64,000 nt of DNA, taken from assembly GCA_964429215.1 (NCBI GenBank), contig CAYSAY010000002.1, positions 33,812 through 97,811 of the forward strand. The letters run 5' to 3'. A model generated the notes under the pieces. The model was given only the letters and a program-made list of their open reading frames with translations, had not been told where the DNA came from and made no database searches. The position numbers and the translations under genes are program-made. Below, piece after piece: positions 1 to 64,000 of this stretch. Within the stretch, counting starts at the first letter, position 1, and every line of letters starts with the position of its first letter. Source of the DNA: an uncultured Gammaproteobacteria bacterium (GTDB taxonomy: Bacteria > Patescibacteriota > Microgenomatia > UBA8517).

Positions 1-315
1 TTTTTCAAATAAACTTAAATCTAATTTACCTTCTTTGAATGCTAAGCCGAGATTTTTAGGAAATACTGAATTGATATCAGCTAATACAGTTTTACCAATA
101 TATTTTTCAAGAGGAATATTATCAATTGTTGTTCCTTTATCATCCATGTGTGCAAATGCATCTGCATGAGTTCCTATATGTGTTGACATTTGTAAATATC
201 GAAGTCTCCATCCTTCTTTATCTAAATTATGAATTTGTTTGATGTTAACTTCTGGATCTCCAGGATAAACTGGCATTTTATCAAAAAGAGGTTGTGATAA
301 ATCAATAATTTGCAT
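1..315 (-). CDS. cyclase family protein (kynurenine formamidase-like), C-terminus beyond window start
   Basis: Manual rc translation from ATG at 313-315: MQIIDLSQPLFDKMPVYPGD...STHIGTHADAFAHM, matching the HxGTHxDxPxH cyclase motif. Open to position 1. Not in ORF track because it is partial. Confidence 0.55.
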   Translation of the reverse strand, partial: MQIIDLSQPLFDKMPVYPGDPEVNIKQIHNLDKEGWRLRYLQMSTHIGTHADAFAHMDDKGTTIDNIPLEKYIGKTVLADINSVFPKNLGLAFKEGKLDLSLFEK

Positions 316-338
316 TGAGTTATTTTAACACAAAAAAC

Positions 339-623
339 TTAACCTTTTCCTGAAGTAAATACACTCCTAAAACCTTTTGCCCACTTTTCTAAAGCATCAC
401 CAAAACCGGCAACAATTTGATCAGCTTGTTCAACTGCGTCATCTTCTGCGCCAACAGGTAACTCACCATGATTTTGACTTTCTAATTTTTCGAGAATTCC
501 ATCATAGATAGCCATGCCGGTTTGTAATGCAAGGCTTTCTTTTTCAGTTAAAAACTGTGTTGCAACTTGGTCTGACAAAACTACTTTACCAGTAATCTCT
601 CGTCTGTCGTTATCTTTCTTCAT
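339..623 (-). CDS. small hypothetical protein (~94 aa); the ORF-track N-terminal extension to 872 is probably spurious
   Basis: Internal Met (MKKDNDRREITGKVV...) at 621-623 starts where AT-rich coding composition begins. Upstream of that, the ORF runs over the GC-rich palindromic non-coding island. Confidence 0.4.
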   Translation of the reverse strand: MKKDNDRREITGKVVLSDQVATQFLTEKESLALQTGMAIYDGILEKLESQNHGELPVGAEDDAVEQADQIVAGFGDALEKWAKGFRSVFTSGKG

Positions 624-639
624 ACTATGGGTGATATTA

Positions 640-1250
640 TACCAGCCAATTATTCTGCATTCAACCTTTAGTGATGCATTCTTCCTGCCATACACATTGG
701 CCAAAGGCCAACACCCCTGTAAGCTTTGGGGTGTTTTGTGTTGGGCAGGATCCCTGTAAAGGGATATTTCAGTAGCAATGGTTTTGTTGTTTTGGTGTTC
801 TAACCAAGTGCTTTGCCAAAGGCACTTTTGGAGTTGTTTTCTAGCACTTGGGTAGTTGCCCTGAAAGGGCAAATTGCGACTGAAATGTCATATTTTGTCC
901 GTACGGCTAGCCGTTAACCGTCCAGCGGACGGTAACACGGACAAAAGGCCGTAAATACGGCCAGTTAACGGAGTCGATGGAGCTTCTTCCTGACACCGTT
1001 AACTACCCGTCAGGCGCTCGCAAGCGACTGACTATAAAACCCCTTTTCCTTTTGGCGTATTGCGACCGAGCGAAGCGAGGGAGCAAGAAGACAAGCAATG
1101 CGTTAAGCGAAGCCACGAAGTGGCTGAGCGAGGAAACCCGAGCTCCGCAACAATTCCTTCCCCTTTGACCCCTCCCTTGTTGCTCCGCTAAAACTTCAGA
1201 AATTTGTGGTAAAATAAGTTCGAGCGGAATCGTAAACGCTCACATAAAAA
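640..1250. ncRNA. GC-rich, hairpin-dense non-coding island; candidate large structured RNA of unknown family
   Basis: Many perfect stems with GNRA/UAA-type loops: ccugcc...ggcagg, acacccc-N-ggggugu, uugcccu-gaaa-agggcaa, ccgucc-agc-ggacgg, ggccgua-aa-uacggcc, gccacgaaguggc. GTTAAC occurs three times. GC is clearly higher than flanking DNA. No credible protein; only short ORFs on both strands. Confidence 0.3.
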
Positions 1251-1251
1251 T

Positions 1252-1902
1252 ATGGCAGAAAAAGAAAAAATATCAAACACAGGCACTATAATTATAGTGA
1301 CAGGACGAACGGGGTGTGGAAAAGATTTTTTGGTCGACGAATTAGAAAAAATGGCTTTGAGTGAGTTAGGTTTGAGCCGTGTTGTAACACACGCAACACG
1401 TCAACCCAGAGTTGGCGAAATTAATCATACCCATTATCACTTTTGTAGTGATTTGGACTTAAATGCAATGCATTCAAACAATGAGTTAGTTGAAACGCCT
1501 GTTATTACTGGTTCTTCACGTAAAGCTACATCCAAAAAAGAATTACTTCAGGTACTGGAAGGTAAACATAAAATTTGGAGAATTGATTTATCTTTAGCTG
1601 CAAAAATAGCAAGTGGCGAGTATTATCACAATCAATTTGATAGCCAAACAGCTGATATTCTAGCAAGTTCTACTGTTGTAATTTATATAGATGTTGAGCA
1701 AGAAATATTAAATAGTCGAAGACAAAGTAGAGATAAAGAAAAATATGACCCCAATGAATACGCAGAAAGAGATGCTCAAGAATTGGACATAATCAATTTG
1801 CACGGTCATCATTTTAGTACTCGGATTTTAAATCCTGATGGTAAAATTGATGAAACGAAACAGAATTTATATAATTTGGTTAGTGAATTTATAAACAACT
1901 GA
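1252..1902 (+). CDS. guanylate kinase-like P-loop kinase
   Basis: Walker A GRTGCGKD, and THATRQPRVGEINHTHYHF resembles the guanylate kinase TTRxPRxGExxGxxYxF motif. Confidence 0.55.
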   Translation: MAEKEKISNTGTIIIVTGRTGCGKDFLVDELEKMALSELGLSRVVTHATRQPRVGEINHTHYHFCSDLDLNAMHSNNELVETPVITGSSRKATSKKELLQVLEGKHKIWRIDLSLAAKIASGEYYHNQFDSQTADILASSTVVIYIDVEQEILNSRRQSRDKEKYDPNEYAERDAQELDIINLHGHHFSTRILNPDGKIDETKQNLYNLVSEFINN

Positions 1903-1906
1903 CATC

Positions 1907-2416
1907 ATGTTAACTTTAGAAAATATCAATTTAGCACAAAGAATAGTAAGTTTAATTGCGCTTTTACTTTTGTCTATTCAAATAAGTTCAAATACTAACA
2001 AAAAGCTATTTACTTTTTTTATGTATTTATTTGTTCTTATCCAACCATTTTTAATCATCTTGGCTCGATATATATTTAACAGTGATTTAGATCCTTTTTA
2101 CATGTTTACTGATCTTTGTGTTCTTTGTGGAAACAAAGCTGAATTTACAGTCAACTTCTTAAGAATTGCCTTTTACAGTGTATCCGTTGCTGTTTTTGTC
2201 CCACTAATTAAAAACTACGATAAGTTCTTGAAAAAATATTGGAAATATTCAGAAGTATTTTATTACGTAGGTTTTTATGCACTTTCAATTTATGTATTTA
2301 ATTCAAGCCCACTAATTAAATCAAATATGTTTTTACTTTACTTCTGGGGATTACAAGTATTCGTATTAGCTAAAATGATCGAAAAAATTAAGCGATCTTT
2401 TCAACCTCTCGTTTAA
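1907..2416 (+). CDS. hypothetical polytopic membrane protein
   Basis: 169 aa, several hydrophobic segments, no recognisable motif. Confidence 0.45.
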   Translation: MLTLENINLAQRIVSLIALLLLSIQISSNTNKKLFTFFMYLFVLIQPFLIILARYIFNSDLDPFYMFTDLCVLCGNKAEFTVNFLRIAFYSVSVAVFVPLIKNYDKFLKKYWKYSEVFYYVGFYALSIYVFNSSPLIKSNMFLLYFWGLQVFVLAKMIEKIKRSFQPLV

Positions 2417-2597
2417 TTGGGGTAATTTTACCTGTTTCTCGGTATTCCTTTTGCAAATCTGCAATATCTTTTGCGTATTTTTGACCTACAATAACTTGAT
2501 AAGGTGGAACAATACCTTCTACTATTGTATCTTGAGCAGACTTGCCAATCCCCATTCCAGGAAAAACTCTTGATGGTTTAGCTTGTGTTATTGTCAT
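2388..2597 (-). CDS. small hypothetical protein
   Basis: 69 aa ORF ending in TAA; no motif recognised. Confidence 0.3.
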   Translation of the reverse strand: MTITQAKPSRVFPGMGIGKSAQDTIVEGIVPPYQVIVGQKYAKDIADLQKEYRETGKITPIKREVEKIA

Positions 2598-2609
2598 AAT
2601 AGTATTATA

Positions 2610-4160
2610 TCAATCCTTTTCAAACTTTTGCAAATATTTTCTTAAAAACTCCCTCCAGTCATGATGGTCATCGTCATCGTGACCTTCATCATGCTTATTT
2701 TTGTTACCTATATTTATTTTGTAAGTGTCAGTATCTCTTCCGCTTAATTTACCTGAATACTTTTCTGTTTCCACTTTTCCATTTAAGTCATATATAAAAC
2801 TATCCAAATTATACTTTCCTTTAAGTCCTGTTATTTTTAATTTATATTTACCATTTGCAGGTTTTTCAAAAAGTAATATTTTTACAGGATTGCCTGATTT
2901 GATAGAAGGGTTTGTTAAGCTATTAATTGGTTCTTCAACAAAAACTTGAGTTGGGGCAAGTAAACCGTTTGATGTATATAATTCTAAGTTAAACTGCGGT
3001 TCAATTACAAACATCATATATGAAAGATCAGAGTGGGTTGGTGTAAAAGTATTTATGGCAAGAAAATTATTTCCATATGGAGTTAAGTCATTACGGCTTG
3101 CATATCCAGGGTCATTAATAGTATAAGTTTCGCCAATTTTTCCTGTGGCTACAATAAAATGTCCAGGCTCTTTTAAAATTGCTGGTCTATTATTATTTAA
3201 TTCATTGTCAAGATTTGCAGTTGTTGCATCTAGCCTTTTATATTCAAGTGTTGGAGTTAATAAAGTATCGTGTTGCTTTGTATACCTACTTACTGCAAGC
3301 TAATTAATAAGTCCATTTCTAATGTATCCATCCTTTTGGTTTTTAAGCCAAGTGTTAAGTGTATCGGGCATAACGTTGTGTCCGTGGTATCTCAAAACCA
3401 TAACAGCGGAAGTTAGAGCGCAACCAAATTCATGAATAGTGTTATTAGTAAACCCATATATTTTATTTTTCCACGGTTCACTATATTGTTTTAAACTCGG
3501 AACAGTTAAAAATGGACTAGCTGATGGTATTGCAGACGCAGTCGGTGAGGGAGAAGGCGAAGGCGACGGCGATGGACTTGGGGATGAGGAAGGCGAAGGA
3601 CTCGGTGTTGGGCTAGGTGATGCTGTGGGTGTAGGAGTTGGAGTGATTGTGGGTGCTATAGTTGGCGTTGTAGTCGGTGTTGGAATATCTCCTGTTCGTA
3701 TGCAATCTGTCCATGTAGCTTCATCAGGAGTTGTTCCAGGAATTACACCATACATAATTCTAATTGAGTCATAAGTTGGTGGAGTATCAAAATCAAGTCC
3801 ATATGTTCCATTTGGTAAAACGTGGTAAGTTCCTAGTGGAATTTCGTTACTCCAATAATGACCTGTTCCGCTGTTTTGTTTGCATGCAAGTGATCCATTT
3901 CCGTTTTGGTCTGCACAAAACGGATCAGAAAAGTTATTCCACGGTATTCCCAAATCAGGCGAACTGACATTTGTAATTAAAGATTGACCGTTAGCACGTA
4001 AATATTGAACAACTGCTAATTTATCAACATCTGTTGTTATGGCAAAATCAAGTCGATTGCTGTTAATTGTTGCTTCGTAAGTACAAGTGGATGCAAAGGT
4101 CGATGAAGGAAATACTGCATATAAAATGAGTATCAAAATCAATGTAATTTTGTATCTCAT
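2610..4160 (-). pseudogene. secreted C39-like cysteine peptidase with Pro/Ser/Thr linker, interrupted by one in-frame TAG at 3300-3302
   Basis: ORFs 3300..4160 and 2610..3017 are in the same frame. The 94 codons between them (3018-3299) contain no stop; checked codon by codon. Signal peptide MRYKITLILILILYAVF, a (P/S/T)n linker, catalytic Cys in GCALTSAVMVLRY before the TAG and His in GHFIVATG after it. Context NGLIN-TAG-LAV suggests an original TGG (Trp). Confidence 0.6.
3540..3690. repeat. low-complexity GC-rich repeat encoding the (Pro-Ser/Thr)n linker of the peptidase gene
   Basis: ggcgaaggcgacggcgatgg... on the + strand encodes TPTPTPTASPSPTPSPSPSSSPSPSPSPSPSP on the - strand. Confidence 0.5.
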
Positions 4161-4253
4161 AGCAAATCTATTAATTAAGTTTGAAATTTTTTTAAGCTGC
4201 TGTCAATAGTCATTATTGCTAGACTGCAAGCACTTTTATTATGTGGCTATTAA

Positions 4254-5048
4254 ATGTATGATATGAAAATGAAACTAAATATAATTGGAAAACTGATGTA
4301 CTTACACGAAATTGTTTGGAATTATACAGATTGGTATAAATTGTTGATAAATCGATTGCTTCACAATGTTACTACTATTCTTAGGATGAGAAATGGTATT
4401 TTTATCTTAGGAGGAAATAGAAGTTTGATCGTAGATTTAGCCTCCGAGATATTTATTCACGAAGTATATAATCCAAAAGAGATGAAAATAAATCCAGGGG
4501 ATTTAGTTATTGATATCGGTGCAAATATTGGGGTATTTGGACTATATGCATCTAAAAACTTAGCCTCTATGGTATACGAGATTGAACCATTGGTTGAAAA
4601 TATACCTATAATTAAATCAAATTTTGAGAAGAATAATTTCAAAAATCTAAAAATTCTGAATGTTGCTGTTTCAGACAAAGATGGTTCAGACAAACTATTT
4701 ACTGCAGATTTAGATTCACATGGTCTACTTTTTGATCATAACGTCCAAGGAGGTTTAACTAAATTTAAAATCGTTAAAACAATGACTTTGGAAACCATAA
4801 TTAAAAAAAATAAAATAAATCATATTAATTTTTTAAAAATGGACTGCGAAGGAAGTGAGGGAAATATTTTTAAATCCACCAAATCAAAGACATGGAAAAT
4901 GATTGATAAGGTTGCAATTGAGTATCATGATAACGTGTCGGTTTTGAATCACCAAAATATAGTTAGTAAGCTGACTTCAAATGGGTACAAAACAAGGATT
5001 GTAGAAAACGATAATTTTTTTGGATATATATATGCATGGAGAAATTAG
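4254..5048 (+). CDS. FkbM family methyltransferase
   Basis: VIDIGANIGVFGLYAS motif typical of Methyltransf_21/FkbM; 264 aa. Confidence 0.65.
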   Translation: MYDMKMKLNIIGKLMYLHEIVWNYTDWYKLLINRLLHNVTTILRMRNGIFILGGNRSLIVDLASEIFIHEVYNPKEMKINPGDLVIDIGANIGVFGLYASKNLASMVYEIEPLVENIPIIKSNFEKNNFKNLKILNVAVSDKDGSDKLFTADLDSHGLLFDHNVQGGLTKFKIVKTMTLETIIKKNKINHINFLKMDCEGSEGNIFKSTKSKTWKMIDKVAIEYHDNVSVLNHQNIVSKLTSNGYKTRIVENDNFFGYIYAWRN

Positions 5049-5051
5049 ATT

Positions 5052-5801
5052 GTGAATTTTACTATGAACAGAAATAGAGATTTTTATAATGGTTTTCATA
5101 AATCCTCAACACTCCAAACGAAATTGATTTCTGATAACAATTTCACTTATGAAACAACACTAAAAGTTTTTAATAAACACATAAAATCATCAGATACTGT
5201 TTTGGATGTGGGATGCGGAATTGGTGTTATAAGTTTATATTATGGAAATAAATGTAAATCTGTACATGGAATTGATATTTCTGACAAGGCAATTACATTT
5301 GCAAATGAAAGTGCAAAAAAACTTAAACTTAACCAAAAGATAAAATTTGAAGTTGTTGATTTTCCAAACAAATACTTAGCAAAGAAGTTTGACAAAGTTA
5401 TTTTTTCTGAAACTTTGGAACATATTGAAAATGAAGATTTGGCTCTTCAGTCAATTTCTAAAATGTTGAATAAAAATGGTAATCTGGTTGTTACTGTCCC
5501 ATCTGTCAATTCATTTATCTATAGAATAGGCTTAGCGAAGAAGTTTGATAAAGAAGTGGGGCATTTAAGAAGATACACAGTCGATTTTTTAAAGTCAAGA
5601 TTAGAAAAGAATGGTTTTAAAGTTTTAAAAATTTATAAAAGAGAAGGACTTGTTAGAAATATTCTATTTTTTATAAAACCATTTGGATTTTTAATAAAGT
5701 TTATGAAAGGTTTTATTGGTAAATTTGTTATTTGGTTAGATTCACAAACAATTAAACTTGTTGGGGAATCTCAAATTATAATTGTTGCTACTAAAAAATA
5801 A
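5052..5801 (+). CDS. class I SAM-dependent methyltransferase
   Basis: Motif I VLDVGCGIGVISL, motif post-I DKVIFSETLEH, LVVTVP; 249 aa. Confidence 0.65.
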   Translation: MNFTMNRNRDFYNGFHKSSTLQTKLISDNNFTYETTLKVFNKHIKSSDTVLDVGCGIGVISLYYGNKCKSVHGIDISDKAITFANESAKKLKLNQKIKFEVVDFPNKYLAKKFDKVIFSETLEHIENEDLALQSISKMLNKNGNLVVTVPSVNSFIYRIGLAKKFDKEVGHLRRYTVDFLKSRLEKNGFKVLKIYKREGLVRNILFFIKPFGFLIKFMKGFIGKFVIWLDSQTIKLVGESQIIIVATKK

Positions 5802-5803
5802 TT

Positions 5804-6604
5804 ATGAAAATTCTTTTTTTGTCCAAATATCCAACAACACATATAGGAGGGGTGGAGAGGCATGTACGCGAGGTAGGGTCAAGGGTACAGGGTTCAGGGA
5901 ATAGTTTAAAAACAATAACAACTGAAGATATAAATCCACCTAAGATTAAATATTTTGGACTGTTGTATATCTGGTATTGGTTATTTAAAAATCGGGATTT
6001 AATCACAAGGTGTAACCTTGTGCATATACACGATGTTTTTATTTGGTACTTACCATTTAGATTTCTATTTCCAATTAAAAAAGTATATATAACTTTCCAT
6101 GGTTGGGAGGGAAAATTTCCTCCAACACTATGGTCGATTTTCAATAAACGAATTGCAAATAAATTAACAAATGGAAGTATTGCAGTAGGAAAATATATTG
6201 AGAAGTGGTATGGAATTAAGGCAGATTATGTTATTTATGGTGCAGCACAGCCATTAGCTGTTGGTCGTTCGTCATTAGCCAAAGCAAAAAACAATTTAGT
6301 TTTCTTAGGCAGAAAAGATGCAGATACAGGTTATTTTGAATTTTTAGTATGGTTAAAAAGTCGACCAGAGTTGAAAGTTAAATATGTAACTAATGAACCA
6401 AATCCAGAGAAATTTCTTCAAACTGCAGAGTATTGTGTACCCTCCGGATATCTTTCATATTTAGAAGCTAAAAATATGGGTTGTAAAATAATGACCTTTG
6501 CTAATAATCCATTAAAAGTTGATTATTGGAATGAAATTAAGCAACTTAAATCAATTCCAACTTGGGACGCCGTTTCCGATGTCTATTTAAAATTGTGGAA
6601 GTAA
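5804..6604 (+). CDS. compact glycosyltransferase, family 4-like
   Basis: N-terminal GGVERHV and C-terminal YCVPSGYLSYLEAKNMGCKIMT resemble the GT4 PS..EgfglvllEAmA motif. Confidence 0.5.
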   Translation: MKILFLSKYPTTHIGGVERHVREVGSRVQGSGNSLKTITTEDINPPKIKYFGLLYIWYWLFKNRDLITRCNLVHIHDVFIWYLPFRFLFPIKKVYITFHGWEGKFPPTLWSIFNKRIANKLTNGSIAVGKYIEKWYGIKADYVIYGAAQPLAVGRSSLAKAKNNLVFLGRKDADTGYFEFLVWLKSRPELKVKYVTNEPNPEKFLQTAEYCVPSGYLSYLEAKNMGCKIMTFANNPLKVDYWNEIKQLKSIPTWDAVSDVYLKLWK

Positions 6605-6649
6605 ATGTGGTGTTATTCGATAACTAGTAATATAATTCAATTAAATTAA

Positions 6650-7180
6650 ATGAAGAAAGTATTATTTCTACAAAGTTGGTTTTCAAAAGTTACAGATAAT
6701 TGGTATCCATGGCTTGAAACAGAGTTAAAGAAAAAGGGATTCGATACTTATTTTCCCGATATTCCAGAAATGAGAAAAGATGTGCCTGATATGGCTAAAA
6801 TTTTAAAATTTATTGAGTCTTTGAAAGTAATCGATAAGGATACAATTATAATCGGACACAGTCTTGGTAATTTGTTAGCAATGAGATTGGCTGAAAAGTT
6901 TAAATATAAACAAATGGTTTTAGTTTCAGCTTGGGACTATGATGATCTTTGTGAGGGACACGTATTGTTTTGGAAAAATAAAATCAATCATTCCAAGATT
7001 AAAGATCACGTCAAAAATATCACTGTAATTCATTCTGATAACGATCCATATTACACAGCAATTTCTGCAGAGGATACAGCAAAGAGATTAAATGCTAAAT
7101 TAATTATTATTAAAGGTGGTGGACATTTTGGTTCAAAAGAGGGAACAAAAAAGATGCCTGAGATATTAAATCTTTTGTAA
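6650..7180 (+). CDS. serine hydrolase of the YdeN/RBBP9-like alpha/beta-hydrolase family
   Basis: 176 aa with GHSLG nucleophile elbow, a later Asp (HSDNDPY) and His (GGGHF), in the order typical of this family. Confidence 0.55.
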   Translation: MKKVLFLQSWFSKVTDNWYPWLETELKKKGFDTYFPDIPEMRKDVPDMAKILKFIESLKVIDKDTIIIGHSLGNLLAMRLAEKFKYKQMVLVSAWDYDDLCEGHVLFWKNKINHSKIKDHVKNITVIHSDNDPYYTAISAEDTAKRLNAKLIIIKGGGHFGSKEGTKKMPEILNLL

Positions 7181-7189
7181 AACTCTATT

Positions 7190-8173
7190 ATGAAAATAAA
7201 AACAAGTGAACTTCAAAATTTGGTTATGAAAGCCATGACCAAAAAGTATGATGAAGAATATTCATCAAGGATGACAGAACTTGTTATGTTCGGTGAGTTG
7301 TCAGGAAGAGTTTCCCATGGACTAGTTAGATTACTTGTTGGGGGAAATATACTTTTACAAAACCCGATTGGTAAAGCTGAAATAACAAAAGTAACAAAAC
7401 TGTCGTCAATGATTGAAGGAAATGGAAACCCTGGAATGCTGGTTGGTTCGTTAGCATGCGACGAAGTTATTAGAATCGCAAAAGAAAATGATTTTGGGAT
7501 AGTTGGTACTAAAGGTTCGTTCACATCATCAGGTGCATTGACTTATTATCTTGAAAAAATTGCTAAAGAAAATTTAATAGGAATTGTAATGGCAGAATCT
7601 CCAATGAGTACTCCACCAAATGGTGGAATAGAGCCTTTGTTTGGTACTAATCCTATTTCATTTGGTATACCTGCAAACCCTAAACCAGTAATTTTTGATA
7701 TGGGGACAACTGCTATTACTTTTGGTGAACTGCTTAATGCTAAAGCTCTAGGAAAGACAATCCCTGAAGGAGTTGCTCTTGACTCAGCGGGAAATCCTAC
7801 AACTGATCCTGAAAAAGCAATGGAAGGTGCCACTCTTCCATTTGATAAATCATATAAAGGTGCAGGACTTTGTATGATGGTTGAAATACTTGCTGGTACT
7901 TTACCACATTCTGGATATACAGGAATTGACTTAGATAATGGGTGGGGAAGTATGTTTTTGGCATTTTCGCCAAAATTATTGGGTGATGTTGAAGAATTCA
8001 AAAATCGAATGGAAAAAATGATAGATAAAATTAGAAATTCTAAAACAAAAGATGGAAGTAAAGTTAGAATTGTTGGTGAGAAAACATTGGACACAAGAGA
8101 TAAAAATTTAAAATTAGGAGAGATAGAAATTGCTGATAGGATGTATGAATTGTTGGTTGAAGCAATAAAATAG
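7190..8173 (+). CDS. malate/L-lactate dehydrogenase family (Ldh_2) oxidoreductase
   Basis: GELSGRVSHGLVRL (GxxSHGxxR) and overall length/pattern of the Ldh_2 family. Confidence 0.6.
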   Translation: MKIKTSELQNLVMKAMTKKYDEEYSSRMTELVMFGELSGRVSHGLVRLLVGGNILLQNPIGKAEITKVTKLSSMIEGNGNPGMLVGSLACDEVIRIAKENDFGIVGTKGSFTSSGALTYYLEKIAKENLIGIVMAESPMSTPPNGGIEPLFGTNPISFGIPANPKPVIFDMGTTAITFGELLNAKALGKTIPEGVALDSAGNPTTDPEKAMEGATLPFDKSYKGAGLCMMVEILAGTLPHSGYTGIDLDNGWGSMFLAFSPKLLGDVEEFKNRMEKMIDKIRNSKTKDGSKVRIVGEKTLDTRDKNLKLGEIEIADRMYELLVEAIK

Positions 8174-8196
8174 AGTTATTTGATATAATTCTCCAT

Positions 8197-9078
8197 ATGA
8201 CTCCAAGAAAAAATACCTTAAACGTTTCTGTTTGTGTGACGATATTTAATGAAAGCAAAGAAACAGTTAAAAGTCTTCTTGATGCACTAAATTCTCAAAC
8301 TTTAAAACCAGATGAAATTATTATAATTGATGCAAAAGATTATAATAATTGTTCGCGGTCTAAGGGTAGAAATATTGCAATTGGTAAAGCTAGAAATGAA
8401 ATTATTGCCATTACTGATGCGGGGTGTGTACCACACAAGGATTGGCTGACCCGCCTATGTTCAAAATTTCAAATAGGCGAGGCAGGGAAAAATATAGTGG
8501 TTGCGGGCGGTTATAACATGGTTACTAGGAATAATTTTGAAAAAGCCGAGTCAGTATTTTTAGGAGTTATTACTAAAAATATGGATAAAGATTATATGCC
8601 GTCTGCTAGATCAATGGCTTTTACTAAAAGCATATGGAAAAAAGCAGGAGGATTCCCTGAAAAACTTGGAAATACTGCAGAGGATACATTGTTTAATGTG
8701 GAGTTGGTTAAAGCTGGAGCAAAATTTGTGACTGCTAAAAAAGCAGTTGTTGACTGGTATTTGCCAAAGTCGATTAAAGATTTTGCATTAAAGATATATG
8801 GATATGCAAAAGGGGATGCAGAGTCGAAGATTTGGTGGCATCCTGTTAAAAAGTGGAGAACTCATAATTTAAAAATCATGACAGTTTTTGCGCGATATGT
8901 GTTGGGTATTGGATTGTTTTTTGCGAATAGTTACGTCTTCGTACTATACGCTACTCTCTATACGCTATACGCTGCCAGCAAAGCTGGCCTTTGGGGTATT
9001 CCTTTGCAATTTGTTTCTGATTTTGCAGTCATTGCAGGCTTTTTACGAGGTATACTTAAACTATGCGTAAGAATTTGA
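8197..9078 (+). CDS. glycosyltransferase family 2
   Basis: VSVCVTIFNE...IIIIDA..., DAG motif, C-terminal TM helices. Confidence 0.65.
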   Translation: MTPRKNTLNVSVCVTIFNESKETVKSLLDALNSQTLKPDEIIIIDAKDYNNCSRSKGRNIAIGKARNEIIAITDAGCVPHKDWLTRLCSKFQIGEAGKNIVVAGGYNMVTRNNFEKAESVFLGVITKNMDKDYMPSARSMAFTKSIWKKAGGFPEKLGNTAEDTLFNVELVKAGAKFVTAKKAVVDWYLPKSIKDFALKIYGYAKGDAESKIWWHPVKKWRTHNLKIMTVFARYVLGIGLFFANSYVFVLYATLYTLYAASKAGLWGIPLQFVSDFAVIAGFLRGILKLCVRI

Positions 9079-10265
9079 TTTGGGCTGTTTTTGCAAGGGG
9101 AGTATTTCGTGTACTAACTATTGCAAAGACCTTTATTTTAGCAAGAATTCTTAGCCCTTCTCAGTTTGGCGTATTTGGAATAGCCTTTTTGGTTTTAGGT
9201 TTGCTTGAAATGTTAACTGAAACTGGTGTTAACGTAGTGCTTATTCAACAGGACAAAAAGATTGATGATTATATTAATACTGGATGGGTTGTATCCATAA
9301 TCAGAGGAATTTTAATTTCTTTATTGATTGTCATATTAGTTCCAGTAATTACTTTATTTTTCAATTCTCCAGAATCAAAAAATATTTTATATTTAACAGC
9401 AATAATTCCATTCTTACGAGGGTTTATTAATCCGTCTGTGGTTAAATATCAAAAAGACTTGGAATTTAATAAAGAATTTGCGTTTAGATCTGCAATTATA
9501 TTTGTTGAAGTTTTTGCAACAATAGTTATTGCATCAATTTTAAAGAGTGAAAATTCACTTGTTTTTGGGTTAATTATCTCTGTGTTACTTGAAATTGTTC
9601 TTTCTTTTGTATTTTTAAAGCCAAGACCAAAATTTGAATTTGATTACAAGAAATTGTCTAATATGATTTCTAAAGGTAAGTGGATGACGGGAGCTAAAAT
9701 ATTTGATTATTTATTTACACATGGTGATGACATTGTCGTTGGAAAACTTTTGGGGAGTTTTAGTTTAGGTATTTATCAGCAAGCTTACAAAATATCAAGT
9801 TTACCTATTTACGATATTGCTGAAACATTTCAAAAAGTCACATTTGCGACATACTCTAAATTAATTTCTGAAAAGAAGAAGGTGATTTCTGTTTATATTA
9901 AAACTCTTATAGCAACCTCTGCAGTTATTATTCCATTTGGAATTATGATATACATATTTCCAAATCAAATAGTGTTGCTTCTTTTAGGTGAAAAGTGGTT
10001 AAGTGCCGTACCTGTTTTAAAGGTGCTTGCAGTTTTTGGAATAATAAAAACTTTAGCAAATAGTGTTTTTCCGATACTTTTAGCATATAAAAGACAAGAC
10101 TTGTTAATGATATTAACATTAATAGGAATTATTGGCTTGGGTATCACAATTTACCCATTAACTTTAAAATATGGTTTAGTAGGCGCAGGGATATCTACAA
10201 TTATTGGAAGTTTAGTAATGATCCCACCTGCTTATTATTGGTTGAAAAAAGTTACTCATGAATAG
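9063..10265 (+). CDS. polysaccharide biosynthesis protein / Wzx-type flippase
   Basis: 400 aa, about 12 TM segments, typical Polysacc_synt architecture; overlaps the upstream GT2 end. Confidence 0.65.
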   Translation: MRKNLIWAVFARGVFRVLTIAKTFILARILSPSQFGVFGIAFLVLGLLEMLTETGVNVVLIQQDKKIDDYINTGWVVSIIRGILISLLIVILVPVITLFFNSPESKNILYLTAIIPFLRGFINPSVVKYQKDLEFNKEFAFRSAIIFVEVFATIVIASILKSENSLVFGLIISVLLEIVLSFVFLKPRPKFEFDYKKLSNMISKGKWMTGAKIFDYLFTHGDDIVVGKLLGSFSLGIYQQAYKISSLPIYDIAETFQKVTFATYSKLISEKKKVISVYIKTLIATSAVIIPFGIMIYIFPNQIVLLLLGEKWLSAVPVLKVLAVFGIIKTLANSVFPILLAYKRQDLLMILTLIGIIGLGITIYPLTLKYGLVGAGISTIIGSLVMIPPAYYWLKKVTHE

Positions 10266-10279
10266 TTTCTATATGAAGT

Positions 10280-11506
10280 ATGAATAGCGTGTATTTAAAT
10301 TATTATTTTAATGGAGAACTTGGTAGAGAGTTAATTTATTTACGGGAGATAGCACTAAGTCATGCCTTACCTCTTGTAGGACTTACTACATCTCATGAAT
10401 GGTTATCTTACGGTCCATTTTATTATTGGATAATGCTTCCTTTCTTTAACTTGTTTCAAGGCAACCCATACAGTTTGTTCTATGTGGTATTTGCTGTTTC
10501 TTTTTTAGGTTTGTTTTTAAACTACTATGTAGTTAATAAGATTATTAATAAAAACATTGCCCTAATTTCAACTATTATGCTTGCCATATCTCCTTTATTA
10601 GTTTGGCAAACAAGGCTTTCTAAATTGCATACTTTCTTTTTTATATTAAGTCCAATACTTATGTATTTACTACATAAATTATGGAATAAAGAAAAAAAAT
10701 ATTTATTTTGGACTGGACTAACATTTGGATTAATGTTTAGTTTCCACTTAAGTCAAATACCACTCTTCGCTGTGATCATATATTTATTATTTATGAAGAA
10801 ATATGATCTTAAAAGCTATGTATTACTCACACTAGGAGTAATAACACCTAATATCGGATTAATTATAGATAACCTTAAGATTTTAATCTGGATTCCTTAC
10901 AGAATAATAAAATATCCAATTGTTGAAATTGGAAATACTTTTCACTCAGTCTATGAGTACTTAGGGAAAAATTTAATTTGGAATAAAGATTTGTGGTTGA
11001 TACCTTTAATTTTAACAATATTTTTATTTATCCATTATGTACGAATAAATTGGAAAAGTTACAAAAATAATTTTATAACTTTTTATTTAATATCGATTAT
11101 TGGTATTACGTTTATAGCAAATATACTTCATGGTGGAGCGCCAGTTCATTACTTTTTACCAATATATACTACGATACCTTTATTTTTGTCGATCTATATA
11201 GCTAAATTAAAATATTGGCCTATTATTACAATAATTATATTTTTTGTAAATTTTAATTTTTACTTTCACTTTGCAAACCCTGATGATTTTATTCCAATAG
11301 CAAGTCAAAACGAATTGGCAAAAAAAACAGTTAATGAAGCAAATGGTAAAGAAATAAATTTAAAACGAATTGGGCCTAATGATAATTATCCTGAAGATTA
11401 TGCACAGAACTATAAATATCTAATTTTGTGGAATGGTGGTAAATTAAGTGAAAATTCTGAATATGTTGTTACCATTAATGAATATGAATACTTTAACCTT
11501 AAATAA
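10280..11506 (+). CDS. polytopic membrane protein, possibly GT-C fold (ArnT/PMT-like) glycosyltransferase
   Basis: 408 aa, many TM helices followed by a soluble C-terminal domain; assignment is by architecture only. Confidence 0.35.
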   Translation: MNSVYLNYYFNGELGRELIYLREIALSHALPLVGLTTSHEWLSYGPFYYWIMLPFFNLFQGNPYSLFYVVFAVSFLGLFLNYYVVNKIINKNIALISTIMLAISPLLVWQTRLSKLHTFFFILSPILMYLLHKLWNKEKKYLFWTGLTFGLMFSFHLSQIPLFAVIIYLLFMKKYDLKSYVLLTLGVITPNIGLIIDNLKILIWIPYRIIKYPIVEIGNTFHSVYEYLGKNLIWNKDLWLIPLILTIFLFIHYVRINWKSYKNNFITFYLISIIGITFIANILHGGAPVHYFLPIYTTIPLFLSIYIAKLKYWPIITIIIFFVNFNFYFHFANPDDFIPIASQNELAKKTVNEANGKEINLKRIGPNDNYPEDYAQNYKYLILWNGGKLSENSEYVVTINEYEYFNLK

Positions 11507-12044
11507 AACTAACATTACTGACTTTGCAAAGGAACGTAATGAATTGCTAAAGAAGTCTAAATCTGAGTGGAATTTATTTTTAGATAATGATGAGACAATT
11601 ACTAATCCAATAAATCAGTTATTCAGTAAAACAATAAACGATGCATACTATATTTACAGGAAGAATTATTTTTTAGGAAAATATGTTGGGACTGATAAAA
11701 TAATTCGTTTGGTAAAAAAGGGAACTGGAAAATGGATGAGAGGGGTGCATGAAGTTTGGGTTCCAAATGATTTGTTACGTGTAGGAGTTATTAATGATAG
11801 TTTCATTACTCACAATACTGCGTCAAATTTGGCTTTATATTTAGAAAAAGTAAATTACTATTCAACATTGCATGCAAAAGCTAATTTTAATGAAGGAAAA
11901 AGATCAAGTATTTTTAAAATTATATTTTATCCAATTGCTAAATTTATATTTACATTTGTGAAATCAAGACATGTTGTATTTAGTATAATGCAGTCACTGC
12001 ACTCTTTTATATCATGGTCAAAATTATATTTGCGACAATATTAA
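11448..12044 (+). CDS. glycosyltransferase family 2 (KdtX/WaaE-like) lacking the usual N-terminal ~50 aa
   Basis: WNLFLDNDE (DxD), RLVKKGTGKWMRGVHEVW, LALYLEKVNYYSTLHA match the GT2 KdtX-type pattern. Its start overlaps the upstream gene by 59 nt. Confidence 0.45.
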   Translation: MKILNMLLPLMNMNTLTLNKTNITDFAKERNELLKKSKSEWNLFLDNDETITNPINQLFSKTINDAYYIYRKNYFLGKYVGTDKIIRLVKKGTGKWMRGVHEVWVPNDLLRVGVINDSFITHNTASNLALYLEKVNYYSTLHAKANFNEGKRSSIFKIIFYPIAKFIFTFVKSRHVVFSIMQSLHSFISWSKLYLRQY

Positions 12045-13066
12045 TTCTTTTTCCTTTAGGGCAGTTAACTAAAATTAACGGTGTTAATTTAATAGATGTT
12101 GCTGTAGGTTTGCTAGCAGTAATAACAATTCTTAAAAGACCAAAATATCCAGAGTGGTTTAAATATTTTTTATATTTTATTTTGTTCTGTGTGTTCGGTT
12201 TATTGGTCAACTATGCACTATTCTCTATACCCTCTGCACTATACCTAGTCCGTTTACTTGCCTATTCTTTTGTTGCAGTTTATGTTTTTAACTATGTTAA
12301 AGACAAAACAGCTATTAGTCATTGGCTATTGGCTATTAGCACGGCGTCGGCTGCACTCGGCTGGGCGCAGTACTTATTGCTTCCTGATACACGATTCATA
12401 TTTAACTATGGTTGGGATGACCATTTATATAGAATGATAGGAACTTTTTTTGATCCAACATATTTAGCACTTATTATTTTATTAGGTATTATTGTTGCAA
12501 TTTATACAAAGAGCAATAAAGTTTTTTGGTTTCTTTTGATTAGCTTAGCCTTTACTTATTCTAGGGCAACATATTTGGCCTTAGGATTATTACTTTTGTA
12601 TAAGAAGAAATTTGTAGCAATTGTAGTTTTTGCAATTGTTGTAATGTTATTACCTAAAATGCTTTCGGAAGGAACTGATTTTGGCAGAGTAGTTAGTGGT
12701 AATAATAAATTAAATAATTATATTGAAACTACTCAGATATTTTTAAAATCACCTGTACTTGGAATTGGATTTAATAATTTGTGTAGTGCAAAAGTAAAGT
12801 ATCTAAACGTTACAAACACAGAGTCGCATGCTTGTTCAGGTTCTGATTCTTCGATATTATTTCTACTTGCGACAACAGGGATTGTTGGTTTAATTTTTTT
12901 CATAAATTTTGTATCAAAAATGCCTAAAAGTCAATTGCTAGTGACTAGCGCTGTAGTTGTGCTGATACATAGCATTTTTGCCAACAGTTTATTTTATCCA
13001 CATATCATGTTCTGGTTATTCGCACTTGTAGGGTTAAAGGCTGAAGTTAACAATAAAAGAAGTTGA
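12014..13066 (+). CDS. O-antigen ligase / Wzy-like membrane protein
   Basis: Polytopic protein with AFTYSRATYLALGLLLL Wzy_C-type motif. Confidence 0.6.
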   Translation: MVKIIFATILILFPLGQLTKINGVNLIDVAVGLLAVITILKRPKYPEWFKYFLYFILFCVFGLLVNYALFSIPSALYLVRLLAYSFVAVYVFNYVKDKTAISHWLLAISTASAALGWAQYLLLPDTRFIFNYGWDDHLYRMIGTFFDPTYLALIILLGIIVAIYTKSNKVFWFLLISLAFTYSRATYLALGLLLLYKKKFVAIVVFAIVVMLLPKMLSEGTDFGRVVSGNNKLNNYIETTQIFLKSPVLGIGFNNLCSAKVKYLNVTNTESHACSGSDSSILFLLATTGIVGLIFFINFVSKMPKSQLLVTSAVVVLIHSIFANSLFYPHIMFWLFALVGLKAEVNNKRS

Positions 13067-13747
13067 TGTTTCATTTCCTGCAGGATCGACTGCTTTTACA
13101 TCAAATTTGTTTTCACCTTCTGTGAGTGTAGTTGTAAAGGTAAATGTTCCGTCATCTTTTAAAGAAACAAATCTATCATTTATTGTTAAGTCTGCAGATT
13201 CGTCAACTGTACCTTTTACTGTTAATTGCCTCTGTCCTGGTCCGTAATAGGATGAACCATCTTTAGGACTTTCCACAACAAGTTCTGGCTCAGTATTATC
13301 ATAAATAATTTTGTATGTTTTAGTTTGTGTACTTGAATTACCTGCAGTATCTTTCGCTATAGCATCAATTGAATTTTCTCCTTTATCTAAATTGAATACA
13401 AATGTGAATTGTCCTTCATTATTTGCAACAACTTCACTGACACTATTATTTGATCTTATTGAAATAACTGCTCCATTTTCAGAAATTCCAGTAATTTCTA
13501 GGTTTTCATCTTTAGAGAACTCTGGTATATTTTCAAATTGTGGAGGGGCAGGTGGCGTTGTGTCTGTTATTTCTATTGGTTTATTTGAATCTCCGATATT
13601 ACCTATAAAACCTGCAAATTTAACTAAAGTTGGTAAACCTAAAAATATTAAAAAAACTATAGCAATAATCGATAGTAATACATAGGTAACTGCTCTTCTA
13701 ATATTTCTCTTTTCTTCAACCGAGGCTAATCTAGAATATTTTTTCAT
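13034..13747 (-). CDS. membrane-anchored surface protein with tandem bacterial Ig-like domains
   Basis: N-terminal TM, then beta-rich repeats (TVKGTVDESADLTINDRFV..., GENKFDVKAVDPAGNETS) typical of Big-like folds. Confidence 0.45.
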   Translation of the reverse strand: MKKYSRLASVEEKRNIRRAVTYVLLSIIAIVFLIFLGLPTLVKFAGFIGNIGDSNKPIEITDTTPPAPPQFENIPEFSKDENLEITGISENGAVISIRSNNSVSEVVANNEGQFTFVFNLDKGENSIDAIAKDTAGNSSTQTKTYKIIYDNTEPELVVESPKDGSSYYGPGQRQLTVKGTVDESADLTINDRFVSLKDDGTFTFTTTLTEGENKFDVKAVDPAGNETSTSFIVNFSL

Positions 13748-13760
13748 CGTATATAGTATA

Positions 13761-14606
13761 ATGTATTTTATACCACTTTATATGGATAAATACAAAGCAG
13801 TTTGGGTAAGTCATTCTTCAATTTCAGATTTTTTAGTTTGTCCACGTGCTTATTACCTTCGAAATGTGTATAAAGATCCAAAAACTGGTAATAAAATAAC
13901 TGTAACTTCACCTGCCTTGTCACTTGGCCAGGCTGTTCATGAAGTTGTGGAAAGTCTTTCTGTGTTGCCTGTTGAAGACAGGCTTAAAATATCACTTCTC
14001 AAAAAATTTGATGTTGCCTGGGAGAAAGTATCAGGAAAACTGGGTGGGTTTAAATCAAAAGAGGAGGAAGAGACTTATAAAGAGCGTGGTACAGTAATGC
14101 TTAAAAGAGTAGAAGAACATCCTGGACCTATTTTAAATAAAGCCGTCAAATTGCCTTCTGATTTTATACCTAATTATTATCTCTCTGAGGAAGATGAAAT
14201 AATTCTTTGTGGAAAGATTGACTGGTTGGAATATGTAGAGGCTACTGATTCAGTTCATATTATTGATTTTAAAACTGGTAAAAATGAAGAAGATGGTGAA
14301 TCACTTCAGCTTCCAATTTACTTATTGCTTGCTACAAATTTACAAAGCCGAGCAGTATCAAAGGCATCTTATTGGTATTTGGACAAGTCTGATGATTTGA
14401 TTGAAAAAGAATTACCTAATATCGTTGACAGTAAAGATAAAGTTTTAACTGTTGCTAGACGTATTAAACTTGCAAGGCAACTTAACCATTTTGTTTGTCC
14501 TAAAAATGGTTGTATGAAATGTAGGCCACTTGAAAGAGTTTTAAAAAATGAAGGTGAAAAGGTAGGTACTTCAGATACTAGACAAGATATTTATATTTTG
14601 CCATAA
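13761..14606 (+). CDS. PD-(D/E)XK nuclease, Cas4/RecB-like with Cys cluster
   Basis: GKIDWLE (D) and IIDFKTGK (DxK) core. One N-terminal Cys (VCPRAYY) plus C-terminal CPKNGCMKC, as in Cas4/AddB-type FeS nucleases. Confidence 0.6.
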   Translation: MYFIPLYMDKYKAVWVSHSSISDFLVCPRAYYLRNVYKDPKTGNKITVTSPALSLGQAVHEVVESLSVLPVEDRLKISLLKKFDVAWEKVSGKLGGFKSKEEEETYKERGTVMLKRVEEHPGPILNKAVKLPSDFIPNYYLSEEDEIILCGKIDWLEYVEATDSVHIIDFKTGKNEEDGESLQLPIYLLLATNLQSRAVSKASYWYLDKSDDLIEKELPNIVDSKDKVLTVARRIKLARQLNHFVCPKNGCMKCRPLERVLKNEGEKVGTSDTRQDIYILP

Positions 14607-14610
14607 ATTC

Positions 14611-15114
14611 ATGCAAAAAAAAGTTGTTGTAAACAATATTATGCAAAAAGATTTTGTATACTATTTGACGGAAAAAATTGGTCATAATTTTGATCCAGAT
14701 TTTAAACCAGAATTAACACCACAAGAAATGCTTGCACTCGGAGTTTTTGGTGGTAAATATATGACAGATTGCAAAAATGAATTCCCTGAAGATTAGTATA
14801 AAACTGCTAAATTATGCCATGAAAAACATGATTCAGAATTAAATTTTTTTAAAGTAAATGCTAGTCAGCCACTATCTGTTTGGATTAAAAAAGGATGGAT
14901 AAATGAAGATGATCCAAGAGGTTGGTTTCAGTGGTATTGTAGATATTTTATGGGAAGAAGAACACTTGATGACGAAAGACAAATAAAGAGGTGGAAATCT
15001 TTTAAACGGCATGTATCACAAGTTAAAATAAATTGTAAAAAAGGTGATTTAAGTTGCAGAATTGTACAAAGACAAGCACTACTTCATTGGGCATATGATT
15101 CAAGAGTGATTTAG
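14611..15114 (+). pseudogene. conserved hypothetical protein (GWFQWYCRYFMGRR motif) interrupted by in-frame TAG at 14794-14796
   Basis: The 61 aa ORF continues in the same frame for 105 stop-free codons to TAG at 15112-15114; verified codon by codon. Context FPED-TAG-YKT is compatible with an original Trp codon. Confidence 0.5.
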
Positions 15115-15121
15115 GAAATAT

Positions 15122-16150
15122 ATGATAATCAAAAAATTATTTTTAATTATTTTAATAGTACTAGCGATTTATTTTGTTTATTCACGTTTTTCAAAAGAAG
15201 ATAAAATTATTGATTTAATTAGTCAAAATAATAATATTGAAAAACCTCAAGAAAGTTTTGCATTTGAAGAAATGACAATTCCATATCTTCAAGATAGAAC
15301 GTATGAAAGTAAATTAAATGATTTAAGTGTTTTGTCTGAAAATAGTAATTACACATCTTATTTAACTTCGTACTCATCTGATGACTTAAAAATAAATGGT
15401 CTCCTTACAATTCCTAAAGGAGAAGTGCCTGATGGTGGATTTCCAGCAATTGTTTTTGTTCATGGATATATACCACCTGAAAGTTATAGAACCACTGAAA
15501 AATATACTGCCTATGTTGATTATTTAGCAAGAAATGGTTTTGTTGTGTTTAAAATTGATTTAAGAGGGCATGGAAGTTCTGAAGGCACTCCTGGAGGAGC
15601 ATATTATTCTAGTGATTATGTAATTGATACATTAAATGCATACCCAGCCTTGCAAAATGCAGACTTTGTGAATAAAAATAAAATTGGTTTGTGGGGGCAT
15701 AGTATGGCAGGAAATGTAACTTTTAGGAGTATGGTTGTTAAAAAAGATATACCTGCGGTTGTTATCTGGGGTGGTGCTGGGTTTACCTATTCTGATTTCT
15801 TGGAGTTAGGTATTGGGGATAATAGTTACAGGCCTCCTACTAATAATTCAGAAAGAGCGAGGAAAAGAAAAGAGCTAATGGATAGTTATGGGCAGTTTGA
15901 CCCTAATAGTTGGTTTTGGAAACAAGTTACTCCGATTAATTATGTAGATGGGGTTACAACAAAAATACAACTACACCATGCAACAGATGATGATGTTGTA
16001 AATATTGAATATAGTAGAAACTTGAAGAATATTCTTTCAGAAAAAAATTTTGATTTAGAATTATTTGAATATCCAAACGGAGGTCATAACATTTCAGGCG
16101 CATCATTTTCCAAAGCAATGCAACAGACAGTTGAGTTATTTAAAAAGTGA
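15122..16150 (+). CDS. alpha/beta hydrolase (S9 prolyl-oligopeptidase/dienelactone-hydrolase-like), membrane anchored
   Basis: N-terminal TM; VFVHGY..., DLRGHGSSEG, nucleophile elbow GHSMAG. Confidence 0.6.
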   Translation: MIIKKLFLIILIVLAIYFVYSRFSKEDKIIDLISQNNNIEKPQESFAFEEMTIPYLQDRTYESKLNDLSVLSENSNYTSYLTSYSSDDLKINGLLTIPKGEVPDGGFPAIVFVHGYIPPESYRTTEKYTAYVDYLARNGFVVFKIDLRGHGSSEGTPGGAYYSSDYVIDTLNAYPALQNADFVNKNKIGLWGHSMAGNVTFRSMVVKKDIPAVVIWGGAGFTYSDFLELGIGDNSYRPPTNNSERARKRKELMDSYGQFDPNSWFWKQVTPINYVDGVTTKIQLHHATDDDVVNIEYSRNLKNILSEKNFDLELFEYPNGGHNISGASFSKAMQQTVELFKK

Positions 16151-16218
16151 ACTATAATCGCAATATAGCAATTCCGATTTTAGAATTTGCTTCTGCTCAC
16201 AAAAAATATAAATAAAAT

Positions 16219-16533
16219 ATGACAATTGAAGATAGGTTACGCGAGATAAGGGGATTAGCTTCACCAAGAAAAATTAATGCGGTTATTCACCCGGTTGAAT
16301 CAGATGCTAACACAATATTCAGTTCTTTACCTGACGATGTAAAAGCAAGATTAGATAGAGGGTCTGGTAAATTAGAAAGAAAAAAAAGATTTCTTAAAAA
16401 TTTGCAATCATTAGTTGAAGGTGGTTTTTCAATATCTCATTTAGTTCAAATGGATGACGAATGTGTAGATAATAAAGGTAGAATTAAAGAAGATAGGCTT
16501 AGAGATATAATCGCTGGCAAACATGACGATTAA
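16219..16533 (+). CDS. hypothetical protein
   Basis: 104 aa, charged, no motif. Confidence 0.35.
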   Translation: MTIEDRLREIRGLASPRKINAVIHPVESDANTIFSSLPDDVKARLDRGSGKLERKKRFLKNLQSLVEGGFSISHLVQMDDECVDNKGRIKEDRLRDIIAGKHDD

Positions 16534-17483
16534 TTTAAATATCTTTTAATTTTTAAATCTTCAAGTAAACTAATTTCAATTTTTAATTTTTCTTTAAAAC
16601 TAAATATTGCTTCATTTTCACCAAATTTATCAAATTCTAATCTTGCCGGGATGTTATCCTTTATCATTTTTGGGAAATCTCCTAATCTATCTCCTGTTAA
16701 AATTAAATGAATTCCTGCATATGCGCCCATTGAAGATAATCTTTTTATTGCATCCTCAATTTCTACACTGTATAGGTTGAAAACTGTACCTATGTAAATA
16801 ATTACAGGAAATTTTTGAGATTCATTTTTATTCAGTATTTCAATTCTTCTATCTATTTCACGAGATAGCCATCTTAGTGCAGATAATGATTTGTCAGTTT
16901 CGTTAATTATTGGAGCAAGAAGATGGGGAATATTATTAAATTTACTAAGATTGTTTGTTGCGTCGTCGATGATTAGTCTGACATCTTCTAAAGTAAACTT
17001 AGATAATAAAAATAATAAATATGTTTTTAGGAATTCATATTTTTTACTGATAATATTACCTGTAACTATTAAATTACCAATTTTACTAAAATCTGTGTTT
17101 AGATACGGTATATCAAGTGGATTGTTTAGAGATTTGACCTCGTCTGGCAAGAAATCAGCAATAATTGGATTATATTTTTTAGTTGGATCAATAAGTTCTT
17201 CTTTTTTCTCAATAATTAACATTTCACTATTCTTTTCCTTAAATTCCTTAAAAGATTTAATTAGTACCTCTCTTGGTCTACTACTACCATCAGAAGGAGT
17301 AAGTACTCCTGTGCTTTGTAATTGATCTATAAGTCTTGCGGCTCTTGCGTATCCGATCGAAAGTCTTCTTTGAAGTAGTGAAGCAGAAGCCCTATCGTAT
17401 TGAATACATGTCTTTACTGCTTCTTCTAATAAATTGTCTGGATCTACTGAAATTCCGGGAACTGATGAATATATATCTATCAT
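16530..17483 (-). CDS. FtsK-like protein with N-terminal gamma (KOPS-binding wHTH) domain and degenerate motor domain (Walker A/B lost)
   Basis: N-terminus DNLLEEAVKTCIQYDRASASLLQRRLSIGYARAARLIDQLQSTGVL matches FtsK gamma. Downstream LEDVRLIID..IPHLLAPI...ALRWLSREIDRR and AGIHLILTGDRLGDFPKMIKDNIPARLEF match the FtsK motor. Walker A is TGNIISKK and the Walker B position reads IIYIGTV instead of DE. Confidence 0.55.
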   Translation of the reverse strand: MIDIYSSVPGISVDPDNLLEEAVKTCIQYDRASASLLQRRLSIGYARAARLIDQLQSTGVLTPSDGSSRPREVLIKSFKEFKEKNSEMLIIEKKEELIDPTKKYNPIIADFLPDEVKSLNNPLDIPYLNTDFSKIGNLIVTGNIISKKYEFLKTYLLFLLSKFTLEDVRLIIDDATNNLSKFNNIPHLLAPIINETDKSLSALRWLSREIDRRIEILNKNESQKFPVIIYIGTVFNLYSVEIEDAIKRLSSMGAYAGIHLILTGDRLGDFPKMIKDNIPARLEFDKFGENEAIFSFKEKLKIEISLLEDLKIKRYLN

Positions 17484-17565
17484 AATTTTAATATAGTCCT
17501 AAAAAAATATATTTGCAAGAGTAGGGGAGTGGAAGGCATAAATTAAATTTGATATACTATAGTAT

Positions 17566-17817
17566 ATGGAAAAAAGAAAATTTGAAGAAGTTGGTTTAAA
17601 TGTTGCTACTAATCATAGAGAGGCTTCTTCTGAGGAAATTCTTGTGGCAATGGCCGTAGCAGGTCGTGCTATTAGCCCTAAAGAATTAGCAGCAATGTCA
17701 GGATATCCACTAACGACCGTAAAAAAGTGTTTAAATATTTTGAAAAGAGAAGCTTTAGTTGAAAAACACAGGGATGGACTGAGATTTTATTATTCACTGA
17801 GAGGAAAGCAAAAATAA
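17566..17817 (+). CDS. small winged-helix DNA-binding protein
   Basis: 83 aa; ISPKELAAMSGYPLTTVKKCLNILKREALVEK..GLRFYY is typical of wHTH. Confidence 0.4.
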   Translation: MEKRKFEEVGLNVATNHREASSEEILVAMAVAGRAISPKELAAMSGYPLTTVKKCLNILKREALVEKHRDGLRFYYSLRGKQK

Positions 17818-17820
17818 TTT

Positions 17821-18123
17821 ATGACTGAAGATCTAAGAATGATAGCGTGTGTACAAGGCAATTTAAATACACAATTGCCAGAAGCAGCTTTTCGCATTTC
17901 ATATGAATCAGGAGGTATACCGATTACTCCGTGTGCTGGATGCCAATTTAAAACTCATTTAGAAAGAATTGCTAAGATTGCAGAAGAAATAGCCAGAGCT
18001 AAAACGATAGGAGTTGCGTTAAAACAACATGAGAAACATGCAGTACTAGTTTTTGAACATAAAGAAAGACTGCATGTTAGATGTACCTGTCGTTGTTGTA
18101 CTGAAGTAGTTAAGGAAGAGTAG
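17821..18123 (+). CDS. Cys-rich hypothetical protein
   Basis: 100 aa; CAGCQFKTH ... RCTCRCCTE clusters suggest metal binding. Confidence 0.35.
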   Translation: MTEDLRMIACVQGNLNTQLPEAAFRISYESGGIPITPCAGCQFKTHLERIAKIAEEIARAKTIGVALKQHEKHAVLVFEHKERLHVRCTCRCCTEVVKEE

Positions 18124-18355
18124 AATTTAAAAAATTTAATCAAATACTGTAAAATACTCCATGGGAATAGAAAGCGAACGAGTTGAATATCAGTTAATTT
18201 AAAACCTGTATATAAAACTACCCCACAAGGGTGGGATTGTAGAAGCTGTATTGATTGAAAAGCCGAAAGTAAATTCAATTTCAATTGAAGAATTACTACT
18301 GAATTAGTTACTTCTGTTTGGAAATAGGTAAGCAAAAGTAAAATTTCATCTAAAT

Positions 18356-18697
18356 ATGGTGATGTACTATAATACCCAAATGCCAGAAATATTAAGATTG
18401 CCAGATTCAGGGCGCACAAATGAATTTTATGCTGATTTTACGTTGAAAGACGATGATGAATTTGTAGTGGTAACAGAAGGTTGGATATTTGCACCACATA
18501 GAGGTAATGAAATGATGGATATAATACAGTCCAAGCTCTCGTTATTAGCTCGTGATAGAAATAAGACCTTCATACATTTATATGAAGCCTCAACTATTGA
18601 AGGTAAAAAATTAGTTCAGCGAAATTCAAGATATAGCTATGTCGGAAGATCACATGCAGGTTATTCAGTTTATAAAGCTGTTTATGAACCAGAGTAA
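18356..18697 (+). CDS. hypothetical protein
   Basis: 113 aa ORF, no motif. Confidence 0.35.
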   Translation: MVMYYNTQMPEILRLPDSGRTNEFYADFTLKDDDEFVVVTEGWIFAPHRGNEMMDIIQSKLSLLARDRNKTFIHLYEASTIEGKKLVQRNSRYSYVGRSHAGYSVYKAVYEPE

Positions 18698-18709
18698 CAT
18701 TTTAGAACT

Positions 18710-18943
18710 ATGACAAACACAATTTTTACAAATAAGGCACTTTCAAAAATGAAAGATGTTGGACTTTCTGAATCCTTAGTGCTTGATGCTTTTAACTCCG
18801 GAATAGTTGAAAAGTGGTCTACTGGAGGTGGGTATAATAGTGTTAAAAAATATAATGGCTACGAAATTGGAGTTGCTTGGCTTCGAGACGAAAAAGGTGC
18901 ATACATAATCACTTCAGTTTGGAAAAGAGATAATAGGAGATAA
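18710..18943 (+). CDS. hypothetical protein
   Basis: 77 aa ORF. Confidence 0.3.
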   Translation: MTNTIFTNKALSKMKDVGLSESLVLDAFNSGIVEKWSTGGGYNSVKKYNGYEIGVAWLRDEKGAYIITSVWKRDNRR

Positions 18944-19003
18944 TCTTATTTGCAATTTATATAGTTGATCTTTCTTCTGTTTTGATCAAAGATCAGAATA
19001 GGT

Positions 19004-19390
19004 ATGAAAATTAGTCGTGACTCGGCAATTCAAATTTTAAAATATTGTGATAAACACAAAAAGTTTAATTTCCCATTCTTTGTAATGTGCAAAGAATATT
19101 CCCCAGAAGATGATGATTTTGTAGAAATTGGACCTGATGAATGGCAAGCAATTGAAGATGATGACACTTATCAAACATTTGAACTGTGGGAAAAACAGCC
19201 TCAATCAGATACAGAGATAATTTTAGATAGATTAAATATCTTAATTAAAAATTACAAAAAGTATTTAAAAAATGAAGCTTCAGATGACGAAAATTCAGAA
19301 TTGTCTGATTTGCATCAGTTCATCTCCGGCAAACTTGATGCATATGTAGAATGTAGAGATATAGTTTTAGAAATTAGTAAAGTTGTATAA
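19004..19390 (+). CDS. acidic hypothetical protein
   Basis: 128 aa, Asp/Glu rich. Confidence 0.35.
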   Translation: MKISRDSAIQILKYCDKHKKFNFPFFVMCKEYSPEDDDFVEIGPDEWQAIEDDDTYQTFELWEKQPQSDTEIILDRLNILIKNYKKYLKNEASDDENSELSDLHQFISGKLDAYVECRDIVLEISKVV

Positions 19391-19400
19391 TAGTTAAAAA

Positions 19401-20168
19401 ATGGATTTAAATTTTGATACAGCCTTGTTAAGTAATTATGTTAGTAATTCTCAAAAAGCAAGAATATTGACTGAAAAATGGACGTTAAATAATATTTATT
19501 GTCCTAGTTGTGGTGACTTTGTTAATGAATATGCAAACAATGCGCCCGTTGCTGATTTTTATTGCTCGAAATGTAATGAAGATTTTGAACTAAAATCGAA
19601 GTCTGGAAAATTTAACGCTTCAATTTCTGCAGGTGCATATTCTGAAATGATTAAAAGAATTAGTTCTAGAGAAAAGCCAAATTTTTTCTTTCTAGAGTAT
19701 GTTGCTAAGTTATTAAATGTGAATGATTTTTTCGTTGTCCCTAAACATTTTATTATCAAAGAAATTATCGAAGAGAGGAAACCTCTAAAAGAAACTGCAA
19801 AAAGAGCAGGTTGGGTAGGCTCAAATATAAAGTTCTCAAAAATACCAAAAGCAGGTCAGATATATTATGTAGAAAAAGGAATAGAAATTCCAAAACCAAT
19901 CGTATTGGAAAAGTGGCAAAAAACTGTATTTTTAAAGAAAGTTGATGATGTTAACGCAAAAGGTTGGATTTTGGACATTATGAATTGTATTGATTCTCTC
20001 AACAAAAAAGATTTTACTTTGCAAAATATATATGCTTTTGAAAACGATTTGTCTGTTATCCATCCTGAAAATAAAAACATAAAGCCTAAAATTAGACAGC
20101 AGTTACAATTCTTAAGAGACAAAGGCTATCTAGAATTTATCGAGGCTGGAAAATATCGACTGAGATAG
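19401..20168 (+). CDS. DpnI-like methylation-dependent restriction endonuclease (PD-(D/E)XK N-domain plus C-terminal winged helix)
   Basis: NSQKARILTEKW, CPSCG...NNAPVADFYCSKCNEDFELKSK, PNFFFLEY, and C-terminal IRQQLQFLRDKGYLEFIEAGKYRL closely resemble my recollection of the DpnI family. Confidence 0.6.
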   Translation: MDLNFDTALLSNYVSNSQKARILTEKWTLNNIYCPSCGDFVNEYANNAPVADFYCSKCNEDFELKSKSGKFNASISAGAYSEMIKRISSREKPNFFFLEYVAKLLNVNDFFVVPKHFIIKEIIEERKPLKETAKRAGWVGSNIKFSKIPKAGQIYYVEKGIEIPKPIVLEKWQKTVFLKKVDDVNAKGWILDIMNCIDSLNKKDFTLQNIYAFENDLSVIHPENKNIKPKIRQQLQFLRDKGYLEFIEAGKYRLR

Positions 20169-20203
20169 TTGACTTTCTTTCAAATTCGATCAATGATCAG
20201 AAT

Positions 20204-20407
20204 ATGGATGAAAAAATCAAAAAATTTCCAAAACATTCTTGTCAATTTTGTGGTTGTGAGCGTAAGTTAGTTGAAACAATTATAGATGATGAGTTTTTTT
20301 GGGATAAAGATGAACAAACATATCAGCCTGATAAGTTTACTGACATTTTTGAACATACTGGCAATAATCGCTGTGTACAGTGTGAAAAAGAATGGTCGGG
20401 TACGTGA
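20204..20407 (+). CDS. small zinc-ribbon protein
   Basis: 67 aa with CQFCGC ... CVQC pairs. Confidence 0.35.
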   Translation: MDEKIKKFPKHSCQFCGCERKLVETIIDDEFFWDKDEQTYQPDKFTDIFEHTGNNRCVQCEKEWSGT

Positions 20408-20441
20408 ATCTTCCGACTAGAAGGGTAATTGATCGCCAGAA

Positions 20442-21061
20442 GTGGTTAGGAATTTAATTTTAAGATATTCAAATGAAGGCGATAATTTGTTAGATCCAAT
20501 GATAGGTGGTGGTACAACTGCTATTGAAGCAAGGATTTTGAATAGGAATATAATAAGTATAGACGTTAATGCAAAAGCTGTTGAGAGAACTATTAAGTGC
20601 CTTCAATTTGATGCCCTAAATTCATCTGTACAAAGTGTGATGGTCGGAGATGCAAGAAACTTAAAAATAGTAAAGGACAAAAGTATTGATTTTGTGTTAA
20701 CTCATCCTCCATATGTAGACATTATAAAATATAGTGATGGCAAATTAGAAAATGATTTGTCTAATATTCATGAGATTGATAAATTCATAGTAGAAATTAC
20801 AAAGTAGCTAAAGAGTTATTTCGTGTACTAAAAAATGGAAAATATTGTGCTATTTTAATAGGCGATACTAGACGAAATAAAATGTATCAACCATTGGCTT
20901 TTAAAGTTATGGATGCATTTTTGAAAGTTGGATTTAAATTAAAAGAAGATATTATTAAAAAACAATTTAATTGTACTGCTACTGGTTTTTGGGTTAAAAA
21001 GTCTAAGGATTTAAATTTTTTGTTAATAATGCATGAACACCTATTTGTATTTCAGAAATAA
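20442..21061 (+). pseudogene. SAM-dependent N6/N4 amino-methyltransferase (DNA MTase-like), disrupted by a -1 frameshift near 20800
   Basis: Frame A: LLDPMIGGGTTAIEA (motif I), IISIDVN, IDFVLTHPPY (motif IV), then TAG at 20805. Frame C from 20801 continues KVAKELFRVLKNGKYCAILIGD...LLIMHEHLFVFQK to TAA at 21059-21061. The shift sits in the run acaaag. Confidence 0.55.
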
Positions 21062-21082
21062 ATTAATTTATAAAATCTTCAG

Positions 21083-21556
21083 GTGTATAATCGAGCCATG
21101 AGGAAAGTGGATGGGAATACTTTAAATGCCAGGATTGGGAGGCATGTTGAAGTGGAGATTGATATTAGAGAGAATTTGGCTTGGAATTTGATGATGCAGG
21201 TGGTTAGATTTTTTGTAGTTCCTGTTAAACTTTTTAATGAATACTTTACAAAATTTAAACTTTCCAAAACTTCAAGATTTTATAATTTAGTTAATTATCC
21301 ATTGTCTGATTATTTATTTAAAAAAACTATTGAAGCAGTAGTTATATTAGGACTATTTAGCATAGGATTATATGCATTTGAATTTGAAGAATTTCAGTTT
21401 ATTGTTGCAATGGTTTTAATTGCTTTAATATTATTTTTGCCGGCATTTTTAAAAATTTTGTTTTTGGCTTTTGTAATGCTTGTTGAGTTGATTGTGAGAA
21501 TTATTAAATCAATCTTTTTTACAGTTAAATCATTGGTTACTGAAAGGACTTATTAA
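21083..21556 (+). CDS. hypothetical membrane protein
   Basis: 157 aa, C-terminal hydrophobic helices; start uncertain. Confidence 0.3.
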   Translation: MYNRAMRKVDGNTLNARIGRHVEVEIDIRENLAWNLMMQVVRFFVVPVKLFNEYFTKFKLSKTSRFYNLVNYPLSDYLFKKTIEAVVILGLFSIGLYAFEFEEFQFIVAMVLIALILFLPAFLKILFLAFVMLVELIVRIIKSIFFTVKSLVTERTY

Positions 21557-21570
21557 ATATAAATTTGAAG

Positions 21571-21622
21571 TTTGTATACATGTTTTAAAAGATGTATACA
21601 AAGTACACCAGTTTGTATACAT
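21571..21622. promoter_or_regulatory. three copies of 11-nt motif TTTGTATACAT (two direct at 21571 and 21612, one inverted at 21592) about 20-21 nt apart, followed by TATATAAT -10-like box
   Basis: Read directly; all three centre on GTATAC. The array lies in the 85 nt upstream of the DUF3800 gene start at 21642. Confidence 0.4.
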
Positions 21623-21641
21623 TAGGGTATATAATTAATAT

Positions 21642-22226
21642 ATGGATAACAACCTGTTATTTATTGATGAATCTGGTGACCATAGCTTAAATAATATTAA
21701 TTCTGACTTTCCAATATTTGCATTATTAGGATTAATAATTGAAGAATCAAGTTATAAAATACTAATTAATGAAGTTAATGACTTTAAAAATAAATATTTT
21801 AAGACAACTAGTGTCGTATTACATAGTAGAGAAATAAGAAAATGCGAAGGCGTGTTTGCAATCCTTTTTGACTTAAAAGTTAAGGAGGAATTTTATAAGG
21901 ATTTAAATTCAATTATTACAAATACAAACTTTATGCTTGTTTCTTCTGCAATACTAACTTTAGCAAAGCGTTATAACGAGCTTTTATATAAAGGTAGTGG
22001 TGTTGTCTCTTCAGGAAGATTTGTAAATAGATATAATCAGGAATTGTTATTTAAACGCAAAAGCCAAAATGATATAGGATTACAATTAGCTGATTTGTGT
22101 GCATACCCAATAGCAAGACATGTGTTGTATCCAGAAGAGCCCTATCCGGCGTTTGAAATAATTAGGAGTAAAATTCGAAACAATCGTGGAAAAGTTGAAG
22201 GTTTTGGAATTAAGATATTTCCTTAA
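21642..22226 (+). CDS. DUF3800 family protein
   Basis: N-terminal LLFIDESGD and C-terminal GLQLADLCAYPIAR are characteristic of DUF3800. Confidence 0.55.
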   Translation: MDNNLLFIDESGDHSLNNINSDFPIFALLGLIIEESSYKILINEVNDFKNKYFKTTSVVLHSREIRKCEGVFAILFDLKVKEEFYKDLNSIITNTNFMLVSSAILTLAKRYNELLYKGSGVVSSGRFVNRYNQELLFKRKSQNDIGLQLADLCAYPIARHVLYPEEPYPAFEIIRSKIRNNRGKVEGFGIKIFP

Positions 22227-22290
22227 AAAAACAAAAAGCCTTCTTTCGAAGACCTTTTGCCGATCGGGGACACCCCGGTCCATTCTTATT
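22227..22290. terminator. bidirectional terminator region between convergent genes
   Basis: A stem in aaaaagccuucuuucgaagaccuuuug and the GC hairpin cggggacaccccg. On the - strand the hairpins are followed by a U-run (ttttgttttttt). Confidence 0.45.
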
Positions 22291-22328
22291 ATATACCACA
22301 TCTGTCAAGTTTAGCAAACTAGATCAAA

Positions 22329-23702
22329 TTATATCAATTCCTTTAATTTTTCCCAGATTTTGACCATGGCGAGGGTGTCTAGGCCACAGTATTCTAATAA
22401 TTCTTTTGCTTTTGATTTGTCTGTTGTGTGGATTAACTCCCACCAAACTAGCATTGCTTGATCGCCTTTGTTTACAGCCAACTTTTTATATGAGAGGTCT
22501 GGAACCATTACAGGTAAAACATTTTTGATTGACCAACTGCCTAGGAAGTCTGGATGAATGTAGAGTTCTTTGTTAATGAAATCTGCTAGGTCTATCATTC
22601 TACTATTTACATCATCCAAAAATTCTTTGTATTCTGGATATAATCCTGCAATGTCTTTATTTCTTTCAAATTCAAAAGTTTTATTCCAGACTACTACTGA
22701 AGCAGCATCTTTAATGTCCTCTTTTAGTTTTTTAATTAAATTTACTGATGGGTCACCTAATTCAGTTTCTAAATATTCTTGATGCATCATTGTTCCGTCA
22801 CTCTCTACTATGTGCAATGAATACTGGAAAACCATATGTTGATATGGCTTGTAGCCTTTATAAATTGGAATTGCTAGCGGGTAAGTTTCATAATCTAAAA
22901 AGTAAATTGGAAAAACAAAAGTATTTAAAAAGTCTGATAATCCTGTTGCATTTAAATATGGAGTATTTGATTTAATTATATTTTTGATTAACGTTTGTTT
23001 AGGTGAAAGTGGAAAACTGTCTGGGATATCTTTGATTTCTAAAATCCTTGAATCTTTTAACTCTCTTTTCTTCTGTGGGTGGAGGGCTGGGATATGGTAA
23101 ATTGATTTTTCTGGTAAATTTGGGTGACAAAGTGAGATACATGGGCAGGACTTAGGATCTAAACATGTTTCTACATGGTCTGGAGTGTCTTTACCTGCCA
23201 CTTTTTCTGCTTCCATCATTTTCTCCTGTATTTCTATGGTTAGTTCCATTACTTCATTTGTAACGTCGTTTATTTGGAAGAGTTCTTTGATATTTAGTGA
23301 ATCTGATAATATATATTCTTTGTTTAAATTAACTACATATACTTTATTTATTTTAATTGTTTTACTTTTTACAATGTATTGGAAAGTGGCATCATATAAA
23401 TGTTCTTTTTCTACTTTGGTGGTACTTTTAACTTCATATAAATCGTAGGTATCATCAGTATTTTTAATTAATGCATCTGACCTTGATTCAAAACCATTTG
23501 AAATAAAGGTTTCTTGCCAAATTGCATGGGGGAGAAGTTTGTGGGCTAGAGTTTCAACTTCATAACCTTGCTTCATTAAATGTTGGTCATATACTGATGG
23601 AGTAAGGTTATTTAATTTGTTGTGCTTATCTGCCCAGAGATGCATAGGGGACTTTAAAAAAAGTAGAAAGTCTGATTTTGCGATCATTTTAATATTATAC
23701 AA
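22329..23702 (-). CDS. DUF2779-like predicted nuclease (PD-(D/E)XK-like N-terminus, RNase H-like C-terminus)
   Basis: MIAKSDFLLFLKSPMHLWADKH start, DLYEVKS, CxC pair, and FLDYETY resembling a DEDD-like exonuclease motif. Confidence 0.5.
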   Translation of the reverse strand: MYNIKMIAKSDFLLFLKSPMHLWADKHNKLNNLTPSVYDQHLMKQGYEVETLAHKLLPHAIWQETFISNGFESRSDALIKNTDDTYDLYEVKSTTKVEKEHLYDATFQYIVKSKTIKINKVYVVNLNKEYILSDSLNIKELFQINDVTNEVMELTIEIQEKMMEAEKVAGKDTPDHVETCLDPKSCPCISLCHPNLPEKSIYHIPALHPQKKRELKDSRILEIKDIPDSFPLSPKQTLIKNIIKSNTPYLNATGLSDFLNTFVFPIYFLDYETYPLAIPIYKGYKPYQHMVFQYSLHIVESDGTMMHQEYLETELGDPSVNLIKKLKEDIKDAASVVVWNKTFEFERNKDIAGLYPEYKEFLDDVNSRMIDLADFINKELYIHPDFLGSWSIKNVLPVMVPDLSYKKLAVNKGDQAMLVWWELIHTTDKSKAKELLEYCGLDTLAMVKIWEKLKELI

Positions 23703-23745
23703 CTTTTAATTAATTCTATTGACTTCGGTTTGAGTTTGGGTTAAA

Positions 23746-24770
23746 TTGAATAGAATGACCATTCCTAAAGAAATGATAATTTACAAAACTCCAAATGGTG
23801 ATGTAAAAGTTGAAATTCTATTAAGAGGCGAAAATATCTGGCTTACTCAAAAGACAATATCTAAATTATTTGATTGTTCTATAGATAATGTATCGCTTCA
23901 TTTAAAAAACATTTTTAAGGAAGGAGAACTGTCAGAGAATTCAGTTGTCGAGGATTACTCGATAACTGCTGAAGATGGAAAAAGTTACAAAACAAAACAT
24001 TATAACTTTGATGCTGTCATAGCTGTTGGTTATAGAATTAATTCAATAAAAGCTACACAGTTTAGAATTTGGGCAACCAAAATAATAAAAGAATATATAA
24101 TTAAAGGCTTTGTCATGGACGATGAGAGGTTGAAAGATCCAGACTATATTTTTGGCAAAGATTATTTTGAGGAACAACTGGCAAGAGTTAGGAATATTCG
24201 TTCAAGTGAACGAAGAATGTATCAAAAAATTACTGATATTTATTCAGAATGTAGCGCTGATTACGATTCAGATAGTGATATTACTAAAAAGTTTTTTGCT
24301 ACAGTTCAAAATAAACTACATTTTGCAATTACAGTCAAACAGCAGCTGAAATAATATGTAAAAGAGTGGACAGTAGAAAAAAAGATTTAGGATTAACTAC
24401 TTGGAAAAATGGGCCAGTGGGCAGTATTCGAGAAACTGATGTAATTATAGCTAAAAATTATTTAAATGAAAGCGAACTAGATCAATTGAATAGAATAGTT
24501 ACAATGTATTTAGATTATGCAGAATTCCAAGCAAAAAACAGAGTTGCTATGTATATGAAAGACTGGATTGAAAAATTAGATGCATTTCTTCAATTTAATG
24601 AAAAAAACATACTTTTTGATTATGGGAAAGTGAGTAATAAAGTTGCAGAAAAGTTGGCAATTAAAGAATATAAAAAGTATAAGATTGCAAAAGATAGAAA
24701 TTATTTTTCAGATTTTGATAATGTTGTTAAAAAATATCTAAATTATCAAAAAAATGAAGTTAAAATTTAA
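23746..24770 (+). pseudogene. RhuM family protein, split by a 1-nt deletion in an A-run near 24337-24339
   Basis: ORF1 23746..24354 (WLTQKTISKLFDCSIDNVSLHLKNIF..., FRIWATKIIKEY) is the RhuM N-half. ORF2 24366..24770 (LGLTTWKNGPV..VIIAKNYLNE) is the C-half in another frame. The other frame across the junction reads TAAEIICKRVDSRKKDLG, which fits the family. Confidence 0.6.
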
Positions 24771-25959
24771 AAGAATATATAGTGTTGTTAAAATAAACAT
24801 TAAGAAATTTATATTTCCTTTGTGGCTTTTACCCTTAAAACTTATTACTTATCCTGTTTATTTTTCATTTTATTTAACTTGGAAAATTATATCTTGGCCT
24901 TTTCGTAAGTGGTCTAACTTTTTTAAGTGGATATTCTGGAGTTTCACGATTATTTATTTCCTTTTTTCTTTACTAGTCATTTTTGATTACTTAAGTCGAG
25001 AATATGGAAGTTTTGATAAAATGTTTTGTGGTACTGGAGTTAAGACTAAACTTCAAAATTCAGTAGTTAGAATAATTGGTGGAGAAGGCGAAGGATCTGG
25101 ATTTTTCATAACTCCTACTGAAGTTGTAACAAATTTCCATGTAATTGCTGATGAACCTAGTCCTAAAGTAGTATTTCCTGATGGGACATTTCAAACGCCT
25201 AAAAAGATTGTGGGTGATAAAAAGATGGATATTGCTGTTTTGACATTGGATAAAGAGTTCCCTGAAATGGTTTATGAATTACCTGAAAAACTTGGTCTTG
25301 TCGCTGATGAACCACTTCTTTCAGCAGGTTTTCCACTTGGGTCTGAAGTTGTTGGCGGTGTTTCTATTGTAAAAGGTAATTTTATAGAATTTAGAAGAAG
25401 TAGAAAAGATGTAGTAAGTTACATTCAAACTAGTTTAAGTTTAGTCCCAGGAATGAGTGGTGGGCCTCTAGTAGACCAATGCGGTCAAGTTGTGGGGGTT
25501 AACACAATGAGCCTTGCTGGAATATCATTTTTTATAACTGCCTCTGACGTTAAAGCAAGTCTTCCTAACCTTACTGATCAAGAAATAGTTAAAATTAATG
25601 TTGATCCCAAAAAATCTCCTGATCAAGCTGTGTATGCGTTTTATACATATTTGAAAGCACGTAACATGGAAAAGGGATATAACTTACTTAGTGCAAAGTA
25701 CTTAGAAAAGACAAATTATACAGAGTGGACAAATAGATTTACTGATATATTGGATGTAAACATAGTTTTGACGGAACTTGTTGAAGACAGTGATACTCAA
25801 GTATTTGTAAAATTTGGAACTACTAACTGGGTGGATGGAGAAACTGAATATCATTTCTATGAAGGTACTTGGGATACTGTAAATGAGGAGGGGACTTATA
25901 AAATGGATAAAAGTAAGATAAAAGAAGTAACTGAACCTAACTGGGAGTGGTTTTATTAA
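24754..25959 (+). CDS. membrane-anchored trypsin-like serine protease (S1 family) with C-terminal uncharacterised domain
   Basis: N-terminal TM helices; catalytic triad contexts TNFHVIA, DIAVLTL, GMSGGPL. Confidence 0.65.
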   Translation: MKLKFKRIYSVVKINIKKFIFPLWLLPLKLITYPVYFSFYLTWKIISWPFRKWSNFFKWIFWSFTIIYFLFSLLVIFDYLSREYGSFDKMFCGTGVKTKLQNSVVRIIGGEGEGSGFFITPTEVVTNFHVIADEPSPKVVFPDGTFQTPKKIVGDKKMDIAVLTLDKEFPEMVYELPEKLGLVADEPLLSAGFPLGSEVVGGVSIVKGNFIEFRRSRKDVVSYIQTSLSLVPGMSGGPLVDQCGQVVGVNTMSLAGISFFITASDVKASLPNLTDQEIVKINVDPKKSPDQAVYAFYTYLKARNMEKGYNLLSAKYLEKTNYTEWTNRFTDILDVNIVLTELVEDSDTQVFVKFGTTNWVDGETEYHFYEGTWDTVNEEGTYKMDKSKIKEVTEPNWEWFY

Positions 25960-27101
25960 TTAATTTTTCTGCTCTCCAATATTTTGTCAATTTGTGTTGC
26001 ACGACTTGCAACCATTAAATCGGCAGCAATTTTTTCTATTCCATAATCTTTTTTAATTCCAATTTTACCATCTGATAAAAAGTGTTTTAATACTACCATT
26101 AATTGAACAATTCTTGGATCAAATGAACCGCAGAGCGCTGCAATGTCTAGATCGTGATAAAAAACTCCAGCTGCTGCATATGAGTCTAAATGTTTGAGAA
26201 TTAGTGGAAGCTTTTTTTTGTAGTCATGTGCAAACAATTCTTTGTCAGGGACATCGTCTAATACCCATCTTGCATTTAACCTGGGAGAGAAAGGGTCTTT
26301 GATACCTGTTAAGAAATCATTATTTTCAGCTCTTACTCTTGCTATTTCGTCGGTATTTTTTACGTCATTATATTCGAGAGTTTGGTGATTGTTTCGTGCA
26401 CGTAGTTTTAGCATGACTGTAGCATTCCATAACCCCTCAGCAATGTTTCCTTTACTCATAATTATTGAAAAAGTTAAAAACTTAGATAAATTGACTCCTT
26501 CAGCTCCTTTATTTTTTTCAACCCAGTCCCAAAGTGGTTTGACTTGTTGGTTATAGAGATTCGCGATAGTTTCATTTGATGAATCAGTATCTTGTAGTAT
26601 TGCTTCAATGTTATTTAAAATTGATGATCCTGGGTTAACCTCTAATAAATGTTCTGAACCTTTTATATTTTCTTGGCTGAATTCAATTTGTTTACTATTT
26701 CTACTACTATCAACTAACCTAATTAAAATATCGTTAAGGTCATTCATTTCAAATGAACTTAATGCATTTTCTATTTCTTGAGGACTTTTTAGAGAAGCTA
26801 AATTAAGTAAATCAATCGCGGCACCTTTGCCAATTTTTGAAATATTTAATATATCTTCAAATTCATCAAGACCTATATAATTTTCTGGTTTGTCGTAAAA
26901 TGCTAGTGGTTGATCGTTTGTAGCTGCCCATCTGTCATGTCCATTAATTGCGTCTAATAGTAATTCATCTGTGAATTGAAATTCAGGGTTACTTTCAGGA
27001 AATTTTAAACCAGATAAATTGTTTGGTATGTCTTCCTTATCAATCAGATAATTGCGTACGCTCTCAAGAGTTGTTTCTGACAAAATTATCTGAAATTTCA
27101 T
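25956..27101 (-). CDS. hypothetical protein
   Basis: 381 aa ORF with no motif I can name. Confidence 0.35.
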   Translation of the reverse strand: MKFQIILSETTLESVRNYLIDKEDIPNNLSGLKFPESNPEFQFTDELLLDAINGHDRWAATNDQPLAFYDKPENYIGLDEFEDILNISKIGKGAAIDLLNLASLKSPQEIENALSSFEMNDLNDILIRLVDSSRNSKQIEFSQENIKGSEHLLEVNPGSSILNNIEAILQDTDSSNETIANLYNQQVKPLWDWVEKNKGAEGVNLSKFLTFSIIMSKGNIAEGLWNATVMLKLRARNNHQTLEYNDVKNTDEIARVRAENNDFLTGIKDPFSPRLNARWVLDDVPDKELFAHDYKKKLPLILKHLDSYAAAGVFYHDLDIAALCGSFDPRIVQLMVVLKHFLSDGKIGIKKDYGIEKIAADLMVASRATQIDKILESRKIN

Positions 27102-27199
27102 CTAATTTTTTACTTACACCCGAAGCATCCCCAGCGGCTTTAAGCAATCCTATTCCTGCTAATTTTAAAAAATCTCTTCTTGATATATCTGACATATTT

Positions 27200-27273
27200 T
27201 GGAGCTGGTGGGTAGAATCGGACTACCGTCGATGGTTTACGATACCACTGCTCTGCCACTGAGCTACACCAGC
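27200..27273 (-). tRNA. tRNA-Thr (anticodon CGU), CCA encoded
   Basis: rc folds as GCUGGUG/CACCAGC acceptor, GCUC/GAGC D-stem, GUGGU/ACCAU anticodon stem with loop AUCGUAA, GGUAG/CUACC T-stem, discriminator U, CCA. Confidence 0.8.
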
Positions 27274-27290
27274 GAAGTCTTAATTATATC

Positions 27291-27986
27291 CTAATAGCCA
27301 ATGAATTTCTCAGTTTTCACCCTGTCTTGTGGAATCTTCATCTCATCTAAAATATCCTCCATTGCATTGGCGAATGTATTTGGTCCTACGGACCAGAACA
27401 TGCAATTTTTAATTTCCAATTTACAATTTCCAATGAATTCTAAAATTTTTAATTTATCAATTCGGCCAACTAGAGATGTATCAATATATTCAATTTTAAT
27501 AAAATCATTTTCTTTTTGCCATTTGTCTAATTCCCTTTTAAATACATGGTCAGAATCTGAATTGGAATAGATTAAAGTCATTTTAATTCCTAATTTATTA
27601 TCAATATTATATTTAATCATTGATCTAAATGGTGTTATTCCAATACCTCCTGCTAAAAAAATATTATTTGTAATATTTTTGTCAATAATAAATGCACCAA
27701 ACGGTGCGCGGGATTCGATTTCTGATCCTATCTCTAAACTATCAAGATTTTGTTTGAATTCTGATTCTTTCCTTATTCTTGTTGTAATTTGAATAAATTC
27801 TTCTGTGGGTGAATTTGCTATTGTAAATTGCTTGGTTATTTTACCTAAAGTAATATAGGCATATTGCCCTGGCTGCCAAGTAAATTTTTCACTAGGAGCA
27901 AAAAAGAATGATTTTGCGTCTTTTGCTTCAATAACTTCTTTGACAAGTTTTAAGAACATGCTAATATTATATATTATGTGCTTCAA
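27291..27986 (-). CDS. FNR-like FAD/NAD(P)-binding oxidoreductase
   Basis: QFTIANSP (RxYS-like FAD site) and LAGGIGITPF NAD(P)-binding motif. Confidence 0.55.
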   Translation of the reverse strand: MKHIIYNISMFLKLVKEVIEAKDAKSFFFAPSEKFTWQPGQYAYITLGKITKQFTIANSPTEEFIQITTRIRKESEFKQNLDSLEIGSEIESRAPFGAFIIDKNITNNIFLAGGIGITPFRSMIKYNIDNKLGIKMTLIYSNSDSDHVFKRELDKWQKENDFIKIEYIDTSLVGRIDKLKILEFIGNCKLEIKNCMFWSVGPNTFANAMEDILDEMKIPQDRVKTEKFIGY

Positions 27987-28152
27987 CTGTGGATGTGAGG
28001 AACCAGAAAACGATATGGGTAAGTCTGCTGTAGTTGGTGCTTCACTTATTGAATCTTCATTTGTAGAAATGGCAAAAGAGTGGGGAATCAGTGTGGAAGA
28101 GACAAAAGAGAACGTATATAAACTTCTTAAAAAGCAATTAAATAAAGATTAA
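27940..28152 (+). CDS. small hypothetical protein
   Basis: 70 aa ORF; real start may be the internal Met. CGCEEPE motif. Confidence 0.25.
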   Translation: MTSFKNMLILYIMCFNCGCEEPENDMGKSAVVGASLIESSFVEMAKEWGISVEETKENVYKLLKKQLNKD

Positions 28153-28484
28153 CGATCTTCTTTTTTGATTAGATTCCAGTGGTATTTGTATAGAGGAACT
28201 CCTACAAGAAGCATTGCAAGTGCTGTGGAAACTTGTCTTTGCCTATTTCTTGTTGTTTCTTTGTCCTGTTGTGCTTTTTGGTCTGCTTTTTCTTGATCAG
28301 TTAGAGCAATTTCTTTCCCTGTTGGGTCAAACTTTGAAGTTAATGGATAATCATACCTGTCTGCTTCTTTAAATAGATATACTTTCATTCCAAGATCTAC
28401 AATTTGAATTGTTCCTATTACTGCAATAATTAATCCTATGAAGGAGAAGAGGTATAAATATAAAAGACGGATACTAAATTTCAT
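28149..28484 (-). CDS. hypothetical membrane protein
   Basis: Two TM segments flanking a charged stretch. Confidence 0.35.
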   Translation of the reverse strand: MKFSIRLLYLYLFSFIGLIIAVIGTIQIVDLGMKVYLFKEADRYDYPLTSKFDPTGKEIALTDQEKADQKAQQDKETTRNRQRQVSTALAMLLVGVPLYKYHWNLIKKEDR

Positions 28485-28502
28485 GTAATTTTAATAATAC
28501 AA

Positions 28503-29054
28503 TTAATTATTTCTACAAGCAACTGCGTCTACCATCGCTGGTTTAATCATAGCTTCAAATGTTGCTTGCTGTCCGCTTGCAAAATATCCGATTACATCAC
28601 CTGTAGCTGAATCGATTATTTCAACATCATTACTCGCCCCCAAGACTCTTCTCATTCCGTACAAAGTTCTTTTGTTGGCTTCTGTGTATGAACCTTTTTC
28701 AACACACAACCTGCCTTTTTCAGGTTTTGGATCTGGCACTACTTTATAATCTGCACATGTTTCAAAATTTGTAATATGTCCAGGAGGTGTTGGTTCGCAA
28801 CTTGTGGATGTGCTGTTGTCACTATTTGCAGTTAAATCTTCTGTCGTGGTAGATGGTGCTGCCGTCCCATCGCTATTGTATGTGTCTTGTGCTAATGCAG
28901 GTCTACCATCACGATTGGTATCACCTGTTGCTGAAGTTATATCTGTATTTGATCCTTTATATATTGCAATTCCTCCTGCTGCAGCAGCTATCCCGAATAC
29001 AACAGCTGCTTGTATACCAAGATCTCTCCATGTTGCTCCTTCGTGTTCAGCCAT
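28503..29054 (-). CDS. hypothetical secreted/anchored protein, GC-rich gene
   Basis: N-terminal hydrophobic GIQAAVVFGIAAAAGGIAIY and an Ala/Thr/Ser-rich body. Codon usage is visibly more GC-rich than the neighbours. Confidence 0.35.
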   Translation of the reverse strand: MAEHEGATWRDLGIQAAVVFGIAAAAGGIAIYKGSNTDITSATGDTNRDGRPALAQDTYNSDGTAAPSTTTEDLTANSDNSTSTSCEPTPPGHITNFETCADYKVVPDPKPEKGRLCVEKGSYTEANKRTLYGMRRVLGASNDVEIIDSATGDVIGYFASGQQATFEAMIKPAMVDAVACRNN

Positions 29055-29140
29055 GCGGAATTATATGACTTTTTAATGTCTAATAGCAAGTTTTTAAAAC
29101 ACTTATTGACTTCGTGTATCCTTTGGTTTAATGTTAATTT

Positions 29141-29971
29141 ATGCTAGCTTCTGAATTAATTATATTTAAAGGTAAAAATATTAGAAGAAAATGGAATTCA
29201 AAAAATGAAAAGTGGTATTTTTCTGTAGTTGATATTATTTCAGTTTTGATCGATCAACAGGATCATAAACGGGCTCAGAGTTATTGGACAACACTTAAAA
29301 ATAGACTTAAAGATGAAGAGAGTCAGGTCATCACAAAATGTGACCAACTGAAAATGACAGCTTCAGATGGTAAAAAATATTTGACCGATGTAGCTGATGT
29401 TGAAACATTATTTCGTTTAATACAGTCAGTTCCTAGTCCTAAAGCAGAGCCTATTAAGTTGTGGCTTGCTAAAGTGGGTTATGAAAGACTTCAAGATATG
29501 TCCGATCCTGCAAGATCACTAAATCGCGCTCGTAATTACTGGCAAAAAATGGGAAGAAGTGAAAAATGGATACAACAACGGATGATGGGTCAGGAAACTA
29601 GAAATAAACTTACAGATTATTGGAAAACACATGAAGTAAATGAACAGAATGAATATGCAATTCTAACAAACATTATTCATGAAGAGTGGAGTGATTTGTC
29701 AGTTAAAGAATACAAAAAGTTAAAAAGTCTTAAAAGTGAAAATTTGCGTGATCATATGACTGAAGCGGAGCTTATTTTTTCTGCTCTTGCAGAGTTTTCA
29801 ACAAGACAAATTGCAGAAAAGTTGAATTCAATAGGATTTGAAGAAAATAAATTGCCTTCCAAAAAAGGTGGAGGAATTGCTAAACTTGCTAGAACTGAAT
29901 TGGAAAAGAAAATAGGTAAATCTATAATTTCCGACACAAATTATTTACCTGTTCGTAAAAAACTAAAATAA
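29141..29971 (+). CDS. DNA-damage-inducible protein D-like (Bro-N domain)
   Basis: N-terminal Bro-N-like IRRKWNSKNEKWYFSVVDIISVL; C-terminal LRDHMTEAELIFSALAEFSTRQIAEKL resembles DinD. Confidence 0.5.
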   Translation: MLASELIIFKGKNIRRKWNSKNEKWYFSVVDIISVLIDQQDHKRAQSYWTTLKNRLKDEESQVITKCDQLKMTASDGKKYLTDVADVETLFRLIQSVPSPKAEPIKLWLAKVGYERLQDMSDPARSLNRARNYWQKMGRSEKWIQQRMMGQETRNKLTDYWKTHEVNEQNEYAILTNIIHEEWSDLSVKEYKKLKSLKSENLRDHMTEAELIFSALAEFSTRQIAEKLNSIGFEENKLPSKKGGGIAKLARTELEKKIGKSIISDTNYLPVRKKLK

Positions 29972-29972
29972 T

Positions 29973-31007
29973 ATGGCAAATACTATCAAATGCAAGACTT
30001 GTGGGGCTATTATTGACGTGGCTGAGGAGTTAGCACATGATATTAAAGAATCTGTTGTTTTAGAGGAAAGGAAGAAGGCTCAAAATGAGGTTGATGAGGT
30101 TAGAAGAAAGTTTACGAATGATATGGGAAAGCTTCTTGATGAAATTAAAACACTTCGGGAAAAGGATGAAATGCGAGATATTGAGATGAAAAAGAAATTA
30201 ATGGAGAGTGAGGAAACAATAAAACAGGACGTAAGAAGAAAAACTGAAGAAGAACATCAATTAAAGGATGCTGAGAAAGAAAAGTTAATTCAAGATCTTA
30301 AAAAATCACTTGAAGATGCACAGAAAAAGGCTACTCAAGGCTCGCAACAGTCACAAGGTGAAAGTTTGGAATTGACTTTAGAAACTAAATTACGGCAAGA
30401 ATTCCCTAATGATGAGATTTCAGAAGTTAAAAAGGGAGTTAGAGGAGCTGATATAACTCAATTGGTTGTAGATAAATTAAATAGAAAATGTGGATCTATT
30501 CTTTGGGAATCTAAAAATGCTAAATGGAGTGATGGATGGATTGAAAAGTTAAAGGAAGATCAAAGACAGGCAAAAGCAGATCTTGCAGTTTTAGTTACAG
30601 TTAATCTTCCTGAAGGAATTAATACATTTAATTTTGTGCGTGGAGTATGGGTTTGTAGTTGGACTAGTTTTGTCCCTCTTGCACTTGCGTTACGCTTTAA
30701 TCTTATTAATATCTATTTTGAAAAACAGAATGCTGTAGGGGTTGATGAAAAAATGAAAGTTTTGTATGAATACTTAACTGGAAATGAGTTTAAACATAGA
30801 GTTGAAGGAATTGTTGAAGCCTTTGGCACATTACAAGATGATATTGAACGGGAAAAGAGATGGTTTTCTTCAAAATGGGCAAGGCAAGAAAAAGAAATAA
30901 GAAAAGTAATTGACCATACTCATGGTATGTATGGGGATTTACAGGGAGTTACAGGAAGAGCTTTACCTGAAATAAAATCATTGGAATTATCTGAAAATAC
31001 GGATTAA
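29973..31007 (+). CDS. DUF2130 family protein
   Basis: N-terminal CxxC and coiled coil. C-terminal GESLELTLE...CGSILWESKNAKWSDGWIEKLKEDQRQAKADLAVLV...MYGDLQG matches my recollection of DUF2130. Confidence 0.55.
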   Translation: MANTIKCKTCGAIIDVAEELAHDIKESVVLEERKKAQNEVDEVRRKFTNDMGKLLDEIKTLREKDEMRDIEMKKKLMESEETIKQDVRRKTEEEHQLKDAEKEKLIQDLKKSLEDAQKKATQGSQQSQGESLELTLETKLRQEFPNDEISEVKKGVRGADITQLVVDKLNRKCGSILWESKNAKWSDGWIEKLKEDQRQAKADLAVLVTVNLPEGINTFNFVRGVWVCSWTSFVPLALALRFNLINIYFEKQNAVGVDEKMKVLYEYLTGNEFKHRVEGIVEAFGTLQDDIEREKRWFSSKWARQEKEIRKVIDHTHGMYGDLQGVTGRALPEIKSLELSENTD

Positions 31008-31022
31008 ATGTGAGCGGGTAAC

Positions 31023-31093
31023 GGTAATCGAAACCGTATCTACTCCTTGGGAAGGAGTCATTCTACCACTAAACTATACCCGCATTTCATTCC
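31023..31093 (-). tRNA. tRNA-Gly (anticodon CCC)
   Basis: rc folds as GCGGGUA/UACCCGC acceptor, ACUCC/GGAGU anticodon stem with loop UUCCCAA, ACGGU/ACCGU T-stem, UUCGAUU T-loop; no encoded CCA. Confidence 0.8.
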
Positions 31094-31111
31094 GCTTTTA
31101 ATTATAGCAAA

Positions 31112-31726
31112 TTAACGAGGTAGGACTAGAATGTTTCCAGCATAAATTATATTTGGAGTAGTGATTTTATTTTCTCTTGCAATTTCTACCCATTTATAGC
31201 CATCACCGTAGGCTCTGACTGCAATTTTCCATAGTGAATCACCTTTTACTACCTCATAAGTTGCTGAAGTTAATGTAACTGGTTCATTTGAAGTAACAGA
31301 AGTGGCAACTTCTTCTGATTCGATAACCACATCATTTGATGCTACAACATCAATTTCTGGAATAACTAATTCTTGATCAACATCTAATACACTTGCATTA
31401 GGTAATTTATTTTCAGTTGCTATGTCAACCCATCTAAAACCATCTCCATAGTAGTTTTCGGCAATTGTCCAGAGACTTTCTCCTTTTTCGACTTTGTGAG
31501 TTTTCACTGTGGATTCAATAGAATTTGGTTGATCAAGCAACGCTTGTGGTATTGTTCCTCTGTCTGCTTTTAAATACTTAACTACTAAGGTTGAAACTAC
31601 AATTACTACCAAAATTCCCAAAAACATACTTATTGAAGTTTCATTCAACTTTATTTTTTTAAGAAGATTTTTTAATTTGTTTTCCAATTTAATTGCCCAA
31701 TCATCAGGGCAGAAGATATAAGACAC
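31112..31726 (-). CDS. membrane-anchored protein with two LysM domains
   Basis: N-terminal TM; two repeats of the GxSLWxIA..YGDGxxWxxIAxxN form. Confidence 0.65.
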   Translation of the reverse strand: MSYIFCPDDWAIKLENKLKNLLKKIKLNETSISMFLGILVVIVVSTLVVKYLKADRGTIPQALLDQPNSIESTVKTHKVEKGESLWTIAENYYGDGFRWVDIATENKLPNASVLDVDQELVIPEIDVVASNDVVIESEEVATSVTSNEPVTLTSATYEVVKGDSLWKIAVRAYGDGYKWVEIARENKITTPNIIYAGNILVLPR

Positions 31727-31975
31727 AATTTATATTAGTTGTTTATTGATGTCAAGTGGAGATCTGAATCATCTTGAAATTCCATAGTAGTTATTATTAT
31801 TGGTTGGATAGAATATTTTAAATATGAAACATATCCAACTGTAATATTTATTACTATAAGGAGTGCGACAAAAGATTTAAGTAATCCAAATTTCATGTCT
31901 GTATTGTATACTATAAGATATAATAAGTCAAAAATTGTACGTGTTTAGGACTCTAATGTTATAATTATTTGTATT

Positions 31976-32416
31976 ATGGCAACCATTTTTGAAAGTATTA
32001 ATTTTATTGTTGAATCTAAAGAAAAACCAGAAATTGATAGGCTTGAAGGTGGTCATATAAAAATATCTCCAAAGATAGAAATAGAAGATCGAACTAAATT
32101 AACTCCACAACAGGCAATTGAATTAATGAGGCTAACTATAGTTGTTGGAATAGCCATGAAAGAAGGAATGAAAAAGTCTGGTATAAATATAGGCAGAATT
32201 AATTATCAAGATAATGGAAATTGGACTCCTCATTTTCATATTCATTTGTACGGTCGAGCAATTGACGCCAAAATTCAAAAGTTTGGTGACCCGATTATTA
32301 GTGGATATAGGGAAGAATACAAACCTTTAAATTCAGATGATATTACAAATATAAAAGAAGAGATTGAAAATCAATTTAAATTGGAAAAGTTTCTGGATTC
32401 TTCTTGGGGACTCTGA
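31976..32416 (+). CDS. HIT-like (histidine triad) family protein
   Basis: PHFHIHLYGR fits the HxHxHxx HIT motif. Confidence 0.45.
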   Translation: MATIFESINFIVESKEKPEIDRLEGGHIKISPKIEIEDRTKLTPQQAIELMRLTIVVGIAMKEGMKKSGINIGRINYQDNGNWTPHFHIHLYGRAIDAKIQKFGDPIISGYREEYKPLNSDDITNIKEEIENQFKLEKFLDSSWGL

Positions 32417-32459
32417 TTGTATCTGTGAGAAATTTATCAATCAATTAATTATTTCGTTT

Positions 32460-32538
32460 CTAATTTGTAATGCGGTACGTTAAACGTACCAATTGCCAAG
32501 TTAAACTTGGCGGAGTCAATGGTACGAGTTTAGAACTT
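32460..32538. repeat. copy 1 of local repeat family: 16-mer CTAATTTGTAATGCGG, a 38-nt twin-hairpin insert, then a 25-mer AGTCAATGGTACGAGTTTAGAACTT
   Basis: Direct reading. The insert tacgttaaacgtaccaattgccaagttaaacttggcgg has two 6-bp-stem/UAA-loop hairpins. The flanks are identical to copy 2. Confidence 0.5.
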
Positions 32539-32575
32539 TAATATAGAATGTTTTAGGTGATATTATTACAATAAA

Positions 32576-33166
32576 ATGGAAAGCACTCAGAGAGAAAATA
32601 CTCAATCGAATAATTTTTCGTGGCGTGATGCATTAGAAGATCATAAAGAATGGCTTCAAACGGATATTCCTTTTGGAGAATACCATGGATTTAATTATAA
32701 GGAAGCTGGCTTCGATCTTGAAACTCAAATGAAACAAAGGAGAGACGGAATAATTATTGATGTTGGCGGTCCAACTCGTACATTTGGCGAAGCATTTAAT
32801 GTTGACTCAAGTGCATTCAAAAGAGTATTTAGTACAAATATATCCAAAAAAGCTTATACGTTTTCATCCGAAAATGTCGATTTTCAAGCTGATGGTAGGA
32901 AGTTACCGCTTTCTTCAGATTCTGTAGATGTTGTTTTTGCCGAAGGAGTTATGAGACCGTTGGCTTCTGGCTTCATAGAAGAGGGAGCTAGAGTGCTTAA
33001 ACAAAACGGGTTAATGTTAATTCATTCGTGCAACGAAGCCTCTATCAAAATAGGTGAAAATCTTGGCTTAGAAGTTAAGGAAATTGTTAATGTAGATGAA
33101 AAAGATCCTGGTGACCTATTTCTAGTTGTGTTTCAGAAATTGGTTGATGTAAAGCCTGAGAATTAA
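32576..33166 (+). CDS. class I SAM-dependent methyltransferase-like protein
   Basis: IIDVGGPTRTFGEAF (motif I-like), DVVFAEGVM, ARVLKQNGLMLIHS. Confidence 0.45.
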   Translation: MESTQRENTQSNNFSWRDALEDHKEWLQTDIPFGEYHGFNYKEAGFDLETQMKQRRDGIIIDVGGPTRTFGEAFNVDSSAFKRVFSTNISKKAYTFSSENVDFQADGRKLPLSSDSVDVVFAEGVMRPLASGFIEEGARVLKQNGLMLIHSCNEASIKIGENLGLEVKEIVNVDEKDPGDLFLVVFQKLVDVKPEN

Positions 33167-33258
33167 ACATACTCCAAATTAAGTTAGTATTTTTTTTAAA
33201 TATATCAGAAGTTCTAGTCCCATCACGGGGTATATGCAGTTTGATATAGTTATTGAAG

Positions 33259-33299
33259 CTAATTTGTAATGCGGAGTCAATGGTACGAGTTTAGAACTT
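33259..33299. repeat. copy 2 of local repeat family (16-mer + 25-mer, no insert)
   Basis: ctaatttgtaatgcggagtcaatggtacgagtttagaactt is identical to the copy-1 flanks. Confidence 0.5.
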
Positions 33300-33319
33300 A
33301 CAAATAAGGTAAACAACTC

Positions 33320-33655
33320 TTATCCTTTCTCCCCCCACGCTTTTTTTCTAAGTTTCTTTAGAAGTTCTTCTTCCGCTGGGTTCTGATCGACAAACTCCAT
33401 GCTCTCAAGTCTACGAAGCATACCATTTTCACTTGGAGATAATCTTGGATATTGAAAATCAGGATCATCTATAAGATTTGATATAGCGTCAAGATTTTGA
33501 AGTAGTTTTTTAACATGCGTTTCTTCTACTTCTGATGATCCTCGCTCATTAGCTTCTTCAGCTCCTTTGATGTGAGTGTCTGCAGATTCTAAAAATGCAT
33601 TAAAAAACAAATTTGATGCAGTCGGTCTATTTTCTTGGTTCTTTTTTTCTGACAT
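33320..33655 (-). CDS. hypothetical protein
   Basis: 111 aa charged ORF. Confidence 0.3.
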   Translation of the reverse strand: MSEKKNQENRPTASNLFFNAFLESADTHIKGAEEANERGSSEVEETHVKKLLQNLDAISNLIDDPDFQYPRLSPSENGMLRRLESMEFVDQNPAEEELLKKLRKKAWGEKG

Positions 33656-33734
33656 ATTATAATTTATCTTAATTATATCAAAAGTTCGAAAATAATTATT
33701 AAAATTGAATAATTGATATATTTAGATATACTTT

Positions 33735-34079
33735 TTGTGCCTAATTTGTAATGCGGGATCGACGAGACTCGAACTCAGGTCTATAGCTTGTACTCGAAAT
33801 ATATTAAAACGTGTTCAAGTAAAGTATGGTGATGGTAAATCGTCAAATAGTCAGGGTGCTATCGTTGTAAAATTAGATTATGAGAATAGGAGAAAAGATA
33901 ATTTCACCTATAAATCTTCCGAAGTAGATTTACTTGTTGTTTACATACCAAAAATAGATAAACTTTGTAGTTTTCCACTTGAAATATTTGAAGGTAAACG
34001 TAAATTAACTATTCGAATTGAGAAACCAAAAATAAATCTTGTAAAGGGTATTATTTTTGCAAAAGATTATTATTGGTAG
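33735..34079 (+). CDS. hypothetical protein (start uncertain; overlaps repeat copy 3)
   Basis: 114 aa ORF; the DLLVVYIPKIDK segment is faintly nuclease-like. Low confidence. Confidence 0.3.
   Translation: MCLICNAGSTRLELRSIACTRNILKRVQVKYGDGKSSNSQGAIVVKLDYENRRKDNFTYKSSEVDLLVVYIPKIDKLCSFPLEIFEGKRKLTIRIEKPKINLVKGIIFAKDYYW
33741..33776. repeat. copy 3 of 16-mer CTAATTTGTAATGCGG fused to an inverted 24-nt copy of the tRNA-Asp 3' end (T-arm + acceptor)
   Basis: 33753-33776 is the exact reverse complement of 34363-34386 (gagttcgagtctcgtcgatcccgc). Confidence 0.55.
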
Positions 34080-34125
34080 CGATTATTTGCTTTTTAATGT
34101 AAAATTGCATTGTAAAACTTTAGGT

Positions 34126-34387
34126 GGGGTCGTAGCTCAATTGGTTAGAGCGCTTCCCTGTCGATTTGTGGCAGCTCTTTCTAGCAATATTAAGATGTTA
34201 AATCAGGCTAATTCGGGGAAACCTTTAAAATGGTAATCCCGAGCTAAATCACCGATTAAATCGGTGTAAATGTGTAGAGACTATATACCTGACAACCCTA
34301 GTGGTTGATGAGATAGTCCAAGCTTTAAGGAAACTTAAAGATCGTTGCACGGAAGAGGTTGCGAGTTCGAGTCTCGTCGATCCCGCC
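34126..34387 (+). tRNA. tRNA-Asp (GUC) interrupted by a ~186 nt group I intron (34162-34347) in the anticodon loop
   Basis: Exons: GGGGUCG UA GCUC AAUUGGUUA GAGC G CUUCC CUGU | CAC GGAAG AGGUU GCGAG UUCGAGU CUCGU CGAUCCC G CC. The intron follows U and ends in G. Inside are AAUUCGGGGAAACCU and GUGUAGAGACUAUA, like the J3/4-P4 and P7 elements of small IC3 tRNA introns. A candidate IGS GUGG can pair with exon CUGU. Confidence 0.7.
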
Positions 34388-34406
34388 TAGAGTTTTACAA
34401 TTAAAT

Positions 34407-34655
34407 TTAAACAACAATAACAACCTTACCTTTGAAGTTTTTTAAGGCTAAATTAGATCTTTCTCCTCCTTCGTTTTCAATTGTTCCGTTTTCAATAGCT
34501 AGATATCCACGAATTCCCTTGTCCGTTTCGTTAAAATGTTGACCGCGGTTTTTAAGTACCATCATTACATTTCCTACCACTCGAAATTCATGTATCATCC
34601 CATCATCTATCGGACTTAAATCTTTCCTCATAATTTCAGTATAGTCTTTTATCAC
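34407..34655 (-). CDS. hypothetical protein
   Basis: 82 aa ORF. Confidence 0.3.
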   Translation of the reverse strand: MIKDYTEIMRKDLSPIDDGMIHEFRVVGNVMMVLKNRGQHFNETDKGIRGYLAIENGTIENEGGERSNLALKNFKGKVVIVV

Positions 34656-34766
34656 AAAAATATAGTATTAAAATATCCTATATTTTGACTTATGACCTAT
34701 AATATGTTATATTTTCTTCATCAAATTCGCTTGCGAAATTGATATATCCTAAGTGTGAGGTGAAAA

Positions 34767-35036
34767 ATGGTTGCAGTTGTGACAGGAATATTTGGTGGTG
34801 GTGTTGTTTATGCTAATCCAGAGTTAACAGTTACTTTCGAGGATGAAACCTCGGTCTTTGCCAGATATGTTGACAAAGATAAGTTTGTTGATTCGCTAGA
34901 AAAGCTAAACGATGAGGAATTGGCCATCGGCCTTTTCCTGATCATCAAAAATAGAAATGTCGTTACAATTAGTTGCGAAAGTCATGAAGTTCATCTAAAT
35001 CGAAATGAACTACTTGATAAATTATATAGCAGCTAA
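34767..35036 (+). CDS. hypothetical protein
   Basis: 89 aa ORF followed by a terminator. Confidence 0.3.
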   Translation: MVAVVTGIFGGGVVYANPELTVTFEDETSVFARYVDKDKFVDSLEKLNDEELAIGLFLIIKNRNVVTISCESHEVHLNRNELLDKLYSS

Positions 35037-35038
35037 AC

Positions 35039-35092
35039 CAAACCCTCATCTTGATGCTTCGGCATACAAGCTCTGAGGGTTAGTTTTTTTCT
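35039..35092 (+). terminator. Rho-independent terminator
   Basis: aacccuca...ugaggguu long stem followed by aguuuuuuu. Confidence 0.5.
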
Positions 35093-35109
35093 TCTGGTAT
35101 ACTTAATTC

Positions 35110-36789
35110 ATGACTAATTTGGAGATTTCAGAATTACTTCGCAATGTAGCTTCAGCTTACCAATATCATGATCAAAACAAATACAAATTCCAAATAATTG
35201 CTTACAATCGCGCTGCTGACTCCATTGAACACGCTAACTCTGAACTTAAAGATCTTTGGGATGATGGAAAACTTGATGAACTACCTTCAATTGGAAAATC
35301 CATTGCTGAGCATTTAGACGAAATATTTCGAACTGGAAAATCAAAACATTTTGAAGAACTTATGAAAGATATACCTCAGGAGGCTTTTACTTTGATGGTG
35401 CTTCCTAAAGTAGGACTTAAGACTGCAATGAAAATGATAGGCGAATTGCCTAAAGAAGAATTGGCAGAAAAAATAAAGGAAGCCGAGTTGATATTAAACA
35501 AAGTTAAAAGGCATTTACTACCATACGCCGAAACTATAGCTTTAGAGGTCACAGAATGGTTAAAAGAAGTGCCTGGTATAGAAAAGATGGATACATTAGG
35601 CTCTCAACGAAGGAAATGCGCTACAGTAGGGGATATTGATATTGTTGTTGCAACTTTAAATTCTGCCGAAGTTATGAAAAGATTTATTGCTTTCCCTAAA
35701 ACTCAAAAGATTATTGAACAAGGGGAACATACTGCGTCACTTTTACTTCCTGGTAATGTACAAGTTGATTTACTTGTGATGGAACCTTCTCGATATGGTT
35801 CAGCTTTACAGCATTTTACAGGTAGTAAGTTTCATAATATAGCTCTGCGTGAGCATGCCAAGAAAATGGGATATAGTTTGAATGAATACGGAGCAAAAAA
35901 AGAGAACAGTAATGAGCGTTTAGCCTTTAAAACTGAAGAAGAGTTTTATAATTTTCTAAAACTTGATTATATTGAACCTGAACTTAGAGAGGACACAGGC
36001 GAAATTCAAGCGTCTATTAACAATTCTCTGCCTGACTTAATTACTCTAGGTGATATCAAGGCTGATTTGCAAATTCATAGTAATTTTGACATTGAAACAT
36101 CACACGATTTGGGAATTAACTCGATGGAGGAGATTGCAATTAGGGGCCATGAATTAGGATATGAGTATTTAGCATTTACAGAACATAACCCAAGTAAAAA
36201 AGGTCATGGTGAAAAACAAATAGAAGATCTCTTAAAAAAGAAGAAAGAAATTGTAGAACAATTAAATTACTCGCATGAAAAGAGAGGAATATATTTATTC
36301 AATAGCCTTGAGATTGATATGGGTAAAGATGGATCTTTGCCTGTTTCCGTGAAAGGTTTGGAAACGCTAGATTTTGCATTGGTATCAATTCATTCAAGTT
36401 TTGACCTGCCTCGACTCGATCAGACGAGTCGGGTACTTGATGCTCTCTCTCATCCTAAGGTTAAGATTTTCGCGCATCCTACAGGACGTAAAATTAACGA
36501 AAGAGAAGGAGTTGAACTTGATTGGGATAAAGTTTTCGATTTTTGTCTTAAAAATAATAAATGGATCGAAATTAATGCTGACCCAATGAGGCTTGATCTA
36601 CCCGACACTTTAGTGCGTGATGCAGTAAAACTGGGAGTAAAACTTACAATGGGTACAGACACACATTCAATTGATATGATGGACAATATGAAGTATGGAA
36701 TCAATGTTGCAAGAAGGGGTTGGGCAGAGAAAAAAGATGTGATAAACTGTTTAAGTCTTGAAGACTTTAAACAAGAATTAAGAAAGTAG
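35110..36789 (+). CDS. polX: DNA polymerase X family protein (Pol beta-like domain + PHP domain)
   Basis: N-terminal helix-hairpin-helix/Pol-beta-like region, GDIDIVV nucleotidyltransferase motif, C-terminal PHP-type His/Asp-rich domain; 559 aa. Confidence 0.75.
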   Translation: MTNLEISELLRNVASAYQYHDQNKYKFQIIAYNRAADSIEHANSELKDLWDDGKLDELPSIGKSIAEHLDEIFRTGKSKHFEELMKDIPQEAFTLMVLPKVGLKTAMKMIGELPKEELAEKIKEAELILNKVKRHLLPYAETIALEVTEWLKEVPGIEKMDTLGSQRRKCATVGDIDIVVATLNSAEVMKRFIAFPKTQKIIEQGEHTASLLLPGNVQVDLLVMEPSRYGSALQHFTGSKFHNIALREHAKKMGYSLNEYGAKKENSNERLAFKTEEEFYNFLKLDYIEPELREDTGEIQASINNSLPDLITLGDIKADLQIHSNFDIETSHDLGINSMEEIAIRGHELGYEYLAFTEHNPSKKGHGEKQIEDLLKKKKEIVEQLNYSHEKRGIYLFNSLEIDMGKDGSLPVSVKGLETLDFALVSIHSSFDLPRLDQTSRVLDALSHPKVKIFAHPTGRKINEREGVELDWDKVFDFCLKNNKWIEINADPMRLDLPDTLVRDAVKLGVKLTMGTDTHSIDMMDNMKYGINVARRGWAEKKDVINCLSLEDFKQELRK

Positions 36790-36799
36790 GTGATTAATT

Positions 36800-37360
36800 A
36801 TGAATATAACATTAATAATATTAGCTGTAATAGTAATAGGCGCTTTTTGGGTTGTATCTATTTATAATTTTTTTGTATCTAGCAAAGCTCGTATTAAAGC
36901 TTCTGTGCAGGAAATTGGAAACCAACTTAAAAGACAATCAGATTTAATACCTAATCTTGAATCATCTGTAAAAGGCTATCTAAAGCATGAAAAAGGAATA
37001 CTTGAAATGCTTGCTGAGGCAAGAAAATTAGTTAGTAAGGGTAAAGATGCGTCAATACAGATTTCAGATGCACTTGCAGGTCTTAGAGTCGTTGTCGAAA
37101 GCAATCCAGAACTTAAGGCAAATACTGTTGTTGAGAATTTGATGGGTGAACTTCGAGATACATCTGACAAAGTAATGTATGCAAGAAGACTTATGATCGA
37201 CTTGACTGCTGACTATAACGTTAAAAGAGTATCTGTTCCATCAAATATCGTTGCAAACATGTTTGGTTTTACAGAACTTAAAGGTCTTGAAACTGCAGAA
37301 AGTGGTGAACACTTAACAGTAAGTGATGCAGAAATGAAAAGCCCTAAGGTAAATTTGTAA
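36800..37360 (+). CDS. lemA: LemA family protein
   Basis: N-terminal TM then the typical LemA sequence (QSDLIPNLESSVKGYLKHEKGILE...). Confidence 0.7.
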   Translation: MNITLIILAVIVIGAFWVVSIYNFFVSSKARIKASVQEIGNQLKRQSDLIPNLESSVKGYLKHEKGILEMLAEARKLVSKGKDASIQISDALAGLRVVVESNPELKANTVVENLMGELRDTSDKVMYARRLMIDLTADYNVKRVSVPSNIVANMFGFTELKGLETAESGEHLTVSDAEMKSPKVNL

Positions 37361-37797
37361 TGACTAGATTATTTGATATTATGCTCTGGCCATTTATGTG
37401 GATTCTTGGCGGATTTAACTTTCCTGTCCAGGAAACACATGCTTGGCATGTTAAAAAGCATAATTGGGGAAAACAAAAGGGATTAGTCGTTAAAGAAGTT
37501 GATAAAAAAGCATTGTTTGGGCATGAAGCCCCATTTGGACTTTTTCATATGCCGATATTTGGCGGTTTAACCAAGTATGTCGTAATTGAAGCTTCAGGAC
37601 ATAATAATTATTGGCAAATTGGATGGGAAGAAAATTTACATTCATTACCCATTAAACAAAAAAGAATTGCAATGCTTGTGGGTAAAAGGGGTTTTGTGGC
37701 ATATGGACTTGGTGATACTGGACAAAAGTTAAATTTGAAAATTGTTGGATTTGGAGAACTTGGAGACGGAAAGTATAATGAGATAAGATTATTTTAA
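37360..37797 (+). CDS. hypothetical protein
   Basis: 145 aa ORF lying between LemA and HtpX. Confidence 0.35.
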   Translation: MTRLFDIMLWPFMWILGGFNFPVQETHAWHVKKHNWGKQKGLVVKEVDKKALFGHEAPFGLFHMPIFGGLTKYVVIEASGHNNYWQIGWEENLHSLPIKQKRIAMLVGKRGFVAYGLGDTGQKLNLKIVGFGELGDGKYNEIRLF

Positions 37798-38730
37798 ATG
37801 CAGAATATATATGAAGTTTCTCAAAGTAATAAAATAAAAAGTGGTGTAATTACCACTGCATTCTTTTTGTTTTCAGTTGTTGCTATTTATTTTATTTCTC
37901 AAGCTTTTGGCTATTATAATGGTTATGAAGTTGGTGGATTTGGATACGTTGGCGTTGCTTTAATCGTATCTGGTGTATCTACTTTTGTCAGTTATTATTA
38001 CTCAGATAAAATTGTATTAAGTATATCCGGTGCTAGGGTTGCTAATTCTACAGAAGATAAAATGTTTACTTCTGTTGCCCAGAATTTATGTATTGGTGCA
38101 GGGATACCAATGCCTAAATTGTATGTTATAGAAGATACTGCCCCAAATGCATTTGCAACTGGTAGGGATCCAGACCATGCAGTTATTTGTGTTACAACTG
38201 GTTTATTATCAAAGTTAAATAGAACTGAACTCGAAGGAGTAGTTGCTCATGAGTTAACTCATGTAAAAAATTATGATATTCGATTAATGAGTATTGTCTC
38301 AGTAATGGTTGGATTAATTGCATTATTAGGAGATTGGTTTTTTAGAGCTAGACTATTTGGAGGAGGAAAAAGCAGAGATAATGATAATAACCAATTGGGG
38401 GCGATAATAATGGTTATAGGAATTTTATTTGCGATACTTTCACCAATTATTGCAACTTTAATACAACTGGCCATATCTCGTCGTCGTGAATTTATGGCTG
38501 ATGCTGGATCAGTAGAAATTACCAGACAACCACAAGGGTTAATGTCGGCACTTGCAAAGATTTCTGCTGACACTGAACCATTGGAAGCTGCTAACAAGGC
38601 TACTGCTCATTTATATATTATTAATCCTTTTAAAATGGGAATTAGTGGAAATGTCGGTCGTTTTGCTAATTTATTTAATACGCACCCTGCGATTGCAGAT
38701 AGAATAGCAACACTTCAAAAAATGAGTTAG
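37798..38730 (+). CDS. htpX: M48 family metallopeptidase HtpX homolog
   Basis: HELTHVKNYD (HExxH), TM helices, M48 topology. Confidence 0.7.
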   Translation: MQNIYEVSQSNKIKSGVITTAFFLFSVVAIYFISQAFGYYNGYEVGGFGYVGVALIVSGVSTFVSYYYSDKIVLSISGARVANSTEDKMFTSVAQNLCIGAGIPMPKLYVIEDTAPNAFATGRDPDHAVICVTTGLLSKLNRTELEGVVAHELTHVKNYDIRLMSIVSVMVGLIALLGDWFFRARLFGGGKSRDNDNNQLGAIIMVIGILFAILSPIIATLIQLAISRRREFMADAGSVEITRQPQGLMSALAKISADTEPLEAANKATAHLYIINPFKMGISGNVGRFANLFNTHPAIADRIATLQKMS

Positions 38731-39057
38731 TTGAAGTATGATATCAATATGGCAAAGTTAACAAAAAAGGACGTACTCCATGTCGCAGAACTAAGTAACT
38801 TAACGCTTAGTGATGCTGAAATTAAAAAATTTACTCCACAGCTTGATAAAATAATTGACTTCGTAGCGAAGCTTTCTGAAGTTGATACTGAAGGCGTTGC
38901 TCCAACAAGCCAAACAACTGGGATTACCAACGTTACTCGCGAAGATGTTGTAATAAGTGAAAACGGTTTGAGTCAAGATGAAGCACTTAGTGGAACTGAT
39001 GGACATAATGGTTACTTTAAGGTAAAAGCGATTCTGAAGAATCGTAGTAGTATGTAG
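38731..39057 (+). CDS. gatC: Asp-tRNA(Asn)/Glu-tRNA(Gln) amidotransferase subunit C
   Basis: ~100 aa with the GatC pattern (LSNLTLSDAEIKKFTPQLDKIIDFV...VDTEGVAP), immediately upstream of gatA/gatB. Confidence 0.7.
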   Translation: MKYDINMAKLTKKDVLHVAELSNLTLSDAEIKKFTPQLDKIIDFVAKLSEVDTEGVAPTSQTTGITNVTREDVVISENGLSQDEALSGTDGHNGYFKVKAILKNRSSM

Positions 39058-39072
39058 TATGTAGAAAGTAGT

Positions 39073-40458
39073 ATGCAAACACAAACGCCATTAACAATAA
39101 AAGAGACACAGGACGGATTAAAATCTAAAAAATTTAGTGCAGTGGAACTTGTTGATGCATATTTGGCACAAATTAATAAATATAATAGTGATTACAACGT
39201 TTTTTTGACAGTTACTGAGGAAGAGGCTTATAAAAAAGCAAAGGAGTTAGATAAGGTTGGTTTATATGCTTCCCCGTTGTCAGGAGTTGTCACTTCATAC
39301 AAAGATATATTTTTGACTAAAGGGGTAAGGACCACTGCAGCGTCTAAAATTTTGGATAGCTATATTCCACAGTACTCTGCAACGAGTGTTAAAAAAATCG
39401 ATGAGGCAGGTGGAATTATGATAGGAAAATTAAATTGTGATGCATTTGCACATGGTTCAAGTGGTGAAAATTCTGATTATGGTCCTACTTTAAATCCTTG
39501 GAATAAAGAGTACATTCCAGGTGGATCTTCATCTGGATCAGGAGCAGTCTTGTCTGCGAATATGAGTTTGATTTCAACTGGTACAGATACATGTGGATCA
39601 ATTAGGTTGCCTGCTAATTATGGTTACTCAGTTGCACTTAAACCAACATATGGAGCTGTGTCCCGATACGGTGTTATTGCAATGGCTTCTTCACTTGATA
39701 CTGTTGGTTCGTTAGGAAGATGTGTAGAAGATGTAGAAACAGTATTTAACGTTATTAAAGGTACTGACAATCTTGACGGTAATGTTACTGATCATAAAGC
39801 GACGTTCATTGATCACAAGTTTCGTATTGGAATTCCAAAAGAATTCTTTGTAGGTGGACTTGATAAGGAAATTGACAAAAATATTCAAGAAGCAATAAAT
39901 ATCTATAAAAAAGAGAATGTAGAATTCGTTGAGGTATCCTTGCCATCGACAAAATATGGAATATCTGTCTATTACATAATCCAACCCGCAGAAGTATCAA
40001 GTAACTTGGGAAGATTTGATGGAATTCGATATGGAAATGATAGAAATAGTTTTGGTGAAGAAGCAAAGAGAAGGATAATGCTTGGTAGCTACGTGCTTTC
40101 GGCAGGATATTATGATGCGTATTATGAAAAGGCAATGAAGGTTAGAACTATAATTAAAAATGAAGTTGATGAGGTGTTTACAAGGGTTGATGCCTTGATT
40201 GCACCAGTTGCACCAACACCTCCGTTTAAAATTGGTGAGAAGTCTGATGATCCGCTTGCAATGTATTTAACTGATATCTATGCAGCTACAGCTAATCTTT
40301 GCGGAATACCGTCAATTGCAATTCCTTCTGGTTTTAGTAACAAAAAGTTGCCTTTAGGCTTTCAATTAATGGGACCAAGGTTTGGTGAGGATACACTTTT
40401 TAAGTTAGGGAAAATATACGAAATGTCGACAAATTACAAACCGAAGGTGGCAATCTAA
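39073..40458 (+). CDS. gatA: Glu-tRNA(Gln) amidotransferase subunit A
   Basis: Amidase signature GGSSSGSGA, 461 aa, gatCAB order. Confidence 0.85.
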   Translation: MQTQTPLTIKETQDGLKSKKFSAVELVDAYLAQINKYNSDYNVFLTVTEEEAYKKAKELDKVGLYASPLSGVVTSYKDIFLTKGVRTTAASKILDSYIPQYSATSVKKIDEAGGIMIGKLNCDAFAHGSSGENSDYGPTLNPWNKEYIPGGSSSGSGAVLSANMSLISTGTDTCGSIRLPANYGYSVALKPTYGAVSRYGVIAMASSLDTVGSLGRCVEDVETVFNVIKGTDNLDGNVTDHKATFIDHKFRIGIPKEFFVGGLDKEIDKNIQEAINIYKKENVEFVEVSLPSTKYGISVYYIIQPAEVSSNLGRFDGIRYGNDRNSFGEEAKRRIMLGSYVLSAGYYDAYYEKAMKVRTIIKNEVDEVFTRVDALIAPVAPTPPFKIGEKSDDPLAMYLTDIYAATANLCGIPSIAIPSGFSNKKLPLGFQLMGPRFGEDTLFKLGKIYEMSTNYKPKVAI

Positions 40459-40473
40459 GAATTTATAAATTAT

Positions 40474-41757
40474 ATGAAATATATAACAATTATTGGGCTT
40501 GAAATACATATAGAACCAAATACAAAATCTAAAATGTTTTGTAGTTGTTCTCAAAACCATTTTGGAGCTAAGCCAAATAGCCAAACTTGTCCAATTTGTT
40601 TAGGTCTCCCTGGTGCGCTTCCGATTGCAAACAAAGAAGCGATTAGAAAAGTTATTCAACTTGGTTTAGCGTTAGGATCTACTATTAGTGATAAAAGTAA
40701 TTTTTACAGAAAGCATTATTTTTACCCTGATTTAGCAAAAAGTTTCCAAACAAGTCAAAAGGATAATCCTTATTGTATCGGTGGTGAGTTAATGGGTAAG
40801 CAAATTAATCATATTCACCTGGAAGAGGATGCAGGTAAATTAATTCATGACACTTTAAATGGAGAAAAAGTGTCGCTAGTCGATTTTAATCGTTGTGGCT
40901 GTGCATTAATTGAAATGGTTACAGAACCAGTATTCCACAGTGTTTTAGAGGTTATAAGCTTTACGAAGGAACTTCAGTTAATTGCAAAGTACTTGGATAT
41001 TAGTAATGCTGATATGGAAAAAGGAACAATGAGACTGGAGGCAAATATATCACTTTCAAAAGATGGTTCACTACCTGATTACAAAGTTGAACTTAAAAAT
41101 ATTAATAGTTTTAAGTTTTTGGAGAAAGCACTAAATGCTGAAATTGAAAGACAAACTATTGCACTTGATAGTGGTGAAAAATTAGTACAGGAGACTAGAG
41201 GTTATGATGAAAATACAAAGAAAACTTTTTCTCAAAGAGTGAAGGCAGATTCTAACGATTATCGATATTTTCCAGAAGCAGATCTTCCCCCTGTAGATAG
41301 TACAGAGTACAAAGTACTGAGTACACAGATAGAACTTCCACAACAAAAGAGAGAAAGGTTTGAGAATGAATATAAACTTTCAAAAGATTATATAGAAATA
41401 TTAGTTTCAGATATATCTAGGGCAAATTATTTTGAGAGTGCAGTAAAACTTGCTCCTGACTTAACAAAGTCAGTTGTAGATTTAATGATTAACAAGCAAC
41501 TTGATAAAGAATATCCTGAACCAGCAGGACTTGTTAAAAAAATAAGGGAAATAACAAATGTTGTTTATGCGACAGCGACAGAAGTTGAAGAATCCATTGA
41601 AAAAGTATTGTCAGAAAATCCTGATGTTGTTACATCTTACAAAAATGGTAAAGGTCAAGTTGTGGGATTTTTGATAGGGCAAGTACAGAAAAAATTACAA
41701 GGTAAAGGTAACACTAAATTAATTACTGAAAAAATTATTCAACAAATAAATGCCTAG
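40474..41757 (+). CDS. gatB: Asp-tRNA(Asn)/Glu-tRNA(Gln) amidotransferase subunit B
   Basis: N-terminal IGLEIHIE...FCSC and overall GatB pattern. Confidence 0.85.
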   Translation: MKYITIIGLEIHIEPNTKSKMFCSCSQNHFGAKPNSQTCPICLGLPGALPIANKEAIRKVIQLGLALGSTISDKSNFYRKHYFYPDLAKSFQTSQKDNPYCIGGELMGKQINHIHLEEDAGKLIHDTLNGEKVSLVDFNRCGCALIEMVTEPVFHSVLEVISFTKELQLIAKYLDISNADMEKGTMRLEANISLSKDGSLPDYKVELKNINSFKFLEKALNAEIERQTIALDSGEKLVQETRGYDENTKKTFSQRVKADSNDYRYFPEADLPPVDSTEYKVLSTQIELPQQKRERFENEYKLSKDYIEILVSDISRANYFESAVKLAPDLTKSVVDLMINKQLDKEYPEPAGLVKKIREITNVVYATATEVEESIEKVLSENPDVVTSYKNGKGQVVGFLIGQVQKKLQGKGNTKLITEKIIQQINA

Positions 41758-42949
41758 GAAATTTTTTTTACTTTGGATATCACAAATCCTTTCTCAAGTA
41801 ACTTTAAACGTACTTAATTTTTTACTTTTAGCACGATTATTTGATGTTACACAATCTTCGATTGCGACTTCACTTTTGTGGGTTGCTTATGCATTACCTA
41901 CGATATTTTTTGGCCCGATTGGTGCCAGTTTTGCTGATTTACTAAGTAGAAGAAAGACACTTATGATTACTAACTTTTTGCAAGCACTTGTTATATTTAT
42001 ATTTATATTTACTCATACTTATTCAATATTTTTACTTTTTGCTGTTATTATTTCTTATTCATTTTTAAATCAATTTTATGTACCTGCTGAGATAGCTAGT
42101 TTGCCGTCACTTGTCCCTGAATCTAAACTTTCTAAAGCTAATAGTATGTTTTTTTTGACCCAACAATTATCACTTATAGTTGGGTTTGGGTTTGCAGGAT
42201 TAATTGAAAATTGGATTGGGTTTAACGGTGCCTTGATTTTATGTTCCACATTACTTTTTGTAGCATTTATTAGTGTTTCTTTTCTGCCTAAATTAAATCC
42301 AGTTGCAAAAGTACCTAAAAATTGGGAAGAACTAATAAAAGTTTTTTTAAATCATATATTAGAAGGATATAGGTTTATAAAAAATATGAAGTCAGTTTTT
42401 TATCCTCTAGGACTACTATTTGTAATCCAAGTAGGTCTAACTATCGTTATTGCTAATTTGCCAATAATAGCAAATGAGATTTTGAATGTACCAACTAATT
42501 TAGCAGGATTGTATGTTGTTGTACCTGCTGGTATAGGAGCTACACTTGGGTCATTTTTAATAAATAAAATGGTTAAAAATAAGTGGAGAAAAAAGAAAAT
42601 GATTGATATAAGTTTAGGACTTTTGGGGGTATCTGTCCTTGGATTAATTTTTGGTAAGGTTATGACTTCGTCTTTATTTATTGTACTTATTGGAATAGGA
42701 TTTGTGGGAGTTAACATCCCCACTTTAACTTTTCTGCAAGAAGTAACTCCTGAGTGGTTAAGAGGAAGGGTGTTTGGAAACTTATTTTTCATAATTACAA
42801 TTACAACTATATTACCTGTAATCTTTTCTGGAGTAATTTCAGAATTTTTTGGAGTAAAAACCCTCTTAACAATTTTAGCTCTTGGTGTTATTCTAATTCT
42901 GACCTTTTCACTTAATAAAGGCCAAAAACTAATACAAGAAAATTTTTAA
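41750..42949 (+). CDS. MFS transporter
   Basis: 399 aa, 12 predicted TM segments. Confidence 0.6.
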   Translation: MPRKFFLLWISQILSQVTLNVLNFLLLARLFDVTQSSIATSLLWVAYALPTIFFGPIGASFADLLSRRKTLMITNFLQALVIFIFIFTHTYSIFLLFAVIISYSFLNQFYVPAEIASLPSLVPESKLSKANSMFFLTQQLSLIVGFGFAGLIENWIGFNGALILCSTLLFVAFISVSFLPKLNPVAKVPKNWEELIKVFLNHILEGYRFIKNMKSVFYPLGLLFVIQVGLTIVIANLPIIANEILNVPTNLAGLYVVVPAGIGATLGSFLINKMVKNKWRKKKMIDISLGLLGVSVLGLIFGKVMTSSLFIVLIGIGFVGVNIPTLTFLQEVTPEWLRGRVFGNLFFIITITTILPVIFSGVISEFFGVKTLLTILALGVILILTFSLNKGQKLIQENF

Positions 42950-42950
42950 A

Positions 42951-43580
42951 ATGGATAAAAGGATTAATTATACAAGTCATTACATTAAGGAAAATCTTGT
43001 TGTTAGAAAACCGATACCCCGTGCTGAAAGAAAATTATTGAATAAATTAAATATTGCAGAGGAGGCCGCTAAAAGAAATAATACTACTGATTTTTTGACA
43101 GGATTACCTGATCGTAATCAATTAGCTATTGATCTTGCTGACGCTGAAAAAAAATTAAGAGATGGCAAATCTACGTATGCAGTTGTCTTTTTTGATGTTG
43201 ATAATTTAAAAAAAGTTAATGATCAACTAGGTCATTCAGAAGGTGATAGTTTGTTGGTAAGAATCTCGACAATTTTAAAGTATTGTGTCCGTGATAATGA
43301 TGCATTATATAAAATTGGAGGAGACGAAATGATTGTGCTTTTGCGTGACATAGATCCAGACAGCGTTGATGCTGTTTGTACAGGATTAATGAAAGCTGCT
43401 AAAACAAATCTTTGGCATCAACTCAAGATATTAAAAAATGATGCATATAAAGATGTCGGGTTGTCCGCTGGCTATGCCACACCAATCGGAGATGAAAGTG
43501 CTACTGATGTGTTTAAACGATCAGATGCTAATATGTATTTAGATAAGCAACACAGAAAGGCCTACCGAACTAGTGACTAA
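42951..43580 (+). CDS. GGDEF-domain diguanylate cyclase (standalone)
   Basis: FLTGLPDRNQL, VVFFDVDNLKKVND, GHSEGD, IGGDEM active-site motif. Confidence 0.65.
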   Translation: MDKRINYTSHYIKENLVVRKPIPRAERKLLNKLNIAEEAAKRNNTTDFLTGLPDRNQLAIDLADAEKKLRDGKSTYAVVFFDVDNLKKVNDQLGHSEGDSLLVRISTILKYCVRDNDALYKIGGDEMIVLLRDIDPDSVDAVCTGLMKAAKTNLWHQLKILKNDAYKDVGLSAGYATPIGDESATDVFKRSDANMYLDKQHRKAYRTSD

Positions 43581-46500
43581 ATTTGTTCATCTTCACAATC
43601 ATACAGAATATTCACTTCTTGATGGGCTTTCGAGAATTAAAAAACTTTTCGCTCACATTAAAGCAAATGAAATGGATGCTGTGGCAATCACTGATCATGG
43701 AACTATGTATGGTGCTGTGGAGTTTTTTAAAGAAGGAAAGAAACAGGAGGTAAAACCTATTATTGGCCTTGAAGGGTATATAACTCGTGATATGAATTCA
43801 AAAATTAAAGATAATTTTCATGTTACCTTGCTTGCTAAAAACTATGAAGGTTATAAAAATTTGATGAGATTAACTTCTATTGCACACATTGAAGGATATT
43901 ATTATAAACCGAGATTTACTAAAGAAATTTTAGAGAAGCATAAAGAAGGAATTATTTGTTTTTCAGGTTGTCCTGCTGCAGAAATACCTCAATATTTAAT
44001 TGATGGAAACTATGAAGAAGCCAAAAAACTAACAGAGTGGTATGCAAGTACCTTTAAAGATGATTTTTATGTTGAAATTCAAAGACACGCGTATGAAAAA
44101 ATTATTCCTGGTATTGCAGTTCAGGAACTTAAGGCAACACTTCAACGAGTTGCTGATGAAGGCAAAAAAGTTGAAGAAGGAGTAATTAAATTATCAAGAG
44201 ATTTAGGAATTCCTCTAGTTGCAACAAATGATGCACACTATATCAAAAAAGAAGATGCTGAAGCTCAAGATGCACTCCTATGTATAGCCACTGGCAAAAA
44301 TGTATCAGATCTTAAGAGAATGAGATACATTGATAATCCTGATTTTTATGTTAAAAGTCCTGATGAAATGATTGAAATATTTAAGGACTTACCTGATGCT
44401 ATAGAAAATACAGTCAAGATTGCTGATAAATGTGAGGTTGAAATACCTATCGGAGCTTGGTCATTTCCAAAATATAACTTACCTGCTGGTAAAACTGATG
44501 CAGGATATCTTGAAGAATTGGCCTGGGAAGCTTTACCTAAAAAGGTTGATGAAGTAACAGAAGAGGCAAAAGAGAGATTAAAATATGAATTAAGCGTTAT
44601 TAATACCAAAGGTTATTCTCCTTACTTTTTAATTGTCCGTGATATGGTTAATTGGTGTGCTCGTAATGGAATTATTACAAATACTAGAGGTAGTGCTGCA
44701 GGTTCACTTGCATCGTTCGTATTAGGTATTACAACAGTTAACCCTCTTATTTATAATTTGCCTTTTGAACGTTTTTTAAATCCTTATAGACCTTCACCCC
44801 CTGATATTGACTTTGATATTTCTGATAATCGTAGGGATGACGTAATTAAATATATCTCAGACACTTACGGAGCTGAAAAGACTGCACAGATTTGTACATT
44901 TGGAAGAATGTTAACGAAGGCTGCTGTAAGGGATATTGCTAGAGTATTGGGCTATCCGTACGCCACAGGAGACAAAATAGCAAAGCTTGTTCCTTTAGGT
45001 GCGCAAGGACACCCTATGACTTTTGAGAGAGCTCTAAATGAAACTCCTGACCTTAAGGCGTTATATGAAAGTGATGCTGATACAAAGAAGATTATTGATC
45101 TTGCAAAAGCTGTTGAAGGTAATGCAAGACATTTGTCTGTTCATGCTGCTGGAGTCGTTGTTGCACCAACAGTAATTACTGATTTTGCTCCGATTCAAAA
45201 AGAAACAGGTGGAGAAAAAATTATTACTCAATATGAAATGCATGCTTGTGAAGATGTGGGGCTCATAAAATTTGACGTCTTGGGAATTCGAAATTTATCA
45301 ATTCTTGGAAATGCAATTCAAATTGTGAAAGATATACAAGGAATTGATATCAATTTGCATGATGTTCCAATCGATGGATCAAAGGATGAACGTGCTAAAA
45401 AAACATTTGAAATGCTTTCTCGTGGAGAAACAATGGGAACATTTCAATTAAATGGTGGAGGGATGACAAAGTTTTTGAAAGAACTTAAACCTGAAAGAGT
45501 TGAAGACATCATGGCCATGGTGGCACTTTACAGGCCTGGTCCTATGGCAGTTATACCTGAATATATTGCTAGGAAAAATGATCCTAGTTTAATTAAGTTT
45601 TTAGATCCTAGGATGGAGAAATTTTTAAATATGTCATACGGATTAATTGTTTATCAAGATGATCTTTTATTTTCTGCTATTGACCTTGCTGGTTATACCT
45701 GGGAAGAAGCTGATAAATTCAGAAAAGCAGTTGGAAAGAAAATTCCAGAGGAAATGGCAGCCCAACGCGAGAAGTTTGAATCTGGAATTATGAATAATGG
45801 GCAGACGAAAGAATTTGCTGAAAAGTTGTGGAAACTTTTTGAACCTTTCCAGTCATACGGATTCAATAAAGCTCACGCAGCCTCTTATGGAATGGTTGCT
45901 TATTACACTTCTTATATGAAAGCTAATTACCCTGCAGAATATATGAATGCTCTACTTTCTGCGGAAAGCTCAGATGCTATTAAGGTAAGCCAAGCAGTTC
46001 ATGAGTGTAGAAGGATGGGTATAAATGTTTTGGTTCCTGATATTAATGAATCTAATTTAGATTTTTCTATTTCGACCGACGAGACTTCTTTGAATAATAA
46101 AGCTATTCGGTTTGGATTGTCTGCAATTAAAAATGTAGGAAACGTGGCAATTGAAATTATTTTAGAAGCTAGAAAGGCTGGTCCATTTTTAACTTTTATG
46201 GATTTTATTAATAGGGTTGATGCTAGAAAGGTAAACAAGAGGGTTTTGGAAAGCCTTATTAAAGTTGGGGCTATGGATAAGTTTGGAAAAAGAACTGCAC
46301 TTCTTGCTGCAATTGACCTTGTTAAGGCAAAGCTTTCAAAGCCAAAAGAAAATAATGGACAATCTGGATTATTTGCTGAAACAGATATGGCAAAAACATC
46401 CGCATTTGTTACTGATTCTTCAATTATTGATAATTCTGTAGACGATTATACAGATGAAGAAAGGGAAAATTTTGAGAGAGAACTGTTGGGTTTTTCTATT

Positions 46501-47037
46501 TCTGCCAAACCTATTAACGAACTACTTGATCCGTTGGAAGATGAAATTACTTGTAGAATCTGTGATATTGACCCTGAAGAGCAAAAAGGGAAAGAAATAA
46601 CTCTTGCTGTTGTTATACGTGAAGTTAGAGTTATTTTAACTAAAAAGAATAATTCAGAAATGGCTTTTGTAAAAGCTGAAGATACATCAGGTTCTGTAGA
46701 TGTTGTAGTTTTTCCTAAGCTCTATCAGACGACAAAAAATTTGTTGCTCGATGGAAAAGTGGTACTAATTTCTGGTAAAGCTGATTTGAGAGAGGATGAA
46801 ATATCATTTTTGGTTGAAAAAATGATTGAAGTTAAACATGATAGTAGTCATCTTGTTACTATCCCTGCAGGTACAAAACAAGATAAATTATTAAAATTAA
46901 AGGAGCTATTTGATAATAATCTAGGAGAAGATCTAATCTCTCTTTATTTTGAAGTGGACCAAAGAAAAATCCTTGCAAAACAGAAAGTCGTATGGAGTGG
47001 GGAACTGGAAAAAGAGATTAGGAAAATTTTGATATAA
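43573..47037 (+). CDS. dnaE: DNA polymerase III alpha subunit
   Basis: N-terminal PHP domain FVHLHNHTEYSLLDG; 1154 aa. Confidence 0.9.
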   Translation: MTKFVHLHNHTEYSLLDGLSRIKKLFAHIKANEMDAVAITDHGTMYGAVEFFKEGKKQEVKPIIGLEGYITRDMNSKIKDNFHVTLLAKNYEGYKNLMRLTSIAHIEGYYYKPRFTKEILEKHKEGIICFSGCPAAEIPQYLIDGNYEEAKKLTEWYASTFKDDFYVEIQRHAYEKIIPGIAVQELKATLQRVADEGKKVEEGVIKLSRDLGIPLVATNDAHYIKKEDAEAQDALLCIATGKNVSDLKRMRYIDNPDFYVKSPDEMIEIFKDLPDAIENTVKIADKCEVEIPIGAWSFPKYNLPAGKTDAGYLEELAWEALPKKVDEVTEEAKERLKYELSVINTKGYSPYFLIVRDMVNWCARNGIITNTRGSAAGSLASFVLGITTVNPLIYNLPFERFLNPYRPSPPDIDFDISDNRRDDVIKYISDTYGAEKTAQICTFGRMLTKAAVRDIARVLGYPYATGDKIAKLVPLGAQGHPMTFERALNETPDLKALYESDADTKKIIDLAKAVEGNARHLSVHAAGVVVAPTVITDFAPIQKETGGEKIITQYEMHACEDVGLIKFDVLGIRNLSILGNAIQIVKDIQGIDINLHDVPIDGSKDERAKKTFEMLSRGETMGTFQLNGGGMTKFLKELKPERVEDIMAMVALYRPGPMAVIPEYIARKNDPSLIKFLDPRMEKFLNMSYGLIVYQDDLLFSAIDLAGYTWEEADKFRKAVGKKIPEEMAAQREKFESGIMNNGQTKEFAEKLWKLFEPFQSYGFNKAHAASYGMVAYYTSYMKANYPAEYMNALLSAESSDAIKVSQAVHECRRMGINVLVPDINESNLDFSISTDETSLNNKAIRFGLSAIKNVGNVAIEIILEARKAGPFLTFMDFINRVDARKVNKRVLESLIKVGAMDKFGKRTALLAAIDLVKAKLSKPKENNGQSGLFAETDMAKTSAFVTDSSIIDNSVDDYTDEERENFERELLGFSISAKPINELLDPLEDEITCRICDIDPEEQKGKEITLAVVIREVRVILTKKNNSEMAFVKAEDTSGSVDVVVFPKLYQTTKNLLLDGKVVLISGKADLREDEISFLVEKMIEVKHDSSHLVTIPAGTKQDKLLKLKELFDNNLGEDLISLYFEVDQRKILAKQKVVWSGELEKEIRKILI

Positions 47038-47045
47038 TAAATATT

Positions 47046-47468
47046 ATGAATAAAACAAAAATAAATTCTAGAGAATTTGCCGAGCGACTTGGATCTTATT
47101 CTCACGGGTATAAAATAGATTTTGGAGACTCAGAAATGATATTTACGACCGGGCAGATTGGACTGGACAAAAAGGGAGACGTGGTTTTTCCTGAAAGTAT
47201 TACTAAACAAACAGAATTTGTATTTGAAAGCTTGAAAAAAATATTAGCAGAAGCTGGTGCAGATTTTGACGATGTCGTCAAGGCTGTTATATATGTTACT
47301 GATATGAATTTATTTTCTGAGATATCTAAGGTTAGAAATAAATATTTTAAGAATTCAGAACCAGTATCGACATTGGTAGAAGTAAGTAGACTTGTTAAGG
47401 ATGGTTGCCATATTGAGATAGAGCTTGTCGCCGTAAAGAATAAATTAAAGGAAACTAGAGGAATTTAG
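47046..47468 (+). CDS. ridA: RidA/YjgF family protein
   Basis: 140 aa with the typical RidA pattern (FTTGQIGLD..., VKAVIYVTDMNLF). Confidence 0.65.
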   Translation: MNKTKINSREFAERLGSYSHGYKIDFGDSEMIFTTGQIGLDKKGDVVFPESITKQTEFVFESLKKILAEAGADFDDVVKAVIYVTDMNLFSEISKVRNKYFKNSEPVSTLVEVSRLVKDGCHIEIELVAVKNKLKETRGI

Positions 47469-47532
47469 GGGAAATCTGAACAGTGTGCTAAATTCCTCCT
47501 TTAAATTCCCTTAAAATCCCCTAATATTAATT

Positions 47533-48246
47533 ATGGACCCTGTGATACAGGCTCAGATTGATAAAACCATGCAAGAGCTTGGTCAGTCAACTAAACCAAG
47601 AGAAAGGTCAAGGATTTCAAAAACTTCAAATGGATATATTTTCTTAATTGCTTGGGCAAATGCAAGTTTGCTTCGTGTTTTAGCTACCAGGTTTACAGAT
47701 TCACTTCCAAGATCTTTATATCGCTTAAAATCGCAACTGGATGATGCATGTAGGTCAGTTGTAGCTAATATTGAAGAAGGGTATGCAAGACAAACAACAT
47801 CTGAATATATAAATTTTTTGGGATACTCAAGAGCAAGTTTAATAGAAGTCAAAGGCGATCTTCAAAGAAGTTTGCAGGATGGTATTTTGGATTCTGCAGT
47901 AGGATCAAGTCTTTTAGATCTAAAAGTAAATTTGGCTGATTGGCATGAAGTATTGAAAAGGACCGTTGTTTCAAAGCCAAACGAAATTAAAGGATTTTGC
48001 GGGAAGTTAAAGGAACTTAGGCTAAAGCGTGGATATACCCAGAGTCCGTTATATACCTTTAAATTCCTATATAAACCTGTAGATAATTTGAAAGTACAAG
48101 ATTTAACTTTTGAAATATTTATCGAACTTGTAAACAAAACTGATTGGAATATTAGAAAATTAATAGAATCTCTTGAGAAGAAACTAAATTCCGATCAAAA
48201 ATTTTATCAAGTAGAGAAAATGCGAACATTTGAGAAATTTAAGTAA
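47533..48246 (+). CDS. four-helix-bundle protein (23S rRNA intervening-sequence protein family) with C-terminal extension
   Basis: ACRSVVANIEEGYARQTTSEYINFLGYSRASLIEVKGDLQ matches the family pattern. Confidence 0.5.
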   Translation: MDPVIQAQIDKTMQELGQSTKPRERSRISKTSNGYIFLIAWANASLLRVLATRFTDSLPRSLYRLKSQLDDACRSVVANIEEGYARQTTSEYINFLGYSRASLIEVKGDLQRSLQDGILDSAVGSSLLDLKVNLADWHEVLKRTVVSKPNEIKGFCGKLKELRLKRGYTQSPLYTFKFLYKPVDNLKVQDLTFEIFIELVNKTDWNIRKLIESLEKKLNSDQKFYQVEKMRTFEKFK

Positions 48247-48278
48247 CCTAATAGTTAAGACTTTTCAGAAGGAAGTAT

Positions 48279-48716
48279 TTGATATATAATACCCATATGT
48301 CACTTAGAATTAAACACAACGAGGTCGAGTTTGGTGTCGGAGACAGAATCAAAGTCTACCAAAGAATTAAAGAAGGCGAAAAAACCAGAGTAGCCTTTTT
48401 TGAAGGAATGGTTCTTTCTATAAGCGGCAAACTAGATCGAAAGATGTTTACCGTAAGAAGAGTTGGTGAGGCTGCAATTGGAATTGAAAGAATTTTCCCT
48501 ATAGCACTTCCATCTATTGAAAAGATCGAAGTAATTAAAAGAGGTACAAGAGGTGTAAAACAAGCAAGACTTTATTACACTCGAGATAAGTCAACAAAGG
48601 AAATTGATAAAATTTATTCAAGAAACAATAGAAGAGAGCTTGCTAAAAAACAAGCTACTGAAAATACCACTAAAACAACAAAGGTTGTAAAGGCAAAGAA
48701 AACCCCAAAAAAGTAA
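48279..48716 (+). CDS. rplS: 50S ribosomal protein L19 with Lys-rich C-terminal tail
   Basis: FGVGDRIKVYQRIKEGEKTRVAFFEGMVLSI...RRVGEAAIGIERIFPIALPSIEKIEVIKRG. Confidence 0.75.
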   Translation: MIYNTHMSLRIKHNEVEFGVGDRIKVYQRIKEGEKTRVAFFEGMVLSISGKLDRKMFTVRRVGEAAIGIERIFPIALPSIEKIEVIKRGTRGVKQARLYYTRDKSTKEIDKIYSRNNRRELAKKQATENTTKTTKVVKAKKTPKK

Positions 48717-48738
48717 GTAATCCTGTTATACTGTTTAT

Positions 48739-49257
48739 ATGATAATTCTAGGAATTGATCCAGGCACTGCAACTACTGGTTTTGGTTGTATTAACATAAC
48801 TGATGTGTCAGCAGTTACTGGGAAAGGTCTTCAAGTTATAGAATGGGGTTTAATTGAAACTGATAAATCACTTCTAAAAGAGGAACGACTTGAAATTATT
48901 TACGAAAAGACACTTAAATTAATTACTAAATTCAAACCAGATGTCTTTGTATTTGAGAAAGTATTTTTTTCAAATAATGCTAAAACTGTAATTGCTGTAG
49001 GGCAAGCTCAAGGGGTAATGTTGTTGGCTGCAAGGAAACTTAATGTTTTTGTTGCTGAATATGCTCCCGGGACAATAAAGAAACTAATTACAGGAAGTGG
49101 AAGAGCTAATAAGAAGGAAGTTCAGGAACATGTAAGAAGAATATTAGGAAGTAAAGTAAAAAGTGAGAAGAAAAAGAAAACTCATTTTGATAACGCTGCA
49201 GATGCATTAGCAATTGCTATGACTCATGCCATGAAAATTTATGAAAATAAAGAATAA
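48739..49257 (+). CDS. ruvC: crossover junction endodeoxyribonuclease RuvC
   Basis: MIILGIDPGTATTGFG start and RuvC-like length and pattern. Confidence 0.8.
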   Translation: MIILGIDPGTATTGFGCINITDVSAVTGKGLQVIEWGLIETDKSLLKEERLEIIYEKTLKLITKFKPDVFVFEKVFFSNNAKTVIAVGQAQGVMLLAARKLNVFVAEYAPGTIKKLITGSGRANKKEVQEHVRRILGSKVKSEKKKKTHFDNAADALAIAMTHAMKIYENKE

Positions 49258-49294
49258 ATTTGCTCACTTGAAGTGATGAAATTTTACGAAACGA

Positions 49295-49561
49295 ATGTTT
49301 AAATTAGGCACTGTAATTAATTATTTACCAAAAACTCAGATTGCGATTATCCAATTATCGGCGGATTTATTCATTCATGAAAAAATTAAATTTGTATTTG
49401 AAAAATATACATTATTTGAACAAGTTGTTGATGAGATTCGATTGGATTATAAAAAAGTTGATTTTGCTAAAGCAGGATCAGTAGTAGGAATACATATAGA
49501 TATGTTAGTATTAGGGGAAAATGGGAAAATTGAAACGGGGACAGAGATCTTCAGGAGTTGA
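49295..49561 (+). CDS. hypothetical protein
   Basis: 88 aa ORF. Confidence 0.3.
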   Translation: MFKLGTVINYLPKTQIAIIQLSADLFIHEKIKFVFEKYTLFEQVVDEIRLDYKKVDFAKAGSVVGIHIDMLVLGENGKIETGTEIFRS

Positions 49562-49934
49562 TTGGCAAGTAGCTGAGGATATCGAGAGCCGAACAAACAA
49601 ACTAATTAAAGAACTTGAACTGGAATGGCTGTCTTATGGTCGTATATTTTATTATCGCTCCACAGGAAGTACAGCAAGGGCATATGCAAGAACTTGGGGA
49701 CTTCCTCGACTTTGGCAAACAGTTTTAACAGTTGAACCTGCCTATATTGTTGAGGTAATTTCTGAACACTTTGACAAATTATCCCAAAGACAACAAGATG
49801 AAATAATCTTACACGAGCTATCCCATATTCCAAGAAATTTTTCAGGAGCACTTACCCCACATACAAAAAGAGGTCATAATAATTTTAAGGATAAGCTTAG
49901 GCAAATGATTGTCAAGTTGGACAGCCTAAAATAA
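49521..49934 (+). CDS. putative zinc metallopeptidase (SprT/WLM-like, HExxH)
   Basis: IILHELSHI motif; overlaps the upstream ORF by 41 nt. Confidence 0.4.
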   Translation: MGKLKRGQRSSGVDWQVAEDIESRTNKLIKELELEWLSYGRIFYYRSTGSTARAYARTWGLPRLWQTVLTVEPAYIVEVISEHFDKLSQRQQDEIILHELSHIPRNFSGALTPHTKRGHNNFKDKLRQMIVKLDSLK

Positions 49935-49990
49935 ATTTATAGTTTTTAGTTCTTAATTTTTATTGAATTTCTAATTACTATTTAATAATT

Positions 49991-50350
49991 ATGAATAATA
50001 AATATGATTTAGAAGAAAGATTAGCTGTATACGGTGAAAGAGTTATTAATTTGTGTAAAGATAATTTTAAGAACGAATTTGCAAAGTCAATCATAAATCA
50101 ATTGTTGCGTTCAGGTACATCGATTGGTGCAAACTATAGTGAGGCAAATGGTGCAAGCAGTAAATTAGATTTCAAAAACAAAATACATATTTGTAAAAAA
50201 GAGGCAATTGAGACTAAATATTGGCTAAGAATGTTAAGCAATGCCATACCTAACGAAACTGAGAAGTGTAGAAAATTGTGGAAAGAAACTCAAGAATATA
50301 CATTGATATTCTCTAAAATTATTGGAACTATGCGTTTAAATGCTAAATAG
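49991..50350 (+). CDS. four-helix-bundle protein (23S rRNA IVS protein family), second copy
   Basis: QLLRSGTSIGANYSEANGASSKLDFKNKIHICKKEAIETKYWL. Confidence 0.5.
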   Translation: MNNKYDLEERLAVYGERVINLCKDNFKNEFAKSIINQLLRSGTSIGANYSEANGASSKLDFKNKIHICKKEAIETKYWLRMLSNAIPNETEKCRKLWKETQEYTLIFSKIIGTMRLNAK

Positions 50351-50399
50351 AAAATATGAATTGAATTAAAATTGAGAATTAATAATTAGAAATTAAATT

Positions 50400-50951
50400 A
50401 TGAAAATAATTGTATTACATGGTGATGATACGATAAAACTTTATGACAGGCTCCAAAAGTTTATTGAAGAGGCAAAACGCCGATCATGGAAGATTACAGA
50501 TTATAGTTTAGAAGAAGTAGAAAACCAAAGTCTTTTTGGTGAAGAAAATTTTTATATATTAAAGGATTATAAGTTGCTGGAGAAAAAAGTTATAGAAAAG
50601 CTAAAGAATTATTCTGGTAATTTAATTATTTATCATGAAGGTAAAATACCTGCTCCAGTACTTAAAACTTTTGAAGCTACAAAGGTGGAATTGTTTGAGC
50701 TGCCACAGCTAATGTGGAAATTTTTGGATAATATGACTGTACAAGGTCTTCATGAGTTAATTAAAACACAACCCGTTGAATCGTTAATTGGTTTGATTGC
50801 CTGGAAGTTAAAGCAAAAATATCAAAGACACCCAACAACTGAGGTGACACAAATGATATCAGAATTAGCTGAGATTGATTATAAATCTAAAATTGGCAAG
50901 GTTGATTTATTGTTGTCACTTGACTTGCTGTTGTCTAAAAGATTAGTATAA
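50400..50951 (+). CDS. short DNA polymerase III delta subunit-like protein
   Basis: MKIIVLHGDD start and C-terminal ELAEIDYKSKIGKVDLLLSLDLLL resemble HolA, but at 183 aa it is short. Confidence 0.35.
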   Translation: MKIIVLHGDDTIKLYDRLQKFIEEAKRRSWKITDYSLEEVENQSLFGEENFYILKDYKLLEKKVIEKLKNYSGNLIIYHEGKIPAPVLKTFEATKVELFELPQLMWKFLDNMTVQGLHELIKTQPVESLIGLIAWKLKQKYQRHPTTEVTQMISELAEIDYKSKIGKVDLLLSLDLLLSKRLV

Positions 50952-50967
50952 GTTTCATATAAATTGT

Positions 50968-53187
50968 ATGAGATTTGCAAAACCTATTGCCAAAAATCAA
51001 CTCGAAAAAATATTTTTAGGTCAAGTTGAAAAAGACACACCTGATAAAGTTAAAAATAGTAAATTAATTGATTTAAATAACGAAGGTGAGTTTGTTTTTA
51101 CACTTCGAAAAGAGCATTTAACCGAGTTTGATATAAATAGTGAGGGACTTGGAATATTATCTTGGTTTGAGAATTATAAAGAGGAAGCAAAGGTTTCTAC
51201 TGCTGGCATCAGAGGTCTACAGAATCCTCTTTATCCATGGGATACTAGGTACCCTTTAAATCTAATTGGAGTAACGTTGGCAACAATGGGTAAAGTTTTG
51301 GTTGCAAAAGAAGATGGTTTGGTAAAAGAAAAGATTGCTGCGTGCGAAGTTAGATATAACTCTAAACAATATGTGGAATTGATTGCTAGAATACAGGCAG
51401 CAAATGGAATAAAAACATATTTAACAGAAAATTATCAAACAATTCCAATATTTTTAATTTCCTTTGTTATTTTTATGAACGATTTATATGGTGGTGAATA
51501 TGTTACTTCTTCACACGCTATGTGCAAGAAAATAGCAACAAAAGATTTGAATACTCAAGGAAGTCAATATATTCCAAGTGAATCATTGAGATTCGTTGAA
51601 AAAGTAGAAGAAATATTAAAGATTGTAAATCAAGAAGGTAAATATACAATGAAGTTTTCATCTTTAGATAATATAAATATTGATTTTGAATTTTTGAAAT
51701 CAATAAAAAATGGAATAGATGACTATGTGAAATATTTAAAAAATGGAATAGCTACCGAAGTTAATTTAAAAGCCATTAAAAAGTATAAAAATAAATTAAT
51801 TATAGATACCGTGGGTGGCAGTTTGACCAATACTTTTTTACCTGTCTTGAAACAGCTAGGAATTGAGGACAAATTTTATTTTGTACATTCTGAGGAAGAT
51901 TCGTTTAATCATGGTGTTGGAAAGATTATTAACGAGGACGGTAAATTTTTTGATTGGAGTTGTGATACTACAATAATGAAAGCTGATCTTAAAACACTTG
52001 AAATTAAAATACCCGTTGTTGGAACTATTAATTATGGTGAAATTCTAAAAGACTATCCAATAGGTACTGTAATTTTGATGACCGATCCAGATGCCGATAG
52101 ACTTGTCACTGCTGTACTTGAAACAAAATCAAAAATAGATATTTTAAAAAAGATGGGAATTGTATACTCAGAAATTGATGGTGAAAGAATACTAGTATTG
52201 TTTACCCCTAATCAATCCTTTTTGATGAATATTGATTTTCAAAAGAAAGCATTAATTAATGCTGGTCTTTGGGATAAATACAATTGGTTTGTTATTAAAA
52301 CCTCAGCTTCTCAGAGAAGTTGGGATGAGTGGTGCATTAAAAATAATATACCTGTAATCAACACCCCAGTAGGGTTTAAAGAACTCGCTGATACGATGAT
52401 TAACGTCGAAAGAAAGATTGAAAATTCTAGTGGTGAAGATATTTTTATAAATGATGTGTTTGGAAAATCTATAAATATAGGAAAGAAACCAAGAATGCTA
52501 TTTGCAGGTGAGGAAAGTGGTGGAGAAATTTTTGGTCCACCTGAAATGATATTGAGTAAAAAGGGCAGAAAAGCAATTTCAATGCGTGAGAAAAGTGCTG
52601 GGGAAGCCATTATCATAACATCAGCAATGGTTAGCTATTTAGATGACCAAGGTCTGACTTTAGTGGATTATTTAAATAATATATTTGTTGAAAACAATAT
52701 TGCCTTTAGATACGAAATTAGAATTGATCAAAAATATTATAACGAAAGTGAACCTGACATCAAGAAATTATTAATTGAAAAAGAAAAAGGTATGAAGTTA
52801 AAGTCCCAAAACAACTCGTACTTTTTAAGTTTGGCGATAGGACTTAGAGATAAAATATTGTCAATCGAACAAGTCAGAGAAGTGCTAACTGATAATTTTA
52901 ATGAACTGAACTTTTCTGACCTTGTTGATATTCTATTTTGCGGTGATGGAACTTATTTTTTGTTTAAGGACAAATGTATGGAAGTAAGGCCATCAGGAAC
53001 AGATGCAGTAAACAAGGCATATTGTTTTGGTAAAGATCAGTGGGAGAATATTAAGTATGCCCAAACTATTGCAACATTTGATGGAACTAGAAATAAATTA
53101 CATATAAAGTATATACCATCAGAATTTTACAACAGAATAGAAAAGTATAGTTTTGAAATATATACACATTATAAAGAGAACCAATAA
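50968..53187 (+). CDS. alpha-D-phosphohexomutase superfamily protein (PGM/PMM-like), unusually long
   Basis: STAGIRG (GTxGxRG-like) and TSSHAM in place of the canonical TASHNP phosphoserine loop; 739 aa. Confidence 0.5.
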   Translation: MRFAKPIAKNQLEKIFLGQVEKDTPDKVKNSKLIDLNNEGEFVFTLRKEHLTEFDINSEGLGILSWFENYKEEAKVSTAGIRGLQNPLYPWDTRYPLNLIGVTLATMGKVLVAKEDGLVKEKIAACEVRYNSKQYVELIARIQAANGIKTYLTENYQTIPIFLISFVIFMNDLYGGEYVTSSHAMCKKIATKDLNTQGSQYIPSESLRFVEKVEEILKIVNQEGKYTMKFSSLDNINIDFEFLKSIKNGIDDYVKYLKNGIATEVNLKAIKKYKNKLIIDTVGGSLTNTFLPVLKQLGIEDKFYFVHSEEDSFNHGVGKIINEDGKFFDWSCDTTIMKADLKTLEIKIPVVGTINYGEILKDYPIGTVILMTDPDADRLVTAVLETKSKIDILKKMGIVYSEIDGERILVLFTPNQSFLMNIDFQKKALINAGLWDKYNWFVIKTSASQRSWDEWCIKNNIPVINTPVGFKELADTMINVERKIENSSGEDIFINDVFGKSINIGKKPRMLFAGEESGGEIFGPPEMILSKKGRKAISMREKSAGEAIIITSAMVSYLDDQGLTLVDYLNNIFVENNIAFRYEIRIDQKYYNESEPDIKKLLIEKEKGMKLKSQNNSYFLSLAIGLRDKILSIEQVREVLTDNFNELNFSDLVDILFCGDGTYFLFKDKCMEVRPSGTDAVNKAYCFGKDQWENIKYAQTIATFDGTRNKLHIKYIPSEFYNRIEKYSFEIYTHYKENQ

Positions 53188-53189
53188 AT

Positions 53190-53966
53190 TTATTTATCCC
53201 CTTTAAGTTCAAGAAGCTTGTCCATGAGGTATTCACCGCCGAGATGCTCGCCATCGATAAAATAATCTGATTGCAAGTGTTCTTTGTCTGTTGTTATACC
53301 AATACCAGCTGTATCTGTCATGTCTTTGTCATTTATCCCATTTCCTACAGCCATAGTTTGAGAAATGTCTACACCAAGCTGTTCTGCTAACTTCCTTAAA
53401 CCAACACCTTTATTAAATCTATAAGGAGCTATGTCGTATGCTTCGCCATTCCACCAACAATAAAATTCATTTTTGGAGTCATGTTTTTTAACGATTTCAT
53501 CTATTGCTGGAATTGCTTCAAAACAATGTAGTGTGATTAAAAATTGCTTTGGCTCAAAACCACGTGCTTTTTCGTTTTCAATTGCCAGTCTCTGTAAGTC
53601 AACGGTAATTTTACGAAGCGTTTCTAATTCGTAATTAGTAAATTTATCAGTCTGCTTAAGTTCGCCTTCTTTAATTGTAAAAATACCAATTTCTCCAATT
53701 ACGCTTGCATTTCCCCAGAGCATACCTTGAAAAACTTTGGTTAAATACATTGTGCTTCTTCCACTATTTACGGTAACATGGAAATATTTTTTTAGTCGAA
53801 TCATTTTTTGTAGAATACGATCTTCAAGTGGGGAAGTTTTAACCTTTAGTTCTGTCCCCTTTTCTGAAATCTCTGTGCCTTTTTTAATTGTTACCCCATC
53901 TACATCAAAACAAACTACTTTGATATCCCTTATATCTTCTGCTGTTAAGTCGTCTAACTGTTTCAT
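53190..53966 (-). CDS. HAD-superfamily hydrolase (Cof-like, subfamily IIB)
   Basis: Motif I VCFDVDGV, late GNGINDKDM. Confidence 0.6.
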   Translation of the reverse strand: MKQLDDLTAEDIRDIKVVCFDVDGVTIKKGTEISEKGTELKVKTSPLEDRILQKMIRLKKYFHVTVNSGRSTMYLTKVFQGMLWGNASVIGEIGIFTIKEGELKQTDKFTNYELETLRKITVDLQRLAIENEKARGFEPKQFLITLHCFEAIPAIDEIVKKHDSKNEFYCWWNGEAYDIAPYRFNKGVGLRKLAEQLGVDISQTMAVGNGINDKDMTDTAGIGITTDKEHLQSDYFIDGEHLGGEYLMDKLLELKGDK

Positions 53967-54038
53967 TCAAGAGATGTTATCAATATTTTACGTTGGTTGC
54001 AAGTATAGGATTAATGATTTATTATTTCCATATAAAAT

Positions 54039-54953
54039 ATGACTAAAATTCTCTCATTCGGATCAGTCTATTTAGATATAAATTCAGTAGGTTTTCCAGA
54101 CTTAGATATTCTTAAAGTTGAATATGAAATCGTAGGTAATGAATATGAGTGTGAAATTGGCGGTTCTGCAGCTAATTTTTGCAAAGAACTTTCAATTTTA
54201 GGAATAGATACATTGTTTATATCTAAAATTGGTAATGACCAGATTGGCAAAATAATTATAGATCTTTTTCAAAAAACTAAAATAGATTTTAGACCAATTA
54301 TTAGCGGGGACTCTAAAAGTAATGTTGGAATTAATTTAATTCAAAAGAATGGTAAAAGATTTATGGTTGTACTAGGAAATTCAAATAAGACAGCGACTTC
54401 ATATGAGTTTCTCGAAAAAATTAAAAACAGTCTTTCTGATATTAAATATTTATATTTAGGCGGTGTTAACAAATTAAAATTACTTAACGACACTTTTTTT
54501 ACGGATTTAATAAAAACAGCCAAGAGCCATGCTATTTCGATTGTTTTTGATCACGGTAGATTTACAAATTTTAATTTGGTCGCGAATATAAAAAAAGATA
54601 AATCAATTTTAAATTTGTTGGATAAAAATGATTTTTATTTACCCAGCGAAGATGAATTTTTATCCTTAATGCAAGAAAGTGATATAAATGTTGCGTATGA
54701 GAAATATTCAAATATTACAAATTGTAATTTAGTAATAAAACAAGGCAAAAGTGGTGCATCGTACTTTGCAGAAGGTAAGTTGTTAACGATTAACGCCCAC
54801 AAGATACAAATTATAAATACTGTTGGTGCAGGAGATGCATTTAACGCAGCTTTTATTAAATCAATTTCGGAATCAAATAATATTGACAATGCTGTTGATT
54901 TTGCAAATAAATTTGCATCACTTAAAATATCAGGATATTATAATAAGGTATGA
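54039..54953 (+). CDS. PfkB family carbohydrate kinase
   Basis: C-terminal NTVGAGDAFNAAF motif and N-terminal GG-like region. Confidence 0.65.
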   Translation: MTKILSFGSVYLDINSVGFPDLDILKVEYEIVGNEYECEIGGSAANFCKELSILGIDTLFISKIGNDQIGKIIIDLFQKTKIDFRPIISGDSKSNVGINLIQKNGKRFMVVLGNSNKTATSYEFLEKIKNSLSDIKYLYLGGVNKLKLLNDTFFTDLIKTAKSHAISIVFDHGRFTNFNLVANIKKDKSILNLLDKNDFYLPSEDEFLSLMQESDINVAYEKYSNITNCNLVIKQGKSGASYFAEGKLLTINAHKIQIINTVGAGDAFNAAFIKSISESNNIDNAVDFANKFASLKISGYYNKV

Positions 54954-55843
54954 AATTAAGTACAGAAGTAAAATTAATTCTAGCTGACGTTGATGAAACA
55001 ATCGCTGACGTTTATACAGATGCTACTCCAGAAATGATATCAGAACTAAATAAAATTTTATCAAAAGGAACAGCATTGTTTTTAGTTTCCGGCGGAGGAC
55101 TTCAAAGCATAAGAGAAAGGGTAACTGATAAATTGGATAAAGATTTAAGGCATCGAGTTCTCGTTGCTCACTGCACAGGTGCTGAAGTATGGGGATTTGA
55201 ACTCAACGGAGAGTTAAAGAAAGATCCTTTTTATGGAGTTTACGATGAAAAAATGTCAGTATCGCAAAAGAAAAGATGGAGAGAAATAATTGACAGCATT
55301 ATCTTAAAGTATAAATTGGTTACTTATCCAACAATGCCTACAAAGAAGTTTATTGAATTGACTAATGGGAATAGAAATTCAATTATGTTGGCAGATCGTG
55401 GTCCTCAAATTACTTTAGAATTTCCAAATAGTGAAGATATGAGGCCTCCTATTCTTGAGGATTTAAAAACAATATATATACAAGAAAATTTTCCTGTTCA
55501 CCCTAAACTTGCTGGAATGTTTGCACTAGATAACCCATTAGATGGTGTAGATAAAACATTTGCAATTGATACCATATTGAATAATAAAGAAATTATAGGT
55601 AATTTAAATTTACCTCTAGATATTAGGAATAAATCAGATTTAGTCGAAATTTGGGGAGATAAATTTGCGGAAGTTGGAGGTTCTGACTTTATGATGAGTA
55701 AAGCCGTCTCACCAAAGGTAAAATCAGTTGATTTTAGAGAAGAATCCGAGGAAAAGTTTGCAGATGGATATAACATAATGGTTTGGAGGGGCAAGAAACA
55801 TTTGCATGAAGGTCTTCTGGAATATCTTCAAGGTAGCATATAA
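54950..55843 (+). CDS. HAD-like hydrolase family protein (possible sugar phosphatase)
   Basis: LILADVDETIADV resembles HAD motif I (DxDxT); rest unassigned. Confidence 0.4.
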   Translation: MKLSTEVKLILADVDETIADVYTDATPEMISELNKILSKGTALFLVSGGGLQSIRERVTDKLDKDLRHRVLVAHCTGAEVWGFELNGELKKDPFYGVYDEKMSVSQKKRWREIIDSIILKYKLVTYPTMPTKKFIELTNGNRNSIMLADRGPQITLEFPNSEDMRPPILEDLKTIYIQENFPVHPKLAGMFALDNPLDGVDKTFAIDTILNNKEIIGNLNLPLDIRNKSDLVEIWGDKFAEVGGSDFMMSKAVSPKVKSVDFREESEEKFADGYNIMVWRGKKHLHEGLLEYLQGSI

Positions 55844-55850
55844 TTAAAAC

Positions 55851-56687
55851 ATGAATTGGATTGTTTTATCAATTTTTGCCGGGATAGCTTCATCTGCATT
55901 TAGTGCCATTAATAGAATTGCATTAAAGGATAAGGGCGACTCAACTGCCTATGGTTGGTGGTTTGAAGTTGTTAGATCTATTTTTTTTATCACAATTGTC
56001 TTAAGAAATCCTTTTCCTGAATTAGATTTAAGCTCATTAACTAAATTGATATTAGTAAGTTTTTCTGAGATGTTTTCAGTTTATGTCTTTATGCGTATGC
56101 ATGCATTGACTGAATTGTCTGTTTCTTCAATAATATCACGTTTAAGAATTGTCTGGTCTCCAATCATTGCGTGGCTAGTTATTAATGAGCGTTTAACTTC
56201 TGTTGAGTATCTTGGCATCATAATAATATTTTTAGGTATAGCAATTGTTAGTTCTCCTAGTGAAATTAAAAAAGACAAGGGAATAAAATTTGCATTATTA
56301 TTTTCATTTTCAAGTGCGTTGTTAAGCACGCTTGTAAAGAACGCAAGTGTAAATTTATCTAGTGAAATTATAATACTATCTCAAGGGATTGTTCCAATCA
56401 TCTTACTTCCAATTCTGATGAAAAGTAGATTTCAACGAATTTGGGATTCAGCTTCAAATAATTTGTTTAATATATTATTAGCAGGTAGTTTTAATATTGC
56501 GAGTTCATACTTATTAGTAGAAGCACTAAGGCTAACTGAAGCAAGTAAAGTAGTTGGTATTTATCAGGCCATGACAATTCTGTCTGTTATTTATGGAATA
56601 TTTGTATTAAAAGAAAAGGATAAGATGTATAGAAAAATAATTGGTACTATAATTGTTATATTGGGAATTATTCTAACAGTTGTCTAA
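55851..56687 (+). CDS. DMT-superfamily (EamA-like) membrane transporter
   Basis: 278 aa, about 10 TM helices in two halves. Confidence 0.55.
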   Translation: MNWIVLSIFAGIASSAFSAINRIALKDKGDSTAYGWWFEVVRSIFFITIVLRNPFPELDLSSLTKLILVSFSEMFSVYVFMRMHALTELSVSSIISRLRIVWSPIIAWLVINERLTSVEYLGIIIIFLGIAIVSSPSEIKKDKGIKFALLFSFSSALLSTLVKNASVNLSSEIIILSQGIVPIILLPILMKSRFQRIWDSASNNLFNILLAGSFNIASSYLLVEALRLTEASKVVGIYQAMTILSVIYGIFVLKEKDKMYRKIIGTIIVILGIILTVV

Positions 56688-56715
56688 ACAGTTAAGTGAG
56701 TAGTATAGTAGAATC

Positions 56716-57753
56716 ATGAATTTAAATGAAGATTATACAAAATTAGATCCAGATGGAGTCGAAAAGGCTTTGGAAAAGTTTCCAGAACAAATTAAAAATG
56801 CCTTTGGGCAAGTACAAAGTACAAAGTACATAGTACAAAGTTTCGATACGATAGTTGTTTCTGGTATGGGAGGGTCAAGTAATGCAGGGAAAATTGTTCA
56901 AGGATTATTAGAAGATAATTATACGAAACCATTTGCTGTGTATAACGATTATGGTTTACCTGCTTGGGTTAATGATAAAACTTTAGTTGTTTTAAATAGT
57001 TATTCAGGAAATACAGAAGAAACACTTTCAGGCTATGAAATTGCTAAAAGTAAAAACGCGCAAATTATTGGAATTGCGACTGGTGGAAAAATTGGTGAGA
57101 TGGTAAAGGCAGGAGTTATTCAAGGAGCAGTAATTGATCCGAAAGATACTAATCCTACAGGATTTCCTAAGTCTGGACTTGGAGTGTCGCTTGGAGGGTT
57201 GCTTGGGGTTCTATTAAATATTGGCGTTATAACAAACGCAGAAGCTGAAATAAATACAGCATTGGTAGAACTTATTGATATTAGGGCTAAATGGAATTGC
57301 AAAGAAATGGCTGAGAAGCTACATGGTTCAATCCCTGTATTGCTTGGTGGTAGGCCGCTTCTTGGCGCATTGAACGCTGGAAGGAACGCAATGTGTGAGA
57401 TATCCAGAAATTTTACTGAGTTCTATGATTTTCCAGAAGTTAATCATGTTCTTGTTGAAGCTGTGGGTAAACCTGCTTCAGCTATATCCAAAAAATATTT
57501 ATTCTTTGAAAGTAAATTTAATCACGACAGAGTAAAACTACGATTCCAAATAACAAAAGATATTTTCATCGAACAAAATCTAAGTACTATGTCCTATGTA
57601 CTAAGTACTTCGAGTGTATTGGCACAATCACTCGAATTAGCTCATTATTGTGCATGGGTAGGTTTTTATCTTTCGATTTTAGATAATACAAACCCTGGAC
57701 CTGAACCTTGGATTTTAAAACTAAAATCTGCCCTTTCCCAGCCGGTGCATTAA
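56716..57753 (+). CDS. SIS-domain bifunctional phosphoglucose/phosphomannose isomerase-like protein
   Basis: IVVSGMGGSSNAG ... VVLNSYSGNTEETL ... IGIATGGKIGE pattern of the archaeal-type PGI/PMI family. Confidence 0.5.
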   Translation: MNLNEDYTKLDPDGVEKALEKFPEQIKNAFGQVQSTKYIVQSFDTIVVSGMGGSSNAGKIVQGLLEDNYTKPFAVYNDYGLPAWVNDKTLVVLNSYSGNTEETLSGYEIAKSKNAQIIGIATGGKIGEMVKAGVIQGAVIDPKDTNPTGFPKSGLGVSLGGLLGVLLNIGVITNAEAEINTALVELIDIRAKWNCKEMAEKLHGSIPVLLGGRPLLGALNAGRNAMCEISRNFTEFYDFPEVNHVLVEAVGKPASAISKKYLFFESKFNHDRVKLRFQITKDIFIEQNLSTMSYVLSTSSVLAQSLELAHYCAWVGFYLSILDNTNPGPEPWILKLKSALSQPVH

Positions 57754-57768
57754 TGCTATATTGAATAT

Positions 57769-60048
57769 ATGACTACACTGCCACTTGTAATCGACTTCAA
57801 AGATATTGATAAAGATTCTCTTGCTTTAGTTGGTGGAAAGGGCGCAAACCTTGGTGAAATGACCAAAGCAGGTTTCCCTGTTCCTAATGGTTTTGCAGTT
57901 ACAGTTCCTGCTTATGACATATTTTTAAAGGAAAATGATATATCTTCCAAAATTTATGACATACTTGCAGTAACAAATGTGGATGATCCTGCACAACTTG
58001 AGAGTGCTTCTAAAAAGTTACAGAAATTAATTAATACGAGTAAATTTCCTGATGCTGTTTTTAAAGATGTAAATAAGTCTTATAAGAAACTATCTGGAAG
58101 ATTTTCCCAAGCTTTAGTTGCTGTACGATCATCTGCAACTGCTGAAGATTTGCCTGGAATGAGCTTTGCCGGGCAACAAGCAACATTTTTAAATATTAAA
58201 GGAGAGTCTAACTTACAAGTTGCAATTCGTGAATGTTGGGCATCACTTTTTACTCCTCGTGCAATTTATTACAGAGTTCAGAATAAAATTAAACACGAAA
58301 AGGTAGGAATTTCTGTAATAGTTCAAAAAATGGTGCAATCTGAAGTTTCTGGAATTATGTTTTCAATTGACCCTGTTACTAACCTTAAAGATAGGATAAT
58401 TATTGATTCCGTTTGGGGACTTGGAGAAATGATTGTGCAAGGATCATATATTCCTGATCATTATGTTGTACAAAAAGAAACTTTTGCGATACTTTCAAAG
58501 GAAGTAAATGAACAAAAGATGCAATATATTAAGAATGGTCAAGTAACTAAAGAGATTGCTGTTCCTACTAAAAATATTAATAGAATTAAATTAAGTGATG
58601 AACAAATTGTTCATTTGGCAAAGTTGTCACAAAAACTTCATGAACATTATTACTTTCCACAGGATTCAGAATGGGCTCTTGAGAAAGGAAAATTATATAT
58701 AGTTCAAACAAGGCCAATAACTACTATTGAAAAAACAAAGGCAGTACATAGTACACAGGACAAAGTACAAAGTGAAACAACTGCGCCAATTCTTAAAGGT
58801 ATACCTGCAAGTCCTGGAATGGGGACGGGAACAGTTAGAATTCTTAAGTCTCCTAAGGAGATTGATAAGATTAAAACAGGAGATATTTTAGTTGCTCCTA
58901 TGACATCTCCTGATTATGTACCAGCCATGAAGAAGGCAACTGCAATTGTCACAAATGAAGGTGGTATGACATCACATGCTGCAATTGTATCTCGTGAAAT
59001 GGGTATCCCTTGTGTGGTCGGTACTAAGGATGGAACTAAAATACTAAAAGATGGAGACTTAATAACTGTTAATGGATCGACTGGTGAAATATATATGGGA
59101 GGAAACAAAGATAATAAGATAAGAGGGACAAGTCCTGATTTGGTGACTCATCATTCTAATCCTAAATCCTCAATTAAGACTGCAACAAAGGTCTATGTTA
59201 ATCTTGCGGAACCTGATTATGCAGCAAAAGTAGCTAAGATGAATGTTGATGGTGTTGGTCTACTTCGAGCAGAGTTTATGATAGCAAACATAGGAATACA
59301 CCCTAAAGAAGCAATCAAAAGACACACTCAAGGTATATTTGTCGATAAATTAGTAAAGGACTTAACAACATTTTGTGAATCTTTTTATCCTAGACCAATA
59401 ATTTATCGTGCAACTGATTTTAAATCTAATGAATATAAAAGTCTTGAGGGGGGTATTCATTGGGAACCAAAGGAACCTAATCCAATGCTTGGGTTTAGAG
59501 GAGCATTCCGTTATATTTCTGATCCTGAAGTATTCAACTTAGAGTTACAAGCTTTAAAGAGGGTTCGTGAAAAATACAATAATTTACATATCATGATTCC
59601 TTTTGTTAGGTCTCCAGAAGAACTTCGTAGGGTAAAAAGACTTGTAAATGCTGGAGGATTATTTGATGACCCTACATTTAAGTTTTTAATGATGTGTGAA
59701 CTTCCAGTAAACGTTATTATGCTTGAAGAGTTTATTAAAGTTGGAATTGACGGAGTTTCTATTGGAAGTAATGATTTGACAATGTTGTTACAAGGAACTG
59801 ACAGGGATAATTCAACTGTCGCAACTGAATTTAATGAAATGCAACCTGAGGTTATTTGGGCACTTAAAAGAGTAATTAAAACTTGTAATAAATTTGGCAT
59901 AACTTCTTCTATTTGTGGACAAGCAGCAAGTACTTATGATGAGCTTGTAGAAATACTTGTTAAAGCTGGAGTTACTAGTGTATCTGTTAATCCTGATGCT
60001 GTAGACAGGGTTCGAAGAATGATTCACGAAACAGAAAAAAACGTTTAA
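57769..60048 (+). CDS. ppsA: phosphoenolpyruvate synthase / pyruvate, water dikinase
   Basis: N-terminal LVGGKGANLGEM, central phospho-His domain GGMTSHAAIVSREMGIPCVVG, C-terminal PEP-utilising domain. Confidence 0.8.
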   Translation: MTTLPLVIDFKDIDKDSLALVGGKGANLGEMTKAGFPVPNGFAVTVPAYDIFLKENDISSKIYDILAVTNVDDPAQLESASKKLQKLINTSKFPDAVFKDVNKSYKKLSGRFSQALVAVRSSATAEDLPGMSFAGQQATFLNIKGESNLQVAIRECWASLFTPRAIYYRVQNKIKHEKVGISVIVQKMVQSEVSGIMFSIDPVTNLKDRIIIDSVWGLGEMIVQGSYIPDHYVVQKETFAILSKEVNEQKMQYIKNGQVTKEIAVPTKNINRIKLSDEQIVHLAKLSQKLHEHYYFPQDSEWALEKGKLYIVQTRPITTIEKTKAVHSTQDKVQSETTAPILKGIPASPGMGTGTVRILKSPKEIDKIKTGDILVAPMTSPDYVPAMKKATAIVTNEGGMTSHAAIVSREMGIPCVVGTKDGTKILKDGDLITVNGSTGEIYMGGNKDNKIRGTSPDLVTHHSNPKSSIKTATKVYVNLAEPDYAAKVAKMNVDGVGLLRAEFMIANIGIHPKEAIKRHTQGIFVDKLVKDLTTFCESFYPRPIIYRATDFKSNEYKSLEGGIHWEPKEPNPMLGFRGAFRYISDPEVFNLELQALKRVREKYNNLHIMIPFVRSPEELRRVKRLVNAGGLFDDPTFKFLMMCELPVNVIMLEEFIKVGIDGVSIGSNDLTMLLQGTDRDNSTVATEFNEMQPEVIWALKRVIKTCNKFGITSSICGQAASTYDELVEILVKAGVTSVSVNPDAVDRVRRMIHETEKNV

Positions 60049-60051
60049 ATT

Positions 60052-61320
60052 ATGAGTACCATAAAGCACATTTGGGCAAGAGAGATATTAGATAGCAGAG
60101 GAATTCCTACTGTTGAATGTTACTGCCAATTAGATGATGGAAGGTTTGCAACTGCTTCAGTTCCTGCTGGAACTTCTACGGGGAGCCATGAGGCATTAGA
60201 ACTTAGGGATAAAGATGCTGCTCGTTATATGGGCGAAGGTGTACTTAAAGCTTGTGAAAATATCAATTCAGTATTAGGTCCTGCTTTAGTTGGTATGGAT
60301 CCAACTCACCAAGCAGAAATTGATCAGAAATTAATATCAATTGATGGAACAGAAAATAAATCAAAATACGGGGGGAATGCGATTTTAGCTATTTCTGAAG
60401 TTGCTTGTAAGGTTGCATCACTAGTTCAAGGAAAAGCTCTTTATACATGGATAAATGAATTAGCTGTAGAAAGAGGAATAGCAAAGGGAGTAAAGATCCC
60501 TACTCCTTTATTAAATATGATAAATGGAGGATTGCACGGAGCAGGTAACCTAGATTTTCAAGAGTTTTGGATGATACCTGCAACAAGTAAAAAATTTTCA
60601 GTTGGACTTCAAATGGGGGTAGAAATTTATCATGCAATTGGAGACAATTTGTCAAGACGTGGTGCAATTCATTCTGTGGGTCATGAAGGTGGTTATGCTC
60701 CTAATTTATTTACAAATGCTGATGCATTTGAGGTATTTGTAGAATCAATTAAACAAACAAGTTATTCTCTTGGAAGAGATGTATTTTTAGGACTTGATAT
60801 AGCTTCTAACAGTTTTTATAAAGATGGTGATTATTTAATTCGAGACAGATCATCATCTCTTTCTGATGATCAGTTATTAGATTATTATAAAGAACTTGTT
60901 GGTAATTATAAGCTAGCTATTATTGAAGATGGGTTTCAAGAAGATGCTTGGAATTCATGGAAGAAATTATATGCTGATATGTCAGGCAATGTGATAATTG
61001 CAGGCGATGACTTATTGGTAACAAATCCTAAAAGAGTACAAAAGGCTATTGATGAAAAAGCTTGTAACGCTGCAATTGTTAAACCTAACCAAATAGGTAC
61101 TGTTACTGAAAGTTTACAGGTAGTTAAAATGGTAAAAGACGCAAATTGGAAATTAATAACATCTCATAGATCTGGTGAAACTAATGATACTTTTATTGCT
61201 GATTTTGCAGTAGGTGTTGCATCTGATTATGCAAAGTTTGGTGCACCTGCTAGAGGAGAAAGAGTCGCAAAATATAATAGGTTAACAGCAATAGAAATCG
61301 AATTAGATTATTTTAAATGA
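60052..61320 (+). CDS. eno: enolase
   Basis: IWAREILDSRGIPTVE start and 422 aa enolase pattern. Confidence 0.9.
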   Translation: MSTIKHIWAREILDSRGIPTVECYCQLDDGRFATASVPAGTSTGSHEALELRDKDAARYMGEGVLKACENINSVLGPALVGMDPTHQAEIDQKLISIDGTENKSKYGGNAILAISEVACKVASLVQGKALYTWINELAVERGIAKGVKIPTPLLNMINGGLHGAGNLDFQEFWMIPATSKKFSVGLQMGVEIYHAIGDNLSRRGAIHSVGHEGGYAPNLFTNADAFEVFVESIKQTSYSLGRDVFLGLDIASNSFYKDGDYLIRDRSSSLSDDQLLDYYKELVGNYKLAIIEDGFQEDAWNSWKKLYADMSGNVIIAGDDLLVTNPKRVQKAIDEKACNAAIVKPNQIGTVTESLQVVKMVKDANWKLITSHRSGETNDTFIADFAVGVASDYAKFGAPARGERVAKYNRLTAIEIELDYFK

Positions 61321-62984
61321 CCCCAAAGTTTGTAATATTAACTGTTTTAGATGGCTGGGGATTATCTGCACCTTCTGCAGGGAATGCCATTTCGCTTGCT
61401 AATACTATAAATATAAATAGGTATATTGCAAGTTATCCTCATACAGAATTACAAGCAGCAGGTGAGTCTGTAGGGTTACCTAGAGGAGAAGCAGGTAATA
61501 CAGAAACAGGACATTTAAATCTTGGTGCAGGAAGGATTGTTTATCAAGACTTACTTCGAATTAACATGTCGATTGCTGATGGATTGTTTGCATCAAACAA
61601 AGTTTTATTGGGAGCTATTGAACATGCCAAAAAGAATAATTCGAATCTGCATGTAATGGGTTTAGTGGGAGCTGGAGGAGTGCATTCAAACCTTGAGCAT
61701 TTGTTTGCAATTTTAAAAATGTGTAGAGAGCAAAACTTTGATAGAGTGTTTTTACATTTGTTTACAGATGGTAGGGATTCACCTCCTACTGCAGCAAAAA
61801 TATATATTGATAGAATTAGGGAAGTTTGCGCTAGAGAGAAGGTGGGAGTAATTGCTTCAATAATGGGACGTTATTGGGCAATGGATAGGGATAATCGATG
61901 GGATAGAACAGCTAAGGCTTATTTTGCTTTGACTTTGGGTCAAGGTAATTTAGTTAAGACTCCTGAAGAAGCGATTGAGACTTCTTATGTAAACGGTAAA
62001 ACAGATGAATTTGTTGACCCCGCATTGATCTGCGATCAAACTGGTAAGGCTATTTCTTTAATTAAAGATAATGATGCTGTAATATTTTTTAACTTTAGAA
62101 TTGATAGGCCTAGACAACTATCTAAAGCATTTGTTTTTAAAGATTTAGCTCAAGCAGTAAGCACTACATCGTTTGATCCTTATATGGTTAAGTATAAGAA
62201 AAAGCATTTGGAGACAGCTCATTCATCACTGCCTGAAGTAGTACCTTTTGTGAGAACTACTAAATTAAACAACTTGTATTTTGCAACCATGACTCAATAT
62301 GAAAAAGAACTAATTAAAGAGGGAGCCTTTGTTGCTTTTGCTCCTGAAACTGTTGAAATGCCGTTGGGTCGTGTAATAGCTGAAAATGGATATAAGCAAC
62401 TTAGAGCATCTGAGAGTGAAAAGGAGAGATTTGTTACATTCTATTTTAATGGTCAGCAAGAGTTGCCAATGGATCAAGAAGATAGATTAATAGTTTCTTC
62501 ACCAAAAGTTGCAACTTATGACTTAAAGCCTGAAATGAGTGCAATTGAATTAACTGACACTGTTATAAATAAACTCAAAATAAGTTTGGATTATAAATTT
62601 ATATTAATAAATTTTGCAAATGTGGATATGGTTGGACATACTGGAAATATTGGTTCGGCTGTTAAAGCTTGTCAGATAGTAGACGAGTGTGTAGCAAGAA
62701 TTGCAAATTTTTGTTTGGCGTATGATGGTGCGCTTGTGATTACTGCAGATCATGGAAATGCTGAGGAAATGATAGATGCCCAAAGTGGTCAAATTGAAAC
62801 AGAACATTCATCAAACCCAGTACCACTGGTAATTATTAGTAAAGATTTAACAGGTAGGTCTCAGATGTTACCTTCTGGAGTTCTTGCAGATGTGGCGCCA
62901 ACCATATTGACTTTGTTAGGACTTGAAATACCATCGCAAATGACGGGAAGAAACTTGTTAGGCTCTTCCGTATTTTCTAATTAA
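61317..62984 (+). CDS. gpmI: 2,3-bisphosphoglycerate-independent phosphoglycerate mutase
   Basis: LTVLDGWG, ...GGVHS, C-terminal metal-binding region; 555 aa. Confidence 0.85.
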   Translation: MTPKFVILTVLDGWGLSAPSAGNAISLANTININRYIASYPHTELQAAGESVGLPRGEAGNTETGHLNLGAGRIVYQDLLRINMSIADGLFASNKVLLGAIEHAKKNNSNLHVMGLVGAGGVHSNLEHLFAILKMCREQNFDRVFLHLFTDGRDSPPTAAKIYIDRIREVCAREKVGVIASIMGRYWAMDRDNRWDRTAKAYFALTLGQGNLVKTPEEAIETSYVNGKTDEFVDPALICDQTGKAISLIKDNDAVIFFNFRIDRPRQLSKAFVFKDLAQAVSTTSFDPYMVKYKKKHLETAHSSLPEVVPFVRTTKLNNLYFATMTQYEKELIKEGAFVAFAPETVEMPLGRVIAENGYKQLRASESEKERFVTFYFNGQQELPMDQEDRLIVSSPKVATYDLKPEMSAIELTDTVINKLKISLDYKFILINFANVDMVGHTGNIGSAVKACQIVDECVARIANFCLAYDGALVITADHGNAEEMIDAQSGQIETEHSSNPVPLVIISKDLTGRSQMLPSGVLADVAPTILTLLGLEIPSQMTGRNLLGSSVFSN

Positions 62985-63593
62985 CCCTACTACTTTACCT
63001 TGGATGGTTACCTCTTTGGCAAATATTGGTGACATGGATGCATTTGCTGGTTCAAGTCTGATTCTTGTAGCTTCTTTAAAGTATCTTTTAAGTGTCGCCA
63101 TACCATTTTTAAGTAATGCCACAACTATTTCTCCATTATTTGCAGTTTCTGCCTGTTCGCAAATTACATAGTCTCCATCGTTTATATGATCTTCTATCAT
63201 TGATAAACCTCGAACTTGCAGGACATATACTCTTTTTGTCCCTGAGGCAAAATTTGGAGGAATAGACATATGGGCTGATGGATCTGTCATAGGTTCAATT
63301 GGTTGACCTGCTGCAATAAATCCTAATATTGGCACTGTTACACCTTCGTTACTCATACTCACATTTGTGGTTAACTCCATTTTTCGTAGGCGTCCTGAAG
63401 TACGTTTTAGTAAACCTTTTTCGACTAGTCCTTGAACATGTTCATGTACTGTTGCAAGTGAATTAACTCCAATTGCGTTTGCTATTGCACGTAGTGTTGG
63501 AGCATAACCAGTACTTTCAATATTTTGTTTTATGAAGTCTAATATTTGAGCTTGTCTTTTGTAAACTACTGGTGCTGAATTGATTTTGGTCAT
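62958..63593 (-). CDS. lexA: LexA repressor
   Basis: N-terminal wHTH (RAIANAIGVNSLATVHEHVQGL) and C-terminal S24 peptidase (GLSMIEDHINDGDYVI ... GKVV). Confidence 0.8.
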   Translation of the reverse strand: MTKINSAPVVYKRQAQILDFIKQNIESTGYAPTLRAIANAIGVNSLATVHEHVQGLVEKGLLKRTSGRLRKMELTTNVSMSNEGVTVPILGFIAAGQPIEPMTDPSAHMSIPPNFASGTKRVYVLQVRGLSMIEDHINDGDYVICEQAETANNGEIVVALLKNGMATLKRYFKEATRIRLEPANASMSPIFAKEVTIQGKVVGLIRKYGRA

Positions 63594-63661
63594 AGTTCAT
63601 AATACGAACCTTAACCGAAATAGTCAACTGTATCTTTTTGTATCATGATATAATTACACAC

Positions 63662-64000
63662 ATGCAATTCAAGTTAAAAACAAATTATACACCAATTCCT
63701 GAACAACAGAGAGCAGTAAATCAGTTAGTCAGTAATATCAGTAACTCAGTAAAATACCAGACACTTCTTGGAGTTACTGGTAGTGGGAAAACTTTTACTG
63801 TAGCAAATGTAATTGAGAAACTTCAGAAACCTACTTTAATAATTTCTCATAACAAAACATTGGCTGCTCAACTTTATCAAGAGATGAGGGATTTATTTCC
63901 TGACAATGCAGTATCTTACTTTGTTTCTTACTATGATTATTATCAACCAGAGAGTTATATTCCTTCAACAGATACTTACATTGAAAAGGATTCTGCGATT
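63662..64000 (+). CDS. uvrB: excinuclease ABC subunit B, N-terminal part (continues beyond window)
   Basis: QQRAVNQL..., [15 protein letters not shown] Walker [15 protein letters not shown]; divergent from lexA. Confidence 0.8.

Follow-up and report, generated by a model that had tools for sequence, protein, structure and literature searches.

Large, elaborately folded RNAs are rare in bacteria, and the small number described so far (OLE, GOLLD, ROOL and raiA) has attracted considerable attention. GOLLD (RF01687) and ROOL (RF03087) are large ornate RNAs of unknown function, and the average length of ROOL is 581 nt (PMC5737381, PMC12286853).

The DNA analyzed here is a stretch of 64 kb (the window, 64,000 nt), and near its start a candidate of this kind meets a second system, that of the large serine recombinases (LSRs). 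Serine integrases are widely used in genome engineering; targeting of tRNA 3′ ends is usual for tyrosine integrases and not for LSRs. For A118-type integrases, the motif for the zinc ribbon (ZD) lies 5 bp further out in attP than in attB, and LSR reactions have no need of accessory DNA (PMC3783163).

A non-coding GC island is one copy of a multi-copy element

The original prediction for this locus, made from the letters of the window, was a GC-rich non-coding island, and it holds: GC content is 0.49–0.54 across 801–1200 (200-nt windows) vs a window mean of 0.326. The gap that contains this interval is the sole non-coding GC island of the 64 kb. It lies between two divergent genes:

624–1251, divergent non-coding intergenic gap between a minus-strand 94-aa ORF and a plus-strand kinase gene
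339–623, minus strand, 94-aa ORF, the first cargo gene in the island, divergent from the element
1252–1902, plus strand, guanylate-kinase-like host gene (Pfam PF00625), the chromosomal flank (B′ side)

Elsewhere in the window, a second GC island (3400–3700) is coding and corresponds to a PT-rich linker.

The ORFs inside the gap had been judged spurious, and those at 977–1168 and 1060–1191 are called in none of the public assemblies of the organism. The 94-aa ORF is a gene call in four assemblies. Its only homologues are four proteins (82–97% identity), all on contigs that end 80–205 nt into the element; the element sequence on these contigs indicated its conserved parts. In four public assemblies, contigs of the same organism are interrupted within the region, at 732, 951, 1053, 1163 and 1193, and contig L005 spans it unchanged.

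Positions 676–1244 are a single complete copy of an element of ~565 nt. The element is a multi-copy family in Woesebacteria/Microgenomates metagenome-assembled genomes (MAGs), with full copies of 565–620 nt. A 20-nt probe from a conserved part of the 5′ domain led to contig L016, which holds two copies and shares with the window an identical stretch of 48 nt. From this stretch we took a 21-nt probe of the C-rich loop described below, which matched 17 loci in Woesebacteria/Microgenomates MAGs, often at contig ends. At least 8 of the 17 are in one MAG; copy numbers were counted per MAG, and a MAG may mix strains. The element is also present in two MAGs labelled Gammaproteobacteria and Micavibrio, and we infer that these labels reflect mis-binning.

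No other copy was found in the 64-kb window. In phage and plasmid collections the region had no BLAST match, and IMG/VR yielded 0 matches each when searched with exact probes for the middle domain and the GAGGAAAC stretch, with a 5′-domain probe or with a longer loop probe. Eleven viral matches to the 21-mer proved to be another palindromic repeat. The search was also taken through the kinase gene: a scan of genome contigs found nothing, and five kinase-bearing relatives (L007–L010) have no element upstream of the kinase. A full-text literature search returned no paper on Woesebacteria ncRNAs.

Helices of the element are conserved and covary among copies

All hairpins named in the original prediction are present in the region. 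Most belong to the 5′ domain, which we describe with a covariance model (R1) of 217 positions and 62 pairs:

676–892, plus strand, 5′ domain of eight helices (covariance model R1)
684–689/744–749, plus strand, P1 (CCUGCC/GGCAGG), which encloses P3
692–696/737–741, plus strand, P1b
699–709, plus strand, P2
711–717/728–734, plus strand, P3 (ACACCCC/GGGGUGU)
750–765, plus strand, P4, a GUAA-capped stem
766–779/873–886, plus strand, P5
800–812/843–855, plus strand, P6
813–825, plus strand, P7
856–872, plus strand, P8, a GAAA-capped stem

R1 scores the window 5′ domain at 239 bits and finds nine further copies in related loci. Covariation analysis of the ten copies upheld the domain: pairing holds in 94.4% of cells and covariation in 9 pairs, vs 31–44% and 0–2 pairs in slid controls, and the observed value was reached by none of 500 shuffles. 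These ten copies are fairly similar (79% column identity) and most pairs are invariant. One copy, L028, is a natural deletion that lacks P1b–P3 and keeps P1 as ACCGCC-GCA-GGCGGU, with two compensatory changes. Over the whole element, alifold gave 24 pairs with compensatory changes. A long-range pairing of 780–790 with 1031–1041 (I23) was rejected on inspection of the alignment, as it is lost in L032 and L020.

The middle of the element was delineated from inverted repeats (I18, I1) and minimum free energy (MFE) folding:

893–1008, plus strand, variable middle domain
893–902/937–946, three-way junction carrying hairpins 903–914 and 918–932 (CCGUCC-AGC-GGACGG)
947–962, hairpin
963–975/992–1004, long hairpin containing two of the three GTTAAC sites

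This domain is the most divergent part among copies, and its helices are nonetheless kept; alignment columns 374–380/406–412, for example, show AU, UA and GC variants. A palindrome had been reported to occur three times, and CGTTAAC indeed stands at 912, 964 and 997 (within 92 nt), whereas the remaining 63 kb has four sites. One helix accounts for two of the three, as its opposite strands, and across copies this helix changes from GUUAACGG/CCGUUAAC to GUUGACGG/CCGUCAA to GUUUGCGG/CCGCAAG. Because the helix that hosts it covaries to other sequences, GTTAAC is not a conserved site, and the suggestion of a protein-binding cluster defined by the GTTAAC triplet finds no support.

The remainder of the element contains both its most constant sequence and its boundary:

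1009–1244, plus strand, 3′ domain
1009–1032, plus strand, hairpin opening the 3′ domain, with a conserved UCGCAA loop
1033–1053, plus strand, conserved C/U-rich linker UAUAAAACCCCUUUUCCUUUU
1054–1193, plus strand, core of the 3′ domain, which recurs inverted at the end of contig L011
1147–1183, plus strand, C-loop hairpin with a 7-bp stem (GCAACAA/UUGUUGC)
1154–1176, plus strand, invariant C-rich loop UUCCUUCCCCUUUGACCCCUCCC (loop sequence also given as AAUUCCUUCCCCUUUGACCCCUCCCUU)
1207–1215, plus strand, extended −10-like motif TGGTAAAAT, facing out of the island
1219–1244, plus strand, terminal arm GTTCGAGCGGAATCGTAAACGCTCACA, with hairpin 1222–1226/1237–1241

The stem of the opening hairpin occurs as CGCU/AGCG, GGUAGU/ACUACC and GCCCU/AGGGC around its fixed loop. 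Among the 19 copies found, the C-rich loop differs at no position (100% identity), and its stem exists in two wholly different complementary versions, GCAAC/GUUGC and GCAUUCUCC/GGAGAAUGC. As the 3′ domain is a mosaic of several haplotypes and recombinants such as L032, MAFFT with RNAalifold on 18 copies gave only 5 pairs; the stems of this domain were compared by direct stem tables. Covariation in the terminal hairpin could reflect evolution of an att site and not RNA structure.

The element ends where the closest relative has a tRNA gene

In the closest relative of the window, L007 (92% nucleotide identity), the gene order is IMPDH, tRNA-Val(CAC), then the kinase. Homology between the window and L007 begins at 1241, at the 3′ end of the L007 tRNA-Val(CAC), and CACA (1241–1244) is common to the end of the window element and the empty site. 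The kinase gene starts 8 nt past the island end in the window and 8 nt past the tRNA in L007. The kinase adjoins tRNA-Val(CAC), with no element, in L007, L008 and L010, and L045 is a second island-free locus at tRNA-Val(CAC). Another copy, L021, has the identical element end and passes into other flanking sequence directly after ...CGCTCACA. This places the end of both element and island at 1244.

The left contig of the window, L011 (10.8 kb), reads the window in reverse over its segment 1–1193. At 10669–10807, ~10.7 kb to the left, L011 is identical to window 1054–1193 in the orientation opposite to its segment 1–1193. This terminal inverted copy is a 3′-only (“class B”) copy, and L011 stops inside it. 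The breaks of the k141 contigs at 1053 and 1193 are explained by this inverted repeat of 1054–1193. At least 10.9 kb of the window island is seen, and about 12–13 kb would be expected.

Related genomes provide the rest of the layout. There the full element is always found at one end of an island of 8–13 kb, the end away from the integrase, and at the opposite end an LSR adjoins a tRNA gene on its 3′ side. On three contigs of one MAG, full and 3′-only copies are inverted with respect to each other, 8–11 kb apart, with their 3′ ends outward. Three islands of one MAG have a full copy at one end and an LSR convergent with a tRNA at the other. The LSR was identified by Pfam (Resolvase, Recombinase and Zn_ribbon_recom) in L016, L025 and L031, and by tblastn in L018; the L025 protein has 537 aa. 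The LSR gene follows the 3′-only copy in L025 and L031 and lies between the two copies in L016. The order is 3′-only copy, a segment X of 63–68 nt, the LSR gene, inverted X, and the convergent tRNA 3′ end (Ser-CGA, Leu-UAA or Val-GAC), so that inverted repeats of 63–120 nt (X, or the “tail” in L016) flank each LSR gene. L016 has the joined-ends order: a 260-aa gene, full copy, tail, LSR, tail and short copy.

The cargo includes a 273-aa membrane protein, close to the full copy, and an SNase, close to the 3′-only copy, and L011 has the same arrangement. Only the SNase and the integrase were matched when the cargo was searched against PHROGs, and we rejected a phage origin of the cargo on this ground.

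By analogy with these islands, window 1–1244 probably belongs to an island that entered at the tRNA-Val(CAC) 3′ end, and would be its terminus away from the integrase; the LSR and attL of this island would lie beyond the available sequence. No LSR was found within the 64-kb window, and a search for attL via IMPDH/GMP-reductase homologues reached only other organisms. Among the identities first suggested for this locus were the remnant ends of a mobile element. The mobile-element part is supported, in the form of the integrase-distal end of a probable LSR island with a putative att half-site as its last ~26 nt; the remnant or decayed part does not, as the end is intact and conserved.

The neighborhood could also be read with the element as a resident of the host, either as a gene for an ncRNA or as a very long 5′ leader to tRNA operons and other genes, and a mere landmark or target for islands. 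A co-oriented tRNA or gene does lie within 10–100 nt in ~14 of 17 copies, and GOLLD and ROOL are likewise found near tRNAs. However, the closest relative lacks the element at the locus, with a boundary that is base-precise at the tRNA 3′ end, the element is accompanied by an LSR and the same cargo genes, and the genes downstream are unrelated to one another (kinase, HD phosphohydrolase, EEP nuclease, BipA-like GTPase and various tRNAs). The tRNA directly after a full copy is explained by integration of islands into tRNA arrays and not by a tRNA-related function of an RNA. We therefore consider host residence improbable. A riboswitch or other cis-acting leader was rejected in view of the heterogeneous downstream genes.

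The copy number raises another possibility, that of a MITE-, BOX- or ERIC-like non-autonomous repeat which spreads alone and whose hairpins serve only its own propagation. Such a repeat would occur in multiple copies, show mosaic and recombinant haplotypes (L032 among them) and break short-read assemblies, as this element does. Yet the element lacks terminal inverted repeats, its 5′ end (UGUUCUUCCUGCC) being unrelated to its 3′ end (GCGCUCACA), and no copy has a duplicated flank, so by these signs it does not belong with MITE- or IS-type repeats. At ~565 nt with multi-way junctions it is also far above the size of the known repeats, it occupies fixed positions in islands as opposed to scattered intergenic sites, and the window has no second copy. 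Independent spread of this kind is highly improbable.

The element boundary belongs to a set of att junctions

Each of three islands has a trio of junctions, tRNA/X, element/X and element/flank, with a short core in common, either CCCAA or AA(AA). In one example, the tRNA/X junction reads ...GGATCCA, core CCCAA, TTGCGACC; the element/X junction reads ...AACCGGCA, core CCCAA, TTGCGACC; and the full element/flank junction reads ...AACCGGCA, core CCCAA, AAAAGGGCCC, where the flank is a tRNA-Ala. L018 and L022 have the core CCCAA in common, and the flank in L022 is the tRNA-Ala. The trio corresponds to attL (tRNA/X), an attP-like site (element/X) and attR (element/flank), and shows site-specific integration. 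The element/X junction is intact inside integrated islands, a feature that a simple LSR prophage would not be expected to show.

In the window, attR reads ...AAGTTCGAGCGGAATCGTAAACGCTCACA then TAAAAATATG, and the empty site in L007 reads ...GGTTCGAGTCCATCCAGATCCACA then CAAAAATATG. The last ~26 nt of the element (GTTCGAGC...CACA) resemble the T-arm and acceptor strand of a tRNA. The terminal arm (1219–1244) appears to be the P half-site of attR, derived from attP. Inverted TTCG(N)(N)CCGA motifs are present in the P and P′ arms, with GTTCGAGCCGA in the P arm and CTTCGTGCCGA, the P′ arm read as its reverse complement, at about ±25–26 nt. A second inverted pair joins the element and X sides (GTTCGCGCCGA vs CTTCGCTCCGA), and together the P and X sides form an imperfect palindrome of ~56 bp. 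The distance from motif to core is 25–26 nt in the P arms vs 21–22 nt in the tRNA arms, where the motif is GTTC(G/A)A, a shift of 4 nt that comes near the 5 bp of the A118-type integrases.

These features suggest how the islands may choose their targets. The last ~26 nt (GTTCGNGCC...) would be the P half-site bound by the LSR and would imitate the T-arm/acceptor end of the tRNA (GGTTCGAGTCC...), which would be the B half-site. Such mimicry could let the island target many different tRNAs, and if the LSR reads the T-loop motif, as we suppose, the use of several different tRNAs would be explained.

Strand and identity of the candidate RNA

The loops of the hairpins are almost all GNNA, and on the plus strand only (GAAA, GUAA, GAGA, GAUA and GACA). 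The plus strand also has the lower MFE in five of six copies and more G-U pairs. On these grounds (loops, stability and G-U pairs) we placed the functional strand as plus. In the window copy the two strands are about equal in fold stability, with MFEs of −232 kcal/mol (z = −5.9) on plus and −231 kcal/mol (z = −9.3) on minus, and none of 20 shuffles folded as well as the region.

Rfam 15 had no match to the window at the gathering score. At E ≤ 10, a search of 300–1600 returned nothing except palindrome-driven miRNA noise (24 bits), and four further copies of the element had no match at E ≤ 5. No confident match to a known family emerged, with OLE, GOLLD, ROOL, raiA and HEARO all absent, and the reported lack of RNase P, tmRNA and group I/II introns is borne out by the same scan. 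ARAGORN predicted neither tRNA nor tmRNA in the region. RNase P was also considered for GAGGAAACCCGAGCUCC, which resembles P4/CR-I by eye, and was dismissed for its position at the wrong end of the element and for the lack of a covariance model match. A tmRNA or tRNA-like 3′ end was dismissed on the negative ARAGORN result and since GUUCGAGC has no flanking T-stem.

A scan for intrinsic terminators and sigma-70 promoters gave weak consensus matches only, none of them on the plus strand upstream of P1, and no conserved promoter was found ahead of the 5′ domain across copies. In L016b and L032 the 5′ domain begins 12–27 nt past the upstream ORF. The extended −10-like motif TGGTAAAAT near the other end recurs at its position as TGnTA(A/C/T)AAT in ~10 of 17 copies. 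It may act as a promoter; the generic promoter scan did not list it.

The hairpins could instead act in DNA, as cruciforms or single-stranded structures in a replication or transfer origin of the circular island, or in a pad for an excision or directionality factor. Consistent with this, the element directly adjoins the att site at the island end, z-scores are strong on both strands, a 27-nt invariant block could be a protein-binding site, and a conserved upstream promoter is lacking. But the GNNA loops are confined to one strand, G-U pairs and lower MFE favor plus in five of six copies, the element has no iterons, DnaA boxes or AT-rich unwinding region, and GTTAAC is not conserved. Moreover, recombination by LSRs works without accessory DNA (PMC3783163), so some other purpose would be left for the ~540 nt outside the half-site. 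We judge a purely DNA-level role unlikely.

The large structured ncRNA of the original prediction fits best with the conservation, the compensatory changes and the strand-specific GNNA loops of ten copies. The element is most likely a large structured RNA outside every described family, judging from these comparisons. Taken with the island evidence, we think it probable, with real room for error, that the region forms a structured module at the end of a serine-integrase island, most likely an undescribed large RNA with an att half-site at its 3′ end.

A model for the element within the island

If the element is an RNA, the ~540 nt upstream of the P half-site would be transcribed on the plus strand as a large, ornate, island-borne RNA. 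As it would read outward, in the circular island it would run into X, antisense to the LSR gene, and in the integrated island into the downstream host gene or tRNA array. The TGnTAAAAT motif just inside the end would probably re-supply a promoter to the displaced host gene. Our best guess for the invariant C-rich loop is that it binds either a protein or a partner that is G-rich or resembles a Shine-Dalgarno sequence, and that this binding controls some function of the island, LSR expression for example.

The loop has a CCUCC core and is complementary at 9 of 10 positions to AAGGAGUCAAA, a sequence ahead of an in-frame TTG start codon in the LSR genes of L018 and L031, and not in those of L025 and L016. 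This complementarity is a lead and not a finding.

In its most specific form, the model describes a new class of ornate RNA of ~565 nt, integral to LSR islands of CPR bacteria that target tRNAs. The RNA would be fused to the site of recombination, its 3′ arm would be both an attP half-site that mimics a tRNA T-arm and the transcript end, read-through would report the state of the island, and the C-rich loop would control integrase expression or excision. This full version is speculative, and we regard it as rather unlikely to hold in every part.

If the RNA is real, it would be a new large-RNA family from the little-studied CPR bacteria, tied to a small and simple integrase island, and thus a compact system for asking what large RNAs do for mobile elements. 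An LSR that recognizes the universal tRNA T-arm through an attP arm that mimics it would be an unusual targeting strategy. Should the region turn out not to be transcribed, it would still be a well-defined island end and att site.

Comparison with known systems

The element resembles GOLLD and ROOL in its size class and its many helices and junctions, and in its carriage by mobile elements (prophages in their case), often beside tRNA genes or arrays. It differs in that it matches neither model in sequence or structure, even at E ≤ 10. Its host is a CPR lineage (Woesebacteria-like), and its carrier is a small LSR island without phage-like genes according to PHROGs. Its 3′ end doubles as an att half-site, and a second, 3′-only copy lies upstream of the integrase gene.

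The RNAs of IS200/IS605 elements (omega RNA or reRNA of TnpB) are similar in that a structured RNA has its 3′ boundary at the end of the mobile element and reads into the flank. In contrast, no TnpB or IscB gene lies near the element and Rfam HEARO has no match. The element is two to three times larger, and is moved by an LSR.

Genomic islands of tyrosine integrases at tRNA and tmRNA genes share with these islands the integration at a tRNA 3′ end, the integrase gene beside the tRNA and the variable cargo, as well as a hot-spot locus, which here differs among L007, L008, L010 and L045. The recombinase here is a serine recombinase, however, and the junctions share 2–5 nt in place of a long direct repeat of the tRNA 3′ part.

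The LSRs of the A118/LI, phiC31 and Bxb1 type have the same architecture of Resolvase, Recombinase and zinc ribbon. Their att sites are also comparable, with a set of attL, attR and attP-like sites around a short shared core and, as far as the arms suggest, imperfect inverted half-sites whose distal motif sits nearer the core on the bacterial side than on that of the element. The shift of this motif is 4 nt in the islands and not 5, and each island LSR gene is bracketed by inverted repeats of 63–120 nt. The islands target the 3′ ends of several different tRNAs. Finally, known LSR sites are ~40–50 bp without flanking structure, whereas here the P arm is the tail of an element of ~565 nt.

The tRNA-Val(CAC) hot spot and possible tandem islands at tRNA genes

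The surroundings of the tRNA-Val(CAC) gene and the adjacent guanylate-kinase-like gene differ from one another in every relative examined (contigs L007, L008, L010 and L045, all lacking the element). A 730-aa NHL protein is inserted in L008, the kinase gene lies upstream of the tRNA in L010, and L045 has an additional 210-aa gene and no kinase gene. This locus is a hot spot at which genes are gained and lost.

Two contigs with element copies, L021 and L032, encode a second, distant family of large serine recombinases (LSRs), with 24-30% identity to the island LSRs:

L032 1152-2789, plus strand: distant-family LSR
L021 6271-7668, plus strand: distant-family LSR

In each contig, the LSR gene is convergent with the very tRNA located downstream of the full copy of the element, an arrangement suggestive of tandem islands that use the same tRNA genes. 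Incomplete tRNAs, of which a 5′ portion remains, were also observed in these contigs, between the element end and the next intact tRNA:

L021 about 7810-7895, minus strand: Pro-like acceptor and D arm, ahead of tRNA-Pro
L032 about 2775-2850, minus strand: Gly(GCC)-like 5′ half, ahead of tRNA-Gly(UCC)

Possible inversions and LSR gene limits

The sequence ahead of the 3′-only element copy in L031 (2851-2895) is the reverse complement of that following the full copy in L030 (about 7800-7850), and the sequence they share in inverted orientation is the hairpin GGAGACCGAAATGTAACGGTCTCC. This relationship between the flanks may be a trace of earlier inversion events involving two copies of the element.

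In three contigs with element copies, the mechanically called island LSR ORFs extend through the inverted X (tail) repeat that brackets the gene:

L025 2585-4198: called LSR ORF
L031 3967-5307: called LSR ORF
L016 1828-3375: called LSR ORF

Those of L025 and L031 also cross the tRNA, in antisense. Thus, the true C-termini of all three proteins probably lie earlier than the called ends. The L031 LSR, seemingly in two blocks (3243-3515 and 3961-5271), may be a pseudogene.

The invariant 21-mer in viral contigs

Eleven IMG/VR viral contigs (L034-L044) also contain TTCCCCTTTGACCCCTCCCTT, the invariant 21-mer of the element, in a context unlike that of the element. In these contigs the 21-mer is preceded by GGGAACCTACGG, and an inverted copy 100-200 nt away creates long palindromes. 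An example is the following pair:

L043 6474-6494 and 6647-6667: two 21-mer sites

A longer loop probe had no match in the IMG/VR viral contigs, and we therefore rejected these sites as element copies. The common 21-mer may be a coincidence or may reflect a shared ligand.

Other features of the window

ARAGORN made no call for a tRNA gene that is interrupted by a group I intron:

34127-34390, plus strand: tRNA gene split by a group I intron

Rfam matched the intron at 34146-34340 (88.5 bits), and both flanking tRNA exons, GGGGTCGTAGCTCAATTGGTTAGAGCGCTTCCCTG... and ...GCACGGAAGAGGTTGCGAGTTCGAGTCTCGTCGATCCCGCC, are visible. Besides the element, the sole GC-rich stretch of the window (3400-3700) is coding, and corresponds to the PT/PS-rich linker of a predicted protein:

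3300-4160, minus strand: Peptidase_C39-like protein, 286 aa

Follow-up and report, generated by a model that had tools for sequence, protein, structure and literature searches.

The window, by which we mean the whole 64,000-nucleotide stretch of DNA analysed here, carries on its minus strand a gene for a secreted C39-like cysteine peptidase that is interrupted by a single in-frame amber codon, located between the codons for the catalytic Cys and His. Most probably the amber codon is a real and recent nonsense mutation, leaving a gene that is freshly inactivated or, at best, strongly down-expressed. As expected of a pseudogene, the stop lies inside a conserved domain that is intact in the orthologues at the same locus, and the allele was seen in five further assemblies.

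Translation of 4160..2610 on the minus strand yields 517 codons, consisting of 515 sense codons, the internal TAG and the terminal TGA. In a mechanical list of open reading frames (ORFs), the gene is represented by a 286-residue ORF (3300–4160) and a 134/135-residue ORF (2610–3017), which share the same frame. The features of the disrupted gene, in window coordinates, are as follows.

2610..4160, minus strand: whole disrupted gene, a 516-codon frame with one internal TAG, plus the terminal TGA; predicted secreted multidomain C39-like cysteine peptidase.
4089..4160, minus strand: predicted Sec signal peptide, residues 1–24, MRYKITLILILILYAVFPSSTFAS, read from the sequence; helix 4–19 in the orthologue model; cleavage site putative.
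3681..4088, minus strand: N-terminal Cys-containing β-rich domain, residues 25–160, without a Pfam family.
3516..3680, minus strand: Pro/Thr/Ser-rich low-complexity linker, residues 161–215, with pLDDT <50 there in the orthologue model.
3108..3506, minus strand: C39-like (papain-fold) peptidase domain, residues 219–351, broken by the TAG; PF13529 and PF03412; the orthologue model matches 6mpz and 3erv in fold.
3486..3488, minus strand: codon for Gln225, candidate oxyanion-hole Gln, a role that we assume from knowledge of papain and C39 enzymes; invariant in 103/103 homologues.
3420..3422, minus strand: codon (TGC) for the catalytic Cys247, 5' of the TAG; invariant in 103/103 homologues.
3300..3302, minus strand: amber codon TAG, codon 287, next base C; 'cta' on the plus strand; stands where a conserved Trp TGG was, through a single G-to-A transition.
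3018..3299, minus strand: the 94 codons 3' of the TAG, with 0 stops and 0 ATG/GTG/TTG; translatable only by readthrough of the TAG.
3159..3161, minus strand: codon (CAT) for the catalytic His334, 3' of the TAG; invariant in 103/103 homologues.
3111..3113, minus strand: codon (GAC) for Asp350, candidate third triad member, 16 residues past the His; invariant in 103/103 homologues.
2691..3047, minus strand: C-terminal all-β (Ig/CopC-like sandwich) domain, residues ~372–490; pLDDT >94 and strands 372–488 in the orthologue model.
2610–2612, minus strand: terminal TGA of the peptidase frame.

The run of 229 stop-free codons that follows the TAG has a chance probability of ~7.5e-8 at the base composition of the window, and thus represents a real coding frame; for the first 94 codons, the corresponding probability is ~1.2e-3. 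The first start codon past the TAG is that of Met382 (3015–3017), which lies beyond both His334 and Asp350, so the half of the domain bearing these two residues could not be made as a second polypeptide.

The peptidase domain was recognized as a single unit across the TAG. On residues 219–351 of the read-through translation, the Peptidase_C39_2 profile (PF13529) scored 38.0 bits against a cut-off of 24, and the Peptidase_C39 profile (PF03412) scored 29.7 bits against a cut-off of 22. When the halves were searched separately, the N-terminal half retained a PF13529 match (27.6 against 24), the only C39 profile match of either half above its cut-off; the PF13529 match was absent from the C-terminal half, and PF03412 fell below 22 in both (14.9 and 16.3). 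The single PF13529 match across the TAG therefore indicates one domain. Translation of 2610–4160 bears out the initial annotation, which had described a 516-codon frame open save for the TAG at 3300–3302, a stop-free stretch of 94 codons between the two ORFs (which additionally proved to be devoid of start codons), and the Cys and His motifs on opposite sides of the TAG (GCALTSAVMVL, residues 246–256, and GHFIVATG, residues 333–340). Its proposal of one C39-like domain split by the TAG is likewise backed by the homologue alignment and the orthologue model, in addition to the Pfam match. In the window gene, accordingly, no uninterrupted frame places Cys247 and His334 on one polypeptide, as the TAG lies between them.

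Across 104 aligned sequences, Q225, W230, G246, C247, N269, H334, D350 and P351 are invariant. His334 and Asp350 are 16 residues apart, the spacing known from C39 peptidase domains. As a stand-in for the window protein, an AlphaFold model was made of the orthologue P0001, which is 61–66% identical. Its block-mean pLDDT is 93–98 over the peptidase and C-terminal domains, and a Foldseek search returned LahT150 (6mpz) as the best match (E 8e-4, probability 1.00, TM 0.68 on target), together with 3erv and PCAT1 (8vpb). A sequence search of the PDB found no relative, and the profile search matched mainly the lectin-like N-terminal domains of paralogues. In the orthologue model, the structural matches of the C-terminal β domain to CopC/YcnI-like proteins are weak. 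This domain is followed by a His/Asp-rich tail, HDEGHDDDDHHDW (residues 490–513; 2622–2690, minus strand), ahead of a short terminal helix; the tail is common to the orthologue P0002 and may bind metal.

The gene product thus belongs to the C39-like papain-fold family, in a secreted stand-alone form. It shares the papain-like fold, the Cys...His...Asp order and the 16-residue spacing of His and Asp with the C39 domains of ABC exporters (LahT150 6mpz, PCAT1 8vpb and ComA) and with the C39-like protein 3erv of B. anthracis. In contrast to the exporter domains, it has its own signal peptide and additional N- and C-terminal domains, and the sequence similarity is at the level of Pfam profiles only. 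Bacteriocin-processing C39 domains act on double-glycine leaders and are fused or adjacent to an ABC transporter; no such fusion or adjacency was found for the window gene.

A search of 5.8 billion clustered proteins retrieved ~100 clear relatives, nearly all 500–770 residues long, and those with a named source are from Woesebacteria, Microgenomates or Patescibacteria. The family is already known, under the name 'C39 family peptidase'. Its members are built of a signal peptide, a variable N-terminal module, a Pro/Thr linker, the C39-like domain and a C-terminal β domain; the N-terminal module may be a Cys-containing β domain, as here, a Kelch propeller or a DUF1080 lectin-like domain. The representatives from Patescibacteria/Microgenomates (A2130_04015 of Woesebacteria GWC2_33_12, which is P0003, together with P0001 and P0002) have the same architecture at 61–89% identity, the same neighbourhood of glycosyltransferases, methyltransferases and a flippase, and the invariant Gln, Cys, His and Asp. 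They differ from the window gene in being uninterrupted, with Trp (TGG) where the latter has TAG.

Around the disrupted gene, we found genes for guanylate kinase, methyltransferases, glycosyltransferases, an Ldh_2 enzyme and a polysaccharide flippase, as well as small ORFs. The intact orthologues P0002 (locus L006) and P0001 (locus L007) reside in the same neighbourhood and are syntenic. P0002 is the closest orthologue, with 87% DNA identity beginning where the Pro/Thr linker ends (window 3515–2548). Upstream of the linker, its sequence encodes an unrelated Kelch β-propeller, and the N-terminal domain of the window protein matches that of P0001 instead. This module swap at the syntenic locus (window 3516–4160 versus L006 6001–7146) suggests, on the pattern of identity, recombination in or near the low-complexity linker. 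On the other side of the gene, a 69-residue ORF without a Pfam match (2388–2597, minus strand) begins 13 nt past the peptidase TGA, and an ORF of 66–74 residues occupies the matching place beside both intact orthologues (L006 8065–8289 and L007 5692–5892). The 69-residue ORF may be co-transcribed with the peptidase gene, in which case the premature stop could lower its expression by polarity.

The amber codon occupies the position of a nearly universal Trp. In 103 homologous proteins, the column of codon 287 is W in 99, F in three and P in one, and none of these proteins ends or starts there. W was found at the site in all 80 species-level genome loci from GTDB, as TGG by pattern match in 66 and as W by inspection in the other 14, and none of the 80 has an in-frame stop in the matched region. 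Both syntenic orthologues read AAT TGG CTT GCA, as compared to AAT TAG CTT GCA in the window. These comparisons of sequence confirm that a single G-to-A transition turned a near-invariant Trp codon, TGG, into the TAG. A paralogue or other source of gene conversion was not found in the window by tblastn. The initial annotation had guessed that a Trp TGG had become TAG, and had named the comparison of orthologues for W as a check; the guess proved right. It had also stated that orthologues terminating here would point to two genes, and no orthologue terminates at the site. A two-gene or split-enzyme arrangement is ruled out: 0/103 homologues end or start at this position, and no start codon precedes codon 382.

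The foremost alternative to an inactivating mutation is functional readthrough or suppression, in which some ribosomes would read the TAG by means of a near-cognate tRNA, or of a suppressor tRNA not seen here, and produce full-length peptidase at a reduced level, so that the amber codon would act as an attenuator and not as a knockout. We consider this unlikely. In this genome, TAG serves as an ordinary terminator. The 61 long ORFs in the window end in TAA (42), TGA (10) and TAG (nine), and the TAG-ended genes, housekeeping genes among them, stop at or next to the ends of their Pfam profiles: Ldh_2 at position 331/333, DpnI_C at 69/70, Peptidase_M48 at 185/186, GatB at 147/148 and GatC at 66/66. 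Reassignment of TAG was therefore rejected, as the codon closes gatC, gatB, the Ldh_2 gene, the M48 peptidase gene and the DpnI-like gene at their profile ends. The DpnI-like gene is complete (19401–20168, plus strand; PF06044 and PF17726, E 1.7e-70); DpnI is a methyl-directed restriction endonuclease.

We also surveyed the window for other ORF pairs in the same frame with one stop between them, and found 12. In eight of these, the first start codon lies ≤5 codons past the stop and the first ATG ≤6, and they are ordinary adjacent genes, such as the methyltransferase genes at 4254–5048 and 5049–5801. The four exceptions are at 13683 (first start at codon 25), 28149 (codon 54), 46446 (codon 69) and 47862 (codon 3, with no ATG). 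The pairs at 13683 and 46446 are antisense to longer ORFs and were unremarkable by inspection, as was the pair at 28149, where the 231-residue product of 27291–27986 has an NAD_binding_1 domain. The pair at 47862 is on the minus strand, opposite the plus-strand ORF 47533–48246. Aside from this last pair, the survey revealed no second gene in the window that is split by a stop, and hence no other gene with an in-frame TAG, which further argues against readthrough.

Nor did we find a dedicated decoding apparatus within the 64 kb covered. The tRNA genes detected in the 64-kb window are those for tRNA-Thr(CGU), tRNA-Gly(CCC) and an intron-containing tRNA-Asp(GUC); the window holds no tRNA with a CUA anticodon, no Pyl genes and no release-factor gene, as judged by the absence of a GGQ-containing ORF. 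The intron-containing tRNA at ~34126–34396 was considered as a suppressor and discarded, since its anticodon loop, CTGTCGA, reads GUC (Asp) and not CUA. This tRNA-Asp(GUC) gene (34126–34396, plus strand) has a group I intron at 34146–34340 (Rfam RF00028, 88.5 bits). Its 5' exon, GGGGTCGTAGCTCAATTGGTTAGAGCGCTTCCCTGTCGA, contains the anticodon loop with GTC, and ARAGORN misses the gene unless the intron is removed. A recent report describes group I introns in the tRNA-Asp/Asn genes of Patescibacteria, with which the tRNA-Asp gene of the window agrees (PMC13011429). Stimulatory RNA structure was also not found 3' of the TAG: the minimum free energy of the 126 nt from the TAG is −11.8 kcal/mol, as compared to a shuffle mean of −15.1 (z = +1.19).

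Some observations are nevertheless favourable to readthrough. In E. coli, termination at TAG is generally weaker when the next base is C, and the TAG-C found here would not be a strong terminator. At least five further assemblies have the TAG allele as their consensus. The 229 downstream codons are intact and appear to have been under selection during the divergence from the closest orthologue: relative to L006 (dS ~0.55), dN/dS is 0.115 for the sequence downstream of the TAG, and 0.034 for the part of the C39 domain that precedes it. With other homologues as the outgroup, the lineage of the window has two private amino-acid changes downstream of the TAG and the intact orthologue has five. All of the invariant residues downstream are kept and there is no frameshift. 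Thus, relaxed selection or additional lesions after the TAG were not seen in dN/dS, in lineage-specific changes or in the frameshift check, implying that the mutation is young. As a sequence pattern, this absence of decay would fit a very young pseudogene, and would equally fit a gene still selected via some readthrough. However, the low dN/dS reflects history before the mutation: most of the substitutions pre-date the TAG, and all of the TAG copies are 100% identical and hence uninformative about later selection. Furthermore, when UAG is decoded by near-cognate tRNAs, the residue inserted is usually Gln, Tyr or Lys. As such decoding would rarely restore Trp, much of the protein made by readthrough would be altered at a core position.

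In-frame stops in bacterial genes have been claimed to be read through frequently, and many of them have been argued to be transient and possibly leaky and not to mark dead genes (Belinky et al. 2021, PMC7918605). The present case resembles those of that study in being a single nonsense substitution in a conserved, intact gene with no decay, seen at the population or strain level only (PMC7918605). The criterion proposed there for possible function is an orthologous stop common to two or more species (PMC7918605); here, by contrast, the stop is shared with no other species (0/103 proteins and 0/80 loci). The programmed recoding of UAG, as with pyrrolysine, TAG-recoded phages and suppressor tRNAs, likewise involves an in-frame TAG inside a coding sequence. 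In the window gene, however, the TAG replaces Trp and not a Lys, Gln or Pyl site, it is a single occurrence, the gene is chromosomal and not of phage origin, and TAG ends the neighbouring housekeeping genes normally. In its boldest form, readthrough would mean that UAG is read at a useful rate in this Woesebacteria-like organism, with the TAG serving as a reversible expression dimmer and the downstream half still selected. We regard this as quite unlikely. If true, it would be a natural example of the model in which in-frame stops are not pseudogenes, in an ultrasmall episymbiont and for a secreted, surface-active peptidase.

Another alternative, which appears distinctly improbable, is that the truncation is tolerated or selected, either because the secreted 286-residue fragment, with its putative N-terminal binding domain and the linker, keeps a non-catalytic role or because loss of the peptidase is adaptive, for example in escape from a host or phage. 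The signal peptide and the N-terminal domain are untouched, the free swapping of N-terminal modules in the family suggests that they are autonomous binding units, and the allele has persisted, being the consensus in several samples. On the other hand, none of the 103 homologues has such a truncated architecture, and ~70 residues of an incomplete papain-fold domain would be left attached, probably misfolding. In a clonal population, moreover, selection is indistinguishable from drift or hitch-hiking.

The allele itself recurs in independent data. The exact 286-residue product was found on five other public contigs, three from ENA (ERZ27247837, with contig k141_273057 of 241,893 bp, ERZ27247785 and ERZ27247817) and two from Logan assemblies (runs ERR3094302 and ERR3094292). 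The literature was searched for these run and analysis accessions, with no result. All five have the TAG and an intact downstream frame, and are 100% identical to the window over 1.5–9.1 kb. They come from two pipelines, with MEGAHIT-style k141 contigs at ENA and the Logan assemblies, and from separate runs or analyses. The TAG allele is thus the majority sequence of one clonal population across several samples. The version of the 516-residue protein with W is absent from a collection of 15 billion proteins. A scan for the surrounding 32 nt, with N in place of the mutated base, gave no exact match in JGI metagenome contigs or GTDB genomes; the strain is therefore absent from these collections, which allow no comparison of TGG with TAG. 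Single-base differences are the commonest kind of error in metagenome-assembled genomes (MAGs) and the remainder of the gene is flawless, but five independent assemblies with the TAG, the lack of a W protein on record and a context (ATTAATTAGCTTGC) that is not a homopolymer make it very unlikely that the TAG is a sequencing or assembly consensus error for a true G (TGG) in an intact gene.

The 241,893-bp ENA contig, otherwise a perfect match, stops at window position 1053, which indicates that the window stems from yet another assembly. G+C content is 0.374 over the initial 2 kb of the window, as compared to ~0.32, and positions 1–1052 contain only doubtful ORFs; this segment could represent a repeat or a mobile element, or mark an assembly joint.

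The initial annotation had left a recent nonsense mutation, a sequencing error and readthrough side by side. The first is now the best supported, the five further assemblies with the TAG speak against the second, and nothing that we found supports the third. The ancestral gene coded for a modular C39-like cysteine peptidase, predicted to be secreted and of a kind typical of Woesebacteria/Microgenomates; its signal peptide was followed by a variable N-terminal domain, the Pro/Thr linker, the C39-like domain (Gln225/Cys247/His334/Asp350) and a β-sandwich, in this order. In this population, a G-to-A transition changed Trp287 (TGG) to the amber codon. Under a recent nonsense mutation, translation would halt after residue 286. 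The resulting fragment would contain the catalytic Cys but not the His and Asp, and would thus be inactive as a peptidase. The 229 codons downstream would be intact solely because the mutation is recent, and we infer that full-length protein is not produced in any useful quantity.

It is well described that bacterial populations carry, for short periods, premature stops in genes that are otherwise intact, and the present case is an ordinary one. Were readthrough true after all, the gene would offer a natural test case of leaky amber termination in Patescibacteria, although nothing found here points there. The analysis also illustrates how independent public assemblies can be used, even where reads are not at hand, to check a single-base disruption in a MAG. 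For the annotation of this genome, the ORFs of 286 and 134/135 residues should become one disrupted C39-like peptidase gene.

Follow-up and report, generated by a model that had tools for sequence, protein, structure and literature searches.

Four broken accessory genes in a candidate Woesebacteria genome, including a methylase relic beside an intact DpnI-family gene, probably reflect recent gene decay

The window, the whole 64,000-nucleotide stretch of DNA that we analysed, carries four genes with point lesions within about 22 kb (2610-24770). When all four frames were re-read, the breaks were present in each (4/4), bearing out a sequence-only reading that had listed four disrupted genes there. 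The features of this interval and of its right-hand border are as follows.

2610..4160, minus strand: gene 1, a secreted C39-like peptidase pseudogene; its 516 codons (516 aa if intact) form one frame interrupted only by one TAG
3300..3302, minus strand: in-frame TAG for Trp (TGG to TAG) in gene 1, within the block GYIRNGLIN-W-LAVSRYTK
14611..15114, plus strand: gene 2, a pseudogene of a very conserved 167-aa protein of unknown function; its 167 codons are open except for one TAG
14794..14796, plus strand: in-frame TAG for Trp62 (TGG to TAG) in gene 2
16530..17483, minus strand: FtsK/SpoIIIE-like gene, conserved left flank of a variable defence island; 64-79% amino acid identity to the flanks in contigs L006, L016 and L017
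19401..20168, plus strand: intact, full-length DpnI-family methyl-directed restriction endonuclease, 255 aa (PF06044 and PF17726)
20204..20407, plus strand: 67-aa ORF between DpnI and the relic, with two CxxC pairs (Zn-ribbon-like) in its sequence
20412..21061, plus strand: relic of a DpnA-like methyltransferase (PF01555), the second methylase of a DpnII-type cassette, with about 33 codons missing at the 5' end
20418..20420, plus strand: TAG for Trp in the relic; TGG in 2/2 intact homologues
20430..20432, plus strand: TGA for Trp in the relic; TGG in 2/2 intact homologues
20801..20805, plus strand: 1-nt deletion in the relic; ACAAA-GTAGCT in the window, ACAAAAGTAGCT or ACAAAGGTAGCT in intact genes
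23746..24770, plus strand: RhuM-family pseudogene (PF13310, PADLOC candidate PDC-S05), split by a frameshift into ORFs of 202 and 134 aa
24333..24340, plus strand: 1-nt deletion site in RhuM, ACAGTCAAAC; GGT to G-T most likely, restoring ...AIT-G-Q-TAAEII...
24754..25959, plus strand: Trypsin_2 serine-protease gene, conserved right flank of the island; 74-75% amino acid identity to the gene bordering the island on its right in L016 and L017

Gene 1 comprises a signal peptide, a Pro/Thr/Ser linker, a Peptidase_C39_2 domain (Pfam matches PF13529/PF03412) and a C-terminal beta-rich tail. It has 25 homologues of about 500-545 aa, and in sister contig L006 the syntenic orthologue is intact, at 506 aa. 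The TAG falls after the catalytic Cys region (GCALTS) and before the conserved GHF(I/V) His, and a 286-aa fragment ending at this codon is annotated on five contigs from five assemblies. Gene 2 belongs to a family with more than 8,000 homologues (the best 120 at 69-87% identity) that has no match in Pfam, NCBIfam, PHROG, PADLOC or PDB; an intact copy is syntenic in sister contigs, downstream of a PDDEXK_1 gene. The 61-aa fragment that ends at its TAG is annotated in three further assemblies. Both stops replace an invariant Trp (17/17 aligned homologues for gene 1 and 43/43 for gene 2), as expected from the earlier description of TGG-to-TAG-like ambers in two genes. Beyond the stop, all family-invariant residues of gene 2 are retained and identity to its nearest homologues is 85-90%; dN/dS relative to the sister copy is 0.06 after the stop and 0.05 before it, with dS saturated (above 1). 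This post-stop conservation would point to a recent loss.

Such preservation is also what leaky read-through would leave, and the ambers are the only defect in the otherwise perfectly conserved ORFs of genes 1 and 2. If an amber suppressor tRNA, near-cognate read-through or editing allowed TAG to be translated, both genes might be at least partly functional; consistent with this, among 5.8 billion proteins no intact allele exceeded 87% identity for gene 2 or 71% for gene 1. However, the dN/dS comparison that would favour this explanation has low power because dS is saturated, and TAG is a normal terminator in this DNA. Besides the two premature codons, the window has genuine TAG stops in 12 of 69 long ORFs: the four cited earlier (7190..8173, 9063..10265, 19401..20168 and 27291..27986), all confirmed, and eight more. 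The 12 include GatB and DpnI, whose homologues terminate at the same place, and TAG is therefore not recoded, in agreement with the sequence-only reading. A search of the window for a tRNA with a CUA anticodon found none; its only three tRNAs are Thr(CGU), Gly(CCC) and one with an intron, for which Asp(GUC) is the best reading. The two amber sites have no downstream motif in common, and the dead methylase relic carries a Trp-to-TAG change next to a Trp-to-TGA change; Trp codons are therefore simply mutating to stops. We consider translation through these codons very unlikely.

The methylase relic is damaged at several places. Homology to the sister methylase begins at 20412, at about codon 34 of that gene and just 3' of the 67-aa ORF. 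From there the relic is 88-89% identical in nucleotide sequence to the intact genes (249-250 aa) of L016 and L017, whereas the flanking core genes are 70-75% identical; its intact homologues reach 92-94% amino acid identity. Codon changes on the relic branch (23 synonymous and 9 non-synonymous) would likewise indicate a recent loss. The deletion recurs in Logan contig L001 (run ERR3094302). An earlier account, in which a methyltransferase gene (20442-21061) was broken by a 1-nt shift, was right about a frame change, which lies at 20801-20805, but this is not the sole lesion: the account missed the lost first ~33 codons, the TAG and TGA upstream of the 20442 start, and hence a multiply damaged relic beside DpnI. 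Conceivably, the relic was already dead when it was acquired.

The two halves of the RhuM gene match its family end to end, covering positions 1-132 and 144-249 of 252 in the Pfam profile and 6-198 and 209-331 of 335 in PDC-S05, and they lie in a defence island; being frameshifted, the window copy is not an intact member of the family. The fragments and the lesion were confirmed on two large contigs only. Although a frame change in this gene, found here at about 24333-24340, was correctly reported before, its placement in an AAA run is less likely than loss of a G. Homologues read A-[IV]-T-G-[HQ]-T-A-A-E at this site, with G in 23/34 and V in 0/34, and on this alignment the shift is probably the lost G of a GGT codon rather than a lost A, two models that are not fully separable.

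Because two of the lesions are 1-nt deletions adjoining short A runs and the source is a metagenome assembly, all might be artefacts, that is, homopolymer indels or consensus miscalls in a metagenome-assembled genome. Against this, Logan contigs of runs ERR3094292 and ERR3094302 are 100% identical to the window over all sites covered, as are ENA assemblies ERZ27247785, ERZ27247817 and ERZ27247837 wherever they overlap it, and the truncated fragments are annotated as genes in the matching contigs. This evidence consists of assembled contigs, from two runs and three deposited assemblies and from two assemblers; the assemblies possibly come from one study or site, some of the ERZ assemblies may share the Logan runs, and the independent read sets perhaps number only two. 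Contigs of the three ENA assemblies carry MEGAHIT-style k141_ names, which suggests short-read assemblies, and these are not prone to homopolymer error. At the assembly level, an error specific to one assembly is thus unlikely, because window-identical stretches occur in other public assemblies. In addition, the relic has four separate lesions, and all of the 8-base A/T runs checked in the window (11/11) lie within ORFs that stay open. These results leave the homopolymer and consensus errors proposed by the sequence-only reading with only a slight chance of accounting for the lesions.

Phase variation is common in defence islands, where both RhuM and the methylase lie, and slipped-strand mispairing could switch such genes; alternatively, programmed -1 ribosomal frameshifting could join the halves, single-tRNA slippage being conceivable at the methylase site, where A-AAG stands directly 5' of a stop codon. 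Phase-variable loci typically have tracts of seven or more bases. The runs at both frameshift sites are only 3-4 bases long, and together with the eleven open 8-base runs this argues against phase variation as well as against homopolymer error. There is no length polymorphism among the assemblies, and neither site has an X XXY YYZ slippery heptamer, its absence at RhuM having been read directly from the sequence. Rejoined frames could not rescue the methylase in any case, because its 5' end is missing and two stops lie upstream. Slippage in phase-variable defence genes, another earlier suggestion, is accordingly not supported, and we regard switching or frameshifting as very unlikely.

The spectrum of the stops raised a further possibility, that a single mutagenic episode (a mutator phase or an interbacterial DNA-deaminase toxin) made a GC-to-AT cluster. 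Each of the four point stops arose by a G-to-A change at TGG, and three of the four Trp-to-stop sites have the context ATTGG (~16% expected), a post-hoc observation that hints at a context-specific mutational process. GC-to-AT transitions make up 19/40 changes on the relic branch against 4/20 and 6/29 on the intact branches, but this three-taxon polarisation is ambiguous. Bacterial mutation is also biased from GC to AT in general, and such a bias is expected where the GC content is 32%, as in this genome. Of the routes by which one transition can create a stop here, about 44% start at TGG, so that all four stops would fall there with a probability of about 0.04, itself calculated post hoc. Moreover, the mutated G varies in codon position (TAG versus TGA), and the two deletions are unlike deaminase action. 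A single episode therefore seems improbable.

For the methylase relic, the surrounding locus suggests a specific cause. DpnI cuts methylated GATC, and an active GATC methylase is thus unable to coexist with it. The window enzyme matches PADLOC mREase_II over 1-254/256 (E 1e-96), and a search of the whole window for a DpnM or DpnII homologue found none. Between the same flanks, sister contigs L016, L017 and L018 instead carry a MethyltransfD12 gene, then DpnII (PF04556; DUF6996/6997 in L016), then the 249-250-aa PF01555 methylase. The FtsK-like and trypsin-like genes would enclose a swap site for defence cassettes. In our model, a DpnI cassette, with which the 67-aa ORF probably arrived, would have taken the place of the DpnM-like and DpnII genes and of the third gene's 5' end, and the truncated third gene would have remained as a dead relic, later gaining two Trp-to-stop changes and a 1-nt deletion. 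Its loss would then follow from the incompatibility of a DpnII-type methylase with a newly acquired methylation-dependent restriction enzyme. That the lost methylases were GATC-specific and that DpnI is active we infer from their families and operon context; DpnI replacing a DpnII-type system is likewise the direction of swap that we consider probable.

By analogy, this arrangement would match two known exchanges. Pneumococcal cassettes have the order dpnM-dpnA-dpnB and replace each other cleanly, whereas the sister cassettes are ordered methylase, endonuclease, methylase, and the window junction lies inside the third gene, leaving a relic behind. Pneumococcal DpnI is followed by dpnD, the window DpnI by the 67-aa Zn-ribbon-like ORF, for which a family search returned no match. 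The likeness is that the Streptococcus pneumoniae dpn locus switches between alternative DpnI and DpnII cassettes, the latter made up of DpnM, a second methylase and the DpnII endonuclease, at one position with conserved flanks (PMC4263131), and the proteins are clear homologues: the window DpnI matches S. pneumoniae R.DpnI (PDB 4ESJ; structure in PMC4117772) with E 4e-79 over 1-253, and the sister MethyltransfD12 protein matches DpnM (PDB 2DPM) with E 3e-70. In Neisseria, drg (NmeBII), a DpnI-family Gm6ATC-dependent endonuclease gene standing where relatives keep a GATC methylase system, was inserted in dam, 'resulting in dam truncation'; a truncated methylase gene adjoins it, and the activities are mutually exclusive, drg being toxic to dam+ E. 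coli (PMC4269198, PMC516771). drg displaced a solitary dam, whereas the window locus displaced a three-gene DpnII-type restriction-modification cassette; the window relic is a second (DpnA-like, PF01555) methylase rather than a D12-class Dam and carries extra stop codons and a frameshift, and the window host is a CPR bacterium.

We conclude, with a probability of roughly 0.8 that covers the cassette account of the relic, that all four accessory genes really have lost their function through recently fixed mutations, the outcome of ordinary decay. The host would be an uncultured Woesebacteria/Microgenomates (CPR) bacterium whose genes decay under GC-to-AT-biased mutation. Ongoing decay of accessory genes had been among the explanations first proposed, and it agrees with the recurrence of the lesions across assemblies, with GC-to-AT changes at Trp codons and 1-nt deletions, and with the accessory or defence-associated nature of the genes. 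The broken fraction, 4 of ~28 genes in 22 kb, exceeds the pseudogene fraction of 1-5% typical of bacteria, but two of the four belong to a hypervariable defence island, one can be put down to a specific cause and the interval was picked post hoc. The remaining 39 kb of the window has no obvious break and a coding density of 0.82-0.99; this test is weak, as the region with the broken genes, the first 24 kb, scores similarly (0.80-0.93). The four broken genes share with ordinary bacterial pseudogenes single inactivating lesions (nonsense or 1-nt frameshift) in accessory genes that are otherwise intact, a spectrum of GC-to-AT transitions and a concentration in a variable defence island. They show no substantive difference from such pseudogenes, the sole notable point being the unusually conserved family to which gene 2 belongs.

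All four disrupted genes of the sequence-only reading, which described two amber stops and two single-base frameshifts in A-runs, are present in the sequence. Its account needs three amendments, concerning the lesions of the methyltransferase gene, the site of the RhuM-family frameshift and the length of the runs involved. The best account of the four loci is that accessory and defence genes have recently become pseudogenes in the ordinary way. The two amber-broken genes are as follows.

2610-4160, minus strand: gene 1, C39-like peptidase; one 516-codon frame with TAG at 3300-3302 as its sole interruption
14611-15114, plus strand: gene 2, conserved protein; one 167-codon frame with TAG at 14794-14796 as its sole interruption

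Both ambers are TGG-to-TAG changes produced by a single G-to-A transition. Gene 1 encodes a secreted C39-like peptidase (PF13529/PF03412; domain match at 219-351), and its stop, codon 287, takes the place of a Trp found in 17 of 17 aligned homologues, within the block GYIRNGLIN-W-LAVSRYTK. As the catalytic Cys region (GCALTS) and the conserved His of GHF(I/V) lie on opposite sides of the amber and so do not share one polypeptide, the 286-amino acid product should be inactive, judging from its sequence. Gene 2 belongs to a family of more than 8,000 homologues, the best 120 of which are 69-87% identical to it and come from Patescibacteria, Woesearchaeota, Deltaproteobacteria, Bacteroidales and others. 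Its amber replaces Trp62, invariant in 43 aligned members. This broken copy draws attention to a family that is very widespread and very conserved, yet without annotation.

Comparison with sister genomes, suggested earlier as a check, revealed intact orthologues of both genes (506 and 167 amino acids) in the sister contig L006, as well as intact methylases in the sister contigs L016 and L017. L006 shares the gene order from the peptidase through the FtsK-like gene at approximately 70% nucleotide identity, and genes 1 and 2 are syntenic there. In both genes the part after the stop is as conserved as the part before it, which indicates that the mutations arose recently compared with the split from the sister. 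For gene 2, the nearest homologues share 79-84% identity with the pre-stop part and 85-90% with the post-stop part; the corresponding dN/dS values against the sister are 0.05 and 0.06, although saturation of dS makes this test of recency insensitive. GatB is 73-87% identical to proteins of Candidatus Woesebacteria / Microgenomates group MAGs, matches that include some generically labelled third-party assemblies, and the named homologues of gene 1 are also from Woesebacteria.

We sought the same region in public assemblies by exact-protein look-up. It was recovered in Logan contigs from runs ERR3094292 and ERR3094302 and in the ENA assemblies ERZ27247785, ERZ27247817 and ERZ27247837, the last of which includes a 241,893-bp contig, k141_273057, whose MEGAHIT-style name suggests short reads. 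Every recovered locus matched the window at 100%, gap-free, over 1.5-21 kb at the contig level. This contig-level evidence represents at least two independent read sets and maybe fewer than five, since some ERZ assemblies may share runs with the Logan contigs. The 286-amino acid fragment ending at the gene 1 amber was called on five contigs, the 61-amino acid fragment ending at the gene 2 amber on three further contigs and the RhuM halves on two large contigs; the methylase deletion is also in a Logan contig from ERR3094302. That contigs elsewhere carry the same lesions bears out gene decay, one of three explanations originally offered. The second, homopolymer or consensus error, is contradicted by these identical contigs and by the short runs at the shift sites. 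Both frameshifts lie at runs of only 3-4 bases, the longest runs in the window being 8 bases and elsewhere, and all eleven 8-base A/T runs fall within ORFs that stay open, making homopolymer error very unlikely. The third was slippage in phase-variable genes. We found no long homopolymer or short tandem repeat at either frameshift site, no tract-length variation between samples among the overlapping contigs (all 100% identical and ungapped at the contig level) and no X XXY YYZ slippery heptamer at the junctions ATTACAAAGTAG and ATTACAGTCAAACAG. With the necessary sequence features missing, phase variation and programmed -1 frameshifting are both disfavoured. Annotators should label all four loci as pseudogenes, neither merging nor 'repairing' them; beyond annotation they have little importance.

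A 41-nucleotide pattern across the gene 2 site, allowing TAG or TGG, gave zero matches in GTDB species-representative and JGI metagenome contigs, so the lineage is absent from the collections scanned. Window positions 1-1052 overhang the start of the 241,893-bp ENA contig, which otherwise matches exactly; this points to another, longer assembly of this organism as the source of the window. The GC content of the overhang is slightly raised (0.37), and its minus strand bears an odd 177-amino acid ORF.

The RhuM-family gene is divided as follows.

23746-24354, plus strand: first RhuM ORF
24366-24770, plus strand: second RhuM ORF, in a different frame

The halves cover positions 1-132 and 144-249 of the 252 in PF13310, and neither frame gives a full-length match. 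The gene matches the PADLOC candidate defence family PDC-S05 and shares a variable island with genes for DpnI, DUF3800 and DUF2779. The frame can be restored by adding one base in either of two ways, ACA-G[G]T-CAA-ACA (ITGQTAAE) and ACA-GTC-AAA-[A]CA (ITVKTAAE). Of the 34 homologues that contain the motif, 23 have G at its first variable position and none has V, and GQ occurs six times; because G is common and V never found, this alignment favours the loss of a G over A-run slippage. The frameshift reported earlier is therefore present but probably not in the A-run where it had been placed. An intact RhuM gene found elsewhere in the island of L016 is only 40-45% identical. In 21 of 49 long RhuM-family cluster representatives (P0266-P0415), homology to the C-terminal half is lost right after an ...NKLH[FY]A[IV]T motif, beyond which P0267-P0269 appear out of frame. 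Either frameshifts close to the position seen here are common in RhuM genes or the choice of representatives enriches oddities.

The broken methyltransferase lies just downstream of an intact DpnI-family gene.

19401-20168, plus strand: DpnI-family endonuclease, intact, with PF06044 and PF17726 both full length
20418-20420, plus strand: relic stop, TGG to TAG
20430-20432, plus strand: relic stop, TGG to TGA
20442-20807, continuing in another frame to 21061, plus strand: methylase ORF, the body of the relic
20801-20805, plus strand: relic deletion, one base missing, ACAAA-GTAGCT versus intact ACAAAAGTAGCT or ACAAAGGTAGCT

The endonuclease matches PF06044, the N-terminal catalytic domain (residues 1-180 to profile 1-182 of 183, E 1.7e-70), PF17726, the C-terminal winged-helix domain (residues 186-253 to profile 2-69 of 70, E 2.8e-33), PADLOC mREase_II (1-254/256) and R.DpnI itself (PDB 4ESJ/4KYW; residues 1-253 to 4-255 of 257, E 4.3e-79). 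By this homology, it is predicted to cleave only Gm6ATC. A 67-amino acid Zn-ribbon-like ORF directly follows it. Region 20412-21061 is a pseudogene of a DpnA-like second methyltransferase (PF01555). The reconstructed protein is short of about 41 residues at its N-terminus and shares 92-94% identity with intact homologues of 249-250 amino acids. At the nucleotide level, homology to the sister methylase starts at 20412 (approximately codon 34), leaving about 33 codons missing at the 5' end, and extends to the stop at 88-89% identity, compared with 70-75% for flanking core genes. A tblastn match extending upstream to 20358 was rejected, as nucleotide identity there is at chance level. The 1-nucleotide shift described earlier is thus one of four lesions, together with the 5' loss, the TAG and the TGA, that interrupt the intact frame of approximately 249 amino acids, and it would be wrong to count its fragments as a working modification enzyme. 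The relic branch carries 23 synonymous and 9 non-synonymous codon changes, which fits a short period of neutral decay. It appears longer and richer in GC-to-AT changes than both intact branches, with ambiguous polarisation. We rejected a deaminase or mutator signature on this branch given that ambiguity and because GC-to-AT enrichment is expected of a new pseudogene in an AT-rich genome.

It is conceivable that a mutagenic burst produced the stops, as all four arose at TGG by G-to-A and three of the four share an ATTGG context. However, TGG supplies approximately 44% of one-transition routes to a stop with this codon usage, and GC-to-AT mutational bias is universal, which leaves the signal weak and post hoc. 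Before mutation, ATTGG stood at 3300-3305, 14791-14796 and 20427-20432, with only 16% of TGG codons preceded by AT, and ATTACA directly precedes both 1-nucleotide deletions (20796-20801 and 24328-24333). These contexts, noted post hoc, are probably chance.

A greedy selection of 69 long ORFs comprises 46 that terminate in TAA, 14 in TAG and 9 in TGA; 12 of the TAG stops are genuine and 2 are premature. GatB and DpnI terminate at TAG where their homologues end, and the four genes cited earlier as ending normally in TAG do so. Conserved genes thus do use TAG as a terminator, which makes it a stop codon in this genome, and the window-level count agrees with the earlier statement that there is no genome-wide recoding. 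A different proposal is that the ambers in genes 1 and 2 are leaky alleles with useful read-through, and not nulls. This reading would explain the flawless remainder of both genes and why public data hold no intact allele of the lineage; if true, two genes under strong constraint would persist as leaky ambers in a small-genome CPR bacterium. We consider it very improbable; its putative route would be insertion of Trp or another residue by a suppressor tRNA encoded elsewhere or by near-cognate decoding. Nothing supports local read-through: the relic, already dead, has a Trp-to-TAG beside a Trp-to-TGA, and no CUA anticodon occurs among the window's three tRNA genes, which are Thr(CGU), Gly(CCC) and one with an intron that is best interpreted as Asp(GUC). 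The last, at 34126-34387, was missed by ARAGORN.

34126-34161, plus strand: first tRNA exon
34162-34347, plus strand: group I intron (Rfam RF00028, 88.5 bits)
34348-34387, plus strand: second tRNA exon

Splicing with U as the last base of the 5' exon and G as the last base of the intron, two rules that only Asp(GUC) satisfies together, gives a 76-nucleotide tRNA whose discriminator base is G. Brute force returned many other splicings, each of which breaks at least one of these rules.

Ordinary pseudogene formation has, for the methylase, a candidate cause in its surroundings. Contig comparison showed that the flanks of the window locus, FtsK-like to the left and Trypsin_2 to the right, recur in L016, L017 and a third sister contig, L018. 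Between these flanks the sisters have three genes: a 318-amino acid MethyltransfD12 protein matching pneumococcal DpnM (PDB 2DPM, E 2.6e-70), a middle gene and a PF01555 methylase. The middle gene encodes a DpnII endonuclease (PF04556) in L017 and L018, where the intact homologues of the relic share an operon with DpnM-like D12 methylase and DpnII, and a DUF6996/6997 protein in L016. From these operon partners, the relic methylase is predicted to have had GATC specificity. The FtsK-like flank (64-79% amino acid identity) and the Trypsin_2 flank (74-75%) mark one locus with alternative cassettes: DpnI in the window, DpnII-type in L016 and L017, and EcoRI-methylase/GmrSD beside the FtsK-like gene of L006. 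Within the 64-kb window we found no DpnM or DpnII homologues, the only related methylase being the dead relic. In the simplest reading, most of a DpnII-type cassette would have given way to the DpnI cassette. Any methylase left after the swap would have had to be dead, since Gm6ATC is the target of DpnI, and truncation would already have inactivated the relic. Incompatibility between DpnI and a GATC methylase after cassette exchange would neatly explain the pseudogene. GATC is not depleted in the window (166 observed, 176-189 expected), which fits the swap model, as a DpnI-bearing, presumably unmethylated genome has no reason for avoidance.

DpnI and DpnII are alternatives at the dpn locus of pneumococcus (PMC4263131), a DpnI/DpnII-type exchange at one locus like that proposed here in Woesebacteria. 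A second precedent is the DpnI-like gene drg of Neisseria, whose insertion in dam is described as 'resulting in dam truncation' and which is toxic to dam+ E. coli (PMC4269198, PMC516771); there, as in the window, a DpnI-family gene lies beside a truncated methylase. The phenomenon is thus known already, and a CPR bacterium supplies a new example. It indicates that Woesebacteria, an uncultured CPR lineage with small genomes, likewise undergo such exchange at a defined hotspot in a defence island. Here the swap leaves a datable relic, a small, concrete case of defence-system incompatibility driving pseudogene formation.

The interval right of the FtsK-like gene is a defence-cassette swap hotspot, which ends at Trypsin_2 in the window, L016 and L017 and was viewed without its right flank in L006. 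The spans compared are as follows.

Window, 17484-24753: DpnI, DUF3800, DUF2779, RhuM
L006, 13616-18158: EcoRI-methylase, GmrSD/HNH, 737-amino acid protein, DUF2779
L016, 1332-5998: RhuM and DpnII-like system
L017, 2889-8085: DpnII and SMC/AAA ATPase

Elsewhere in the window (29141-31007, plus strand), a Bro-N-like protein (PADLOC candidate PDC-S13, E 3e-115) is encoded directly upstream of a DUF2130 protein, and the two may be another defence-candidate pair.

Follow-up and report, generated by a model that had tools for sequence, protein, structure and literature searches.

The stretch of DNA analyzed here, 64,000 nt long and referred to below as the window, is densely coding, with a G+C content of ∼32% and genes mostly on the forward strand. 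Between positions 14611 and 15114 it carries a gene for a conserved 167-residue protein, the frame of which is interrupted by a TAG. The question raised by this locus is how that codon is read: as a stop, which would leave the gene broken, or as a sense codon, in which case a full-length protein would still be made.

An amber codon in a conserved 167-codon gene

The frame opens at ATG 14611, in agreement with the MxKK N-terminus of homologues, and runs for 61 codons (14611 to 14793, forward strand) to the TAG at 14794 to 14796, which stands in the context ..NEFPED-TAG-YKTAK.. and differs from TGG, the codon expected for Trp62, by a single G-to-A change. It continues for another 105 open codons to a terminal TAG at 15112 to 15114 (codons 63 to 167 with the terminator, 14797 to 15114). 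The initial annotation had noted that the ORF at 14611 to 14796 reads on through its TAG in this way, and the sequence is as it described; RGWFQWYCRYFMGRRTLDDERQIKRWKSFKRH lies within the 105 stop-free codons 3' of the TAG. By standard translation only the first 61 residues are made, and the remainder, which is intact, stays untranslated unless the stop is bypassed.

The joined 167-residue product matched more than 8000 proteins in a metagenome protein collection of 5.8 billion clusters, the best of them with an E value of 5e-101 and 87% identity over 100% of the length, which bears out the view that the gene is conserved. Homology over the full length shows that the frame at 14611 to 15114 did not stay open by chance. 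The homologues are undivided proteins of ∼167 residues with Trp at the site of the TAG: the best 120 of the more than 8000 matches were all 165 to 204 residues long, exactly 167 in 61 cases, with no N-terminal-only or C-terminal-only form among those 120. It had also been suggested that the PED-TAG-YK context fits Trp. The aligned homologues agree, with Trp in the TAG column in 21 of 21 close relatives, and in the same alignment all other invariant residues are retained by the window's gene. A wider alignment, which extended to relatives with 38% identity, still had Trp in at least 90% of the sequences at this column.

The family, which carries no annotation, comprises at least 2,690 clusters at 50% identity. 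Its members come from Patescibacteria and other bacteria, from DPANN archaea (Woesearchaeota), from the green alga Tetraselmis striata, and from a virus. Fusion proteins that contain it are rare; their partners are P-loop NTPase or kinase domains, DUF5872, and the 2-thiouracil desulfurase TudS. Residues Y17, P37, E57, R116, D121, Q124, and R127 are invariant in a diverse set, many Trp, Arg, and His positions are almost invariant throughout the family, and four cysteines are lost in distant members. Searches against Pfam, NCBIfam, PHROGs, PADLOC, and PDB sequences gave no significant match. An AF2 model built with a diverse 46-sequence alignment (pLDDT 95.9, pTM 0.90) adopts one compact domain, an N-terminal β-hairpin followed by seven helices, and this predicted fold is one without a solved relative. 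At a weakly founded guess, the protein might be an enzyme or binding protein for a nucleotide or nucleic acid. A widespread unannotated family with a confidently predicted fold merits characterization in its own right.

Both halves of the gene are conserved in sequence, and the 61-residue N-terminal peptide and a separately initiated C-terminal peptide might therefore act jointly or alone as the products of a split gene. However, the first in-frame start after the internal TAG is ATG 14950 (Met114), and the sole restart ORF in the ORF listing downstream of the TAG (14950 to 15114) encodes a 54-residue fragment that omits the NASQP...GWFQWYCRY core. This, together with the lengths of the best 120 homologues and the single compact domain of the model, makes a split gene extremely improbable. 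At or beyond the stop lie 106 of the 167 residues, including most of the invariant positions. With a 61-residue product, no usable restart before Met114, and one compact predicted domain, the interrupted gene would be a null allele, and we infer that the truncated product is non-functional.

Other disrupted genes and public copies of the strain

Two further genes in the window are disrupted. A C39-like peptidase gene on the reverse strand (2610 to 4160; 516 codons if read through) contains an in-frame TAG at 3302 to 3300, in the context ..GLIN-TAG-LAVSRY... The encoded protein is secreted and combines a Pro/Thr/Ser-rich linker with a C39-like peptidase domain; Pfam places Peptidase_C39_2 at residues 219 to 351, so the stop, at residue 287, falls inside the domain, with the catalytic Cys and His regions on either side. 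The amber position is Trp in 6 of 6 syntenic orthologues from Woesebacteria/Microgenomates, five of which were recovered again in an all-versus-all screen. The other gene, an N6/N4 DNA methylase on the forward strand (20442 to 21061), is frameshifted near 20800. Its two parts (20442 to 20807 and 20804 to 21061) lie in different frames, with one base apparently missing from a short A run as read in the window DNA, and the joined product matches PF01555 (E value, 1.8e-20) in two stretches; contig L001, one of the public copies described below, ends at 20796, just before this site. Since the methylase is broken by a frameshift, gene disruption here is not limited to TAG. Among other neighboring ORFs considered as genes split by TAA or TGA, 4254/5052, 6650/7190, and htpX/gatC/gatA proved to be distinct genes by Pfam; 28149/27291 and the small ORF pairs 17566/17821 and 18356/18710 gave no evidence of split genes, the small pairs being without Pfam matches by which to decide.

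The 61-residue ORF ending in the TAG at 14794 to 14796 is recorded in the ENA assemblies ERZ27247837, where it sits on a 241.9-kb contig, and ERZ27247785, and in the Logan assemblies ERR3094302 and ERR3094292. The amber codon of the C39-like gene is covered by contigs from ERZ27247837, ERR3094302, and ERR3094292; ERZ27247828, the fifth assembly, contributes a contig that reaches into the far end of the window. Window positions 1053 to 64000 were compared with the contigs of these five public assemblies (L001 to L012 and L107), and all copies were 100% identical to the window over 2 to 22 kb each. The TAGs, present in separate and fully identical assemblies, are thus not errors of one assembly, and the identity of all public copies indicates that the population is clonal across samples and at least two sequencing runs. 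Two contigs with differing gene calls (L011/L012) were considered as a diverged strain sharing the amber codon, yet their DNA is 100% identical to the window.

The A at 14795 might still reflect a systematic error, from sequencing or from DNA damage, or it might be the major variant of a mixed population in which a functional TGG lies below the consensus. The adjacent accession numbers suggest that all of the assemblies come from one study, and shared biases are possible. Against this, the same base occurs in two per-run Logan assemblies and in ENA assemblies from a different assembler, the two amber sites lie on opposite strands, and the motif ATTGG, in which both would have arisen, is not depleted. 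In addition, no TGG allele of the strain was found among the protein matches in the 5.8-billion-cluster collection, the best match being only 87% identical. We regard a technical or population artefact as very unlikely.

The occurrence of two amber interruptions at Trp positions in one window had been called unusual, and this holds in part. Both do replace a conserved Trp, but each needs only a single transition. With the codon usage of the window, TGG to TAG accounts for 2.4% of single-base nonsense paths under a uniform mutation spectrum, 9.6% under an AT-biased spectrum, and 22% if G:C-to-A:T transitions alone are allowed. Under random nonsense spectra the probability that both hits are TGG to TAG is 0.0006 to 0.047; the fairer question, how often any two nonsense hits are of the same type, gives ∼0.08 to 0.26 by our post hoc sum over spectra. 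An all-against-all tblastn search of real ORFs, from which antisense and off-frame ORFs had been removed, gave two events in 24.3 kb of comparable sequence from the window; across 687 kb of related loci, clean events numbered about one to three. This is an excess of in-frame stops in this strain, with a p value of ∼0.005 by our post hoc Poisson estimate. Apparent cases of TAG at Trp in four of the related loci (L024, L029, L033, and L040) were off-frame artefacts, and the remaining matches of the screen were gene boundaries, frameshift regions, or off-frame alignments.

The excess of stops was not matched by a general excess of changes at conserved residues in six neighboring genes; conserved columns were changed at 0 of 64 positions in the nuclease gene that precedes the 167-codon gene, 0 of 93 in Wzy, and 0 of 74 in an Ig-domain protein. 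A hypermutator is therefore not indicated, and neither is a broad relaxation of selection. A polysaccharide-synthase-like gene at 9063 to 10265 (forward strand) was changed at 7 of 124 conserved columns, the most among its 10 orthologues, and the other five genes at 0 to 1. Both amber sites share the context ATT[G>A]G (AUUAG in the message), the complement of CCAAT. A methylation-driven deamination hot spot was considered and rejected, as the observed/expected ratio was 1.03 for ATTGG and 0.93 for ATTAG.

Reading of UAG in the window

If the TAGs are to be read as Trp, as the initial annotation implied, the rest of the window should be compatible with such decoding. In 78 non-overlapping ORFs the stops are TAA in 51, TAG in 15, and TGA in 12. 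With the two internal TAGs excluded, TAG is the true terminator of 13 of ∼76 genes (17%), among them htpX, gatC, and gatB, the products of which match full-length Pfam families. On the forward strand, htpX (37798 to 38730), gatC (38731 to 39057), and gatA (39073 to 40458) follow each other in one frame, parted only by TAG codons, with five extra codons before gatA, and efficient suppression would therefore fuse them. After the 13 TAG stops, the next stop in frame comes at a median of 11 codons, compared with 13 for TAA and 9 for TGA. TAG terminators in the window are not enriched in nearby back-up stops, and no further ORF in it is sensibly extended by read-through of TAG. Together with the frameshifted methylase gene, these observations count against the implied decoding of TAG as Trp.

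A genome-wide reassignment is contradicted by the same counts. UGA is read as Trp in genetic code 4 and as Gly in code 25, the code of Gracilibacteria/Absconditabacteria. The present locus resembles the code 25 case in that a stop codon occupies a conserved sense position and the genome is of the Patescibacteria type; unlike in those UGA reassignments, TGA is an ordinary stop here, in 12 genes. In reassigned genomes the codon occurs in-frame in many genes and is avoided as a terminator. Here, only two in-frame TAGs occur in ∼76 genes (∼19,700 codons), 230 Trp codons stay TGG, and TAG shows no avoidance as a terminator, ending 13 of the ∼76 genes. Pyrrolysine is likewise implausible, since the TAG codons stand at invariant Trp positions in unrelated proteins, and no pyl-type gene was found among the Pfam-annotated genes of the window. 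Reassignment of TAG itself has been described in crAss-like and other phages, where it encodes Gln (code 15; PMC9523058, PMC7886860). A search of the literature brought up neither a bacterial case of TAG decoded as Trp nor any work on amber suppressors from Patescibacteria.

Amber suppression would be less drastic. A suppressor tRNA with a CUA anticodon, encoded by the strain or by a resident mobile element or phage, would insert Trp at useful efficiency; both interrupted genes would still give full-length protein, and TAG would stay the usual terminator. Known amber suppressor tRNAs (supE, supF, and Su7 of E. coli, and phage-borne examples) would keep TAG-interrupted genes functional in just this manner while TAG still terminates. 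Suppression would account for both interruptions being TAG at an invariant Trp, and for the excess of in-frame stops over related genomes without a general excess of missense changes. It is at odds with the normal use of TAG as a stop, the lack of extra back-up stops, the htpX-gatC-gatA arrangement, and the disruption of a third gene by a frameshift. Moreover, Su7, which derives from tRNA-Trp, is charged largely with Gln because TrpRS reads the anticodon; a suppressor of this type would insert mostly Gln, and the literature search offered no bacterial precedent for Trp.

No tRNA that could act in this way was detected: there is no CUA-anticodon tRNA within the ∼73 kb formed by the window and ∼9 kb of flank, less than 10% of the genome. 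The ∼9 kb past the right end of the window contains no tRNA, and the window itself encodes tRNAs Thr-CGU and Gly-CCC plus an intron-split Asp-GUC. The last of these (34126 to 34387, forward strand) was overlooked by ARAGORN; it contains a 186-nt group I intron (34162 to 34347; Rfam group I, 88.5 bits) between anticodon positions 35 and 36. It was considered as a hidden suppressor tRNA at ∼34.15 kb, and in silico splicing gave a clean 76-nt tRNA-Asp(GUC). None of 37 tRNAs in 1.55 Mb of loci, mostly from related Patescibacteria genomes, has a CUA anticodon. The ∼73 kb, part of a genome with a probable size close to 1 Mb, include no Pfam-annotated release factor gene. On these and the comparative data given below, we consider suppression unlikely, without regarding it as negligible.

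Correction of the stop in the message was considered as well: deamination of the A of UAG to inosine would allow the codon to be read as UGG. Stop-correcting editing is known in hepatitis delta virus and in fungi, and TadA-dependent mRNA editing occurs in E. coli. Both sites here are UAG at a conserved Trp, in the common context AUUAG, and the sequence 3' of the stop is intact. Bar-Yaacov and colleagues reportedly found in 2017 that bacterial editing by TadA needs a UACG motif or a hairpin resembling a tRNA anticodon arm; both are absent at both sites. Local folding gave no sign of a TadA-like or read-through-stimulating RNA structure, the folds at both TAGs being no more stable than those of shuffled sequences (z scores of -1.5 to +0.9). 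We know of no example of bacterial UAG-to-UIG editing and consider it, for this locus, hardly credible.

It is accordingly doubtful that UAG serves this organism both as a terminator and as an occasional Trp codon, whether through a Trp-inserting suppressor tRNA or through amber-to-Trp editing of RNA; to our knowledge, neither has been described in bacteria. If true, the use of UAG as both stop and Trp codon in a bacterium of the Candidate Phyla Radiation would be a new natural decoding state.

Dispensability, comparison with other lineages, and age of the lesion

The upstream neighbor of the 167-codon gene is, as had been annotated, a PD-(D/E)XK/Cas4-like nuclease of 281 residues (13761 to 14606, forward strand; PF12705, E value 5.5e-22). 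It resembles Cas4 in having a PD-(D/E)XK domain, an N-terminal Cys, and a C-terminal CxxxxCxxC motif, but with none of the Cas4 models tried does its score reach the cut-off (35.5 bits for TIGR00372, which requires 65), no cas gene is present among its Pfam-annotated neighbors, and it adjoins genes for cell-envelope polysaccharide. The nuclease is a conserved syntenic gene across Patescibacteria. We compared 80 loci with nuclease orthologues, the closest 86% identical and from Microgenomates/Woesebacteria MAGs; the order upstream is kept (glycosyltransferase, polysaccharide synthase, Wzy, Ig-domain protein, nuclease), and two loci (L013 and L014) have an alpha/beta hydrolase gene within ∼70 to 90 nt downstream of the nuclease.

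The proposal that the nuclease and the 167-codon gene form a two-gene module was not sustained by this comparison. None of the 80 orthologue loci has the 167-codon gene within 10 kb of the nuclease, and the two are adjacent only in a sister lineage (L098/L099; nuclease 87% identical), in which the nuclease, the 167-codon gene, and the hydrolase follow in order and codon 62 is TGG. In eight other lineages the family gene has unrelated neighbors and no nuclease. Judging from these loci, the two genes are neighbors through inherited gene order within one small clade and are not a functional pair. By the same comparison, the 167-codon gene is dispensable in the wider clade, as it is missing beside the nuclease in 80 related genomes, including those with nucleases 86% identical to that of the window.

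We also searched JGI metagenomes, by means of a degenerate DNA pattern, for sequences in which codons for F46...P59 precede a TAG. A TAG at codon 62 was found on five contigs representing three other lineages. In one of them (L094/L097; 41% G+C) the gene is otherwise intact, which gives suppression a second lineage with TAG at Trp62 and a preserved gene. In the others, the match to the family is lost after residue 87 (L093, 9992 to 10246; L095, 2080 to 2334) or extends no further than residue 76, beyond which lie genes for a flavodoxin and an aminoglycoside nucleotidyltransferase (L096, 5594 to 5818). Because the gene breaks off shortly downstream, TAG in these two of the three lineages marks a gene under loss, which argues against suppression. 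With so large a family, three hits at one Trp codon are not clearly above what random knock-outs would give; a scan of viral contigs yielded three copies with TGG only, too few for a baseline of TAG frequency. Contigs L093 and L095 extend only ∼160 to 190 nt past the break, perhaps on account of a repeat or an insertion.

In the window, the part of the gene 3' of the TAG shows no relaxation of constraint, with no further stops and no changes at conserved residues. Of the 79 columns at least 95% conserved in 120 homologues, all but two are kept in the window's gene (the exceptions are D9N and W62), and 0 of the 51 such columns downstream of the stop are changed. In comparison with the sister lineage L098, codon differences in the N-terminal part are synonymous in 20 cases and non-synonymous in 11, and in the C-terminal part in 34 and 16 cases, respectively; the share of non-synonymous differences does not rise downstream of the stop. 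The 51 conserved codons correspond, by our estimate, to ∼115 non-synonymous sites, and with none of these changed, neutral divergence since the gene was inactivated would be at most ∼2.6% (95% upper bound). On this basis the mutation appears to be recent, under ∼2 to 3% neutral divergence by our estimate. An undecayed downstream half fits a very recent mutation and continued translation equally well, and suppression therefore retains some weight.

The best reading of the locus, and in our judgment a probable one, is that of a recent fixed nonsense allele (Trp62 to stop) in a dispensable gene of a clonal population. A TGG-to-TAG transition would have struck an accessory gene in an environmental, clonal population of Patescibacteria (Woesebacteria/Microgenomates-like) and become fixed by drift or hitch-hiking. 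Translation would stop after 61 residues, with no usable restart before Met114, and background read-through would yield at most a trace of full-length protein; the gene would thus be a null allele and a very young pseudogene. The C39-like peptidase gene would have taken the same kind of hit, and the methylase would have been lost by frameshift. Several marks of a nonsense pseudogene are present, namely, a stop at a conserved residue, removal of essential parts, and dispensability in the lineage; downstream decay is absent, which is compatible only with a very recent event.

The closest known counterpart of such a nonsense allele is the ordinary in-frame stop in a prokaryotic gene. In-frame stops are common in prokaryotic genes, with low-level read-through possible (Belinky et al. 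2021, PMC7918605; PMC9122581), and "pseudo-pseudogenes" have been described in Salmonella (PMC9122581). Like ordinary nonsense pseudogenes, the 167-codon gene has one in-frame stop from a single transition, intact conserved coding sequence, and possible low read-through. Unlike them, it lies within 12 kb of a second stop of the same type (TGG to TAG), and its stop is shared by no diverged relative. If the allele is plain nonsense, the locus is a caution: in AT-rich genomes fresh knock-outs are expected as TAG at Trp codons, and two in-frame TAGs at Trp do not amount to a new genetic code.

The frameshifted methylase gene adjoins a DpnI-like gene at 19401 to 20168. Both lie in a part of the window, ∼16200 to 22300, that looks like a variable, mobile-looking island, with an FtsK/SpoIIIE-like gene, a wHTH protein, small ORFs without a family, and a 194-codon gene at 21642. 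The genes of this island were unmatched in the related loci compared, except for the FtsK/SpoIIIE-like gene, which is common to the sister locus L098.
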